From: Aplysia californica
Lineage: Eukaryota
Length of the DNA stretch: 54,056 nucleotides
NCBI RefSeq assembly: GCF_000002075.1
Contig: NW_004797687.1
Coordinates: 379,490 to 433,545, forward strand
Reading direction: 5' to 3'
Each line of letters starts with the position of its first letter. Within the stretch, counting starts at the first letter, position 1. Below, one piece after another: positions 1 to 54,056 of the stretch. Position numbers and translations under genes: made by a program. Under the pieces are notes generated by a model that saw only the letters and a program-made list of their open reading frames with translations, was not told the DNA's origin and ran no database searches.

Positions 1-638
1 CTTCCATTTATCTCTGTCCTGGGCCATCCTTCCAAGCTTGTTCCAAGTGAGCTTCATCTCTCTAATGTCCCTTTCCATGCCTCTCCTCCATGTTTCCCCT
101 GGCCTACCCCTGCCTCATGCTCCCTGTGGGTTCCACTCAATGACTATCTTGTGATGATTCCTCTGGGCTTTCTTAAGGTGTGTTTTATCCATCACCACTT
201 TCTTTGTCCTATTTCAACTTAGATCTTTTGTCCTGTCCTTTCCCACGGCTCTTTATTTCTTATTCTATCCTGCCACATAATTTTTAGAATTATAGAATAC
301 TCCTCATACATGATCTGTTGATGAAAATCTGGACTTTATTCAGTACTGTCTTCCAATTTTCACAGCTGTAGAGGAGCACAGACTTGACGTTGGAGATAAT
401 GAGTCAAATCTTGGTGTGCAGTGAGATGTTGGTCGCTTTCCAGACTTAACATTTGCCTCGGTTAAACCTTCACCATCGAAGACACTTCCAAGGTAGGTAA
501 AGGAGTTCACTTCTTCCAGAGGAGTGTCTTCCACTGCCACAGCAGGGCTTGAAACTTTTCCTAGCTTCACTACTTTTGACTTGCCTGGATGTATATGTAG
601 GCCAACATTCCTTGATAAGCTGTTGAGTTCCTTGGCTT
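1..638 (-). mobile_element. RTE-clade LINE, 5'-truncated decayed 3' fragment
   Basis: Minus-strand peptide GLHIHPGKSKVV...LEEVNSFTYLGS and a downstream WNPQG/GRGRP-type segment are typical of the RTE ORF C-terminus; same element as 29210-29908. Confidence 0.8.
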
Positions 639-659
639 CGGACAACTACCATTATTATA

Positions 660-3765
<3,106 letters not shown>

Positions 3766-4192
3766 ATATAGATATTTCACACACACAAAAAAATGACATT
3801 GAATGTTTTTTCAACAGCAGAAACACTTGGAGCATGCCCGTGGCTCAATTTCTCTGATATTGAATTAAGCCCACGCATGCATTTATACANNNNNNNNNNN
3901 NNNNNNNNNNNNNNNNNNNNNNNNNNNNNNNNNNNNNNNNNNNNNNNNNNNNNNNNNNNNNNNNNNNNNNNNNNNNNNNNNNNNNNNNNCCCTCTATCAT
4001 CCCCAAAAATAGGGATTTCCCCCCTTCGCTTACAAACTGATTCACGTCCCCCTACCCCTCCTTTTGCGGTGAGGATGGTTTCTCAACTTTCGTAGCGCCT
4101 TTTATGGTAAAATAATTTTAAAGTTCTTCGTATCAGAGTAAAACTAGACAATCACCAGACTTCGTCACTCGTTAAAGATTTTTGATCCCAAG

Positions 4193-5422
4193 TTGTATTT
4201 TTCTATGTCTCCGCATGGCATCCGGTCTGTACAAATGTCGCACCACAAAAATTCACTGTCAGATTTTTTCCCATGTGTGTTCTTTTATGTCTCTGAAGGC
4301 TGTCACTCTTTGCAAATGTTGCACCACAAACTTCACACTTGTAAAGCTTTTTTCTCCAGTGTGTATTTCTTTATGTCTCAGTAGGTTATCACTTTGTGTA
4401 AACTGTTCACCACAAACTTTACACTGGAGAGGTGTTTCTTCTGAGTAAGTATTTTCCCTAACTGTAAGCCTGGGATTATCTGAATGACCAGAATCTGTTT
4501 CTTTGTACACTTTTGGCTGTGTGGTACTAGAAGGAGACTCAGAAAAATTTACAGAACCAGAAATAGACACAGCACAAGAAAAGTTGAAACCTGAATCTTT
4601 ATTCTTGACCCTAAAGCCAGAATTTGAGACATTACATTCCAGAAGAATTGGATCAGCAGAGAAAGTTGAAGTTTGGTGAGTGGATGCAACAACATCTGTG
4701 TCTGGGTTGGAACTCTGCGCCATAGACAAACCCCTTACAGTGGAGATTTGCTGCTGTAGCCTTCCAGCCTGACTCATGTGATCCTCAACGAACATGGGCT
4801 CCTCCACATCTCCCACTTGTCCTTCTGTCTTTCCCATCTCTCCAAAGTCTGGACCCTCCCATTCAGGCACTTCCTCTTTCCCAAAAGTCTCCACTTTTGG
4901 TTTCACTTCATCATCAATGTCAGGAAAATATTCAAAATGTGGTTCAGTTTTTACCATACCAATATCTGTGAAGCACTCTGGTTTCATGACTATGACAGGT
5001 TTTATCTCTTCCTCCTCCCCAAACAAATAAATAGGCTCATCTTTTACTGCGATATTTCTGTTTTCAATGTCTGGTTCATTTTTTCTCTCGACTTTGACAT
5101 CATACGGCCATTCAAAACCAGACTCTTCTTTTATCAATGGAAGATGGATGTCTTTTACTTTTACAACAGGTTTTTGTTCTTTGAGGTCAAACAAGAACAG
5201 AGAACTGCTCCTATCTTCAGAGTAATTTTCTCCACTTGTAATATCACATTTCACATCTTCCCTTAGAGCATGAGAACTAGAACTAGAATTACTTGGTGCA
5301 CCTTGAAAAACGATGCCATCAATGCTCAGATTCATGCCTTCTCCAGAGTAAAGACTATTCACAGTGTCTTCCTCGAAATTGACATTCATCAATTGTTTTT
5401 CAGAGTTGGAAATGTCAGCCAT
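4193..5422 (-). pseudogene. N-terminal part of a ZNF gene, frameshifted after finger 1 and truncated
   Basis: Near-identical to 32515-33743; frameshift in the T-run near 4348-4355 (GEKSFTSVK instead of GKKLYKCEVC); homology ends at ~4193. Confidence 0.8.
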
Positions 5423-5610
5423 TTTTATTAATTACAATGTTGACACTACCTTTGAATTTGAAGACAGCTAGATATCTAGATCTAGATCTAGATCGCTCTC
5501 AACTGTGAATGTCCAAAAGGAAACAACCTTAAATTAGGCCTACTTTCTTAAATTTTGCAAAACTGCCGCCTACTGAATCAACGACTACCATTGGTCAATT
5601 CAGAGTTTAA

Positions 5611-5839
5611 CTCTTTCAATACGCAGGGGATTCTGCAATTTTACCCAACAAGGCGCGAAGGATGCTATCATAAAACGGCTGTAATTCAGTCAAATATTGA
5701 TGGATTCGTTTGTTTGAGCACTCAAACCATTCGTAATTGTACAGAAAATCGCAATATGCGTGAAAATAGGTTTAGATCTTGGGGTTGACGAAATTGCTAC
5801 CCCAAAACGTCACTTAAGTGGCGATCCGGAATCAAAGAG
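5611..5839. mobile_element. piggyBac-type MITE (229 bp) upstream of ZNF
   Basis: TTAA at 5607-5610 and 5840-5843; termini CTCTTT...AAAGAG; single TTAA empty site at 33928-33931. Confidence 0.9.
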
Positions 5840-6131
5840 TTAAGGACGTTATTCACAAATTCCACAAGCTTGTAGATCTACAACAATTTAAATTTAAGTC
5901 CTAGATCTAGCCTCTAGACTCTCACTAGATCTAGACCGAGGATTCTAGGCCCGACTAGATCCAGATCTAGATTAGTTTGGCACTGTCACCTCAGTGAAAG
6001 TTTAGCTTTATGGGATCTTAGTGACCCTTCTCTACTTCTACACTGCACCAAATTGAAAGTAAAATTATATATATATCTATGATGGCAAGTTGAGACTGAG
6101 TCCTTTACCAGTTTTTCCAGGTTTTAACACA

Positions 6132-6192
6132 CTAGATCTAGATCTAGACATTTATTATATCTAGAGATCTAGATCTAGATATCTAGATCTAT
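6132..6192. repeat. (TAGATC)n palindromic micro-array; also at 5468-5493, 5874-5972, 33789-33814, 34221-34279
   Basis: Overlapping TAGATCTA units read directly. Confidence 0.85.
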
Positions 6193-6759
6193 CAGATCAC
6201 AAACTGCCCCCCAAGTGTCCCGGTATTAATTACTTGGAACAATTACAAAATTATTATTGATTGAATCATAAACAGACATCAGCACACATGAACTCCTCCA
6301 AACTCTCCAAACTTTGCACAGTAATATTCTGATCAGCAAATAAACATTTCAATGAGGATAAACCGACAAAATATTCATTTCGTGCTCCAAATTGGACAGT
6401 GCAGAATGTAGTATGAGGATAGAGATCACCCATTGATTTTGTAAACAAAGAACTGATGAGCCGCATCGATCAAACAAGTGTGACGTGTGAAATGTGAAGA
6501 GCATAGATCTACCACAGTTTTAGCAGTTAGCTTTGTAATAGACCGGAGAAATAAGAGCTCCCAACTTACGTGTTTATCCAATTTCGCACATAATATTTTA
6601 ATTTACAGTGACAATTAATAGCTTTTACTTGCGTGAACTCCACGCAATACGATGCTAGTNNNNNNNNNNNNNNNNNNNNNNNNNNNNNNNNNNNNNNNNN
6701 NNNNNNNNNNNNNNNNNNNNNNNNNNNNNNNNNNNNNNNNNNNNNNNNNNNNNNNNNNN

Positions 6760-7918
6760 AGAGATATCATAAAGACCAAACAAAAAAATGAGTCAAATAC
6801 CACAGTCAAATTGGGGTCATTCTCTTTCAAACAAACTGGGACCGACCGCTATTTAACCCGATACAAAATCCCAAATGTAGAGAATGTTACGGTCAAAGCT
6901 AGAAATGTAGGTCTGTTGCTTAATGGGGGGAAAATTGGAATCTCTTTGCTTCACAACACTGCTGCAGAGACTTGACTCTATCTTCTAAACGGTTGAAATA
7001 ATTAAGCCAACTCTTGTCTTTCACAAATGGTCTATAAATAGCCCTTGGGTTCCCAATTTTGTCGTCTCTGCATTCCTTCGACGTGTTTTTATTTTATTTG
7101 TTTTTCTAGCTCAGATTTGGAAAGGGGTACTATTTTGTCTTACTGCTATTGTTGAATATCCTTCTTTTTTTTTCTTTTTTTTTGCTGCCCGGTTTATTAT
7201 ATTATTATTTTTTATACTTGCTTTGGGATTTGTTTCATAAACAAAGCTTTATTCAACTAGCGCTATTTTTGCAAAAGAAAAAAACAACGAAAGGGACCTC
7301 AAAACAAGTGACCAATCAAACTCTAGTGCCGTTTTTATTCTCCTTTTTGCGCGTAAATATTTGCCATAGACTTAGATCAGTCTATATAGTTCATATCTTT
7401 ATTCAGGCGGCTGTCTTCATATTTTGGTCGTGCATGATCGATGATCAATGAAAGATTTGAACGGGAACAATTCTTATATTTCTTTGGCATCGATACAGAC
7501 ACTCAGACACTATTATTTTATTTAATTTTGACCACTAAATAAAATCTAGCTAATTTATTACGGTTAACTATGCCCAAGAAACTTAACGCGTAGCTTTTTT
7601 GCAGGCCAGCAACCAAACAAAAATGTAATACTACAGCATTTGTCTTTGGGTTTTTTTCATTGAAATATCTTGATGTAATAATAATTAAAACAAAAAATCC
7701 TCTGTCTAGGCTCACATTGCTTTTTTGGTGAATACAGAGGATTAGCATGGGTGGTTGACGGGTGCTCTGGTGTGGTTTGTTCCTTCTTTCCTATCAAACA
7801 CCTATCGTATCTCTCCTTATTCTTCTTTTTTTATGGTAGTTACTCTTAACACCTCTAATAATTATCTTCTGGCGCTCATATGACCTTACGCAGCTGCAAG
7901 CGCCGTAAAACCTTTACT
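6760..7918. repeat. Visible part of the left inverted-repeat arm in copy A (reverse complement of 12519-13671)
   Basis: ORF 7149..7451(+) mirrors 12984..13253(-); nucleotide reverse-complement match. Confidence 0.92.
7748..7918 (+). mobile_element. I/Nimb-like LINE 3' end fragment (also 12519-12690 -, 19141-19199 -, 21719-21870 -, 40069-40240 +, 44805-44980 -)
   Basis: Terminal motif ggcgctcatatgacctta...gcgccgtaaaa followed by an A-rich tail; shared with the tail of the SINE at 10121; clade assignment is from recalled consensus. Confidence 0.55.
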
Positions 7919-8429
7919 NNNNNNNNNNNNNNNNNNNNNNNNNNNNNNNNNNNNNNNNNNNNNNNNNNNNNNNNNNNNNNNNNNNNNNNNNNNNNNNNNN
8001 NNNNNNNNNNNNNNNNNNNNNNNNNNNNNNNNNNNNNNNNNNNNNNNNNNNNNNNNNGCTATCTCTCACGTCAAGTGTAGCCTATCTCTTTGTAGTACAT
8101 TACTACTCGGACTATTTTAGCTCACCATTAAAAATCTAAGGGTTTAGGACTCAAAGTCCTCCATTTCGGATATTAATTAAAAGTTTTAAGGAACAGACTC
8201 CCGTGCAGTCGTGTAAGATTGGTTTTTACCACATAGTGTAATGCATAGAGCTGGAGTTATTCGCCTAAATCGAGAGCGCTGTCGGATCTGTCTTTCTGTC
8301 TTCATAATTATTGTATTTCTTGTAGTGCCCACATTAACTATACCTAAGTGTGGGGTCATCCCATCACACGTTCTGGTGACGTCATAGTTTTTGAAAAAAT
8401 AACCTTGCTGATGATTACAAAACAAGAAG

Positions 8430-9835
8430 ATAATAATAATAATGATAATAATAAAGATCATTTCTATAATGCTCTAGGCGCTTTACATAAATGCATGTAC
8501 AAGCAATATTCACCCACACGATACACACACCCACATGATACACACACCCACACACACACACACATACACACATACACCCATACACACACAAACGCACACA
8601 CACNNNNNNNNNNNNNNNNNNNNNNNNNNNNNNNNNNNNNNNNNNNNNNNNNNNNNNNNNNNNNNNNNNNNNNNNNNNNNNNNNNNNNNNNNNNNNNNNN
8701 NNNNNNNNNNNNNNNNNNNNNNNNNNNNNNNNNNNNNNNNNNNNNNNNNNNNNNNNNNNNNNNNNNNNNNNNNNNNNNNNNNNNNNNNNNNNNNNNTATC
8801 ACATGCGCACGCTTACACATCATTACGAAATGAGCACATTCACATACATAATAGAATAATATATACACAATGCAATTCGCAAAATACATAAATGGATACG
8901 TAGTCATTTAAATAACATTGTACTGAACATGAATCTACTGACGTAAAAATTATGTCTTTAAATGTGTCTTTAAAGATTCTTTAAATTTAAACTCAGATGT
9001 TGTATGTCTCAAGGGTTGGGGAAGAGAAGTTCCAAACTGATGGAGCAAGGTGGGCAAACGATCTTTCAGCTAATTTTTTACCCCCTTTTCTAGGAACTCT
9101 TAAAATATACTGATCGCATGATCTTAGTGATCTAGATGAAACATAAATCTGGATGAGATGACTAAGATATGAGGGAGCTTTGTTATTGACACATTTATGA
9201 CAAAATATTGCAATTTTATATGACATTCTAGCTGACACGGGAAGCCAATCCAACATTTTTAACATGGGAGTAACGTGATCCCTCTTCTTTTTCTTTAGTA
9301 CAAGCCTAGCAGCATGATTTCGAAAACGTAACTTGTGAAGAGTGGTATTTGGTAAGTTAGCTAGTAAAGCATTGCAATTTAATAATCAATGCGTGAAAAC
9401 AAGAAAGATGACACGAGCGTTTTCATCGAGTGTTCATTCAAAAACATAGACATATGACCAATTCTACGCAATTCACCAAAAAAAATGGTACACAAATAAT
9501 TGATATGATGTTCCATTGACAATTTAGAATCAAAATACACTCCCAGATTTTTTTGCTTTATCAGTAAAATACAGTTTTTCATTTTCAGTACAAATATGAT
9601 AAAAGTCTATGGGGACATGGCTTTTCCTTGGGTTACATAAAAGAATTTCAATTTTATTTTCATTAAGCTGGAAGTTATTATCAATCATCCACATCTTTAC
9701 TTTATCAATACACAGACTAATAATATGGTGTTAAGCAAGGTTTTAACATCTGATGGTGGAATAGATTTATAAATATAACTGTGTATCGTCTGCATACGAG
9801 TGATAATTCATATTTTGCTTTCTGATCACAGCTCC
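8430..9835 (-). mobile_element. L2/CR1-group LINE 3' portion, decayed
   Basis: Minus strand encodes HSYADDTQLY (RT motif, ~9774-9803), QLNENKTE, KNLGVYFDSKLSM, SRIDYCNALL, LDWLPVSARMSYKI; 3' end gtaaagcgcctagagc...(tta)n tail. Confidence 0.9.
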
Positions 9836-9849
9836 AAACTAGCCTGGAC

Positions 9850-9908
9850 ACGATTAGAGACACAACCTTAACGATCGTGAGTCCAGCTGTCTAACCAATG
9901 GGCCATCC
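9850..9908 (-). mobile_element. Degenerate tRNA-derived SINE head
   Basis: Reverse complement gatggcccattggttagacagctggactcacgatcg... has an A-box-like motif and a decayed B box. Confidence 0.4.
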
Positions 9909-10120
9909 TATCTACACCTTGAGCTAAAAATTGCGAAAATTATAATTATACGTAGCTACTTAAAAGTGACTCACCGGTTGGTTGACGGCCGGGTGTTCTG
10001 GTGCAGGCGTGTCCTTTTTAATGTTTCCTCTCAATAGTATCAAATATCGTCCTTATCTCTCCTTCTGTTCATTGTAAACAACTTTCTAGTATCGCCAGAG
10101 ATTTTTACAGTGCCCCCACG

Positions 10121-10680
10121 GGGCTCTCGTTGCCTAGAGGTTAAGGTGTTCGCCTCTCATTCAATAGGTCCTGGGTTCGAATCCGGAAGCGACGGACATT
10201 TTTCTTCTCTAAAATGGTCTCCTTTCACCTCCTTTTCTGCTCTCCAGCAATGTTCTGTCGTCTGTTTTCGACTCTGCTTTCTGCACCCACCCCTTCACCT
10301 CCTTTGCCCCCTCCTCTGGGCTCCTGACTCTTTCTGCAGCCTTTCTACAGTTACTCCTTGGCTCCTTCTTACTGCTGTCTTTTAGCCACACCCCTGATCT
10401 TAGGGTGGGAAAGGTCAACGCCTAACATGCTCAGACAAGGGCGAAAAATCTCGGAGGTTCTTGTGTGCAAGTTGTGCTCATTAAAGATTCCTATTTTTTT
10501 ATTTGGTGATGGTCCAACATCGATAAGAGTATGTTTCTGCTGCCATCCAGGAAAAATTCAAAGTTTACTACCTACCAACTGAAAATGTTTAATGTGTCTC
10601 ACGCGCTCATATGACCTTATGCAGTTGCGAGCGGTGAAAAAAAAACAACAAAAAAAAACAAACACACAACCAAAACAACA
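10121..10680 (+). mobile_element. tRNA-head SINE with Deu/Nin-like core and I/Nimb-like tail
   Basis: A box TGCCTAGAGG 10131-10140, B box GGTTCGAATCC 10174-10184; core ttgtgctcattaaagattcc...taagagta...ccaggaaaaattcaaa resembles the Deu/Nin domain; tail gcgctcatatgaccttatgcagttgcgagcggtgaaaa + A/C-rich repeat. Confidence 0.75.
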
Positions 10681-10704
10681 ACACCAACACACACCAACAC
10701 ACAC

Positions 10705-10753
<49 letters not shown>

Positions 10754-11551
10754 AAACTGGCGCCTCTCGCTGTTACTGTAAACACTCTCATGGTATCATC
10801 TTCAATCTTTGCTGCTTTTAAATGTGACCTATAAGATTTGCTTTGCAGGGACCATAAAACTTCCACTGGAGTTAAAATGAAAGAATTATAATATGTAGAT
10901 CTAAGTCGGGAAATATTACAATGACGTGCTGTTACTGTAAATGCTATGAAAACTGAGTAGGCTAGAGTAGGCTATTTCCTGAGAATAGCACCCCTCATCG
11001 GACCAGATAGGCCTAGCCAGTGGCGAAGCGTCGAAATCAAATAATTTTCCCATCCTAATTTTGAAACATTGTCGTAGTCAAAATCACCCTTAAACGTAAA
11101 CCTCATAAATTAAATGTAAAAAGACGTTCATAATCACCAATGAACAGTATGCCTAACATTCTAAGCGCTTTCATTTTATTGCCACAGAAATTGCCCGTTT
11201 TGTATTTTCTAATACAAAAGACCTTTTCTGAGTTGCTCCAGGATATGGCTGATGCAACGACAGTCCTTGTTTGACAAGTTCCCATTTGAGCATAGATTCG
11301 GCGTCCAGTTGATCAAACATATTTCATCCCAAATTTGGTGCAGATCTGCGCAGAATTGGAGAAGTTAGATCTATTAATTGTTTCCTCGAGGTCATTGAGT
11401 CTGGGACAGTAGTTATATTATAACATACATATATAGATATTTCACACACAAAAAAAATGACATTGAATGTTTTTTCAACAGCAGAAACACTTGGAGCATG
11501 CCGGTGGCTCAATTTCTCTGATATTGAATTAAGCCCACGCATGCATTTATA

Positions 11552-12389
11552 CAATGGAGTCCACTTATAACGAGTCCTGAAACAACGATAAATCTGTTAT
11601 AAAGACACTCTTCTAAAACCCCGTTTTTTTCCCCTTCTTTATCTTTGTGAATAAAATACTGCTATAGCGCAACCAGACAAACACGGGAGTCGGTTATAGC
11701 GTATTATTGATGCTGCTGTGCACAGCGCATAAGCCATTTATACATAATGTAACACCTCGCCAGTTGAGAAACTTGTTGGTGATCTAGCGAAACCTAGAAC
11801 CTTACATCAACTCCTTGAGCGAAACAAAGAATGGGAGAGCCCACGTTTGCTAACAATGAAGGTCAGAGCAATGAGTGGGGAGGGTGTGGTATGCGCAGAC
11901 AAGCAGAACGCATTGCGTGATAGGCCAGCCTAGTCTAAATTTCTACCCAGGCCCTCAGTTCTCCGATGCGGGGATGGAGAGGTCACAATGCTGTGATGGA
12001 TGGAGTGAAAGGGTATGCAACGTGCGCAAGCAGACGAAACTCACCACAGGGTATGGTGGGGTGGGGGGCAACCAAGGAGTTTAGAACTTTTAATCTCCTT
12101 GGGGACAACACAGCGGGCGAGTTAGCCCAGAGCGCATTCTTTCTGATCGCCAACGCCGTGCTGTCAACATCGCTAGCGCTAGGGAAAGAAACCCGATTCG
12201 ATTTTTGATCAAGTAAGACCAAGAGGTCATGTTGAACAATGTCATCATCAGGGGAGATAACAAAAAGAAATAAACAGAACACTAAACTCGTAGATTAGAC
12301 CTACTTTATTATTTCCATTTATTACTGGATTCCCTATAACGAGAATCCTGGTATAACTTTTGCACCGGTCACCTCCCTCTCGTTATAAC
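11552..12389. mobile_element. pogo/Tigger-like (Tc1/mariner) non-autonomous element; right end runs into the gap
   Basis: TA|CA(A/G)TGGAGTCCACTTATAACGAG left TIR; CTCGTTATAAC at right; complete in the duplicate 43872-44725. Confidence 0.8.
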
Positions 12390-14212
12390 NNNNNNNNNNN
12401 NNNNNNNNNNNNNNNNNNNNNNNNNNNNNNNNNNNNNNNNNNNNNNNNNNNNNNNNNNNNNNNNNNNNNNNNNNNNNNNNNNNNNNNNNNNNNNNNNNNN
12501 NNNNNNNNNNNNNNNNNNTTTACGGCGCTCGCAGCTGCGTAAGGTCATATGAGCGCCAGAAGATAATTATTAGAGGTGTTAAGAGTAACTACCATAAAAA
12601 AAAAAGAAGAATAAGGAGAGATACGATAGGCGTTTGATAGGAAAGAAGGAATAAACCACACCAGAGCACCCGCCAACCACCCATGCTAATCCTCTGTATG
12701 CACCAAAAAAGCAATGTGAGCCTAGACAGAGGATTTTTTGTTTTAATTATAATTAATGCATCAAGATATTTCAATGAAAAAAAAACAAAGACAAATACTG
12801 TAGTATTACATTTTTGTTTGGTTGCTGGCCTGCAAAAAAAGCTACACGTTAAGTTTCTTGGGCATAGTTAACCGTAATAAATTAGCTAGATTTTATTTAG
12901 TGGTCAAAATAAAATAAAATAATAGTGTCTGAGTGTCTGTATCGATGCCAAAGAAATATAAGAATTGTTCCCGTTCAAATCTTTCATTGATCATCGATCA
13001 TGCACGACCAAAATATGAAGACAGCCGCCTGAATAAAGATATGAACTATATAGACTGATCTAAGTCTATGGCAAATATTTACGCGCAAAAAGGAGAATAA
13101 AAACGGCACTAGAGTTTGATTGGTCACTTGTTTTGAGGTCCCTTTCGTTGTTTTTTTCTTTTGCAAAAATAGCGCTAGTTGAATAAAGCTTTGTTTGTGA
13201 AACAAATCCCAAAGCAAGTATAAAAAATAATAATATAATAAACCGGGCAGCAAAAACAGAAAAAAAGAAGGATATTCAACAATAGCAGTAAGACAAAATA
13301 GTACCCCTTTCCAAATCTGAGCTAGAAAAACAAATAAAATAAAAACACGTCGAAGGAATGCAGAGACGACAAAATTGGGAACCCACCAAGGGCTATTTAT
13401 AGACCATTGGTGAAAGACAAGAGTTGGCTTAATTATTTCAACCGTTTAGAAGATAGAGTCAAGTCTCTGCAGCAGTGTTGTGAAGCAAAGAGATTCCAAT
13501 TTTCCCCCCCATTAAGCAACAGACCTACATTTCTAGCTTTGACCGTAACATTCTCTACATTTGGGATTTTTTATCGGGAAAGCGGTCGGTCCCAGTTTGT
13601 TTGAAAGAGAATGACCCCGATTTGACTGTGGTATTTGACTCATTTTTTTGTTTGGTCTTTATGATATCTCTCTTCTCTTAAGATAGTCTTTATCTTTACA
13701 CTTTTTCTGACAAAGTGAACTTGATCTTAAGGTGGGAAGAGTGACTTGATAGTGTTAAATCTATTGAAACGTTGAAAGAAAGGAGCGACGCGGACAGCCT
13801 CCATCGCGGCCATTTTTGACTGACGGCGAGTGATTGTCGACGAGCTAGCTCTCGTAAAAAGCTTAATATCTACCGATGTTTCGGGTTTTGTGAAAGAATG
13901 ATAACGTACCACGCAAGCCCACCATTAAAACTGACAATATTCAAAATAAACGAATGTTTTCTATCAATGATCTTTGTGAAATTGTCCAATTTCCACGGTT
14001 GTAATTTGACGACGCCGTAAGAAGTGTGCTGCGACACGTGGCAAAACAATAGAAAAACAATATTTCTACAAAATGCAAAGACACAAATTCTCTGAGAACA
14101 TCAGCAAAAATAAGTTTTCTATCTTGAGAAGGGAAATTAGGAGCGATGTACACCTCGTAAACGCATGCATTTTAATTTCAAGTGATGTCGATGTGACAGC
14201 GAGCGCATGTTT

Positions 14213-14499
14213 TATCGATAGAAAAATTTGATTTTTGCACCGCACACTACACAATTTGCATAAAAAGGGGTAATAATTTCTTGGTTAACCATTTATCTAG
14301 CCTTGAAGGACTATGAAAGAAACATTTAGTTTACTGCATTAAGTTGTAGCTCGGAGATCTACATGTTCTTGCACAGATTCGCACAGCCTAACGAAATAGA
14401 CGACATCGGCGCAGCAAAAAATACACCGTGACGTAGGTGCTCTCTCGGACGTCCGCGCGAAATGGTCATATAGCAAGCGCTCGCCGTGATCCGTCAGTT
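14213..14499 (+). promoter_or_regulatory. Histone H1 promoter
   Basis: DRE TATCGATA 14213-14220, octamer ATTTGCAT 14254-14261, AAAATACAC (H1-box-like) ~14418, TGACGT 14429, E2F GCGCGAAA 14455-14462, TATA-like 14469, Inr TCAGTT 14494-14499. Confidence 0.7.
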
Positions 14500-14578
14500 C
14501 AGAATCAGCACTCGTTGCGAAGTGACCACTCTCTTTTTTCATTTTCCGCCCTCGTCTTCGTTCACATTTTCACTCACA

Positions 14579-15154
14579 ATGTCTGACGCTCCAGCTGCTG
14601 CCCCAGCCAAGGCTACCCCCAAGAAGAAGGCTCCCGCCAAGCCTAAAGCCCCCGCCGCTCACCCTCAGTACAAGGTGATGGTCGCTGCCGCCATCTCTGC
14701 ACTGAAGGAGCGCGGTGGCTCTTCCCGCCAGGCCATTCTCAAGTACATCATGGCCAACTACAAGGTCGGTGATAACCCCACTGCCATCAACGCTCGTCTC
14801 AAGACTGCCCTCAAGGCCGGCGTCAAGGCTGGAACCCTGAAGCAAGCTAAGGGAACTGGCGCTGCCGGCTCTTTCCGCCTGGGAGAGAAGAAAGTGGAGA
14901 AAAAACCCGCCAAGAAAGTTGCCAAGAAACCCAAGTCCCCCAAGAAGGCGGCCAAGCCCAAGAAAGCCGCTGCCAAGAAGCCAAAATCTCCCAAGAAGGC
15001 CGCCGCCAAGAAACCTGCTGCCAAAAAAGCCGCTGCCAAACCCAAGAAGGCCAAGAGCCCAGCCAAGAAAGCCGCCAAGCCCAAGGCTGCTGCCAAAAAG
15101 CCAGCGGCAAAGAAGGCTGCTGCCAAGCCCAAGAAGGCTGCTGCCAAGAAGTAA
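14579..15154 (+). CDS. H1: Histone H1 (linker histone), 191 aa, intronless
   Basis: ATG at 14579 ([11 protein letters not shown]); globular domain [30 protein letters not shown]...[10 protein letters not shown]; K/A/P-rich tail with SPKK motifs. Confidence 0.98.
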
Positions 15155-15191
15155 GCAGCTGGTTTTCCCACATCCAGCAACCTCACAATAC

Positions 15192-15207
15192 GGTCCTTTT
15201 CAGGACC
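15192..15207 (+). terminator. Histone mRNA 3' stem-loop
   Basis: GGTCCT-TTTC-AGGACC followed by ACC, 37 nt after the stop. Confidence 0.97.
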
Positions 15208-15695
15208 ACCCCCATTCGTCCAGATGGGTTGAATCTTCGATCCGAGTTGAAACCATTTCTTGATCATCTTAATGCTGCTCTATACTAGTACTAGTACGCG
15301 ATCTACCTTTCTTTATCTGCCCTGAAACCTTTCCTAGTCTTTTCCATTTCCTGATCTTACGTTAATTATACTTCACAGTTTACTACATGGCCAGTGACCG
15401 ACTTCCATAGCCATGGCTGCCCGTGAGGGCAAATTAAAAAAAAAATAGTCGACTGAAACCACGTTTAATGCGTCCAGCGCGCTCATGTCATGATGTGGTA
15501 CACATCACATCATGTATACAGTATAGATCTTGCTCTATGCCAGTTTTGCGAGCACCGTAAAAAACTTGCGCCCCCCCCCCCAAAAAAAAAAAAGTTTCTC
15601 GGGAAAGAAAAGAGACCGAGCCGAGAGTCGATGGAACCCCCGACAGTCGGTTGACGAAAGAGGAACCGTTCACAATTTCAATTAGATCTAGATCT

Positions 15696-15985
15696 AGTCG
15701 CTTTTGCACAAGTGGGCTGTCCCGACAAATGCTGTTTTGTGAAAGTCAAAGGCGAAGTTATTGCCTCTTGTTCAGGTTCTTTAAAAGACAAGGAGTTTTC
15801 TCTCTACAGACTCTACTATAACTATAACAAAACAAATACAGTGGAACAAACTTATCTGCTTTTAGTTTTTAAAGAGGTACATGTAGTGCAATACTCACCC
15901 ACTTTTGGTGTAAATTAGAACAGTATTTTTGGACACCCCCCGAAATCTGGGTTAGCCCGCTTGTCCTAAAAAAAAAAAGCAATCA
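15696..15985. mobile_element. MITE, inverted diverged relative of 20120-20378 (duplicate ~48025-48320)
   Basis: Ends tagtcgcttttgcacaagtgggctgtccc / gggttagcccgcttgtccta match the TIRs of the 20120 element. Confidence 0.65.
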
Positions 15986-17796
15986 AATGTAACAGCAGAG
16001 AGGGATCAGCGAAAGGGGGGGGGGGGGGGGGGGTTCCTTACAAAGTTGACCTCAAGCTGTAAAAGTTTGGAGGGTGGGGGAAAGTGAAGATGTATTTTAG
16101 TACATGATGTGTAAAATAAGACCGCATTTCCTTAGCCTTGTTGAATAATGTAATTTGACAGTTCAGGTACATTATAATGTATGTCTTTAATAAAATTAAG
16201 TTTTTATTTTTCTTATAAAAAACAAAGATCACTGTAGATGAAAAGACGGGGGGGGGGGGGGGGGGGGATTTTCGCTGACGTCATTTGTGATCGCTCTCTT
16301 ACGTCTCTTACTAGTCTTACGTGTACCCAATATATTTTTTAAATTTACCTAATTTATTTCTCTCCTACTCCCAGTTCCACACAATAGACCTTGCTTGGTG
16401 CATTTTTAACAATCTTTATGCCAAATTGGAAGCTTCTACTTTTCTAGTTCTAGTAAGATTTTTACGTGCTTTATTTCAGTTCAACACTTTTTCAAACACT
16501 TTAGATTAAAACGTCATTTTCATTTAGGCATTGGGACCCAAAAGAACAGGAAATAATAATTTTTTTCCGTACAAAAGAAATTTTAAAAGAATATTTTATC
16601 GAAATGGGATCGCTTACTCAGGTCTTCCCTTAAGTTTTTTCCTGGCAACTTCACTTTAATTAAATTTTTTTTTTTTAAAACGTTCTCTTTTTTAAAAAAA
16701 GTTTAGTTTTTTTTTTTTTTAATGGCTGAAACCTTAAACCAAAACGAAAAAAAAAGCTTTTCATCTAAATAGTCATTACATCGACATGCGACAAATGAGA
16801 AATACCGGTAGGCCGAAACTCGCAGTGTAAAGATTAAGAGGTGGACGATAATACATCATAATACATTATAGTGTAAAGCGCATAGAGCACGCTTTCGAGT
16901 GGGGATGCGCTATACAAAAATGCTGGGTTTTTTCGTTCTAAAAGTAAAAGTACATGTAGTAGTAGTAAATGAATCGGCAATCATTTGCTGGTCAGCCATT
17001 GGCTTTGACTTTGATTGCCTTTGGGGAGTGACCAAAAAGAAGAAGAAAAGAAAAACAAACAAAAAACCAACAGAAAATTGTTTACACACACACACATATA
17101 TATATAATGGATTGAACACACTTTACACACTCTGGTAAAAACTGTACAAGTACCTCATCATGTTTTGTCACAACGTGGTTAGCTCTACGTCATTAAAGAA
17201 ACTAGGTTGTCTTGGATATTTTACAGATTAATAATAGCTCATCTTGGCTATCATTTACTAGTCATTTATGGTTTTCATTGACCTTTGGAAGAGAATGAAG
17301 AGAAGAAATTAGATCTATGTTCATCCAGTTGAATGTATTGTTACAACTAACTACATGTAGCTATCTATCACTATCAGGAAATCGATAAATTGTCCCTCAG
17401 GACAAGTGACGACAAAAGTACACGAAGCGTGCTGACAAAATGAGTTACTTCTCAGATTCGAGGCCGATGGAAAAGTAGAGATACATCACGCATAGGTGAC
17501 GTTTTTACAATTTATAAGTTGTAGGAAACAATAAAAGGCATGTTATACTAAAAGAATCTATGGCATAAATAGAAGCTCTGCAAATTTGACCCTAATGTCG
17601 ATTTTTGGCCAATATCTCTCATAGCATCTGCGTTTGTCGCGGCCGCGATTTTGTCAATTTTTGGTCCGCGAATCGCGGCCGCTATTTTTTGCATTGAAAA
17701 AAACCCCCCACACGGCCGGGAAATAAAAAATCGAAACAAAACGGGGTTAAAAAAAACGGAAAAAAAGAGAAGAAACTGAACTTCTTTACTTACGAG

Positions 17797-18603
17797 AAGT
17801 CTGTTATAAAGACACGATTCTAAAACCCCGCTTTTTTCTCTTCTTTACCTTTGTAAATAAAATACTGCTATAGCGCAGTCAGACAAACATGCGAGTCGTT
17901 TATAGCGGAATATAACTGCTGCTGTGCACAGTGCATGGGCCAATTATACATAAAGTAAAACCTCGCCAGTTGAGAAAGTTGTTGGTGATCTAGCGAAACA
18001 AAGAATGGGAGAGCCCATGTGTGCCAACAATGAAGGCCAGAGCGGCTGAGTGGGTAGGATGTGGCATGCGCAAACAAGACGAAAGCATCGCGTGATAGGC
18101 CAGCGTAAGCCTAGTTTAGATTATCAAGGCCTACCATGCCTCTCACTTTTCCGATGCGGGGATGGAGAGGTCACAGTGCTGTGACTACTGTGAGTGATGG
18201 ATTGAGCGAATGTATGACGTGCGCAAGCAGACAGAGGGCACCACAGGGTGGGGTGGGGCGGGGGAAAACCACAAATTCTGTGGGGAAAACACAGTGGGCG
18301 AGTTAGCCCAGAGCCGAGGATACCGGAACTAAAGATTTATTTTGGTAGCCTCGCCCAGAGCCCTTTCTTTCTGATCGCCAACGCCGAGCTGTCAGTTCAC
18401 ATCGCTAGATTTAGCGCTCATGTTGAAACAAAATCATCATCAGGGGAGATAGCAAAAGGAAATAAACAGAACACCAAACTCATAGATTAGGCCTACTTTA
18501 CAGTTTCCCTTGAATTTATTACTAGATCCCTTATAGCGAGAATCCTGCTATAACGGACATTTTGCTCCGGTCCCCTCCCTCTCGTTATAACAGGATTCCA
18601 CTG
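17797..18603. mobile_element. pogo/Tigger-like MITE, same family as 11552, left end missing
   Basis: Colinear with 11592-12389; right TIR CTCGTTATAACAGGATTCCACTG|TA. Confidence 0.8.
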
Positions 18604-18742
18604 TATTAGCCTGTGACTGAATCTATTAACAACATAATTTCCAAAGGTTGGGGGTTAACAAAAATCGTGAATATTTTATATAATATAGAAATTTGGCCCT
18701 TGTTGCTAGATCAAAATTTAAATGTTCTTCTTCTAATTCTGG

Positions 18743-18920
18743 GTCCCCATGGTTTTATGCACCCCGCATAATTTAAATAGGATCGTTTTTTGCATAATTT
18801 CTGAATATTTTCCTTTATCATTCTTTGCTAAAATTAACACAATCGCATAATTTCACATTTTTGGGCTCAGTTTGCATAATTTCATAATTATTTTTTGTGT
18901 GTGCATAAAACCATGGGGAC
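18743..18920. mobile_element. 178-bp MITE with 20-bp perfect TIR (duplicate 51187-51364)
   Basis: GTCCCCATGGTTTTATGCAC ... GTGCATAAAACCATGGGGAC; internal gcataattt repeats. Confidence 0.85.
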
Positions 18921-19440
18921 AGATCTATGGATTGAATCAGTTGTACCTCTACATGACCTATTTAAGAGTAAGTAATGTATAGAGGTCTAGAAGAAGTTTA
19001 TTTTGTCGCAGTCATACACATGAATGTAGATCGGTAGGAGGGGAGAAGCTGGTTGGTGGTAAATTTGGATTTTCCAGTCAGTGGGTCAACGGTACATTTC
19101 TCAATTTCAGTGTCAAAGTCCATTGCCCGTTCACTATTTGTTTTTTTAGTAAAGTTTTACGGCGCTCGCATACAATACATAAAAGTCATATGAGCGCCAA
19201 GGGGTGGATGTCAACAGAGAAGTCCAAACGGGGAATCAGGCTTACTCTGCGCATATCATGATCTCTCTAGCCTCAACAGCACAGGTCTGCTTCGAATATC
19301 AAGGCACCTCGGAAAAAGCAGTTCACAAATGAGTGACGAACATACAGAAGAAGTAGAAAAAAATGACGATAGTAAGGATGAGGAAAGAAAACCATCCACT
19401 GTCCTCCCTTCAGCATTTCTACAGGGCATGGGTAGTGGCA

Positions 19441-19521
19441 GTAGTCGATACTCACTGTCCAATTATCGAGTACTCTATCGAGTACTCTATCGAGTACTCT
19501 ATCGAGTTCTCTATCGACTAC
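19441..19521. repeat. 12-bp tandem repeat (TATCGAGTACTC) inside a 10-bp inverted repeat
   Basis: GTAGTCGATA ... TATCGACTAC enclosing 4 units; 3 units in the duplicate ~51885-51953. Confidence 0.85.
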
Positions 19522-19591
19522 GGTATCGGTAATACAGCAACAAAGGTCAATTTTACCAGACAGTTCACTTTTCTCTAATTTTGAGCAACTT

Positions 19592-19595
<4 letters not shown>

Positions 19596-19648
<53 letters not shown>

Positions 19649-19818
19649 TCACTTAGAAACAATTGCCAGTGGTGCCATTTGAGAATTTGAAGAGGTTCGA
19701 ACCCTACCACTAGGGCCTACATGTACATAATATGTACCAAGCCAAGAGAAAAGAAATTGAAGGGCAAATCCCTTGACTTTTATGCGAGAAGGTTCGGTTT
19801 GACTAGCACTAACAGTAG

Positions 19819-19865
<47 letters not shown>

Positions 19866-19886
19866 ACACACAAACAAACAAACAAA
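19596..19886. repeat. Two (CA)n microsatellites
   Basis: Runs at ~19596-19644 and ~19821-19871. Confidence 0.95.
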
Positions 19887-20119
19887 CTTCTTAAAATACA
19901 AAAATGACATAAATGTACTATTATATTACATTAAATGAAATAGACACAATGCACATTATTTCAGTTCAAGAAACTGTTTTTAATCTCTACTAAACTAAAT
20001 GGTAACAAGCAAAATACATCAGAGTCAGAAGAAATCAACAATACACAATCAGTCATTACTGATTCGTTTGCTTCAAATATAAAAATTGAAAATACTGTAT
20101 ACCTAATACCTGCATGCAC

Positions 20120-20378
20120 AATTGGTCGCTTTTAAGGACAAGCGGGCTAACCCAGATTTCGGGGGGTTCCAGAAATTTTGACGTACACAAAAAGTTGGTA
20201 TTGCCCTACCTATAGGAGAAGTTTAGTTTCATTGGTGTGTATATATCTGTTTGGTTATAAGAGAAAACTCTGCTTGTCTTTTACAGAAACTGAACAAGGG
20301 GCAAAAACTTTACCTTTGTTGATTTTCTCAAAAAAACATTTTTCGGGATAGCCACATTGTGCTTAAAAGAGACCAATT
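20120..20378. mobile_element. MITE with ~33-bp imperfect TIRs (duplicate ~52554-52811)
   Basis: AATTGGTCGCTTTTAAGGACAAGCGGGCTAACCC / GGGATAGCCACATTGTGCTTAAAAGAGACCAATT. Confidence 0.8.
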
Positions 20379-20435
20379 CTCAATTGAAAAGCTTTTGTGA
20401 CTGATATAATAATAAATAAAAAATATATTTATATA

Positions 20436-20999
20436 CAGTGGAAACCATATATAACAGGCCCGGTAATAACAGGGATCCGGTAATAACAGGGGTTTTTAAA
20501 TCCCCGTTTTTTCCTACTCTTTGCCTCTATTACAAGTTATCGGCAAGAACAGGGCCTCATCGGAGCCAAATCGGTCATAGCAGGGACAAAAGNNNNNNNN
20601 NNNNNNNNNNNNNNNNNNNNNNNNNNNNNNNNNNNNNNNNNNNNNNNNNNNNNNNNNNNNNNNNNNNNNNNNNNNNNNNNNNNNNNNNNNNNNNNNNNNN
20701 NNNNNNNNNNNNNNNNNNNNNNNNNNNNNNNNNNNNNNNNNNNNNNNNNNNNNNNNNNNNNNNNAGCTACACGCAAGCGGGTTAATGTGTCATGCTGCAG
20801 ACTTCAAACAAGCTAAGACTAGCTACACGCAAGCGTAATGTGTCATGCGCAGGCCATGGGAAACTACCAATGAATAAATACAGCTGGATTAGTTCACAAA
20901 TGCTTACTTCCCTTGCCTTTCTGATTTAACAGGGATCTGATATAACATGACTTTTTCTCTGGTCCCAACATTCCTGTTATACATATCAGGTTTCCCCTG
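20436..20999. mobile_element. pogo/Tigger-like MITE, second family
   Basis: TA|CAGTGGAAACC..TATAACAGG and CCTGTTATA..GGTTTCCCCTG|TA; subterminal TAACAGG repeats. Confidence 0.8.
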
Positions 21000-21393
21000 T
21001 AGCCTATATATATGATACAAATTAGAGATAGATATATAATACATTTTATAAAGCAGAAAAATGAACAAGAATCAACAGAATACCTTCCCTTGGATTGTCT
21101 GTTGACTTATAATATGTATTATAATCCACTTCCTTCTTCGTCTCCACTTTCGTTGAAGATGGTAGTCCAAATATTTTTAAAATGTTAGTTGAAAAACTTG
21201 GTTCGTGAGATTTTTCGGTAAGTTATTCAAGTGGAGATGTTAAAAAAGTGGGCTTCCCACCCTGCCACTGCCAGTAAAGACCAACCCAAGCTGAGAGGGA
21301 CACAACATCCCAGCGGATGATTCTCCCCTCAAGAATAGAACTTGGGTCTCTTTCATGCAACAAGAAAACGCCCCACAGCTACACAACAGATCT

Positions 21394-21568
21394 GTCCCCG
21401 TCGTTTTATGCTAGAAAAATTCTGAAATTATGCAAACTGAGCCCAAAAATGTGAAATTATGCGATTCTGTTAATTTTAACAAAGAATGATAAAGCAAAAT
21501 AATCAGAAATTATGCAAAAAATGATCAAATTTTGCTAAATTAAGCGGGGCGCATAAAACCACGGGGAC
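21394..21568. mobile_element. MITE, inverted relative of 18743-18920 (duplicate 53875-54049)
   Basis: GTCCCCGTCGTTTTATGC ... GCATAAAACCACGGGGAC; interior is the reverse complement of the 18743 element. Confidence 0.8.
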
Positions 21569-21984
21569 AAACAGTCTTGCCACCCCATGACGAGACAATG
21601 TAATGAAGCAATGACACTCCAAAATCAAGCTTTTGTAATAGTCACAGAATGGAAAGTTTGCACCAACACAAAACTACATCAGCCCATCCAGCTTCCCACC
21701 CTCTCGCCTGCACACAGATGTTTGTTTGTTTGAGTAAAGAGTGGCACATTGACACAATAATGGTCATTTAGCCAGAGCTGGGAAAAGGACTGGCAGAAAA
21801 AAAAAACCCAGGGAAAGTACAGAAAAATAAAGGACCTACCAGTGGCACCCTCCAACCACCCGCCGCACACATTTAAAGGTAGGGCCTATACTATTCTTAT
21901 TATAGTTAGAATTAAACTAGATGAAAGTGTTTTTACATCCCTTTAAAGAATAGATCAAGTAGGAAGCCCAATAGCACTTAGAGT

Positions 21985-22100
21985 AGAGGGATACAGCATC
22001 CCAGCAGAAAGACCATGATAATCGATAAAAATTCTCCCCACCGGTAATGGAACTCGCGTCTCCAGAGTGTGACGGTGAAACAACTAGCGGCTACACCAGT
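21985..22100 (-). mobile_element. tRNA(Asp)-like SINE head (relative at ~21295-21386; duplicate ~25946-26062)
   Basis: Reverse complement tggtgtagccgctag...ccGTCacactctggagacgcgagttccattaccggtggggag follows the tRNA-Asp layout with decayed boxes. Confidence 0.5.
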
Positions 22101-23430
22101 GAAAGCTACAATGACACAGAAAAAAGTGTGTAATACATGTATCTACCCAATCTACTTTGGCCTTTTCTGGGTCATGTAGCTCTGCAATTAACCATGTTGG
22201 ATGTAAATTGCTTCATGATTTGATTTGATTTTTTTATATTATGTCTAAAAAAAAATTAATTTCATTTTCTTATTTTTAAAACTTTTTCTTTGCTTCCTAG
22301 TACATTTGTTATAGGATTCTGTCAATGATTAAACTACTGTTGCTAAAGCTGAGCATGCCTCTCCCAATGCCTGCTAAAAAGAACTTTTTTTTACTGTACA
22401 GTAGGCCTACATTATAAAAATAAAAACATAATGAGAGATCAGATGCGAGGATATATTATAATCCTGCGATAACCCAAATCCTATTATTAGCATGACTGTT
22501 ATAATAAGTGCGGCCCACTCTAGTAGGCCCCAACAAATTCCATTGGCAGTGTGCACTGGGTACTAGGTGCAGAGTGTCGGACCATGAGGTATAAAAAGAC
22601 TTCTCAGGCACTTGAAAACGTTAGACTTAGACCTCAAAAGAAAACAGTTAAAAAGAAAAAAAACTGAGTCAAAAATTCAAATCTGTGAAATGTTAATCAG
22701 CTGTGAATCCAACTCACTAAAATTCAGGTAGTAGCAAAATTTTGACTAAATCAATGTCCGGCTAATTGGGGCTCACTCGTAACTTCGTAATAACAGCAGG
22801 CATAATTATAAATCTCAGAGTCCAATTTCGTATAATGTAGTAAAAATGTTCTTTCTACACCAGGCATTCAAACAGATGGACTAGAACAGTAGTTCTGTTA
22901 TAATGAATATAAATATTGATAAATCCTCGAGCAAATGCACTGGAAAGCATGGAAAATCAAATGAAGAAAAATAACATCCAGCATAACATGACAAATTGCA
23001 CCAACATAACCCACAGAGGACCAAATCTGATCATGTTAATATAAAAAAAAGATATCTTATAATATGTTATTTTTATGATGTGTCATACCATGAGTGCTGC
23101 CGGGAAGGGAGGGGGAAAAGCTGGATGCATTTTAATAGGGTTGATGCAAATTTCCAGTCAGTGACTTAGCAAGAATAAGTTGGTGTGGGGCCACATCATG
23201 GGGGGGGGGGGCGAGACTTGTACCGGTACCGGGAATGGAAGATTGAATCAAAAGTAGTACGGGACGCTAGATATAATGCCACAGATCTTAAATACGTCTT
23301 CATTTTCTCAACAGTGAGAACTATATGGGATTTGATTACGAGAAGTTGTACAGCGCACAGAGCCTGCTGTAGAACATGGTAGCAATTAGCGCTAGATGAA
23401 CATAATATTTATATATGTAAAGAAAACAGA

Positions 23431-24105
23431 ATGCATGGTAATATCCAAAAAGCAGCAAATCCTAGTTGTAATCTCATTAGCACAGGTGAAGAGATCAAAC
23501 AAGTCGAACAGTTTAAATATCTAGGTATGATAACATCTGATGCCAAATGCTCCACAGAAATAAAATGGAGAATTACAATGGCTAAGGCTAGTTTCAATAA
23601 AATGAGCCCAATCCTGAAAAATAGAAACATGTCAATGACTACCAAAATGAAAGTTCTGAAATGCTATGTATGGTCAACCCTTCTACCTCTATAAGGCTGT
23701 TAATGCTGGACAATCACTTCAGACAGTGAAAATAAAATAGAAGCAACAGAAATGTGGTTTCTTAGGAGACTGCAAAGAGTATCGTAGAAGGAAGAGAAAT
23801 CAAATGAGGTAGTGCTTGATGAAGCCCACATAGGAACGCTCACCGTTAAAAATCATCAGGAAACGACAAATGCAGTTTTTAGGACACCTGAATAGACATA
23901 ACGATCTTGAACATCTAGCTCTCACTGGCAAGATTGAGGGCAAGCGAGGCAGGGGTAGGCCAAGAGCAACCTATTTGGGGAGCCTGAACAAGTGGGTGAC
24001 AGGGAAAGATCAGGGAAACGTAGCTTTTTTAAGAGCATCCGAGCAAAGGAATGACTGGAGAACCAAGATCGGGGATGTCTGTCGCAGATCTGGAACTGGA
24101 TGATA
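23431..24105 (+). mobile_element. RTE (BovB-like) LINE 3' fragment, decayed
   Basis: IKQVEQFKYLG...EIKWRITMAKASFNKM...KCYVWSTLL; GKIEGKRGRGRPR; (tga)n tail. Confidence 0.88.
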
Positions 24106-24889
24106 ATATTATACACGCATACATGTGAGTGTATATAATAATAATAATAGATAGCTTTTGTATAACACAAATCCCAGCTCAACAGCAAGCTCTATGCACT
24201 TTACAATCCATGCTATAAAATATATATAATATAATACATATATATATATATATATATAAATGTGCAATTATTATTTTCATAAGAATAAGACTACCACTGC
24301 AACTCAAATGACCACTGCAACTCAAATGATGTTGAGTGCAGTCAACCTCTACGAGACTAAGATACCAGAAAAAGAAATTAGTATAAAAATGAGGAGCAAA
24401 AATTATCATTGAAAAAAAAAAGGTAAAAATTCTTATGAATTAACTGTGGAATGTAGAACCTAAATGTAATAAAAATAAATTCAGTTCGTAATCATTATTT
24501 GATTACTTACAGTGAGTAAACTTGACCCTGTCTAAACAGGACTCAGATACAACAGAGACATCACGACGATCCAAGCAGTCTTGTTATAGCCCAAGTCCAC
24601 TGTGTCTCCCTTGATATAGCCTGAAATTTGTAATAACAAAAAGATTTCCGCATTCTATCTATTTCACTCTACTCTTGTGGCTGACTGTCTAGATACGTTT
24701 CTTCCAATATGTGAGAAAGTCTAAAAAATTTCCAAAAATATCATTCACAAAAGTTTTATATTTATGGGTACCATATATATGATTATCGACCATGAGACAT
24801 TCACTTAAAAAAGAAAACTATTTAGACTTGAGACTTTTCAACAAAATTGAAAACCAACAACAAAAAATGTACACTGGCATGCATATTTA

Positions 24890-25190
24890 TAAAAGGGTCT
24901 TCTCACGTGAAAGTTCTTTTGTGCTTAGGCTGCTGTTTCTTAGGGAAAATGTTGCACCACAAACTTCACATTACACAGTCTTTTTCATCACTGTGTTCTT
25001 TTGCGAGTCTGTACAGCCGCACTGTATGAGAATGCTCAATAACTACAAACTTCACACATAAAAATAAGGCTATATTCTCTCCCACGGTAAAGGCTTTCCT
25101 CCACAGTGTGTTCTTCTGTATCTCTGATCATGGCCACTTTGTGTAAACATTACACCACAAACTTCCATTTAGTAAGAACTTTTCTCCTAT
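24890..25190 (-). pseudogene. Most distal decayed zinc-finger repeats (duplicate ~28825-29120)
   Basis: gttgcaccacaaacttcaca and aaggctttcctccacagtgtg motifs homologous to the finger and linker codons. Confidence 0.65.
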
Positions 25191-27386
25191 CACGTATATT
25201 TATATTATTATATTATTACATATATATAGAGAGAGATCTATATGTGTGGGGTTTTTCATGACCCTGTAAACTATCATCATCGATCATCATCCATGCCTTT
25301 CACCCCTGGCAGGGTATATATAGGCCACATACAAGCTCCTTCCATTTATCTCTGTCCTGGGCCATCCTTCCAAGCTTGTTCCAAGTGAGCTTCATCTCTC
25401 TAATGTCCCTTTCCATGCCTCTCCTCCATGTTTCCCCTGGCCTACCCCTGCCTCATGCTCCCTGTGGGTTCCACTCAATGACTGTCTTGTGATGATTCCT
25501 CTGGGCTTTCTTAAGGTGTGTTTTATCCATCATCACTTTCTTTGTCCTATTTCAACTTAGATCTTTTGTCCTGTCCTTTCCCACGGCTCTTTATTTCTTA
25601 TTCTATCCTGTCACATAATTTTTAGAATTATAGAATACTCCTCATACATGATCNNNNNNNNNNNNNNNNNNNNNNNNNNNNNNNNNNNNNNNNNNNNNNN
25701 NNNNNNNNNNNNNNNNNNNNNNNNNNNNNNNNNNNNNNNNNNNNNNNNNNNNNGGCAGAAAAAAACCCCAGGGAAAGTACAGAAAAATAAAGGACCTACC
25801 AGTGGCACCCTCCAACCACCCGCCGCACACATTTAAAGGTAGGGCCTATACTATTCTTATTATAGTTAGAATTAAACTAGATGAAAGTGTTTTTACATCC
25901 CTTTAAAAGAATAGATCAAGTAGGAAGCCCAATAGCACTTAGAGTAGAGGGATACAGCATCCCAGCAGAAAGACCATGATAATCGATAAAAATTCTCCCC
26001 ATCGGAAATGGAACTCGCGTGTCCAGAGTGTGACGGTGAAACAACTAGCGGCTACACCAGTGAAAGCTACAATGACACAGAAAAAAGTGTGTAATACATG
26101 TATCTACCCAATCTACTTTGGCCTTTTCTGGGTCATGTAGCTCTGCAATTAACCATGTTGGATGTAAATTGCTTCATGATTTGATTTGATTTTTTTATAT
26201 TATATCTAAAAAAAAATTAATTTCATTTTCTTATTTTTAAAACTTTTTCTTTGCTTCCTAGTACATTTGTTATAGGATTCTGTCAATGATTAAACTACTG
26301 TTGCTAAAGCTGAGCATGCCTCTCCCAATGCCTGCTAAAAAGAACTTTTTTTACTGTACAGTAGGCCTACATTATAAAAATAAAAACATAATGAGAGATC
26401 AGATGCGAGGATATATTATAATCCTGCGATAACCCAAATCCTATTATTAGCATGACTGTTATAATAAGTGCGGCCCACTCTAGTGGCCCCAACAAATTCC
26501 ATTGGCAGTGTGCACTGGGTACTAGGTGCAGAGTGTCGGACCATGAGGTATAAAGACTTCTCAGGCACTTGAAAACGTTAGACTTAGACCTCAAAAGAAA
26601 ACAGTTAAAAAGAAAAAAAACTGAGTCAAAAATACAAATCTGTGAAATGTTAATCAGCTGTGAATCCAACTCACTAAAATTCAGGTAGTAGCAAAATTTT
26701 GACTAAATCAATGTCCGGCTAATTGGGGCTCACTCGTAACTTCGTAATAACAGCAGGCATAATTATAAATCTCAGAGTCCAATTTCGTATAATGTAGTAA
26801 AAATGTTCTTTCTACACCAGGCATTCAAACAGATGGACTAGAACAGTAGTTCTGTTATAATGAATATAAATATTGATAAATCCTCGAGCAAATGCACTGG
26901 AAAGCATGGAAAATCAAATGAAGAAAAATAACATCCAGCATAACATGACAAATTGCACCAACATAACCCACAGAGGACCAAATCTGATCATGTTAATATA
27001 AAAAAAAGATATCTTATAATATGTTATTTTTATGATGTGTCATACCATGAGTGCTGCTGGGAAGGGAGGGGGAAAAGCTGGATGCATTTTAATAGGGTTG
27101 ATGCAAATTTCCAGTCAGTGACTTAGCAAGAATAAGTTGGTGTGGGGCCACATCATGGGGGGGGGGGCGAGACTTGTACCGGTACCGGGAATGGAAGATT
27201 GAATCAAAAGTAGTACGGGACGCTAGATATAATGCCACAGATCTTAAATACGTCTTCATTTTCTCAACAGTGAGAACTATATGGGATTTGATTACGAGAA
27301 GTTGTACAGCGCACAGAGCCTGCTGTAGAACATGGTAGCAATTAGCGCTAGATGAACATAATATTTATATATGTAAAGAAAACAGA

Positions 27387-28061
27387 ATGCATGGTAATAT
27401 CCAAAAAGCAGCAAATCCTAGTTGTAATCTCATTAGCACAGGTGAAGAGATCAAACAAGTCGAACAGTTTAAATATCTAGGTATGATAACATCTGAGGCC
27501 AAATGCTCCACAGAAATAAAATGGAGAATTACAATGGCTAAGGCTAGTTTCAATAAAATGAGCCCAATCCTGAAAAATAGAAACATGTCAATGACTACCA
27601 AAATGAAAGTTCTGAAATGCTATGTATGGTCAACCCTTCTACCTCTATAAGGCTGTTAATGCTGGACAATCACTTCAGACAGTGAAAATAAAATAGAAGC
27701 AACAGAAATGTGGTTTCTTAGGAGACTGCAAAGAGTATCGTAGAAGGAAGAGAAATCAAATGAGGTAGTGCTTGATGAAGCCCACGTAGGAACGCTCACC
27801 GTTAAAAATCATCAGGAAACGACAAATGCAGTTTTTAGGACACCTGAATAGACATAACGATCTTGAACATCTAGCTCTCACTGGCAAGATTGAGGGCAAG
27901 CGAGGCAGGGGTAGGCCAAGAGCAACCTATTTGGGGAGCCTGAACAAGTGGGTGACAGGGAAAGATCAGGGAAACGTAGCTTTTTTAAGAGCATCCGAGC
28001 AAAGGAATGACTGGAGAACCAAGATCGGGGATGTCTGTCGCAGATCTGGAACTGGATGATA
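27387..28061 (+). mobile_element. RTE LINE 3' fragment (duplicate of 23431-24105)
   Basis: Same peptides. Confidence 0.88.
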
Positions 28062-29209
28062 ATATTATACACGCATACAGGTGAGTGTATATAATAATAA
28101 TAATAGATAGCTTTTGTATAACACAAATCCCAGCTCAACAGCAAGCTCTATGCACTTCACAATCCATGCTATAAAATATATATAATATAATACATATATA
28201 TATATATAAATGTGCAATTATTATTTTCATAAGAATAAGACTACCACTGCAACTCAAATGATGTTGAGTGCAGTTATCCTCTACGAGACTAAGATACCAG
28301 AAAAAGAAATTAGTATAAAAATGAGGAGCAAAAATTATCATTGAAAAAAAAAGGTGAAAATTCTTATGAATTATCTGTGGAATGTAGAACCTAAATGTAA
28401 TAAAAATAAATTCAGTTCGTAATCATTATTTGATTATATACAGTGAGTAAACTTGACCCTGTCTATAACAGGACTCAGATACAACAGAGACATCACGACG
28501 GTCCAAGCAGTCTTGTTATAGCCCAAGTCCACTGTGTCTCCCTTGATATAGCCTGAAATTTGTAATAACAAAAAGATTTCCGCATCCTATCTATTTCACT
28601 CTACTCTTGTGGCTGACTGTCTAGATACGTTTCTTCCAATATGTGAGAAAGTCTAAAAAATTTCCAAAAATATCATTCACAAAAGTTTTATATCTATGGG
28701 TACCATATATATGATTATCGACCATGAGACATTCACTTAAAAAAGAAAACTATTTAGACTTGAGACTTTTCAACAAAATTGAAAACCAACAACAAAAAAT
28801 GTACCCTGGCATGCATATTTATAAAAGGGTCTTCTCACGTGAAAGTTCTTTTGTGCTTAGGCTGCTGTTTCTTAGGGAAAATGTTGCACCACAAACTTCA
28901 CATTACACAGTCTTTTTCATCACTGTGTTCTTTTGCGAGTCTGTACGGCCGCACTGTATGAGAATGCTCAATAACTACAAACTTCACACATAAAAATAAG
29001 GCTATATTCTCTCCCACGGTAAAGGCTTTCCTCCACAGTGTGTTCTTCTGTATCTCTGATCATGGCCACTTTGTGTAAACATTACACCACAAACTTCCAT
29101 TTAGTAAGAACTTTTCTCCTATCACGTATATTTATATTATTATATTATTACATATATAGAGAGAGAGATCTATATGTGTGGGGGTTTTCATGACCCTGTA
29201 AACTATCAT

Positions 29210-29908
29210 CATCGATCATCATCCATGCCTTTCACCCCTGGCAGGGTATATATAGGCCACATACAAGCTCCTTCCATTTATCTCTGTCCTGGGCCATCCT
29301 TCCAAGCTTGTTCCAAGTGAGCTTCATCTCTCTAATGTCCCTTTCCATGCCTCTCCTCCATGTTTCCCCTGGCCTACCCCTGCCTCATGCTCCCTGTGGG
29401 TTCCACTCAATGACTGTCTTGTGATGATTCCTCTGGGCTTTCTTAAGGTGTGTTTTATCCATCACCACTTTCTTTGTCCTATTTCAACTTAGATCTTTTG
29501 TCCTGTCCTTTCCCACGGCTCTTTATTTCTTATTCTATCCTGTCACATAATTTTTAGAATTATAGAATACTCCTCATACATGATCTGTTGATGAAAATCT
29601 GGACTTTATTCAGTACTGTCTTCCAATTTTCACAGCTGTAGAGGAGCACAGACTTGACGTTGGAGATAATGAGTCAAATCTTGGTGTGCAGTGAGATGTT
29701 GGTCGCTTTCCAGACTTAACATTTGCCTCGGTTAAACCTTCACCATCGAAGACACTTCCAAGGTAGGTAAAGGAGTTCACTTCTTCCAGAGGAGTGTCTT
29801 CCACTGCCACAGCAGGGCTTGAAACTTTTCCTAGCTTCACTACTTTTGACTTGCCTGGATGTATATGTAGGCCAACATTCCTTGATAAGCTGTTGAGTTC
29901 CTTGGCTT
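29210..29908 (-). mobile_element. 5'-truncated RTE LINE with 14-bp TSD
   Basis: CTGTAAACTATCAT at 29196-29209 and 29909-29922; (atc)n tail at the left end; RTE peptide LEEVNSFTYLGS. Confidence 0.88.
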
Positions 29909-29929
29909 CTGTAAACTATCATTATTATA

Positions 29930-30902
29930 GATATCTGCATGTGCAAAGCACATTTGATCTCATACGTAAAATCTTTTGTGTGTTCTTTAATTTGTGGCTC
30001 TGTGGGCCGTTACTCCAATTAAATGACACACTACAAACTTCACACATGTAGTAAGACTTTCATCCTGTGTGTGTTCTTTTGTCTGTCAAAGCCGCCACTC
30101 TCTACAAACATTTCACCACAAACTTTACACTTTTACAAGTTGTTAAGTTTTTCTCAGGTATATGTATCATTCTGTACCTCTGTAGGCTGCTACTCCAAGT
30201 AAACCTACATCACAAACTCTACAAGTAGTATTGGGTTTTTCTACACTGTGTTTCTTTTATGTGTGNNNNNNNNNNNNNNNNNNNNNNNNNNNNNNNNNNN
30301 NNNNNNNNNNNNNNNNNNNNNNNNNNNNNNNNNNNNNNNNNNNNNNNNNNNNNNNNNNNNNNNNNAGTAGTATTGGGTTTTTCTACACTGTGTTTCTTTT
30401 ATGTGTGTAGGTGGCACTTGTGACTCCTCAAGTTACTGTTTTGTGTAAACTTTCACACACAAAATGTGTAAATCTTTTACCACAAACTTCACCCTTGTAA
30501 AGTGTTTCCCGTATTGTGTGTTCTTGTATTTACCCGTAACTTAGGCTTCCATTTCCATTATCTGTAAAGCTTTCTCCACAAACTTCATGCTTGTCACTTT
30601 CAAGTTTTCCTCCTGTGTATACTTTTTTAAAAGATAAGATAGATAAGACTTCATTATCCAAGAGGGAAATTTTAAAGTATCATCTTTGTACCAATAGAGA
30701 CAACTTCTTGTAATTCATGTTTCACCATAAACTCCACACGTGTCAGGTTTTGCTCCTTTGTGTGTTATTTTGTACCAGTACAGGTAACTTCTTGTAAATT
30801 TACATGTTTCACTTTAAATAAACTCCATACTTGTCAGGTCTTGGGTAGTTTTTTACCACCAAGTATGTTACCACTTTGGGAAAAATCCTTTCACCACAAA
30901 CT
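29930..30902 (-). pseudogene. Decayed zinc-finger repeats downstream of the intact ZNF
   Basis: Finger-codon motifs continue past the stop in a shifted frame ([15 protein letters not shown]). Confidence 0.75.
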
Positions 30903-33743
30903 TCACACTTGCAAGGTTTTTCTCCAGTGTTTTCTCGTCATATGTTCTACTCGGTGAGAAGCTCTTGTAAATCTTTTGCCACAAATTTCACACTGGTATG
31001 GTTTTTCTCCTGTGTGTGTTATTTTATGTCTTACTAGACTTCCACTTCTACTAAACGTTTTACCACAAATTTCGCACTTGAAAGGTTTTTCTCCTGTGTG
31101 TATTCTTTTATGCACTAAAAGGCCACTACTATGTGCAAACCTTTTACCACAAACTTCACAATTGTAAGGCTTTTCTCCTGTGTGTGTTCGTACGTGACTC
31201 TTCAAGTCACTGGCAAATAAAAACATTTTGCCACAAGCTTCACACTTGTAACCCCTTTCTCCTGTGTGTACTCTTCTTTTATGTTTCTGTAGGCAGCTAC
31301 TTTCCCTAAATGCTCTTCTACAAATTTCACATTTGTAGGGTTTTTCTCCTGTGTGAATTTTTTTGTGACTCTTCAAGGTCGAGAGATGTGAAAATGCTCC
31401 ACCACAAACTTCACACTTGTAAGGTTTTTCTTTTGTGTGTGTCCTTTTATGAACCTGTAGGCAACGACGTGTTACAAACCTTTTATCACAAACTTCACAC
31501 TTCCAAGGTTTTTCTTCCGTGTGTGTTGTCTTATGTATTAGCAGGCCACAACTGTGTGTAAACCTTTTACCACAAACTTCACACTTGTAAGGCTTTTCTC
31601 CCGTGTGTAATCTTTGGTGACTCTTCAGGACACTGGGTTGTGTAAACTTTTCACCACAAACTTCACACTTGTAAGGCCTTTCTCCTGTGTGTGCTCTTTG
31701 GTGACTCTTCAAAACACAGGCTAGTGTAAACATTGCGCCACAAACTTCACACTTAAAGCGCCTTCCTCTAACGTGTACTTTCATGTGTCTCTGCAGGACA
31801 CCCATCTGTTCAAATGTCGCACCACAAAATTCGCATTTGTAAGATTTTTTTTCCAAGTGTGTTCTTTTGTGTCTGTGAAGATTGTCACTCTCTGCAAATG
31901 TTGCACCACAAAGTTCACATTTGTGAGGTTTTTCATTGGTGTGTGCTTTTTTCAAGTGTCTGTGAAGGCTATCAATCTCTGCAAAAGTCGCACCACAATT
32001 TTCACATTGAGGTTTTTCTCCACTGTGTGTTAATTTATGTCTCAGTAGGCTATCACTTTTTGTAAACCTTTCACCACAAACTTCACACAAGTAAGGTTTT
32101 TCTTCTGTATATGTTCTTTTATGTTTCAGTAGATTACCTCTTTTTGTAAACTTTTCACCAACTTCACACTGCTTTTCCCTTGTGTGTCTTCTTTGGTGAC
32201 TCTTCAAGACACTCGCTTTTGTAAACATTACCCCACAAACTTCACACTTGTAGGGCTTTCCTCTTACGTGAGCTTTCATGTGTCTCTGCAGAACACCCAT
32301 TTGTGCAAAAGTAGCACCACAAACTTCACACTTGTAAACCTTTTTACCTGGGGGTGCCTTATGTCCCAGTAGGGTTTCACTTTTCGTAAATTTTTCACCA
32401 CAAACTTCACTCTCGTAAGGTTTTTCTCCTCTGTGTGCTCTTTGGTGACTCTTTAAGACACTGATTCGAGTAAACATAACACCACAAATTTCACACTCGT
32501 AAGACTTTTCTCCAGTGTGTATTTTTCTATGTCTCCGCATGGCACCCGTCTGTGCAAATGTCGCACCACAAAATTCACTGTCAGATTTTTCTCCCATGTG
32601 TGTTCTTTTATGTCTCTGAAGGCTGTCACTCTTTGCAAATGTTGCACCACAAACTTCACACTTGTACAGCTTTTTTCCAGTGTGTATTTCTTTATGTCTC
32701 AGTAGGTTATCACTTTGTGTAAACTGTTCACCACAAACTTTACACTGGAGAGGTGTTTCTTCTGAGTAAGTATTTTCCCTAACTGTAAGCCTGGGATTAT
32801 CTGAATGACCAGAATCTGTTTCTTTGTACACTTTTGGCTGTGTGGTACTAGAAGGAGACTCAGAAAAATTTACAGAACCAGAAATAGACACAGCACAAGA
32901 AAAGTTGAAACCTGAATCTTTATTCTTGACCCTAAAGCCAGAATTTGAGACATTACATTCCAGAAGAATTGGATCAGCAGAGAAAGTTGAAGTTTGGTGA
33001 GTGGATGCAACAACATCTGTGTCTGGGTTGGAACTCTGCGCCATAGACAAACCCCTTTCAGTGGAGATTTGCTGCTGTAGCCTTCCAGCCTGACTCATGT
33101 GATCCTCAACGAACATGGGCTCCTCCACATCTCCCACTTGTCCTTCTGTCTTTCCCATCTCTCCAAAGTCTGGACCCTCCCATTCAGGCACTTCCTCTTT
33201 CCCAAAAGTCTCCACTTTTGGTTTCACTTCATCATCAATGTCAGGAAAATATTCAAAATGTGGTTCAGTTTTTACCATACCAATATCTGTGAAGCACTCT
33301 GGTTTCATGACTATGACAGGTTTTATCTCTTCCTCCTCCCCAAACAAATAAATAGGCTCATCTTTTACTGCGAAACTTCCGTTTTCAATGTCTGGTTCGT
33401 TTTTTCCCTCGACTTTGACATCATACGGCCATTCAAAACCAGACTCTTCTTTTATCAATGGAAGATGGACGTCTTTTACTTTTACAACAGGTTTTTGTTC
33501 TTTGAGGTCAAACAAGAACAGAGAACTGCTCCTATCTTCAGAGTAATTTTCTCCACTTGTAATGTCATGTTTCACATCTTCCCTTAGAGCATGAGAACTA
33601 GAACTAGAATTACTTGGTGCACCTTGAAAAACGATGCCATCAATGCTCAGATTCATGCCTTCTCCAGAAAAAAGACTATTCACAGTGTCTTCCTCGAAAT
33701 TGACATTCATCATTTGTTTTTCAGAGTTGGAAATGTCAGCCAT
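30903..33743 (-). CDS. Tandem C2H2 (Kruppel-type) zinc-finger protein, 946 aa, 22 finger units (~19 canonical), ~330-aa acidic N-terminus
   Basis: Uninterrupted ORF, AAAATGG start context, repeated CxxC...HxxxH with TGEKP linkers; upstream exons cannot be excluded. Confidence 0.93.
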   Translation of the reverse strand: MADISNSEKQMMNVNFEEDTVNSLFSGEGMNLSIDGIVFQGAPSNSSSSSHALREDVKHDITSGENYSEDRSSSLFLFDLKEQKPVVKVKDVHLPLIKEESGFEWPYDVKVEGKNEPDIENGSFAVKDEPIYLFGEEEEIKPVIVMKPECFTDIGMVKTEPHFEYFPDIDDEVKPKVETFGKEEVPEWEGPDFGEMGKTEGQVGDVEEPMFVEDHMSQAGRLQQQISTERGLSMAQSSNPDTDVVASTHQTSTFSADPILLECNVSNSGFRVKNKDSGFNFSCAVSISGSVNFSESPSSTTQPKVYKETDSGHSDNPRLTVRENTYSEETPLQCKVCGEQFTQSDNLLRHKEIHTGKKLYKCEVCGATFAKSDSLQRHKRTHMGEKSDSEFCGATFAQTGAMRRHRKIHTGEKSYECEICGVMFTRISVLKSHQRAHRGEKPYESEVCGEKFTKSETLLGHKAPPGKKVYKCEVCGATFAQMGVLQRHMKAHVRGKPYKCEVCGVMFTKASVLKSHQRRHTREKQCEVGEKFTKRGNLLKHKRTYTEEKPYLCEVCGERFTKSDSLLRHKLTHSGEKPQCENCGATFAEIDSLHRHLKKAHTNEKPHKCELCGATFAESDNLHRHKRTHLEKKSYKCEFCGATFEQMGVLQRHMKVHVRGRRFKCEVCGAMFTLACVLKSHQRAHTGERPYKCEVCGEKFTQPSVLKSHQRLHTGEKPYKCEVCGKRFTHSCGLLIHKTTHTEEKPWKCEVCDKRFVTRRCLQVHKRTHTKEKPYKCEVCGGAFSHLSTLKSHKKIHTGEKPYKCEICRRAFRESSCLQKHKRRVHTGERGYKCEACGKMFLFASDLKSHVRTHTGEKPYNCEVCGKRFAHSSGLLVHKRIHTGEKPFKCEICGKTFSRSGSLVRHKITHTGEKPYQCEICGKRFTRASHRVEHMTRKHWRKTLQV

Positions 33744-36700
33744 TTTTATTAATTACAATGTTGACACTACCTTTGAATTTGAAGACAGCTAGATATCTAG
33801 ATCTAGATCTAGATCGCTCTCAACTGTGAATGTCCAAAAGGAAACAACCTTAAATTAGGCCTACTTTCTTAAATTTTGCAAAACTGCCGCCTACTGAATC
33901 AACGACTACCATTGGTCAATTCAGAGTTTAAGGACGTTATTCACAAATTCCACAAGCTTGTAGATCTACAACAATTTAAATTTAAGTCCTAGATCTAGCC
34001 TCTAGACTCTCACTAGATCTAGACCGAGGATTCTAGGCCCGACTAGATCCAGATCTAGATTAGTTTGGCACTGTCACCTCAGTGAAAGTTTAGCTTTATG
34101 GGATCTTAGTGACCCTTCTCTACTTCTACACTGCACCAAATTGAAAGTAAAATTATATATATATCTATGATGGCAAGTTGAGACTGAGTCCTTTACCAGT
34201 TTTTCCAGGTTTTAACACACTAGATCTAGATCTAGACATTTATTATATCTAGAGATCTAGATCTAGATATCTAGATCTATCAGATCACAAACTGCCCCCC
34301 AAGTGTCCCGGTATTAATTACTTGGAACAATTACAAAATTATTATTGATTGAATCATAATCAAACATCAGCACACATGAACTCCTCCAAACTCTCCAAAC
34401 TTTGCACAGTAATATTCTGATCAGCAAATAAACATTTCAATGAGGATAAACCGACAAAATATTCATTTCGTGCTCCAAATTGGACAGTGCAGAATGTAGT
34501 ATGAGGATAGAGATCACCCATTGATTTTGTAAACAAAGAACTGATGAGCCGCATCGATCAAACAAGTGTGACGTGTGAAATGTGAAGAGCATAGATCTAC
34601 CACAGTTTTAGCAGTTAGCTTTGTAATAGACCGGAGAAATAAGAGCTCCCAACTTACGTGTTTATCCAATTTCGCACATAATATTTTAATTTACAGTGAC
34701 AATTAATAGCTTTTACTTGCGTGAACTCCACGCAATACGATGCTAGTCAAGTGTTGCAAAATACCTTTTCTATTATCATTGTTTGTTAAAAAGGAAATTT
34801 GGAGTTGAAAGTTTATTATATAAGCAAGAAGTAAGCATTCAGTATACATTTCTAAATAGGAATAAGTGCCTATTTGCATTGCGATGCCGATCGAGTTGCG
34901 ATTAGCTTCAGTGCTAAATGAAATGCCACATTGCGTTTAGCGCCAGTGCTAAATAAAACGCTGTGTGTTATATATAAGGATTTATCTACGCTTCGTTGTT
35001 GGGAGTTCTGATAGCCGAATTAATGGAAGAAAGATGGGTAGCCCTAAAAAATTGTAACAAAAATGAAACTTATAATATATGGTTCGACAAATAAAATTGC
35101 GAGTACAATAACATATTATATTTTAAAAAATCGGCTTTCGAAATCGTAGAGGAAATTGTTTTAAAAAGCTTTAAAAGATGTCCAAAAAAAGCAAAATTTA
35201 TATTACGACCAATGGTTTATCATATAGATCTACTTGCTTATTGACACGAGAATGTTTTCATAATTTGTACGGATTTTTCCGAAAATTATGTAATTGTCAT
35301 CGGTATCAGAGCTTTTTATGTAAAAGTATGGGAAGCCAATGTATTAAGAATTCGTTTTCTCATATCCTCAGCCGGAGCTTTTAATTTTCAGTGGATGTTT
35401 GTTTACTGTGTAATTTCCCTCTAAAGAATTTCCCCTTGTGCAATTGACACAACAAGGTGTGAATGGTATAGGGCACCGAGTGCACATTTCGTATCACCGA
35501 TCTTAAATAAGTGCAACATCTTTTTGCAAAACATAGAAAGACTTAGAGTCAGTCCAGGAAGCTTAACAGGCTGAAACGCAAACTTCGATTAAGTCTCCAA
35601 GAGTTCCTATTTAGCTCCCACTGATTGTTTTATGGTCTGAAAAGAAAACTTTGCAGTCAAGCAAAGTCATAGAGACCTATAATGTCATTCGCGTTTGAGC
35701 CGAGAGCCAAGTACGTCAGGACTCAATAAAGAGAGTTGTTTTTTTTCTTGGTTGTTTTTATGTGACTTCAAAATTGCCAAGAAGCCACCATGTTCTGTTA
35801 CATTAGAAGTTGAATCTTTAAAAAAAAAAAGACATCATTGAGACCTCAAGATGTTTTGCCGTTCATTATCGTGTATCCTGTCTGAAGGCAAATTAATTTG
35901 AGCAGATCAATATTCGGAATCTGATTACCATTTTGAAAGACCATCTGCATGTTGAAGGGCCACAGTACATATATTATGGACCACAGTACCCGAAAAAGAA
36001 AAACTGATGGGATGCAAGAAAAAGTACGGAATATTACATGTGAATTATAATTAATTAATATACGGAATCACACACAATGGGCCTGCCAGTGTCAGTAACA
36101 TGTAGGCTACATGATGTATTCGGTTTTGATGGAAACACGCTCTCACATAACGCATTTATTATTTTTTTAAATTAAAAGGTAGGAGCACCATCAAATTAAA
36201 TTATATTGACATTACGATAAACACAAAAAATAGAAAACATACCGGTATCAGAACAGTAACAAAAAAAAAAGAAAATAACCCACCAGCAAATTAAAACACA
36301 ACAAAGAGAGAAAAATAAAACAGCCATATATATATAAATAATATGTTATGTTGTACAAGACTTTTTTTCACATGAAAATAACAAATGAACGTGGGGTCAA
36401 CAAGTACATGTAAGAAAGAGAAGAAGTGAAATGGGGGTGAAAATAAACCTTCTTTCTAAAAGTAAGTAAAGAAGTTCAGTTTCTTTTTTTTTTTTCGTTT
36501 TTTTTAAACCCCGTTTTTTTTTTCGATTTTAATGCAAAAAATAGCGGCCGCGATTCGCGGACCAAAAAATGACAAAATCGCGGCCGCGACAAACGCAGAT
36601 GCTATGAGAGATATTGGCCAAAAATCGACATTAGGGTCAAATTTGTAGAGCTTCTATTTGTGCCATAGATTCTTTTACATGGTATTTGTGAACGGTTCCT

Positions 36701-36964
36701 CTTTCGTCAACCGACTGTCGGGGGTTCCATCGACTCTCGGCTCGGGCTCTTTTCTTTCCCGAGAAACAATTTTTTTATTTTTTTTTTTTTTTTGGGGGGG
36801 GGGGGGGGGGTGGGGCCGCAAGTGTTTTACGGTGCTCGCAAAACTGGCTTAGAGCTAGATCTAATTGTATACATGATGTGATGTGTACCACATCATGACA
36901 TGGGCGCGCTGGACGCATTAAACGTGGTTTCAGTCGACAATTTTTGTTGTTGAAATTTGCCCTG

Positions 36965-37330
36965 GTGGCGGCCGAAGCCTTCTACTTCTACGATTTTAGA
37001 CCAAGGGATCGCGCCCGAGACCTCAGAAATTTTCCGTCCTTGTCCGAGAAGGCTAAGTGTGGAGATTAGAGATCTTTCCTACTACATACTACTGCCAGAA
37101 GATCGGAGGGGTATGTAGCTGAAAGACAGCAGCAAGGAGCCAAGGAGATGCAGTAGAAAGGCTGCAGAAAGAGCCGGGGGGCGAAGTGGAGACGAAAGCA
37201 GACATTACAATAGCAGTACTAGAGGTGAAAGGAGACAATATTAATTTTAGAACAATGTTATTTTAGGTCGCTACCCGGATTCAAAACCTGGGACCTTTGA
37301 AATAGAGGTGAACACATCACGAATATGAAC
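36965..37330 (-). mobile_element. Truncated SINE of the 10121 family, present only in the left arm
   Basis: Reverse complement has decayed B box ggttttgaatcc, pyrimidine body and ctcggacaaggacg...gaggtc core; absent at the mirror sites ~15423 and ~47749. Confidence 0.75.
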
Positions 37331-37547
37331 TGACGGGCAGCCATGGCTATGGAAGTCGGTCACTGGCCATGTAGTAAACTGTCTGTGAAGTATAATTAAC
37401 TTAAGATCAGGAAATGGAAAAGACTAGGAAAGGTTTCAGGGCAGATAAAGAAAGGTAGATCGCGTACTAGTATAGAGCAGCATTAAGATGATCAAGAAAT
37501 GGTTTCAACTTGGATCGAAGATACAACCCATCTGGACGAATGGGGGT

Positions 37548-37563
37548 GGTCCTGAAAAGGACC
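37548..37563 (-). terminator. Histone mRNA 3' stem-loop
   Basis: Reverse complement GGTCCTTTTCAGGACC. Confidence 0.97.
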
Positions 37564-37600
37564 GTATTGTGAGGTTGCTGGATGTGGGAAAACCAGCTGC

Positions 37601-38176
37601 TTACTTCTTGGCAGCAGCCTTCTTGGGCTTGGCAGCAGCCTTCTTTGCCGCTGGCTTTTTGGCAGCAGCCTTGGGCTTGGCGGCTTTCTTGGCAGGGCTC
37701 TTGGTCTTCTTGGGTTTGGCAGCGGCTTTTTTGGCAGCAGGTTTCTTGGCGGCGGCCTTCTTGGGAGATTTTGGCTTCTTGGCAGCGGCTTTCTTGGGCT
37801 TGGCCGCCTTCTTGGGGGACTTGGGTTTCTTGGCAACTTTCTTGGCGGGTTTTTTCTCCACTTTCTTCTCTCCCAAACGGAAAGAGCCGGCAGCGCCAGT
37901 TCCCTTAGCTTGCTTCAGGGTTCCAGACTTGACGCCGGCCTTGAGGGCAGTCTTGAGACGAGCGTTGATGGCAGTGGGGTTATCACCGACCTTGTAGTTG
38001 GCCATGATGTACTTGAGGATGGCCTGGCGGGAAGAGCCACCGCGCTCCTTCAGTGCAGAGATGGCGGCAGCGACCATCACCTTGTACTGAGGGTGAGCGG
38101 CGGGGGCTTTAGGCTTGGCGGGAGCCTTCTTCTTGGGGGTAGCCTTGGCTGGGGCAGCAGCTGGAGCGTCAGACAT
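37601..38176 (-). CDS. H1: Histone H1, 191 aa
   Basis: Intact ORF; differs from the 14579 copy at two residues (VKSG, KKTKS). Confidence 0.98.
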
Positions 38177-38255
38177 TGTGAGTGAAAATGTGAACGAAGA
38201 CGAGGGCGGAAAATGAAAAAAGAGAGTGGTCACTTCGCAACGAGTGCTGATTCTG

Positions 38256-38544
38256 AACTGACAGATCACGGCGAGCGCTTGCTATATGACCATTTCGCGC
38301 GGACGTCCGAGAGAGCACCTACGTCACGATATTTTTTTTTTGCTGCGCCGATGTCGTCTATTTCGTTCGGCTGTGCGAATCTGTGCAAGAACATGTAGAT
38401 CTCCGAGCTACAACTTAATGCAGTTAACTGAATGTTTCGTTCGTAGTCATTCAAGGCTAGATAAATGGTTAACCAAGAAATTGTTACCCCTTTTTATGCA
38501 AATTGTGTAGTGTGCGGTGCAAAAATCAAATTTTTCTATCGATA
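38256..38544 (-). promoter_or_regulatory. Histone H1 promoter
   Basis: E2F TTTCGCGC 38293-38300, ATGCAAAT ~38497, TATCGATA 38537-38544, Inr and TATA-like motifs conserved. Confidence 0.7.
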
Positions 38545-40814
38545 AAACATGCGCTCGCTGTCACATCGACATCACTTGAAATTAAAATGCATGCGTTTAC
38601 GAGATGTACATCGCTCCTATTTTCCCTTCTCAAGATAGAAAACTTATTTTTGCTGATGTTCTCAGAGAATTTGTGTCTTTGCATTTTGTAGAAATGTTGT
38701 TTTTCTATTGTTTTGCCACGTGTCGCAGCACACTTCTTACGGCGTCGTCAAATTACAACCGTGGAAATTGGACAATTTCACAAAGATCATTGATAGAAAA
38801 CATTCGTTTATTTTGAATATTGTAAGTTTTAATGGTGGGCTTGCGTGGTACGTTATCATTCTTTCACAAAACCCAAAATGTCGGTAAATATTAAGCTTTT
38901 TACGAGAGCTAGCTCGTCGACAATCACTCGCCGTCAGTCAAAAATGGCCGCGATGGAGGCTGTCCGCGTCACTCCTTTCTTTCAACGTTTCAATAGATTT
39001 AACACTATCAAGTCACTCTTCCCACCTTAAGATCAAGTTCACTTTGTCAGAAAAAGTGTAAAGATAAAGACTATCTTAAGAGAAGAGAGATATCATAAAG
39101 ACCAAACAAAAAAATGAGTCAAATACCACAGTCAAATTGGGGTAATTCTCTTTCAAACAAACTGGGACCGACCGCTTTCCCGATAAAAAATCCCAAATGT
39201 AGAGAATGTTACGGTCAAAGCTAGAAATGTAGGTCTGTTGCTTAATGGGGGAAAAATTGGAATCTCTTTGCTTCACAACACTGCTGCAGAGACTTGACTC
39301 TATCTTCTAAACGGTTGAAATAATTAAGCCAACTCTTGTCTTTCACAAATGGTCTATAAATAGCCCTTGGGTTCCCAATTTTGTCGTCTCTGCATTCCTT
39401 CAACGTGTTTTTATTTATTTGTTTTTCTAGCTCAGATTTGGAAAGGGGTACTATTTTGTCTTACTGCTATTGTTGAATATCCTTCTTTTTTTCTTTCTTT
39501 TTTTGCTGCCCGGTTTATTATATTATTATTTTTTATACTTGCTTTGGGATTTGTTTCACAAACAAAGCTTTATTCAACTAGCGCTATTTTTGCAAAAGAA
39601 AAAAACAACGAAAGGGACCTCAAAACAAGTGACCAATCAAACTCTAGTGCCGTTTTTATTCTCCTTTTTGCGCGTAAATATTTGCCATAGACTTAGATCA
39701 GTCTATATAGTTCATATCTTTATTCAGGCGGCTGTCTTCATATTTTGGTCGTGCATGATCGATGATCAATGAAAGATTTGAACGGGAACAATTCTTATAT
39801 TTCTTTGGCATCGATACAGACACTCAGACACTATTATTTTATTTAATTTTGACCACTAAATAAAATCTAGCTAATTTATTACGGTTAACTATGCCCAAGA
39901 AACTTAACGCGTAGCTTTTTTGCAGGCCAGCAACCAAACAAAAATGTAATACTACAGCATTTGTCTTTGGGTTTTTTTCATTGAAATATCTTGATGTAAT
40001 AATAATTAAAACAAAAAATCCTCTGTCTAGGCTCACATTGCTTTTTTGGTGAATACAGAGGATTAGCATGGGTGGTTGGCGGGTGCTCTGGTGTGGTTTG
40101 TTCCTTCTTTCCTATCAAACACCTATCGTATCTCTCCTTATTCTTCTTTTTTTTATGGTAGTTACTCTTAACACCTCTAATAATTATCTTCTGGCGCTCA
40201 TATGACCTTACGCAGCTGCAAGCGCCGTAAAACCTTTACTNNNNNNNNNNNNNNNNNNNNNNNNNNNNNNNNNNNNNNNNNNNNNNNNNNNNNNNNNNNN
40301 NNNNNNNNNNNNNNNNNNNNNNNNNNNNNNNNNNNNNNNNNNNNNNNNNNNNNNNNNNNNNNNNNNNNNNNNNNNNNNNNNNNNNNNNNNNNNNNNNNNN
40401 NNNNNNNNNNNNNNNNNNNNNNNNNNNNNNNNNNNNNNNNNNGCTATCTCTCACGTCAAGTGTAGCCTATCTCTTTGTAGTACATTACTACTCGGACTAT
40501 TTTAGCTCACCATTAAAAATCTAAGGGTTTAGGACTCAAAGTCCTCCATTTCGGATATTAATTAAAAGTTTTAAGGAACAGACTCCCGTGCAGTCGTGTA
40601 AGATTGGTTTTTACCACATAGTGTAATGCATAGAGCTGGAGTTATTCGCCTAAATCGAGAGCGCTGTCGGATCTGTCTCTCTGTCTTCATAATTATTGTA
40701 TTTCTTGTAGTGCCCACATTAACTATACCTAAGTGTGGGGTCATCCCATCACACGTTCTGGTGACGTCATAGTTTTTGAAAAAATAACCTTGCTGATGAT
40801 TACAAAACAAGAAG

Positions 40815-42185
40815 ATAATAATAATAATGATAATAATAAAGATCATTTCTATAATGCTCTAGGCGCTTTACATAAATGCATGTACAAGCAATATTCACCC
40901 ACACGATANNNNNNNNNNNNNNNNNNNNNNNNNNNNNNNNNNNNNNNNNNNNNNNNNNNNNNNNNNNNNNNNNNNNNNNNNNNNNNNNNNNNNNNNNNNN
41001 NNNNNNNNNNNNNNNNNNNNNNNNNNNNNNNNNNNNNNNNNNNNNNNNNNNNNNNNNNNNNNNNNNNNNNNNNNNNNNNNNNNNNNNNNNNNNNNNNNNN
41101 NNNNNNNNNNNNNNNNNNNNNNNNNNNNNNNNNNNNNNNNNNNNNNNNNNNNNTATCACATGCGCACGCTTACACATCATTACGAAATGAGCACATTCAC
41201 ATACATAATAGAATAATATATACACAATGCAATTCGCAAAATACATAAATGGATACGTAGTCATTTAAATAACATTGTACTGAACATGAATCTACTGACG
41301 TAAAAATTATGTCTTTAAATGTGTCTTTAAAGATTCTTTAAATTTAAACTCAGATGTTGTATGTCTCAAGGGTTGGGGAAGAGAAGTTCCAAACTGATGG
41401 AGCAAGGTGGGCAAACGATCTTTTAGCTAATTTTTTACCCCCTTTTCTAGGAACTCTTAAAATATACTGATCGCATGATCTTAGTGATCTAGATGAAACA
41501 TAAATCTGGATGAGATGACTAAGATATGAGGGAGCTTTGTTATTGACACATTTATGACAAAATATTGCAATTTTATATGACATTCTAGCTGACACGGGAA
41601 GCCAATCCAACATTTTTAACATGGGAGTAACGTGATCCCTCTTCTTTTTCTTTAGTACAAGCCTAGCAGCATGATTTCGAAAACGTAACTTGTGAAGAGT
41701 GGGTTTGGTAAGTTAGCTAGTAAAGCATTGCAATAATCAATGCGTGAAAACAAGAAAGATGACACGAGCGTTTTCATCGAGTGTTCATTCAAAAACATAG
41801 ACATATGACCAATTCTACGCAATTCACCAAAAAAAATGGTACACAAATAATTGATATGATGTTCCATTGACAATTTAGAATCAAAATACACTCCCAGATT
41901 TTTTGCTTTATCAGTAAAATACAGTTTTTCATTTTCAGTACAAATATGATAAAAGTCTATGGGGACATGGCTTTTCCTTGGGTTACATAAAAGAATTTCA
42001 GTTTTATTTTCATTAAGCTGGAAGTTATTATCAATCATCCACATCTTTACTTTATCAATACACAGACTAATAATATGGTGTTAAGCAAGGTTTTAACATC
42101 TGATGGTGGAATAGATTTATAAATATAACTGTGTATCGTCTGCATACGAGTGATAATTCATATTTTGCTTTCTGATCACAGCTCC
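40815..42185 (-). mobile_element. L2/CR1-group LINE 3' portion (duplicate)
   Basis: ORFs 41652..42044 and 41350..41622; YADD motif ~42135. Confidence 0.9.
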
Positions 42186-42469
42186 AAACTAGCCTGGACA
42201 CGATTAGAGACACAACCTTAACGATCGTGAGTCCAGCTGTCTAACCAATGGGCCATCTTATCTACACCTTGAGCTAAAAATTGCGAAAATTATAATTATA
42301 CGTAGCTACTTAAAAGTGACTCACCGGTTGGTTGACCGCCGGGTGTTCTGGTGCAGGCGTGTCCTTTTTAATGTTTCCTCTCAATAGTATCAAATATCGT
42401 CCTTATCTCTCCTTCTGTTCATTGTAAACAACTCCCTAGCATCGCCAGATAATCTTACAGTGCCCCTAC

Positions 42470-43180
42470 GGGGCTCTCGTTGCCTAGAGGTTAAGGTGTT
42501 CGCCTCTCATTCAATAGGTCCTGGGTTCGAATCCGGAAGCGACGGAAATTTTTCTTCTCTAAAATGGTCTCCTTTCACCTCCTTTTCTGCTCTCCAGCAA
42601 TGTTCTGTCGTCTGTTTTCGACTCTGCTTTCTGCACCCACCCCTTCACCTCCTTTGCCCCCTCCTCTGGGCTCCTTATATTCGTGATGTGTTCACCTCTA
42701 TTTCAAAGGTCCCAGGTTTTGAATCCGGGTAGCGACCTAAAATAACATTGTTCTAAAATTAATATTGTCTCCTTTCACCTCTAGTACTGCTATTGTAATG
42801 TCTGCTTTCGTCTCCACTTCGCCCCCGGCTCTTTCTGCAGCCTTTCTACTGCATCTCCTTGGCTCCTTGCTGCTGTCTTTTAGCCACACCCCTGATCTTA
42901 GGGTGGGAAAGGTCAACGCCTAACATGCTCAGACAAGGGCGAAAAATCTCGGAGGTTCTTGTGTGCAAGTTGTGCTCATTAAAGATTCCTATTTTTTTAT
43001 TTGGTGATGGTCCAACATCGATAAGAGTATGTTTCTGCTGCCATCCAGGAAAAATTCAAAGTTTACTACCTACCAACTGAAAATGTTTAATGTGTCTCAC
43101 GCGCTCATATGACCTTATGCAGTTGCGAGCGGTGAAAAAAAAAAAACAAAAAAAAACAAACACACAACCAAAACAACAAC
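42470..43180 (+). mobile_element. tRNA/Deu-Nin-like SINE (duplicate of 10121) with an internal second-SINE segment
   Basis: Same head, core and tail; 42677-42880 equals the reverse complement of 37122-37326. Confidence 0.75.
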
Positions 43181-43219
43181 ACCAACACACACCAACACAC
43201 ACACACACATACACACACA

Positions 43220-43276
<57 letters not shown>

Positions 43277-43871
43277 ACAAAACTGGCGCCTCTCGCTGTT
43301 ACTGTAAACACTCTCATGGTATCATCTTCAATCTTTGCTGCTTTTAAATGTGACCTATAAGATTTGCTTTGCAGGGACCATAAAACTTCCACTGGAGTTA
43401 AAATGAAAGAATTATAATATGTAGATCAAACATAAAAGACGTTCATAATCACCAATGAACAGTATGCCTAACATTCTAAGCGCTTTCATTTTATTGCCAC
43501 AGAAATTGCCCGTTTTGTATTTTCTAATACAAAAGACCTTTTCTGAGTTGCTCCAGGACATGGCTGATGCAACGACAGTCCTTGTTTGACAAGTTCACAT
43601 TTGAGCATAGATTCGGCGTCCAGTTGATCAAACATATTTCATCCCAAATTTGGTGCAGATCTGCGCAGAATTGGAGAAGTTAGATCTATTAATTGTTTCC
43701 TCGAGGTCATTGAGTCTGGGACAGTAGTTATATTATAACATACATATATATATAGATATTTCACACACACAAAAAAATGACATTGAATGTTTTTTCAACA
43801 GCAGAAACACTTGGAGCATGCCCGTGGCTCAATTTCTCTGATATTGAATTAAGCCCACGCATGCATTTATA

Positions 43872-44725
43872 CAGTGGAGTCCACTTATAACGAGTCCTGA
43901 AACAACGATAAATCTGTTATAAAGACGCTATTCTAAAACCCCGTTTTTTCCCCTTCTTTATCTTTGTGAATAAAATACTGCTATAGCGCAACCAGACAAA
44001 CACGGGAGTCGGTTATAGCGGAATATTGCTGCTGCTGTGCACAGCGCATAGGCCATTTATACATAATGTAACACCTCGCCAGTTGAGAAACTTGTTGGTG
44101 ATCTAGCGCAACCTAGAACCTTACATCAACTCCTTGAGCGAAACAAAGAATGGGAGAGCCCACGTTTGCTAACAATGAAGGTCAGAGCAATGAGTGGGGA
44201 GGGTGTGGTATGCGCAGACAAGCAGAACGCATTGCGTGATAGGCCAGCCTAGTCTAAATTTTCTACCCAGGCCCTCACTTCTCCGATGCGGGGATGCAGA
44301 GGTCACAATGCTGTGATGGATGGAGTGAATGGGTATGCAACGTGCGCAAGCAGACGAAACTCACCACAGGGTATGGTGGGGTGGGGGGCAACCAAGGAGT
44401 TTAGAACTTACTTTTAATCTCCTTGGGGACAACACAGCGGGCGAGTTAGCCCAGAGCGCATTCTTTCTGATCGCCAACGCCGTGCTGTCAACATCGCTAG
44501 CGCTAGGGAAAGAAACCCGATTCGATTTTTGATCAAGTAAGACCAAGAGGTCATGTTGAACAATGTCATCATCAGGGGAGATAACAAAAAGAAATAAACA
44601 GAACACTAAACTCGTAGATTAGACCTACTTTATTATTTCCATTTATTACTGGATTCCCTATAACGAGAATCCTGGTATAACTTTTGCACCGGTCACCTCC
44701 CTCTCGTTATAACAGGATTCCACTG
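43872..44725. mobile_element. Complete pogo/Tigger-like MITE, 854 bp
   Basis: TA|CAGTGGAGTCCACTTATAACGAG ... CTCGTTATAACAGGATTCCACTG|TA. Confidence 0.9.
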
Positions 44726-44727
44726 TA

Positions 44728-44793
<66 letters not shown>
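44726..44793. repeat. (TA)n microsatellite
   Basis: Read directly. Confidence 0.95.
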
Positions 44794-44797
<4 letters not shown>

Positions 44798-46514
44798 TAT
44801 TTTTAGTAAAGGTTTTACGGCGCTCGCAGCTGCGTAAGGTCATATGAGCGCCAGAAGATAATTATTAGAGGTGTTAAGAGTAACTACCATAAAAAAAAAG
44901 AAGAATAAGGAGAGATACGATAGGCGTTTGATAGGAAAGAAGGAATAAACCACACCAGAGCACCCGCCAACCACCCATGCTAATCCTCTGTATGCACCAA
45001 AAAAGCAATGTGAGCCTAGACAGAGGATTTTTTGTTTTAATTATAATAAATGCATCAAGATATTTCAATGGAAAAAAAAAAGACAAATACTGTAGTATTA
45101 CATTTTTGTTTGGTTGCTGGCCTGCAAAAAAGCTACGCGTTAAGTTTCTTGGGCATAGTTAACCGTAATAAATTAGCTAGATTTTATCTAGTGGTCAAAA
45201 TAAAATAAAATAATAGTGTCTGAGTGTCTGTATCGATGCCAAAGAAATATAAGAATTGTTCCCGTTCAAAATCTTTCATTGATCATCGATCATGCACGAA
45301 CAAAATATGAAGACAGCCGCCTGAATAAAGATATGAACTATAATACTATAATAATAGACTGATGTAAGTCTATGGCAAATATTTACGTGCAAAAAGGAGA
45401 ATAAAAACGGCACTAGAGTTTGATTGGTAACTTATTTTGAGGTCCCTTTCGTTGTTTTTTTCTTTTGCAAAAATAGCGCTAGTTGAATAAAGCTTTGTTT
45501 GTGAAACAAATCCCAAAGCAAGTATAAAAAATAATAATATAATAAACCGGGCAGCAAAAAAAAAAAAAAGAAGGATATTCAACAATAGCAGTAAGACAAA
45601 ATAGTACCCCTTTCCAAATCTGAGCTAGAAAAACAAATAAAATAAAAACACGTCGAAGGAATGCAGAGACGACAAAATTGGGAACCCACCAAGGGCTATT
45701 TATAGACCATTGGTGAAAGACAAGAGTTGGCTTAATTATTTCAACCGTTTAGAAGATAGAGTCAAGTCTCTGCAGCAGTGTTGTGAAGCAAAGAGTTTCC
45801 AATTTTTCCCCCATTAAGCAACAGACCTACATTTCTAGCTTTGACCGTAACATTCTCTACATTTGGGATTTTTTATCGGGAAAGCGGTCGGTCCCAGTTT
45901 GTTTGAAAGAGAATGACCCCAATTTGACTGTGGTATTTGACTCATTTTTTTGTTTGGTCTTTATGATATCTCTCTTCTCTTAAGATAGTCTTTATCTTTA
46001 CACTTTTTCTGACAAAGTGAACTTGATCTTAAGGTGGGAAGAGTGACTTGATAGTGTTAAATCTATTGAAACGTTGAAAGAAAGGAGCGACGCGGACAGC
46101 CTCCATCGCGGCCATTTTTGACTGACGGCGAGTGATTGTCGACGAGCTAGCTCTCGTAAAAAGCTTAATATCTACCGACATTTCGGGTTTTGTGAAAGAA
46201 TGATAACGTACCACGCAAGCCCACCATTAAAACTTACAATATTCAAAATAAACGAATGTTTTCTATCAATGATCTTTGTGAAATTGTCCAATTTCCACGG
46301 TTGTAATTTGACGACGCCGTAAGAAGTGTGCTGCGACACGTGGCAAAACAATAGAAAAACAACATTTCTACAAAATGCAAAGACACAAATTCTCTGAGAA
46401 CATCAGCAAAAATAAGTTTTCTATCTTGAGAAGGGAAAATAGGAGCGATGTACACCTCGTAAACGCATGCATTTTAATTTCAAGTGATGTCGATGTGACA
46501 GCGAGCGCATGTTT

Positions 46515-46815
46515 TATCGATAGAAAAATTTGATTTTTGCACCGCACACTACACAATTTGCATAAAAAGGGGTAACAATTTCTTGGTTAACCATTTATCT
46601 AGCCTTGAATGACTACNNNNNNNNNNNNNNNNNNNNNNNNNNNNNNNNNNNNNNNNNNNNNNNNNNNNNNNNNNNNNNNNNNNNNNNNNNNNNNNNNNNN
46701 NNNNNNNNNNNNNNNNCGACATCGGCGCAGCAAAAAATACACCGTGACGTAGGTGCTCTCTCGGACGTCCGCGCGAAATGGTCATATAGCAAGCGCTCGC
46801 CGTGATCCGTCAGTT
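46515..46815 (+). promoter_or_regulatory. Histone H1 promoter (partly gapped)
   Basis: TATCGATA 46515-46522, ATTTGCAT ~46556, GCGCGAAA 46771-46778, TCAGTT ~46810. Confidence 0.65.
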
Positions 46816-46894
46816 CAGAATCAGCACTCGTTGCGAAGTGACCACTCTCTTTTTTCATTTTCCGCCCTCGTCTTCGTTCACATTTTCACTCACA

Positions 46895-47471
46895 ATGTCT
46901 GACGCTCCAGCTGCTGCCCCAGCCAAGGCTACCCCCCAAGAAGAAGGCTCCCGCCAAGCCTAAAGCCCCCGCCGCTCACCCTCAGTACAAGGTGATGGTC
47001 GCTGCCGCCATCTCTGCACTGAAGGAGCGCGGTGGCTCTTCCCGCCAGGCCATCCTCAAGTACATCATGGCCAACTACAAGGTCGGTGATAACCCCACTG
47101 CCATCAACGCTCGTCTCAAGACTGCCCTCAAGGCCGGCGTCAAGGCTGGAACCCTGAAGCAAGCTAAGGGAACTGGCGCTGCCGGCTCTTTCCGCCTGGG
47201 AGAGAAGAAAGTGGAGAAAAAACCCGCCAAGAAAGTTGCCAAGAAACCCAAGTCCCCCAAGAAGGCGGCCAAGCCCAAGAAAGCCGCTGCCAAGAAGCCA
47301 AAATCTCCCAAGAAGGCCGCCGCCAAGAAACCTGCTGCCAAAAAAGCCGCTGCCAAACCCAAGAAGACCAAGAGCCCTGCCAAGAAAGCCGCCAAGCCCA
47401 AGGCTGCTGCCAAAAAGCCAGCAGCAAAGAAGGCTGCTGCCAAGCCCAAGAAGGCCGCTGCCAAGAAGTAA
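46895..47471 (+). pseudogene. H1: Histone H1 with +1 frameshift (C6 instead of C5 at 46932-46937); real gene if this is a base-call error
   Basis: ATG 46895 to TAA 47471 spans 577 nt against 576 in the intact copies; otherwise intact. Confidence 0.85.
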
Positions 47472-47508
47472 GCAGCTGGTTTTCCCACATCCAGCAACCT
47501 CACAATAC

Positions 47509-47524
47509 GGTCCTTTTCAGGACC
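47509..47524 (+). terminator. Histone mRNA 3' stem-loop
   Basis: GGTCCTTTTCAGGACC. Confidence 0.97.
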
Positions 47525-50217
47525 ACCCCCCATTCGTCCAGATGGGTTGAATCTTCGATCCGAGTTGAAACCATTTCTTGATCATCTTAATGCTGCTCTA
47601 TACTAGTACTAGTACGCGATCTACCTTTCTTTATCTGCCCTGAAACCTTTCCTAGTCTTTTCCATTTCCTGATCTTACGTTAATTATAGGCCTACTTCAC
47701 AGTTTACTACATGGCCAGTGACCGACTTCCATAGCCATGGCTGCCCGTGAGGGCAAATTTAAGAAAAAATAGTCGACTGAAACCACGTTTAATGCGTCCA
47801 GCGCGCTCATGTCATGATGTGGTACACATCACATCATGTATACAGTAGTATAGATCTTGCTCTATGCCAGTTTTGCGAGCACCGTAAAAAACTTGCGCCC
47901 CCCCCCCCCCCCCAAAAAAAAAAGTTTCTCGGGAAAGAAAAGAGACCGAGCCGAGAGTCGATGGAACCCCCGACAGTCGGTTGACGAAAGAGGAACCGTT
48001 CACAATTTCAATTAGATCTAGATCTAGTCGCTTTTGCACAAGTGGGCTGTCCCGACAAATGCTGTTTTGTGAAAGTCAAAGGCGAAGTTATTGCCTCTTG
48101 TTCAGGTTCTTTAAAAGACAAGGAGTTTTCTCTCTACAGACTCTACTATAACTATAACAAAACAAATACAGTGGAACAAACTTATCTGCTTTTAGTTTTT
48201 AAAGAGGTAGCCTACATGTAGTGCAATACTCACCCACTTTTGGTGTAAAGTAGAACAGTACTTTTGGACACCCCCCGAAATCTGGGTTAGCCCGCTTGTC
48301 CTTAAAAAAAAAAGCAATCAAATGTAACAGCAGAGAGGGATCAGCGAAAGGGGGGGGGGGGGGGGGGGCTCCTTACAAAGTTGACCTCAAGCTGTAAAAG
48401 TTTGGAGGGTGGGGGAAAGTGAAGATGTATTTTAGTACATGATGTGTAAAATAAGACCGCATTTCCTTAGCCTTGTTGAATAATGTAATTTGACAGTTCA
48501 GGTACATTATAATGTATGTCTTTAATAAAATTAAGTTTTTATTTTTCTAATAAAAAACAAAGATCACTGTAGATGAAAAGACGGGGGGGGGGGGGGGGGG
48601 GGAAATTACGCTGACGTCATTTGTGATCGCTCTCTTACGTCTCTTACTAGTCTTACGTGTACCCAATATATTTTTTTAATTTACCTAATTTATTTCTCTC
48701 CTACTCCCAGTTCCACACAATAGACCTTGCTTGGTGCATTTTTAACAATCTTTATGCCAAATTGGAAGCTTCTACTTTTCTAGTTCTAGTAAGATTTTTA
48801 CGTGCTTTATTTCAGTTCAACTCTTCAACACTTTCTTCAAACACTTTAGATTATAACGTCATTTTCATTTAGGCATTGTGACCCAAAAGAACAGGAAATA
48901 ATTTTTTTTTTCCCGTACAAAAGACATTTTAAAAGAATTTTATCGAAATGGGATCGCTTACTCAGGTCTTCCCTTAAGTTTTTCCTGGCAACTTCACTTT
49001 AATTAAATTTATTTTTTTAAAAACGTTCTCTTTTTTTTTTTTTAAAGTTTAGATGTTTTTTTTAAATGGCTGAAACCTTAAACCAAAACGAAAAAAAAAA
49101 AAAAAAGCTTTTCATCTAAATAGTCATTACATCGACATGCGACAAATGAGAAATACCGGTAAGTGTAGAATTCTGTGGCCGAAACTCGCAGTGTAAAGAT
49201 TAAGAGGTGGACGATAATACATCATAATACATGTATAGTGTAAAGCGCATAGAGCACGCTTTCGAGTGGGGATGCGCTATACAAAAATGCTGGGTTTTTT
49301 CGTTCTAAAAGTAAAAGTACATGTAGTAGTAGTAAATGAATCGGCAATCATTTGCTGGTCAGCCATTGGCTTTGACTTTGATTGCCNNNNNNNNNNNNNN
49401 NNNNNNNNNNNNNNNNNNNNNNNNNNNNNNNNNNNNNNNNNNNNNNNNNNNNNNNNNNNNNNNNNNNNNNNNNNNNNNNNNNNNNNNNNNNNNNNNNNNN
49501 NNNNNNNNNNNNNNNNNNNNNNNNNNNNNNNNNNNNNNNNNNNNACACTCTGGTAAAAACTGTACAAGTAGGCCTACCTCATCATGTTTTGTCCCAACGT
49601 GGTTAGCTCTACGTCATTAAAGAAACTAGGTTGTCTTGGATATTTTACAGATTAATAATAGCTCATCTTGGCTATCATTTACTAGTCATTTATGGTTTTC
49701 ATTGACCTTTGGAAGAGAATGAAGAGAAGAAATTAGATCTATGTTCATCCAGTTGAATGTATTGTTACAACTAACTACATGTAGCTATCTATCACTATCA
49801 GGAAATCGATAAATTGTCCCTCAGGACAAGTGACGACAAAAGTACACGAAGCGTGCTGACAAAATGAGTTACTTCTCAGATTCGAGGCCGATGGAAAAGT
49901 AGAAATACATTACGCATAGGTGACGTTTTTACAATTTATAAGTTGTAGGAAATAATAAAAGGCATGTTATACTAAAAGAATCTATGGCATAAATAGAAGC
50001 TCTGCAAATTTGACCCTAATGTCGATTTTTGGCCAATATCTCTCATAGCATCTGCGTTTGTCGCGGCCGCGATTTTGTCAATTTTTGGTCCGCGAATCGC
50101 GGCCGCTATTTTTTGCATTGAAAAAAACCCACACGGCCGGGAAATAAAAAATCGAAACAAAACGGGGTTAAAAAAAACGGAAAAAAAGAAAAGAAACTGA
50201 ACTTCTTTACTTACGAG

Positions 50218-51045
50218 AAGTCTGTTATAAAGACACGATTCTAAAACCCCGCTTTTTTCTCTTCTTTACCTTTGTAAATAAAATACTGCTATAGCGCAGT
50301 CAGACAAACATGCGAGTCGTTTATAGCGGAATATAACTGCTGCTGTGCACAGTGCATGGGCCAATTATACATAAAGTAAAACCTCACCAGTTGAGAAAGT
50401 TGTTGGTGATCTAGCGAAACAAAGAATGGGAGAGCCCATGTGTGCCAACAATGAAGGCCAGAGCGGCTGAGTGGGTAGGATGTGGCATGCGCAAACAAGA
50501 CGAAAGCATCGCGTGATAGGCCAGCGTAAGCCTAGTTTAGATTATCAAGGCCTACCATGCCTCTCACTTTTCCGATGCGGGGATGGAGAGGTCACAGTGC
50601 TGTGACTACTGTGAGTGATGGATTGAGCGAATGTATGACGTGCGCAAGCAGACAGAGGGCACCACAGGGTGGGGTGGGGCGGGGGAAAACCACAGAATTC
50701 TACACTTAAGTGTAGAATTCTGTGGGGAAAACACAGTGGGCGAGTTAGCCCAGAGCCCTTTCTTTCTGATCGCCAACGCCGAGCTGTCAGTTCACATCGC
50801 TAGATTTAGCGCAAGAGAAGGAAACCTTATTCGATTTTTGATCAAGTAAGACCTAGAGGTCATGTTGAAACAAAATCATCATCAGGGGAGATAGCAAAAG
50901 GAAATAAACAGAACTCCAAACTCATAGATTAGGCCTACTTTACAGTTTCCCTTGAATTTATTACTGGATCCCTTATAGCGAGAATCCTGCTATAACGGAC
51001 ATTTTGCTCCGGTCCTCTCCTTCTCGTTATAACAGGATTCCACTG
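50218..51045. mobile_element. pogo/Tigger-like MITE (duplicate of 17797-18603)
   Basis: Right TIR ...GGATTCCACTG|TA. Confidence 0.8.
50691..50724. mobile_element. 34-bp perfect palindrome with 8-bp TSD, probable P-superfamily excision footprint
   Basis: GGGAAAAC|CACAGAATTCTACACTT AAGTGTAGAATTCTGTG|GGGAAAAC. Confidence 0.7.
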
Positions 51046-52026
51046 TATTAGCCTGTGACTGAATCTATTAACAACATAATTTCCAAAGGTTGGGGGTTAA
51101 CAAAAACCGTGAATATATTTTATATAATATAGAAATTTGGCCCTTGTTGCTAGATCAAAATTTAAATGTTCTTCTTCTAATTCTGGGTCCCCATGGTTTT
51201 ATGCACCCCGCATAATTTAAATAGGATCGTTTTTTGCATAATTTCTGAATATTTTCCTTTATCATTCTTTGCTAAAATTAACACAATCGCATAATTTCAC
51301 ATTTTTGGGCTCAGTTTGCATAATTTCATAATTATTTTTTGTGTGTGCATAAAACCATGGGGACAGATCTATGGATTGAATCAGTTGTACCTCTACATGA
51401 CCTATTTAAGAATAAGTAATGTATAGAGGTCTAGAAGAAGTTTATTTTGTCGCAGTCATACACATGAATGTAGATCGGTCGGAGGGGAGAAGCTGGTTGG
51501 TGGTAAATTTGGATTTTCCAGTCAGTGGGTCAACGGTACATTTCTCAATTTCAGTGTCAAAGTCCATTGCCCGTTCACTATTTGTTTTTTTAGTAAAGTT
51601 TTACGGCGCTCGCATACAATACATAAAAGTCATATGAGCGCCAAGGGGTGGATGTCAACAGAGAAGCCCAAACGGGGAATCAGGCTTACTCTGCGCATAT
51701 CATGATCTCTCTAGCCTCAACAGCACAAGTCTGCTTCGAATATCAAGGCACCTCGGAAAAAGCAGTTCACAAATGAGTGACGAACATACAGAAGAAGTAG
51801 AAAAAAATGACGATAGTAAGGATGAGGAAAGAAAACCATCCACTGTCCTCCCTTCATCATTTCTACAGGGCATGGGTAGTGGCAGTAGTCGATACTCACT
51901 GTCCAATTATCGAGTACTCTATCGAGTACTCTATCGAGTTCTCTATCGACTACGGTTTCGGTAATACAGCAACAAAGGTCAATTTTACCAAACAGTTCAC
52001 TTTTCTCTAATTTTGAGCAACTTAAA

Positions 52027-52083
<57 letters not shown>

Positions 52084-52252
52084 TCACTAGAAACAATTGC
52101 CAGTGGTGCCATTTGAGAATTTGAAGAAGTTCGAACCCTACCACTAGGGCCTACATGTACATAATATGTACCAAGCCAAGAGAAAAGAAATTGAAGGGCA
52201 AATCCCTTGACTTTTATGCGAGAAGGTTCGGTTTGACTAGCACTAACAGTAG

Positions 52253-52303
<51 letters not shown>

Positions 52304-52868
52304 ACACACAAACAAACAAACTTCTTAAAATACAAAAATGACATAAATGTACTATTATATTACATTAAATGAAATAGACACAATGCACATTATTTCAGTT
52401 CAAGAAACTGTTTTTAATCTCTACTAAACTAAATGGTAACAAGCAAAATACATCAGAGTCAGAAGAAATCAACAATACACAATCAGTCATTACTGATTCG
52501 TTTGCTTCAAATATAAAAATTTAAAATACTGTATACCTAATACCTGCATGCACAATTGGTCGCTTTTAAGGACAAGCGGGCTAACCCAGATTTCGGGGGT
52601 TTCCAGAAATTTTGACGTACACAAAAAGTTGGTATTGCCCTACCTATAGGAGAAGTTTAGTTTCATTGGTGTGTATATATCTGTTTGGTTATAAGAGAAA
52701 ATTCTCTTGTCTTTTACAGAAACTGAACAAGGGGCAAAAACTTTACCTTTGTTGATTTTCTCAAAAAAACATTTTTCGGGATAGCCACATTGTGCTTAAA
52801 AGAGACCAATTCTCAATTGAAAAGCTTTTGTGACTGATATAATAATAAATAAAAAATATATTTATATA

Positions 52869-53053
52869 CAGTGGAAACCATATATAACAGGCCCGGTAAT
52901 AACAGGGATCCGGTAATAACAGGGATTTTTAAATCCCCGTTTTTTCCTACTCTTTGCCTCTATTACAAGTTATCGGCAAGAATAGGGCCTCATCGGAGCC
53001 AAATCGGTCATAGCAGGGACAAAAGCTTGTTAACAATGAGTTTTAAAAAAAAG

Positions 53054-53129
<76 letters not shown>

Positions 53130-53417
53130 AAACAGTGATGGAGCAAGCCCACGCAAGCCATGCCACTGCAAGCACACGCAGCGGGTTAAGCAAGAGAGGG
53201 CTGTGGTGTGCTGCAGACTTCAAACAAGCCCTAAGCCTAGCTACACGCAAGCGTAATGTGTCATGCGCAGGCCATGGGAAACTACCCATGAATAAATACA
53301 GCTGGATTAGTCAACAAATGCTTACTTCCCTTGCCTTTCTGATTTAACAGGGATCTGATATAACATGACTTTTTCTCTGGTCCCAACATTCCTGTTATAC
53401 ATATCAGGTTTCCCCTG
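52869..53417. mobile_element. pogo/Tigger-like MITE with internal (GA)n (duplicate of 20436-20999)
   Basis: Same TIRs; (GA)n ~53059-53127. Confidence 0.8.
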
Positions 53418-54056
53418 TAGCCTATATATATGATACAAATTAGAGATAGATATATAATACATTTTATAGTCAGCGAAGGTGACCACATATATATGCAACC
53501 ACATGTCACTATAATATGGATCTTCTAAATAAAGCAGAAAAATGAACAAGAATCAACAGAATACCTTCCCTTGGATTGTCTGTTGACTTATAATATGTAT
53601 TATAATCCACTTCCTTCTTCGTCTCCACTTTCGTTGAAGATGGTAGTCCAAATATTTTTAAAATGTTAGTTGAAAAACTTGGTTCGTGAGATTTTTCGGT
53701 AAGTTATTCAAGTGGAGATGTTAAAAAAGTGGGCTTCCCACCCTGCCACTGCCAGTAAAGACCAACCCAAGCTGAGAGAGACACAACATCCCAGCGGATG
53801 ATTCTCCCCTCAAGAATAGAACTTGGGTCTCTTTCATGCAACAAGAAAACGCCCCACAGCTACACAACAGATCTGTCCCCGTCGTTTTATGCTAGAAAAA
53901 TTCTGAAATTATGCAAACTGAGCCCAAAAATGTGAAATTATGCGATTCTGTTAATTTTAACAAAGAATGATAAAGCAAAATAATCAGAAATTATGCAAAA
54001 AATGATCAAATTTTGCTAAATTAAGCGGGGCGCATAAAACCACGGGGACAAACAGT

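What the first reader, a model, noticed from the sequence alone, without database searches (positions are those of the whole stretch)
29271..54056. Repeated ~29-30 kb unit that couples one tandem-ZNF gene to a pair of stand-alone H1 genes
Seen: the same ZNF, H1 and TE order occurs twice, and no H2A/H2B/H3/H4 appears in 54 kb. Known: H1 genes separated from core-histone clusters ('orphon' H1) are described in bivalves, and ZNF genes expand by tandem duplication. Inference: here the amplified unit contains both, so linker-histone dosage and a fast-evolving DNA-binding protein are copied together. I do not recognise this arrangement as described. The two copies could partly be stacked haplotypes, but three distinct ZNF versions argue for more than one locus.
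Basis: partly seen in the sequence, partly recalled or inferred. Interest (0 to 1): 0.7.

Follow-up and report, generated by a model that had tools for sequence, protein, structure and literature searches.

The report
Linker-histone palindrome caught in zinc-finger duplication
In a sea-hare genome a head-to-head pair of linker-histone (H1) genes sits between repeated zinc-finger genes and was likely copied along as a passenger when those genes recombined unequally, so the link looks incidental, while paired, stand-alone H1 genes recur elsewhere in the genome.

Summary
Partly confirmed. About 25 kb is present twice (non-coding differences 0.2-1.3%), but the period varies from 28 to 32 kb, and only copy B shows the full ZNF plus H1 pair: the window holds three H1 genes, not four. 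The H1 pair is a head-to-head palindrome (2.9-kb arms, 1.5% apart) of intronless stem-loop H1 genes. A third intact ZNF lies just beyond the window with no H1 beside it. ZNF-B has that gene's coding sequence but copy A's promoter, which points to unequal crossover between flanking ZNF paralogues. Contig depths in three runs favour at least two real units, but stacked haplotypes are not excluded. The coupling is unique to this locus: 1 of 15 ZNF-family contigs carries H1, and 1 of 7 stem-loop H1 loci has a ZNF nearby. I read it as a low-copy segmental duplication with passenger H1. More interesting side results: no H1 match shares a contig with a core-histone match, 4 of 7 H1 loci are inverted pairs, and seven H3 genes elsewhere carry K9M.

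The parts
1831..3765 (-). ZNF-A660: older paralogue, 19 canonical C2H2 fingers, N-terminal half absent
   Evidence: 6.5% from B, 6.2% from C
3765..3889 (+). Junction piece: 100% identical to the spacer end of copy B (43749-43873); reads as a ~10.9-kb deletion joining the ZNF to the spacer
   Evidence: not a high-copy repeat (repeat starts near 43865)
4166..5431 (-). ZNF-A390: B/C-like N-terminal half and first fingers; several 1-4 nt indels at its 3' end
5432..6659 (.). ZNF 5' flank of copy A, 0.24% from B, with a ~230-nt insertion
6760..7918 (.). Inner part of the left palindrome arm in copy A; the H1-bearing part is not in the sequence
12519..15427 (.). Right palindrome arm, copy A
14579..15154 (+). 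H1 gene (191 aa), intronless, 3' stem-loop
21792..29585 (.). Two near-identical (0.65%) copies of the 3.9-kb tail on either side of a 100-N run: third tail or overlap of haplotypes
30903..33743 (-). ZNF-B: intact 946-aa single frame, acidic N-terminal region without Pfam match, 19 canonical fingers; C-type coding sequence, A-type promoter
33750..37330 (.). ZNF-B 5' flank and repeat-rich linker to the H1 3' end (3858 nt from H1 stop to ZNF start)
37333..40240 (.). Left palindrome arm, copy B (2.9 kb, 1.5% from right arm)
37601..38176 (-). H1 gene (191 aa), intact, 3' stem-loop
40241..44804 (.). Palindrome spacer (~4.5 kb): interspersed repeats, (CA)n, and a (TA)n tract at the inner end of the right arm
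44805..47748 (.). Right palindrome arm, copy B
46896..47471 (+). H1 gene with one extra C in a C run near codon 12; assembly error or minority allele
   Evidence: not listed in the contigs that bridge the matching arm site
47749..54056 (.). Repeat-rich tail of copy B, leading across an N run to ZNF-C (window-equivalent 57242-60085, L007)

Best explanation
This is a low-copy tandem segmental duplication in which a head-to-head palindrome of two stem-loop H1 genes lies between directly repeated C2H2 zinc-finger genes and was likely copied as a passenger by unequal crossover between those genes. Order of events (inferred): a ZNF with its 3' tail duplicated (~6% divergence); an H1 gene with 2 kb of upstream DNA formed an inverted pair between them; a recent exchange near the ZNF start codon made the hybrid ZNF-B (C-type coding sequence, A-type promoter) and duplicated the block between; a deletion removed the 5' half of the oldest ZNF with its left arm. 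Likely haploid content: 3-4 ZNF, about 5 H1 (2 left, 3 right arms). The genes would work independently: S-phase-type H1 mRNA ending at the stem-loop; a lineage-specific DNA-binding ZNF.
For: Shown: three [tail+ZNF] copies bracket two H1 blocks and ZNF-C has none. ZNF-B vs C differ 1.3-1.7% in coding sequence but in the 5' flank 97 of 98 variable sites group B with A against C. In 39086-40240 about 10 sites split left from right arms in both copies and 1 substitution splits A from B in both arms, so the palindrome predates the A/B split. Contig word depth: left-boundary contig 46.9 / 14.2 / 120.9 in X1 / X5 / X6, arm interior 77-112 / 20-34 / 289-346 (contigs of table 8 between 37671 and 39295), against contigs from other loci caught by repeat ends at 10.8-15.2 (3 of 3) / 4.8-7.0 (2 of 2) / 32-65 (14 of 14 listed); a contig with the letter of other H1 loci stands at 13.5 / 4.4. 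In X6 a right-arm-letter contig at 171 plus the left boundary at 121 sums to the 289 of the shared arm. Coupling is unique.
Against: A-B divergence (0.2-1.3%) equals that of another duplicate flanking a 100-N run on the contig (1.15%), which looks like stacked haplotypes. Copy A is broken by N runs exactly at the ZNF and left arm. The tool warns that contig depth is no copy number; baselines are few, short contigs, 16 joints were not shown, and samples may be pooled. The deletion junction and the ZNF array were not checked against reads. No ZNF expression data. The crossover could instead be gene conversion between older duplicates.
Confidence: 0.6

Rival explanations
1. Copies A and B are two alleles of one locus stacked by the assembler; a haplotype carries one full H1 palindrome (perhaps plus one orphan right arm) between ZNF paralogues.
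For: 0.2-1.3% A-B divergence matches a gap-flanking duplicate elsewhere on the contig (1.15%); 100-N runs at 3890, 6660, 25654, 30266, 46617; 21792-25653 repeats directly after an N run.
Against: Left-boundary depth is about three times that of other-locus contigs in all three runs; X6 right:left depth is 1.4, nearer 3:2 than 2:1; three mutually equidistant B-like N-termini (1.4-1.7%). Even if true, A660, B and C remain separate ZNF loci.
Confidence: 0.28
2. Functional co-amplification: selection favours joint dosage of H1 and the ZNF, for instance to compact chromatin at the ZNF's targets.
For: Both genes are intact in copy B and 3.9 kb apart on one strand; ZNF contact residues change fast (22 of 76 vs 19 of 288 scaffold codons, P=7e-7).
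Against: Copy A's ZNFs are broken; ZNF-C has no H1; 1 of 15 ZNF-family contigs and 1 of 7 H1 loci show the pairing; copy number is only 2-3; H1 has its own stem-loop terminator.
Confidence: 0.07
3. The palindrome is a foldback-type mobile element that carries H1 in its long terminal inverted repeats and landed in the ZNF promoter.
For: Long inverted arms around a repeat-rich spacer; four H1 loci have the same geometry.
Against: Pairs at different loci are different H1 subtypes (14-28% apart in coding DNA) with arms and spacers of unrelated lengths; no frame of 250 aa or more other than the ZNF in the unit; arm homology fades outward rather than ending sharply. Target-site duplications were not tested.
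Confidence: 0.05

Closest known systems
Solitary ('orphon') H1 genes of Mytilus and other bivalves
   Same: H1 genes away from core-histone genes. Seen only as cited titles in the reference lists of PMC12153100 and PMC3256202 and one passage of PMC6210712.
   Different: Here stem-loop without AATAAA (13 of 13), whereas the PMC6210712 passage says mussel orphon H1 carry a polyadenylation signal; here inverted pairs, not H1-only tandem arrays (the latter recalled).
Lineage-specific tandem C2H2-ZNF expansions (KRAB-ZNF, FiNZ-ZNF; PMC10547256, passages read)
   Same: Many fingers in one frame, clustered paralogues, lineage-restricted N-terminal region (5 of 5 hits are Aplysia californica proteins), changes concentrated at base-contacting residues.
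   Different: No known accessory domain; positive selection not shown (pN/pS 1.2 at contact codons); targets unknown.
Tandem segmental duplication by non-allelic homologous recombination (recalled)
   Same: Direct-repeat paralogues flank the duplicated block; hybrid gene at the junction; passenger genes.
   Different: The passenger is an H1 palindrome; copy number not settled.
Gene-bearing palindromes with arm-to-arm conversion (mammalian Y; inverted histone duplications in chicken; both recalled)
   Same: Head-to-head gene copies in long inverted arms; at C871 identity peaks at the gene.
   Different: Arms only 2-3 kb; H1 only; conversion supported at one locus at most.

Membership tests
Replication-dependent histone H1 | Linker-histone globular domain in one intronless frame | tested here: met
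   PF00538 E=9e-30; 191-aa frames
Replication-dependent histone H1 | 3' stem-loop, no polyadenylation signal | tested here: met
   Same 16-nt stem-loop in 13 of 13 genes, AATAAA in 0 of 13 within 150 nt (consensus recalled)
Replication-dependent histone H1 | S-phase-coupled, non-polyadenylated expression | not testable with these tools
   One poly(A) run gave about 3 reads on the coding region
Replication-dependent histone H1 | Vertebrate-type H1 box and CCAAT in the promoter (motifs recalled) | tested here: not met
   0 of 3 window genes; TATA-like site present in 3 of 3
Bivalve-type orphon H1 | Located outside core-histone clusters | tested here: met
   21 H1 matches on 14 contigs, 19 core matches on 10 contigs, none shared; core arrays look incompletely assembled (1 canonical H3 of 8 H3 frames read)
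Bivalve-type orphon H1 | Polyadenylation signal / replication-independent features | tested here: not met
   PMC6210712 passage
Bivalve-type orphon H1 | Phylogenetic affinity to the H1.0/H5 lineage (recalled) | not tested
   No outgroup tree built
Lineage-specific tandem C2H2-ZNF | Five or more tandem fingers | tested here: met
   19 canonical fingers
Lineage-specific tandem C2H2-ZNF | Known accessory repression domain | tested here: not met
   No Pfam match in the 328-aa N-terminal region at E 0.01
Lineage-specific tandem C2H2-ZNF | Positive selection on base-contacting residues | tested here: inconclusive
   Enriched (P=7e-7) but pN 0.149 vs pS 0.094 overall, P=0.07
Lineage-specific tandem C2H2-ZNF | Binds and represses transposons | not tested
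   No motif prediction or binding data
Segmental duplication | Over 1 kb at over 90% identity | tested here: met
Segmental duplication | Copies are non-allelic | tested here: inconclusive
   Supported for A660, B, C; only suggested for A vs B H1 blocks
Palindrome with arm-to-arm conversion | Non-coding identity between arms higher near the gene than age and constraint explain | tested here: inconclusive
   C871: 2.3% in the proximal 400 nt vs 24% distally, while the 4 comparisons between H1 genes on different contigs show 22-27% proximally; C689 shows no such gradient

The most novel reading that the evidence does not exclude
In this sea hare the normal unit of replication-type H1 is a stand-alone head-to-head palindrome kept uniform by arm-to-arm conversion, and at this locus recombination among fast-evolving ZNF paralogues drives heritable H1 dosage variation among animals.
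Probability: 0.22. Interest if true: 0.55.

Novelty: new variant of a known kind. Interest (0 to 1): 0.3.

Why it matters
As a passenger duplication it matters little beyond annotation. If H1 copy number varies with ZNF-driven crossovers, the locus is a natural test of linker-histone dosage tolerance in a neurobiology model. The genome-wide pattern (stem-loop H1 never on a core-histone contig, 4 of 7 loci inverted pairs) adds a gastropod case to the question of how H1 stays co-regulated and uniform outside histone clusters. Five paper searches on H1 arrangement listed no description of it; the library lacks most subscription and older papers, where histone-cluster work largely lies.

Tried and rejected
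Reads over the ZNF array and the deletion junction could not be obtained, so ZNF expression and those junctions stay open. No RNA holder was listed for the stretch, and no raw or long DNA reads were offered. The idea that 3765-3889 is a transposon end was rejected. Pfam found nothing in four repeat-derived frames, so labels such as LINE or MITE are recalled, not tested; the repeats are shown only to be high-copy. Exact look-up did not find ZNF-B, ZNF-C or the copy-A H1 (3 of 6 proteins). The H1 tree (two partial genes left out) supports the C871 and C689 pairs (bootstrap 100) but does not resolve the C417, C779, C268 group (11-64). The stem-loop pattern was mistyped and gave no hits; corrected. 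The 1800-2000 bin of palindrome B is an N-run artefact and was ignored. Earlier scan findings: none. The 'H3K9M' search matched H3K9me and was uninformative. Synteny in related species could not be tested: no related eukaryote genomes are held.

Full report
Setting. The window is G000:C417:379490-433545. The ZNF N-terminal region matches only Aplysia californica proteins (5 of 5 hits among 2166 candidates of 520-1658 aa), and two H1 proteins from other contigs are in the collection under that species, so this is a sea hare. The window has 12 N runs; five are exactly 100 long. Whether each is an assembly gap cannot be told here.

Observation. Window 1-21575 recurs at 29271-54056. Thirteen blocks outside the ZNF frames differ by 0.2-1.3%. 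One short stretch at the ZNF 3' end differs in length (A has about 330 nt more). The offset runs from 28.1 to 32.5 kb. Copy B reads: ZNF-B (minus strand), 3.9 kb, H1 (minus), 8.7 kb between start codons, H1 (plus), tail. Copy A has two ZNF fragments and one H1; the 4.3 kb holding its second H1 is absent where a 100-N run stands. So the pair is seen once. In 254 kb around the window a further intact ZNF-C follows copy B without any H1 within 74 kb, and a 5-6% diverged copy of the tail precedes copy A. The array is tail'-ZNF-H1 block-tail-ZNF-H1 block-tail-ZNF.

The H1 genes. They are 191-aa intronless frames with PF00538 and a 16-nt stem-loop. All 13 H1 3' ends examined genome-wide have it and none has AATAAA within 150 nt. 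The two in copy B lie in 2.9-kb inverted arms 1.5% apart, with weaker inverted homology (86%) further out; a (TA)n tract marks the inner end of the right arm. Where all four arm copies can be compared, about 10 sites separate left from right and one substitution separates A from B in both arms: the palindrome is older than the A/B split. The extra C in the right-hand H1 of copy B is not listed for the contigs of X1 and X6 that bridge the site; contigs drop rare variants, so error and minority allele both remain.

Genome-wide H1. PF00538 gives 21 matches on 14 contigs, PF00125 19 matches on 10 contigs, none shared. Core arrays look incompletely assembled, so linked H1 copies could be missing. 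Of 7 stem-loop H1 loci (a 3.6-kb contig nearly identical to one C689 gene set aside), 4 are head-to-head pairs: this one, C417:515-535 kb (one member lacks its start codon), C871 (2-kb arms, 83%, no N inside) and C689 (2.3-kb arms, 91%). The C871 and C689 pairs are each sisters (bootstrap 100). At C871 the proximal 400 nt upstream differ by 2.3% against 24% distally, while four comparisons between H1 genes on different contigs differ by 22-27% proximally, which suggests conversion. C689 shows no such gradient (6.8-11.2%), and unpaired H1 genes also have coding DNA far more alike than flanks, so conversion is not established.

The ZNF genes. ZNF-B has 19 canonical fingers behind a 330-aa acidic region with no Pfam match. 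The family has 58 DNA matches on 15 contigs (a lower bound); only C417 also has H1 matches. No ZNF frame was found in 19-40 kb around the C871, C689, C779, C268 and C568 H1 genes or near the distal C417 pair. A660 is 6.2-6.5% from B and C; 22 of 76 contact codons differ against 19 of 288 scaffold codons (P=7e-7), mostly in fingers 12-19, but pN/pS at contact codons is 1.2 and pN does not significantly exceed overall pS (P=0.07). This resembles the pattern in PMC10547256 (passages read) without proving selection. B and C differ by 1.3-1.7% in coding DNA, yet upstream of the start codon 97 of 98 variable sites put B with A against C: B is a hybrid, as expected from unequal crossover or conversion between ZNF paralogues. 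A660 breaks at 3765 and continues into sequence identical to the spacer end of copy B up to the edge of a high-copy repeat, which reads as a 10.9-kb deletion leaving a unit with only a right arm. This junction was not checked in reads.

Real or stacked. Against: A-B divergence equals that of another duplicate beside a 100-N run on the contig (1.15%). For: in assembled contigs of three runs from three samples (X1 may be the source) the left-boundary contig has depth 46.9, 14.2 and 120.9, about three times the contigs from other loci (10.8-15.2; 4.8-7.0; 32-65), and arm interiors are five to eight times. One palindrome per haplotype would need other-locus contigs at half or all of the boundary depth; 0 of 3 in X1 reach half, 1 of 2 in X5 comes near it, and in X6 none of 14 is near full depth and 8 of 14 are near a third. 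In X6 right-arm and left-boundary contigs (171, 121) sum to the shared arm (289), close to 3:2. The tool warns that such depth is no copy number, and baselines are few. I put two or more full units at about 0.65-0.7. The poly(A) run gave about 3 reads on H1, which says little for a stem-loop mRNA.

Mechanism. Shown: anatomy, palindrome, hybrid ZNF-B, lone ZNF-C, uniqueness of the pairing. Inferred: crossover between ZNF direct repeats duplicated the block between them; H1 is a passenger; the genes are transcribed separately. At least 11.5 of 19.6 kb of the unit matches sequence elsewhere in the fetched DNA, H1 arms included, as expected of an unselected genomic segment.

Comparison and novelty. 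Solitary H1 genes are in print for mussels (titles in the reference lists of PMC12153100 and PMC3256202; passage in PMC6210712), tandem ZNF expansion in molluscs is in PMC10547256. Searches for H1 inverted pairs or Aplysia H1 organisation listed 2, 2, 0, 1 and 1 papers; the passages read in three of them do not describe this arrangement, and PMC6087739 was seen only as a listing. A search on mollusc ZNF selection listed one paper, seen as listing only; listings led to PMC10547256. No supplements were read. Verdict: a new local variant of known processes; interest 0.3.

Noticed in passing
L044-L045 (G000:C885:30809-36387), L047 (C695:16402-16809), L049 (C2:1904346), L050 (C2100:15125): Seven of 8 histone H3 frames read carry K9M and Q19R (five also R26C), each with an intact frame and stem-loop. 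The C695 copy is otherwise canonical and is in the protein collection as Aplysia californica histone H3; the other six have 21-27 changes. K9M is recalled as a dominant inhibitor of H3K9 methyltransferases. Could be a decaying family; expression untested. A whole-word paper search listed nothing..
   Followed up: partly
L022 (C871:57084-61453), L025-L026 (C689:72400-86944), L015-L017 (C417:515277-534901): Three more head-to-head H1 pairs of different subtypes; C689 has a third, partial H1 copy between the arms.
   Followed up: partly
L010-L011 (window-equivalent 93631-98312 and 100779-105460): 4.7-kb direct duplicate, 1.15% apart, on either side of a 100-N run; likely stacked haplotypes.
   Followed up: no
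L045-L046 (C885:41266-50647): About 9 kb tandem array with a period near 470-490 nt between the variant H3 genes and the canonical H3.
   Followed up: no
L041-L042 (C36:159736-160179): Divergent H1-like frame that starts inside the globular domain and has no stem-loop in 20 kb; may be an intron-containing, replication-independent H1.
   Followed up: no
G000:C282:627994-818633: Cluster of about ten members of the same ZNF family with no H1 match on the contig.
   Followed up: no
window 700-1800 and 29970-30890: Degenerate finger-like repeats continue past the ZNF stop codon; copy A keeps about four more units than B.
   Followed up: partly
window 3990-4165: Short stretch at the end of the A390 piece with no match in the fetched DNA; unexplained.
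   Followed up: partly

What the first reader, a model, noticed from the sequence alone, without database searches (positions are those of the whole stretch)
30930..31600. ZNF paralogs diverge specifically at base-contacting residues of the C-terminal fingers
Seen: fingers 9-14 have almost identical helices between 1828-3765 and 30903-33743, but fingers 15-22 differ at helix positions -1/2/3/6. The pairs are QSGG/HSCG, YRNY/TRRC, DLSS/HLST, SSRS..I/ESSC..K, ASA..I/ASD..S, GSGN..A/RSGS..R and terminal R/E. Cys, His, Phe and Leu scaffold residues are retained. Known: this is the signature of diversifying selection in KRAB-ZNF and similar TE-targeting families. Inference: an analogous KRAB-less arms-race family in an invertebrate, with the C-terminal fingers as the specificity module.
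Basis: partly seen in the sequence, partly recalled or inferred. Interest (0 to 1): 0.75.

Follow-up and report, generated by a model that had tools for sequence, protein, structure and literature searches.

The report
Fast-evolving sea-hare zinc-finger gene copies
Two neighbouring copies of a sea-hare zinc-finger gene differ mostly at the few amino acids that read DNA bases in their last eight fingers, the known mark of selection for new DNA targets, here in a gene family that seems limited to sea hares.

Summary
Copy A (array 1828-3765) and copy B (30903-33743) share 22 collinear C2H2 fingers. In fingers 15-22, 17 of 32 residues at helix positions -1/2/3/6 differ, against 21 of 192 other residues (Fisher p=2.5e-7). 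dN there is 0.375 against an array-wide dS of 0.098. dS is even along the array (0.086-0.105), so the regional contrast is not a conversion artefact. No donor for gene conversion was found. Both lineages carry the excess, and both show the same constraint at other sites.

Six paralogs on another contig repeat the pattern: contact dN/dS is 2.0-4.2 and non-contact is 0.30-0.51.

The family has about 35 loci. It carries a disordered, acidic N-terminal region rich in SUMO-consensus motifs, with no Pfam match. All named database relatives are Aplysia californica.

- Copy A is 5'-truncated at about codon 299 by a junction that one independent read set also shows.
- A sits in a mosaic, gap-ridden tandem repeat whose flanks are 99-100% identical to B's.
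- A third intact copy lies just outside the window.
- Targeting of transposable elements (TEs) was not tested.

This is a new member of a known kind, the lineage-specific poly-zinc-finger expansions.

The parts
30903..33743 (-). Copy B: intact single-ORF gene of 946 aa, with an N-terminal disordered region and 22 C2H2 finger units (19 canonical)
   Evidence: ORF. Pfam PF00096 at 2e-93 with 17 stretches, and no N-terminal domain. Finger table.
30930..31583 (-). B fingers 15-22, the stretch of the finding. These are unique, canonical fingers whose contact residues differ from A.
   Evidence: 17 of 32 contact residues differ from A. Differences sit in single codons (up to 2 of 3 bases changed) while neighbouring codons are identical.
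31605..32744 (-). B fingers 1-14. They are built from internally repeated finger modules. F3, F5 and F8 are degenerate (Cys/His lost) in A, B and C.
   Evidence: Helix 30-mers of F1-14 lie 2-6 mismatches from other fingers, against 5-12 for F15-22.
32745..33743 (-). B N-terminal 333 aa: acidic (net charge -36), predicted disordered, with 7 psi-K-x-[DE] motifs. The core is conserved across the family.
   Evidence: 7 motifs against 1.4 in shuffles, and 0 of 5000 shuffles reach 7; mean pLDDT 45.8 and no secondary structure; 63% mean column identity among 11 paralogs; no Pfam match at E<=10.
1828..3765 (-). Copy A: array of 22 fingers, collinear with B from B codon 300 onward. The frame is open (652 aa as listed by the ORF tool) but has no upstream ATG and no N-terminal region in cis.
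   Evidence: 93.3% nucleotide identity to B (127 mismatches, one 3-base indel). Contigs with 0 differences in runs X1, X2 and X4.
1849..2502 (-). A fingers 15-22
   Evidence: A-type letters over 1999-2307 are confirmed by an X1 contig with 0 differences. Letters over 1813-1936 and 2159-2334 are confirmed by X4 contigs.
3766..3889 (.). Sequence abutting the 5' end of the A array. It is 100% identical to window 43750-43873 and 98% to 11431-11553, and it also resembles a dispersed repeat. It marks a deletion-type junction that removes about 10.9 kb relative to unit B.
   Evidence: The junction at 3765 is bridged by X1 contig record 8 (3639-3816, 0 differences). X2 record 16 (3639-3794) has only 29 letters beyond the junction, fewer than the 31 the tool asks for.
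1400..1812 (.). A-specific sequence 3' of the array: a 237-bp dispersed-repeat insertion (1400-1636) and a 96-bp indel (1717-1812), both absent from B
   Evidence: alignment. B-type contigs skip 1399->1637 and 1716->1813; 75-84% matches on many contigs.
3890..3989 (.). Assembly gap (100 N) inside the A locus. It was not filled or looked up.
3990..5422 (-). B-like N-terminal ORF (4259-5422, 98% to B) running on into a B-like linker and F1-F4. Quality decays towards the contig end (3990-4330), which gives an apparent frameshift. It overlaps the gene positions that the A-array contig also covers, but with B-type letters.
1..21575 (.). Tandem unit 1, which carries A and two histone H1 genes. It is 98-99.6% identical to unit 2 (29271-54056) except over the finger array.
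   Evidence: Flank 1001-1398 has 1 mismatch in about 400 columns against B's flank.

Best explanation
A and B are diverged copies of one member of a lineage-specific poly-C2H2-zinc-finger family of Aplysia californica. The protein has a disordered, acidic N-terminal region rich in SUMO-consensus motifs, followed by 22 fingers.

After an older duplication (dS about 0.10), both copies fixed many amino-acid changes at the base-contacting helix positions (-1, 2, 3, 6) of the eight unique C-terminal fingers. The zinc-binding scaffold, most linkers and fingers 9-14 stayed under purifying selection. The most likely cause is positive (diversifying) selection for new DNA-binding specificity. This is the same process described for KRAB-ZNF, FiNZ-ZNF and other poly-ZF expansions.

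Shown here: the substitution pattern, its excess over the synonymous rate, its presence on both lineages, its recurrence in other family members, and the absence of conversion donors.

Inferred only: that fingers 15-22 are the part that reads DNA, that the N-terminal region recruits a repressor (perhaps through SUMO), and that the targets are transposable elements.

Later events blurred the locus. Recombination or conversion in the 26-29 kb tandem repeat made the flanks nearly identical. B and C separated recently (dS about 0.03). A deletion-type junction cut off A's first 299 codons.
For: 1. Contact excess. F15-22 has 17 of 32 contact against 21 of 192 other residues changed (p=2.5e-7). dN is 0.375 against an array dS of 0.098 (p=1.4e-5). 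Non-contact dN/dS is 0.47-0.62.
2. Even dS. dS is 0.105 in F1-8, 0.086 in F9-14 and 0.100 in F15-22. Contact dN is 0.098, 0.017 and 0.375 in the same three blocks. The contrast therefore lies in amino-acid change, not in age or conversion.
3. Codon-confined changes. Contact codons often differ at 2 of 3 bases while neighbouring codons are identical, for example in F16 and F18.
4. No donor. The next-best genome match to A's F15-22 is 76% identical. Helix 30-mers of F15-22 have 5-12 mismatches to any other finger in the held family loci or in the two arrays themselves.
5. Both lineages. Polarised with outgroup D, the A lineage has 12 nonsynonymous and 0 synonymous changes at contact sites, and 15 and 11 elsewhere. 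The B/C lineage has 8(+2) and 2(+1) at contact sites, and 16(+3) and 10(+1) elsewhere.
6. Replication. In the six paralogs on contig C282 (15 pairs), contact dN over array-wide dS is 2.0-4.2 and non-contact is 0.30-0.51. With the contact codons' own dS, 14 of 15 pairs exceed 1 (my division of the values printed). Three non-overlapping pairs give 4.05, 4.18 and 2.49. Per-position variability peaks at -1, 2, 3 and 6 (0.66-0.78), against 0-0.07 at the scaffold.
7. The A sequence is real. A-type contigs with 0 differences sit beside B-type contigs in X1, X2 and X4.
8. Family setting. There are 47 genome matches to the N-terminal region and no Pfam domain. All named relatives are Aplysia californica.
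Against: - Only two to three sequences carry the local signal. For the whole array, contact dN/dS is not significantly above 1 (p=0.07). The F15-22 block was chosen after looking at the data.
- B vs C shows no contact enrichment (3 of 88 against 11 of 524, p=0.44), although there are few differences to judge from.
- A is 5'-truncated. It has lost linker prolines after F10, F13, F16 and F17 where B, C and (where it aligns) D keep them. It drew only 1 read at 99% or better, out of 38 laid, in the one poly-A RNA run. It may now be a pseudogene.
- The array is 93% identical between units while both flanks are 99-100% identical. The three-way signal is mosaic: A and B group against C at 69 sites upstream, while B and C group against A in the array. 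The history involves recombination that I cannot fully reconstruct.
- The scaffold around the gap is internally inconsistent.
- Parsimony with outgroup D is weak at fast sites: 20 of the differing bases could not be polarised.
- Counts use Nei-Gojobori estimates, not a likelihood site model.
- No evidence on DNA targets, TE binding or repression.
Confidence: 0.68

Rival explanations
1. Short-tract gene conversion or finger shuffling. Helix-coding stretches were copied in from other fingers or paralogs. Because fingers differ mainly at contact codons, conversion would mimic contact-specific divergence without selection.
For: The locus lies in a recombining tandem repeat with a mosaic three-way signal. 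Fingers 1-14 are visibly built by internal duplication. dS at the 32 contact codons of F15-22 (0.21, from 3.8 differences) is nominally higher than elsewhere (0.083). Depths hint at unassembled B-type copies, which might hide donors.
Against: No donor was found. The next-best genome match is 76%. The nearest 30-mers to F15-22 helices are 5-12 mismatches away. Changes are confined to single codons, with identical codons between and beside them, which a tract would not give. dS is even along the array.
Confidence: 0.1
2. Relaxed constraint. A is a truncated pseudogene, and the differences are its neutral decay.
For: A lacks the N-terminal 299 codons and any upstream ATG. It has lost linker prolines after F10, F13, F16 and F17. 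It showed no clear RNA support in one run. Non-contact dN/dS in F15-22 is 0.62.
Against: Neutral decay cannot push dN to 3.8 times dS, and it cannot focus on four helix positions (17 of 32 against 21 of 192). The frame is open for 652 codons despite 127 substitutions. The A lineage has the same non-contact ratio of nonsynonymous to synonymous changes (15:11) as the B lineage (16:10), and about half of the polarised contact changes lie on the B/C lineage. The junction flank is 100% identical to its source, which suggests the truncation is recent.
Confidence: 0.07
3. A-type and B-type arrays are alleles or haplotypes of one locus, or a mis-scaffolded contig, rather than neighbouring paralogs. 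The '29-kb distance' would then be an assembly product. Selection could still act, as balancing or diversifying selection on alleles.
For: There are 12 N gaps in 54 kb. A direct repeat sits straight across one gap (21792-25653 against 25754-29585). The two contigs beside the A gap both cover the linker and F1-F3 but with different letters. Both flanks of the A block are 99-100% identical to unit B. The A:B contig depth differs between runs, roughly 1:1, 1:3 and 1:7 (the tool warns that depth is not copy number).
Against: A-type and B-type contigs occur together in all 3 DNA runs laid, which come from three samples and studies. One of these may be the assembly's own source. Synonymous divergence of 0.10, a 237-bp insertion, a 96-bp indel and a distinct 5' junction are a lot for alleles. 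The assembly holds three units.
Confidence: 0.12

Closest known systems
KRAB zinc-finger proteins (KZFPs) of tetrapods
   Same: Tandemly clustered poly-C2H2 genes with TGEKP-type linkers, recent duplicates, and excess amino-acid change at helix positions -1/2/3/6 (positions as given in PMC2604467, passages read). An N-terminal non-DNA-binding region precedes the array.
   Different: No KRAB domain (Pfam). The N-terminal part is about 260-330 aa, disordered and found only in Aplysia. The animal is a gastropod. TE binding and KAP1-type repression are unknown here.
FiNZ-ZNF family of cyprinid fish (Wells et al. 2023, PMC10547256; abstract and passages read)
   Same: A lineage-restricted poly-ZF subfamily defined by its own glutamate-rich N-terminal sequence with no known domain match. 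It shows positive selection on base-contacting residues among recent paralogs.
   Different: FiNZ is a 28-aa sequence in fish, and no homology is claimed or tested. FiNZ genes have knock-down and embryonic-expression evidence for TE repression; this family has none.
Lineage-specific poly-ZF expansions in insects and fish without KRAB (Emerson & Thomas 2009, PMC2604467; passages read)
   Same: KRAB-less expansions with dN/dS > 1 concentrated at DNA-contacting helix residues.
   Different: That study held no mollusc, judging by its species list as read. It used codeml site models on clades of 5 or more genes; I used pairwise counts.
   Same: It describes about 38 copies of a fast-evolving sea-hare-only ZNF family with an unstructured acidic N-terminal exon. 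That matches my independent counts (about 35 places and 47 matches; pLDDT 45.8; Aplysia-only names).
   Its SETDB1-motif idea was not tested here.

Membership tests
Krueppel-type poly-C2H2 zinc-finger proteins | Tandem C-X2-C-X12-H-X3-4-H units joined by TGEKP-like linkers | tested here: met
   PF00096 at 2e-93 (17 stretches) and PF13465 at 3.4e-136. 19 canonical units of 22 in B and in A by my stricter pattern; a looser pattern gave 19 for B and 18 for A.
KRAB-ZNF (KZFP) | N-terminal KRAB domain | tested here: not met
   No KRAB among the Pfam hits of the whole protein at E<=0.01. No Pfam hit at all for the N-terminal region of two paralogs at E<=10.
KRAB-ZNF (KZFP) | Binding of transposable elements and KAP1/SETDB1-dependent silencing | not testable with these tools
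   No motif predictor, TE library or binding data were available.
SCAN-, BTB- or ZAD-ZNF | SCAN, BTB/POZ or ZAD domain at the N-terminus | tested here: not met
   None among the Pfam hits. AlphaFold2 predicts no folded domain.
FiNZ-ZNF | 28-aa FiNZ N-terminal sequence, restricted to cyprinids | not tested
   No FiNZ model or sequence was on hand. Only the analogy (a Glu-rich N-terminus of its own) is noted, from PMC10547256.
Adaptively evolving lineage-specific poly-ZF expansion (functional class) | Recent tandem paralogs restricted to one lineage | tested here: met
   Three copies lie within 60 kb on contig C417, and clusters lie on C282, C31 and others. Of the 14 profile hits among 1.84 billion representatives, 8 are named and all 8 are Aplysia californica; 5 are unnamed and 1 was not looked up.
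Adaptively evolving lineage-specific poly-ZF expansion (functional class) | dN/dS > 1 concentrated at base-contacting helix positions | tested here: met
   A vs B, F15-22: 0.375 against 0.098. C282 group: 2.0-4.2 in 15 of 15 pairs with array-wide dS. These are pairwise Nei-Gojobori estimates; no likelihood site model was run.
SUMO-dependent repressor region (functional idea for the N-terminus) | Clustered psi-K-x-E consensus sites (consensus recalled, not from a call) that are actually sumoylated and needed for repression | tested here: inconclusive
   The motif count is 7 against 1.4 expected, and 6 of the 7 motifs are kept in 8-11 of 11 paralogs. Modification and function cannot be tested here.

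The most novel reading that the evidence does not exclude
The disordered, acidic, SUMO-motif-rich N-terminal region, seen so far only in Aplysia, is an independently evolved effector module that plays the part of KRAB or FiNZ. Its roughly 35 fast-evolving ZNF genes would then form a gastropod system for sequence-specific silencing of transposable elements. Fingers 15-22 of this gene would be the re-targetable reading head. The gene would sit in a copy-number-variable tandem unit co-amplified with histone H1 genes.
Probability: 0.25. Interest if true: 0.6.

Novelty: new member of a known kind. Interest (0 to 1): 0.35.

Why it matters
It adds a gastropod example to the growing case that poly-zinc-finger families with their own lineage-specific N-terminal modules evolve under selection for new DNA targets across animals. 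A vs B is a clean natural contrast: the scaffold and synonymous divergence are the same, fingers 9-14 are frozen and fingers 15-22 are rewritten. That contrast could be used directly in binding assays to ask which fingers set the target. The Aplysia-only N-terminal region is a candidate new repressor module. None of this changes the current understanding of such families. It extends that understanding to a new lineage.

Tried and rejected
- Assembly chimera or sequencing error as the source of the A array: rejected. A-type contigs with 0 differences occur in X1, X2 and X4, and an X1 contig bridges the 5' junction. The scaffold around the gap remains doubtful.
- Real frameshift in A after finger 1 (ORF 4259-5422 ends early): probably an artefact. 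Homopolymer indels and mismatches pile up towards the contig end at 3990-4330. I did not correct or join anything.
- Conversion donor: searched for and not found.
- Folded N-terminal domain: AlphaFold2 on 11 paralogs gave mean pLDDT 45.8, pTM 0.10 and no secondary structure. No fold search was run, because matches to such a model would be meaningless.
- Expression of A: the one raw poly-A RNA run laid 38 reads. 35 lay only partly on the stretch, and 1 was 99% alike or better. They look like reads from other family members. This is no evidence either way for other tissues or stages.
- Exact look-up of B's protein: not in the 15-billion-protein collection. B itself is also not among the hits. 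The 946-aa ORF therefore seems not to be annotated as such.
- Literature: searches found no paper on this Aplysia family. The Aplysia transcriptome paper PMC9282427 mentions C2H2 expansion only for octopus (passages read). Supplementary files were not opened. The supplementary data of PMC10547256 (per-species ZNF counts and entropies) may include Aplysia.
- Earlier notes of the scan: searches by words and by sequence were blank. The search by genome gave s1-725178.
- TE targeting: not attempted, because no predictor or TE library was on hand.
Full report
**What the window is.** The window is eukaryotic. It lies at C417:379490-433545 of a 927-Mb, 4332-contig genome. Protein sources name the relatives of its genes Aplysia californica. 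A self-comparison shows a tandem unit of about 29 kb present twice (1-21575 and 29271-54056), at 98-99.6% identity. Each unit carries histone H1 genes and one poly-zinc-finger gene on the minus strand. There are 12 runs of N.

**The gene copies.**
- Copy B (30903-33743) is an intact 946-aa ORF.
- Copy C is also intact and 99% identical to B. It lies just beyond the window at C417:436728-439568.
- Copy A is split in the assembly. One contig (1-3889) holds the finger array. A 100-N gap follows (3890-3989). A second contig (from 3990) holds a B-like N-terminal ORF (4259-5422).
- A collinear paralog on contig C22 (D; 913 aa from its first Met, 921-aa open frame; 73% nucleotide identity) serves as the outgroup.

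**Check of the observation.** The finding's span is B's fingers 15-22 (30930-31583).

| A vs B comparison | Contact residues changed | Other residues changed | Fisher p |
|---|---|---|---|
| F15-22 | 17 of 32 | 21 of 192 | 2.5e-7 |
| F1-14 | 7 of 56 | 29 of 331 | 0.45 |
| Whole array | 24 of 88 | 50 of 523 | 2.2e-5 |

F9-14 has 1 nonsynonymous difference in 24 contact codons. The contact residues of F15-22 differ more often than those of F1-14 (p=1e-4). Divergence is not confined to contact residues: linkers and positions -2 and 5 also change.

Nei-Gojobori estimates give an array-wide dS of 0.098 and dN of 0.060.
- Contact positions of F15-22: dN is 0.375, which is 3.8 times the array dS (counts 22/75 against 34/367, p=1.4e-5). 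It is 1.8 times the noisy dS of the same 32 codons.
- Non-contact sites: dN/dS is 0.47 overall and 0.62 in F15-22.
- Whole array, contact positions: dN is 0.159, not significantly above dS (p=0.07). The strict claim of dN > dS therefore depends on the F15-22 block, which was picked after seeing the data.

Three further results support a selective cause:
- dS is even along the array (0.105, 0.086 and 0.100 for F1-8, F9-14 and F15-22). Contact dN in the same blocks is 0.098, 0.017 and 0.375.
- The changes sit in single codons, often at two of three bases, between codons that are identical.
- With D as outgroup, the changes fall on both lineages. The A lineage has 12 nonsynonymous and 0 synonymous changes at contact sites, and 15 and 11 elsewhere. 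The B/C lineage has 8(+2) and 2(+1) at contact sites, and 16(+3) and 10(+1) elsewhere. Both copies were therefore constrained at ordinary sites for most of their separate history.

**Gene conversion as a rival.** A search of the whole genome with A's F15-22 found B and C at 91% and nothing else above 76%. The 30-base helix-coding stretches of F15-22, in both the A and B versions, are 5-12 mismatches from any other finger in the 27 family loci I held or in the two arrays themselves. Fingers 1-14, by contrast, are built from internally repeated modules and lie 2-6 mismatches from other fingers. Conversion from an unassembled donor cannot be excluded.

**Replication in the family.** The N-terminal 330 aa of B match 47 places in the genome, about 35 distinct loci by my reading of the table. 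These include clusters on C282, C31 and C113. In most members the N-terminal core is a separate exon.

Six paralogs on C282 (85-90% nucleotide identity) give 15 pairs:
- Contact dN over array-wide dS is 2.0-4.2. Non-contact is 0.30-0.51. All 15 Fisher p-values are at or below 9e-8.
- The pairs are not independent. Three non-overlapping pairs give 4.05, 4.18 and 2.49.
- With the contact codons' own dS, 14 of 15 pairs exceed 1.
- Variability by finger position peaks at -1, 2, 3 and 6 (0.66-0.78). Next come position 1 (0.60) and the residue before the second His (0.57). Cys, Phe, Leu and His stay at 0-0.07.

B vs C is too similar to test (dS 0.028; 3 of 88 against 11 of 524).

**What copy A really is.** Homology between the A array and B starts at B codon 300. 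The 124 bases upstream of that point (3766-3889) are 100% identical to window 43750-43873 and 98% identical to 11431-11553, in the same orientation. They also have weaker matches across the genome. The junction is what a deletion of about 10.9 kb within a unit would give. It removes the N-terminal 299 codons and the upstream region. There is no in-frame ATG ahead of finger 1. The last bases before the junction look like a splice acceptor, but I have no evidence that it is used.

On the 3' side, A has a 237-bp dispersed-repeat insertion and a 96-bp indel that B lacks. Below position 1399 the flank is practically identical to B's, with 1 mismatch in about 400 columns.

The contig on the other side of the gap carries a B-like N-terminus and runs on through a B-like linker and F1-F4. 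Errors increase towards its end. The two contigs therefore overlap in gene coordinates but differ in letters, which makes the scaffold doubtful at this point.

Three-way informative sites are mosaic. Upstream of the gene, A and B group against C at 69 sites. In the array, B and C group against A. I read this as recombination or conversion within a tandem cluster, laid over an older A/B split. I cannot reconstruct the order of events.

**Reads (runs chosen).** In the three DNA runs, which come from three samples and studies, contigs identical to A lie beside contigs carrying the B-type letters. One of the three may be the assembly's own source.
- A-type examples: X1 1999-2307, 3124-3265, 3413-3585 and 3639-3816; X2 3124-3265 and 3639-3794; X4 1813-1936 and 2159-2334.
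- The X1 contig at 3639-3816 bridges the 5' junction with 51 letters beyond it. The X2 contig has only 29.
- Contig word depths for A-type against B-type are about 14:13 and 11:11 in X1, 53:157 in X2, and 8-12:68-80 in X4. This hints at variable copy number or heterozygosity, and perhaps at collapsed B-type copies. The tool warns that such depths are not copy numbers.
- The one raw poly-A RNA run laid 38 reads. 35 lay only partly on the stretch and 1 was 99% alike or better. There is no evidence that A is expressed in that sample.

**The N-terminal region.**
- Pfam finds nothing, neither for the whole protein beyond fingers nor for the N-termini of two paralogs at E<=10.
- A profile of 11 paralogs (alignment A1, 63% mean column identity) found only 14 proteins among 1.84 billion representatives. 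Eight are named and all eight are Aplysia californica. Five are unnamed and one was not looked up.
- AlphaFold2 on that alignment predicts disorder: mean pLDDT 45.8 and no secondary structure.
- The region is acidic (net charge -36). It holds 7 psi-K-x-[DE] motifs against 1.4 in shuffles, and 0 of 5000 shuffles reach 7. Six of the seven are kept in 8-11 of 11 paralogs.
- That this motif is the SUMO consensus is recalled knowledge. Whether the sites are modified is unknown.

**Comparison with what is known.** Positive selection on DNA-contacting residues in lineage-specific poly-ZF expansions, including KRAB-less ones in insects and fish, was shown by Emerson and Thomas (PMC2604467; passages read). 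Wells et al. (PMC10547256; abstract and passages read) did several related things:
- They extended the link between ZNFs and TEs across metazoans, and noted large ZNF numbers in molluscs.
- They found base-contacting residues to be the most variable in octopus, weevil, sea urchin and zebrafish.
- They defined FiNZ, a fish-specific Glu-rich N-terminal sequence.

The present case has no KRAB, SCAN, BTB or ZAD domain, so it is not a member of those families. It behaves like them in its evolution. My three literature searches found no description of this Aplysia family. Supplementary files were not seen. I could not confirm that by sequence.

**Verdict.**
- The selective reading is the best explanation (confidence about 0.68) and is replicated family-wide.
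- The TE arms race and the role of the N-terminus remain inference.
- The case is a new member of a known kind and of moderate interest.

Noticed in passing
window 1-21575, 29271-54056; C417:436728-439568 (L002): The ZNF gene is part of a 26-29 kb tandem unit that also carries histone H1 genes (for example 14486-15154 +, 37601-38269 -, 46992-47471 +), on inverted repeats inside each unit. At least three units are assembled. H1 and the ZNF gene are thus co-amplified.
   Followed up: partly
window 21792-25653 vs 25754-29585: A 3.9-kb direct repeat at 98.5% identity lies straight across a 100-N gap. This is the usual look of two haplotigs or collapsed repeat copies placed side by side, and a warning about the assembly here.
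   Followed up: no
window 3990-4330: The contig end shows homopolymer indels and rising mismatches against B. This produces the apparent frameshift after finger 1 of the A-unit ORF (4259-5422). It is probably low-quality sequence rather than a real mutation.
   Followed up: partly
G000 C282:625-820 kb (L010-L028), C31:1.35 Mb, C113:1.52 Mb: Most other family members keep the N-terminal core (B residues about 25-266) on its own exon, ending after the conserved ...TFSADP. The finger exon lies 2-4 kb away. The copies on C417, C22, C124, C129 and C388 have one continuous ORF, so they have lost an intron or read through it.
   Followed up: partly
window 1828-3765 and 30903-32843 (fingers 3, 5, 8): Fingers 3, 5 and 8 have lost zinc ligands in A, B and C. 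Finger 8 is intact in outgroup D. B and C have further lost the second His of finger 5 and one linker residue between fingers 9 and 10. The front half of the array is therefore partly decayed, while F9-22 form 14 intact fingers in a row.
   Followed up: partly
Read laying on window 1300-3889: The ratio of A-type to B-type contig depth differs between three DNA runs, about 1:1, 1:3 and 1:7. This suggests that the unit number varies between animals, or that A-type is heterozygous in some. B-type depth in one run also exceeds what two to three assembled copies would give.
   Followed up: no
window 1400-1636 and 3766-3889: Both edges of the diverged A block coincide with pieces of dispersed repeats (75-85% matches on dozens of contigs). 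Repeats may have mediated the rearrangements.
   Followed up: partly

What the first reader, a model, noticed from the sequence alone, without database searches (positions are those of the whole stretch)
50683..50732. 17+17-bp perfect palindrome with 8-bp TSD: P-element-type excision footprint
Seen: CACAGAATTCTACACTT|AAGTGTAGAATTCTGTG flanked by GGGAAAAC on both sides. The duplicate (18270-18282) keeps only 13 bp between the same repeats. Known: P-element transposase makes 8-bp TSDs and a 17-nt staggered cut, so donor sites typically retain ~15-17 bp of each TIR, and P-superfamily ends begin CA. Inference: evidence of recent P-like (THAP9-type) cut-and-paste activity with Drosophila-like chemistry in a non-insect genome.
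Basis: partly seen in the sequence, partly recalled or inferred. Interest (0 to 1): 0.7.

Follow-up and report, generated by a model that had tools for sequence, protein, structure and literature searches.

The report
P-transposon exit scar, 18-base cut
This 34-base palindrome between two identical 8-base repeats is made of the two tips of a P-element-type jumping gene found in the same animal genome; it is likely the scar left when that element cut itself out, and about 600 similar scars suggest its enzyme likely cuts 18 bases inside each end rather than the 17 known from fruit flies.

Summary
Observation confirmed. The 17-mer occurs 1,425 times in G000. It is the tip of a 23-bp terminal inverted repeat (TIR) on 1.2-5-kb elements with 8-bp target duplications. 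One 4,955-bp copy encodes an intact P/THAP9-type transposase. About 607 short remnants keep an intact 17-mer arm. 61 of 74 checked have exact 8-bp duplications, and only 21 of 732 matches reach nt 19. So this is a P-type excision scar.

The '17+17' reading is probably off by one. An 18-nt overhang predicts exactly the 33-, 34- and 28-bp classes seen, all as microhomology joins; 17 nt would need mostly blunt joins. A second P family needs at least 18 nt, likely 19. In both families and in Drosophila, nt 4-7 recur inside the end at (cut depth minus 2), which may set the cut.

Cut depth is inferred, not measured. Unchecked scan notes report such scars (17-20-nt cuts) in other genomes and gave the repeat lead. 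My paper searches found no such report.

The parts
50683..50690 (+). left copy of the 8-bp target-site duplication GGGAAAAC
   Evidence: Five other copies of the host repeat align across this site without the insert and with the target-like stretch once. Contigs of runs X5 and X13 skip 42 bases (34+8) at 50681-50724; these may be other copies of the repeat.
50691..50724 (.). 34-bp palindromic scar: two tips of the 23-bp TIR, read as 18+18 nt joined over a shared TA (or 17+17 blunt)
   Evidence: the same 34-mer at 30 of the first 50 of 125 two-armed loci
50725..50732 (+). right copy of the 8-bp target-site duplication
18262..18290 (.). same insertion site in the duplicated segment: duplication + 13-bp remnant (18270-18282) + duplication
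49160..49185 (-). one-armed scar of the same family: 18 nt of TIR (49160-49177, its inner TA shared with the flank) and one target copy GCCGAAAC (49178-49185); left arm, left target copy and 1 flank base are lost
16800..16819 (+). empty (pre-insertion) form of the 49160 site in the duplicate; single GCCGAAAC at 16812-16819
50213..51050 (.). host: about 840-bp dispersed repeat with TA-flanked CAGTGGA ends (pogo/Tigger-like; label recalled) in which the scar sits; this copy lacks its left end

Best explanation
The palindrome consists of the two outer tips of a P/THAP9-superfamily DNA transposon of this genome and is likely the donor-site scar left after that element excised, its transposase likely cutting 18 nt inside each end and the host likely joining the two single-stranded tails over their terminal TA. 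Steps: (1) insertion with an 8-bp duplication (shown by sequence); (2) mobilisation by the L097-type transposase (inferred from identical ends); (3) a staggered cut that leaves identical 3' tails on the flanks (known for Drosophila P; inferred here, 18 nt about 70%); (4) microhomology-led end joining, TA:TA giving this 34-mer, TTA:ATT the commoner 33-mer and an internal TA the 28-mer (inferred).
For: Long elements: 11 of 13 end pairs have exact 8-bp duplications, 1 has one mismatch and 1 has none. Their first 60 nt match the transposase-bearing copy at 57-60 of 60 positions in 12 of 12 checked. Transposase L097:2348-7302: a THAP start exon plus an 855-aa frame with THAP, Tnp_P_element, RNaseH_N, GBD and RNaseH_C above cut-off; 6p5a at E 1e-27, with D230/D303/E531 and all 8 GTP-site residues aligned (hand count; residue list from PMC7776569). 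Remnants: exact 8-bp repeat in 61 of 74, against 0 of 74 for 7, 9 or 10 bp; 72 distinct targets; target bias G-T...A-C like the fly consensus. Sharp edge: 21 of 732 matches keep nt 19; in filler-bearing rows 61 of 100 have A at nt 18 and only 7 of those T at nt 19 (hand count). Model: n=18 yields only the 28-, 33- and 34-mers as untrimmed paired joins, seen at 41 (33-mer) and 14 (34-mer type) of 85 loci and 19 (28-mer) of 100 short rows. n=17 yields only a 22-mer (5 of 100, one not a closed scar). n=19 predicts a 36-mer seen 0 times in 21. In flies, 17+17 or 16+17 blunt joins are 2 of 114 junctions (PMC2895639 Tables 1-3 as shown; my sum).
Against: No cut was measured, and this 34-mer alone fits 17+17 equally well. 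26 of 100 short rows (13 32-mers, 13 30-mers) and two lone ends (L012, L026) stop at nt 17; 28 of 100 filler rows continue with C. So trimming or a mixed 17/18 cut is needed. The A at nt 18 in many filler rows could be templated. The fly comparison comes from Rad51 (and polymerase theta) mutants of another species. Only one intact transposase with these ends was found, and its own flanks are not a duplication. Listed rows are the first 85-100 places, not random samples.
Confidence: 0.75

Rival explanations
1. Same scar, but a 17-nt cut as in Drosophila, with the 34-, 33- and 32-mers made by joining unpaired tails after loss of 0, 1 or 2 nt, or a mixed 17/18 cut.
For: The 34-mer is exactly 17+17; 32-mers (13), 30-mers (13) and 22-mers (up to 5) among 100 short rows end at nt 17; L012 joins nt 16-17 TT directly into its target copy.
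Against: It needs 55 of 85 loci to be joins without a base pair, against 2 of 114 in flies. The 23-, 27- and 31-mers (3, 5 and 7 of 100) carry an A at nt 18 that the other arm cannot supply. Family 2 cannot be 17: 10 of 25 scars are 35-mers whose extra base is always TIR nt 18.
Confidence: 0.2
2. The 33/34-mers are themselves mobile micro-MITEs that spread by transposition.
For: Identical 33- and 34-mers stand at hundreds of unrelated targets.
Against: Junctions are heterogeneous, with templated-looking fillers and one-armed forms. The recurrent classes are those that end joining predicts. The remnants lack the 15-bp subterminal motif shared by both ends of long elements (nt 44 and 55). A 17-18-nt stagger on both ends would leave no duplex in a 34-mer (inference).
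Confidence: 0.03
3. Internal deletion of full elements by aborted gap repair or hairpin loss, independent of the cut position.
For: Two remnants keep 32 and 35 nt of one end (L199, L210), and internally deleted elements of 1.2-3.4 kb are common.
Against: Such deletions would not stop at nt 18 within a 23-bp TIR in about 97% of matches (21 of 732 reach nt 19).
Confidence: 0.02

Closest known systems
Drosophila melanogaster P element and its end-joining products at the donor site (PMC7776569: passages and section 8 read; PMC2895639: passages with Tables 1-3 read; PDB 6p5a/6pe2)
   Same: 8-bp duplication, THAP + HTH + split RNase H + GTP-binding insertion, catalytic and GTP residues, palindromic G...C target bias, TIR tips left at the donor site and joined by short microhomology or templated fillers.
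   Different: 23-bp TIR of unrelated sequence (31 bp in P); likely 18-nt rather than 17-nt tails; hundreds of natural scars retained in one assembly, where the fly data come from induced crosses; no 11-bp internal inverted repeat tested, a 15-bp subterminal motif instead.
Zebrafish Pdre2 / zfTHAP9 (PMC10983969: passages and section 6 read)
   Same: Non-insect P-like element with CA-start TIR, 8-bp duplication and internally deleted copies.
   Different: 13-bp TIR; the parts I read give no cut position; supplementary figures S5-S7 with excision sequences were not seen and may bear on it.
P-type scars in other genomes noted by this scan (AI notes, unchecked)
   Same: Short TIR-to-TIR palindromes with 7-8-bp duplications; inferred cuts of 17-20 nt.
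   Different: Other genomes and TIR families; not tested here.

Membership tests
P/THAP9 superfamily transposon | Transposase with THAP, HTH, split RNase H and GTP-binding insertion domain between the same TIRs | tested here: met
   L097:2348-7302, five Pfam families over cut-off, 6p5a E 1.1e-27
P/THAP9 superfamily transposon | Catalytic D230, D303, E531 and GTP-site D528, K385, K400, V401, S409, F443, D444, N447 | tested here: met
   All 11 align to identical residues (hand count on the alignment; list)
P/THAP9 superfamily transposon | 8-bp target-site duplication | tested here: met
   11 of 13 long pairs exact; 61 of 74 remnants exact, 0 of 74 at 7, 9 or 10 bp; not met at the transposase-bearing copy itself
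P/THAP9 superfamily transposon | Terminal inverted repeats plus subterminal transposase sites | tested here: inconclusive
   23-bp TIR met; a 15-bp motif is shared by both ends at nt 44 and 55, but binding is untested
P/THAP9 superfamily transposon | GTP-dependent cleavage and strand transfer | not testable with these tools
   Residues conserved only
Drosophila-type P excision footprint | Retained TIR ends at a sharp limit inside a longer TIR | tested here: met
   21 of 732 matches reach nt 19 of a 23-bp TIR
Drosophila-type P excision footprint | Stagger of exactly 17 nt | tested here: inconclusive
   Junction classes favour 18, but 17-ended products exist; no biochemical test
hAT superfamily (also 8-bp duplications) | hAT transposase; excision through flank hairpins with no TIR left behind (recalled) | tested here: not met
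   The cognate protein is P-type, and the remnants consist of TIR tips

The most novel reading that the evidence does not exclude
P-superfamily cut depth is not fixed at 17 nt but is written into each end: nt 4-7 recur as a direct repeat inside the end, and the inner nick falls at repeat offset + 2. Fly: offset 15, cut 17. Family 1: AGAA at offset 16, cut 18. Family 2: AGAC at offset 17, cut 19. Family 3: TAGAGA at offsets 19 and 22, predicting 21 and 24; its single scar keeps up to 23 nt of the second end. The freed 5' end of the non-transferred strand could then re-pair with the transferred strand's tip, as in the A-form duplex of the fly strand-transfer structure. Genomic scars would then map cleavage sites of unstudied P transposases from sequence alone.
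Probability: 0.45. Interest if true: 0.7.

Novelty: new variant of a known kind. Interest (0 to 1): 0.5.

Why it matters
The 17-nt stagger is described as a distinguishing feature of P transposition, cited to work on the fly enzyme, and the order and mechanism of cleavage are stated to be unknown (PMC7776569). Natural scars give an in-genome readout of the cut for a distant P transposase that has an intact gene available for testing. They yield a precise prediction: moving the internal repeat should move the nick. They also show that P activity leaves hundreds of 20-50-bp palindromes that repeat annotation could miss or misfile as tiny MITEs.

Tried and rejected
The first 30 P-type RNase H loci (plus or minus 1.5 kb) showed no family-1 end; extending 20 long-frame loci to 10 kb found L097. 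The other 63 of the 83 PF21787 hits were not extended. A DNA search with the transposase frame found one full copy and 7 partial or 75-98% matches. The count of 2,227 from the loose pattern is inflated: 35 of its first 50 loci (hand count) are a 42-48-bp scar-like piece carried inside another repeat of about 430 bp; 16 such copies were set aside before the 74-locus count. Contig laying could not resolve alleles at the window site because the host repeat is high-copy. Contig depths (about 20, 40 and 70 in X1) and the lack of cover of the transposase core in X5, X13 and X18 were not used, since contigs show neither copy number nor absence; whether the window's two copies are paralogues or alleles stays open. 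Family 3 gave one scar only. A generic scar scan of 954 kb of fetched (overlapping) DNA found no fourth family. PMC3698922 and PMC4168063 (term look-ups only) hold no 'footprint' passage. Ghanim 2019 and Majumdar 2013 are not held, so whether the repeat rule or a THAP9 cut position is stated there is unknown. No fold or complex prediction was run.

Full report
Observation. The 17-mer is far above chance in the window (3 exact matches; shuffle mean 0.17 at up to 3 mismatches) and in G000 (1,425 exact, reversed control 0). The window is largely a 32-kb-offset duplication, mostly 96-99.8% identical, with zinc-finger and histone H1-like frames (labels read from the translations). The scar lies in an 840-bp dispersed repeat. 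Five other copies of that repeat align across the site without the insert, and contigs of two other samples skip exactly 42 bases there (they may be other copies of the repeat). Scan notes call this genome a sea hare (unchecked).

The parent element. Paired 17-mers bound elements of 1.2-5.1 kb with a 23-bp TIR; 11 of 13 pairs have exact 8-bp duplications. These copies hold no long coding frame. PF21787 gave 83 matches. Of 20 loci extended to 10 kb, one (L097:2348-7302, 4,955 bp) has the same ends. It carries a THAP start exon, an intron and an 855-aa frame with five P-type Pfam domains. It matches the fly transposase 6p5a at E 1e-27, with the three catalytic and eight GTP-site residues conserved (hand count; list from PMC7776569). 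Ends of 12 non-autonomous copies match it at 57-60 of 60 nt, which argues for recent activity. Against: its own flanks are not a duplication, and it is the only full copy found.

The remnants. A pattern requiring one intact 17-mer and 8 nt of the other arm within 30 nt gave 732 matches; 125 loci match on both strands, so about 607 loci. After setting aside 16 copies carried by another repeat, 61 of 74 fetched remnants have exact 8-bp repeats (69 within one mismatch), none fits 7, 9 or 10 bp, and 72 targets are distinct. The target bias resembles the fly consensus in PMC2577343 (passages). A later set of short remnants gave 19 of 26 exact. Only 21 of the 732 matches keep TIR nt 19, although the TIR is 23 bp. 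That edge separates a cleavage scar from random internal deletion. At window 49160-49185 a one-armed remnant keeps 18 nt, sharing its inner TA with the flank, and the duplicate shows the empty site. That insertion therefore postdates the split of the two copies, whereas the 50691 insertion predates it.

Cut depth (inferred). TIR nt 18 is A, so the 34-mer reads as 17+17 or as 18+18 over a shared TA. Hand counts: of the first 85 loci, 41 are the 33-mer junction, 14 the 34-mer type, 4 the 32-mer and 3 derive from the carrier repeat (not removed). Enumerating untrimmed joins with a paired 3' end and at least 2 of the last 3 bases paired gives three results. For 18 nt it yields exactly the 28-, 33- and 34-mers. 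For 17 nt it yields only a 22-mer. For 19 nt it yields, among others, a 36-mer absent from all 21 matches. In 100 of 111 short rows the 28-mer occurs 19 times and the 22-mer 5 times (one of these is not a closed scar). In 100 of 152 filler-bearing rows, 61 have A at nt 18 and 7 of these T at nt 19 (5 carrier-derived, duplicated or nested rows not removed). In fly mutants, fully or nearly fully retained blunt joins are 2 of 114 junctions, while terminal AT and TA microhomology joins are 26 and 10 (PMC2895639, Tables 1-3 in the passages; my sums). There the commonest product under-calls the true tail by one nt, so the method gives a lower bound. Against: 13 32-mers, 13 30-mers, two lone ends and 28 filler rows that go on with C stop at nt 17; fillers may be templated; repair differs between species. 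I put 18 nt at about 70%, and 17 or a mixture at about 25%.

A second family as a check. L100, L101 and L228/L229 define another P family (39% identical transposase) with ends CATAGACCTATWATTA[A/G]CCG and exact 8-bp duplications. Of its 25 two-armed scars, 10 are 35-mers whose middle base always equals TIR nt 18, and 4 are 34-mers over GC, so 17 nt fails. Of 49 short ends, 15 stop at nt 19, none at nt 20 and one at nt 21. In L227 and L256 the C at nt 19 cannot come from the other arm; for the G/G subfamily the 35-mer is the untrimmed product of 19-nt tails. I put 19 nt at about 60%.

What may set the cut. After these depths had been inferred (note), a scan note (e1-8611539) suggested a repeated motif. 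Tested: nt 4-7 recur exactly at offset 16 in family 1 and offset 17 in family 2, and nt 3-8 at offsets 19 and 22 in the two ends of family 3 (L103; one L108 end is irregular). In the fly end printed in PMC11368186 (passage), GATG recurs as GGTG at offset 15, the best offset of those I checked by hand (13, 15, 16) for nt 4-7, though offset 13 ties over nt 2-8. With the known cut at 17 this fixes cut = offset + 2, which both families then obey. The single family-3 scar can be read as 23 + 17 nt sharing TA, within the predicted 24 and 21, but it is low-complexity and n = 1. The fly structure has the transferred strand doubling back to pair with the 5' part of the non-transferred strand, required for transposition (PMC7776569 section 8); a direct repeat at that place would allow this pairing (inference).

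Comparison and novelty. It works like, and by protein and duplication length belongs to, the P/THAP9 superfamily; the exact 17-nt stagger is inconclusive and probably not met. Paper searches listed no report of natural non-insect P scars or of another stagger length. The library lacks most subscription papers, the primary structure paper and the human THAP9 paper were not held, Repbase/Dfam could not be checked, and no supplements were read. The scan's own unchecked notes report the same kind of scar with 17-20-nt cuts in other genomes; none matched this sequence. Verdict: a real P-type excision scar, a new variant of a known kind, interest 0.5.

Noticed in passing
L051-L065 (e.g. L051:1501-1546): A 46-bp scar-like piece with the same tips sits inside a repeat of about 430 bp, between decayed 8-bp repeats, and has been copied with it; 35 of the first 50 of 2,227 loose-pattern loci are of this kind.
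   Followed up: partly
L097:7123-7144: The transposase-bearing element carries a 22-bp scar of its own family with an exact 8-bp duplication in its left end, upstream of the THAP exon; L118 has a similar one at the same target.
   Followed up: partly
L097:2340-2347 and 7303-7310: The flanks of the only intact copy are not a duplication, as after a flanking deletion, recombination between copies or an assembly join.
   Followed up: no
L274:1404-1585: Another copy of the window's host repeat has an independent 28-bp scar of the same family a few bases from the window's site.
   Followed up: partly
L100, L101, L228/L229; L103, L108: Two further P families with exact 8-bp duplications and elements of 5.0-5.2 kb; L101 holds an 892-aa open frame. 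L106:2426 holds a family-1 34-mer beside another P transposase.
   Followed up: partly
L039: A family-1 element with a second copy of one end nested 1.9 kb inside it.
   Followed up: no
window 1828-5431, 30903-33752; 14474-15154, 37601-38281, 46842-47471: C2H2 zinc-finger frames (one copy split near N stretches, one of 949 aa) and three near-identical histone H1-like frames, one inverted, within the duplication (labels read from the translations, no family scan run).
   Followed up: no
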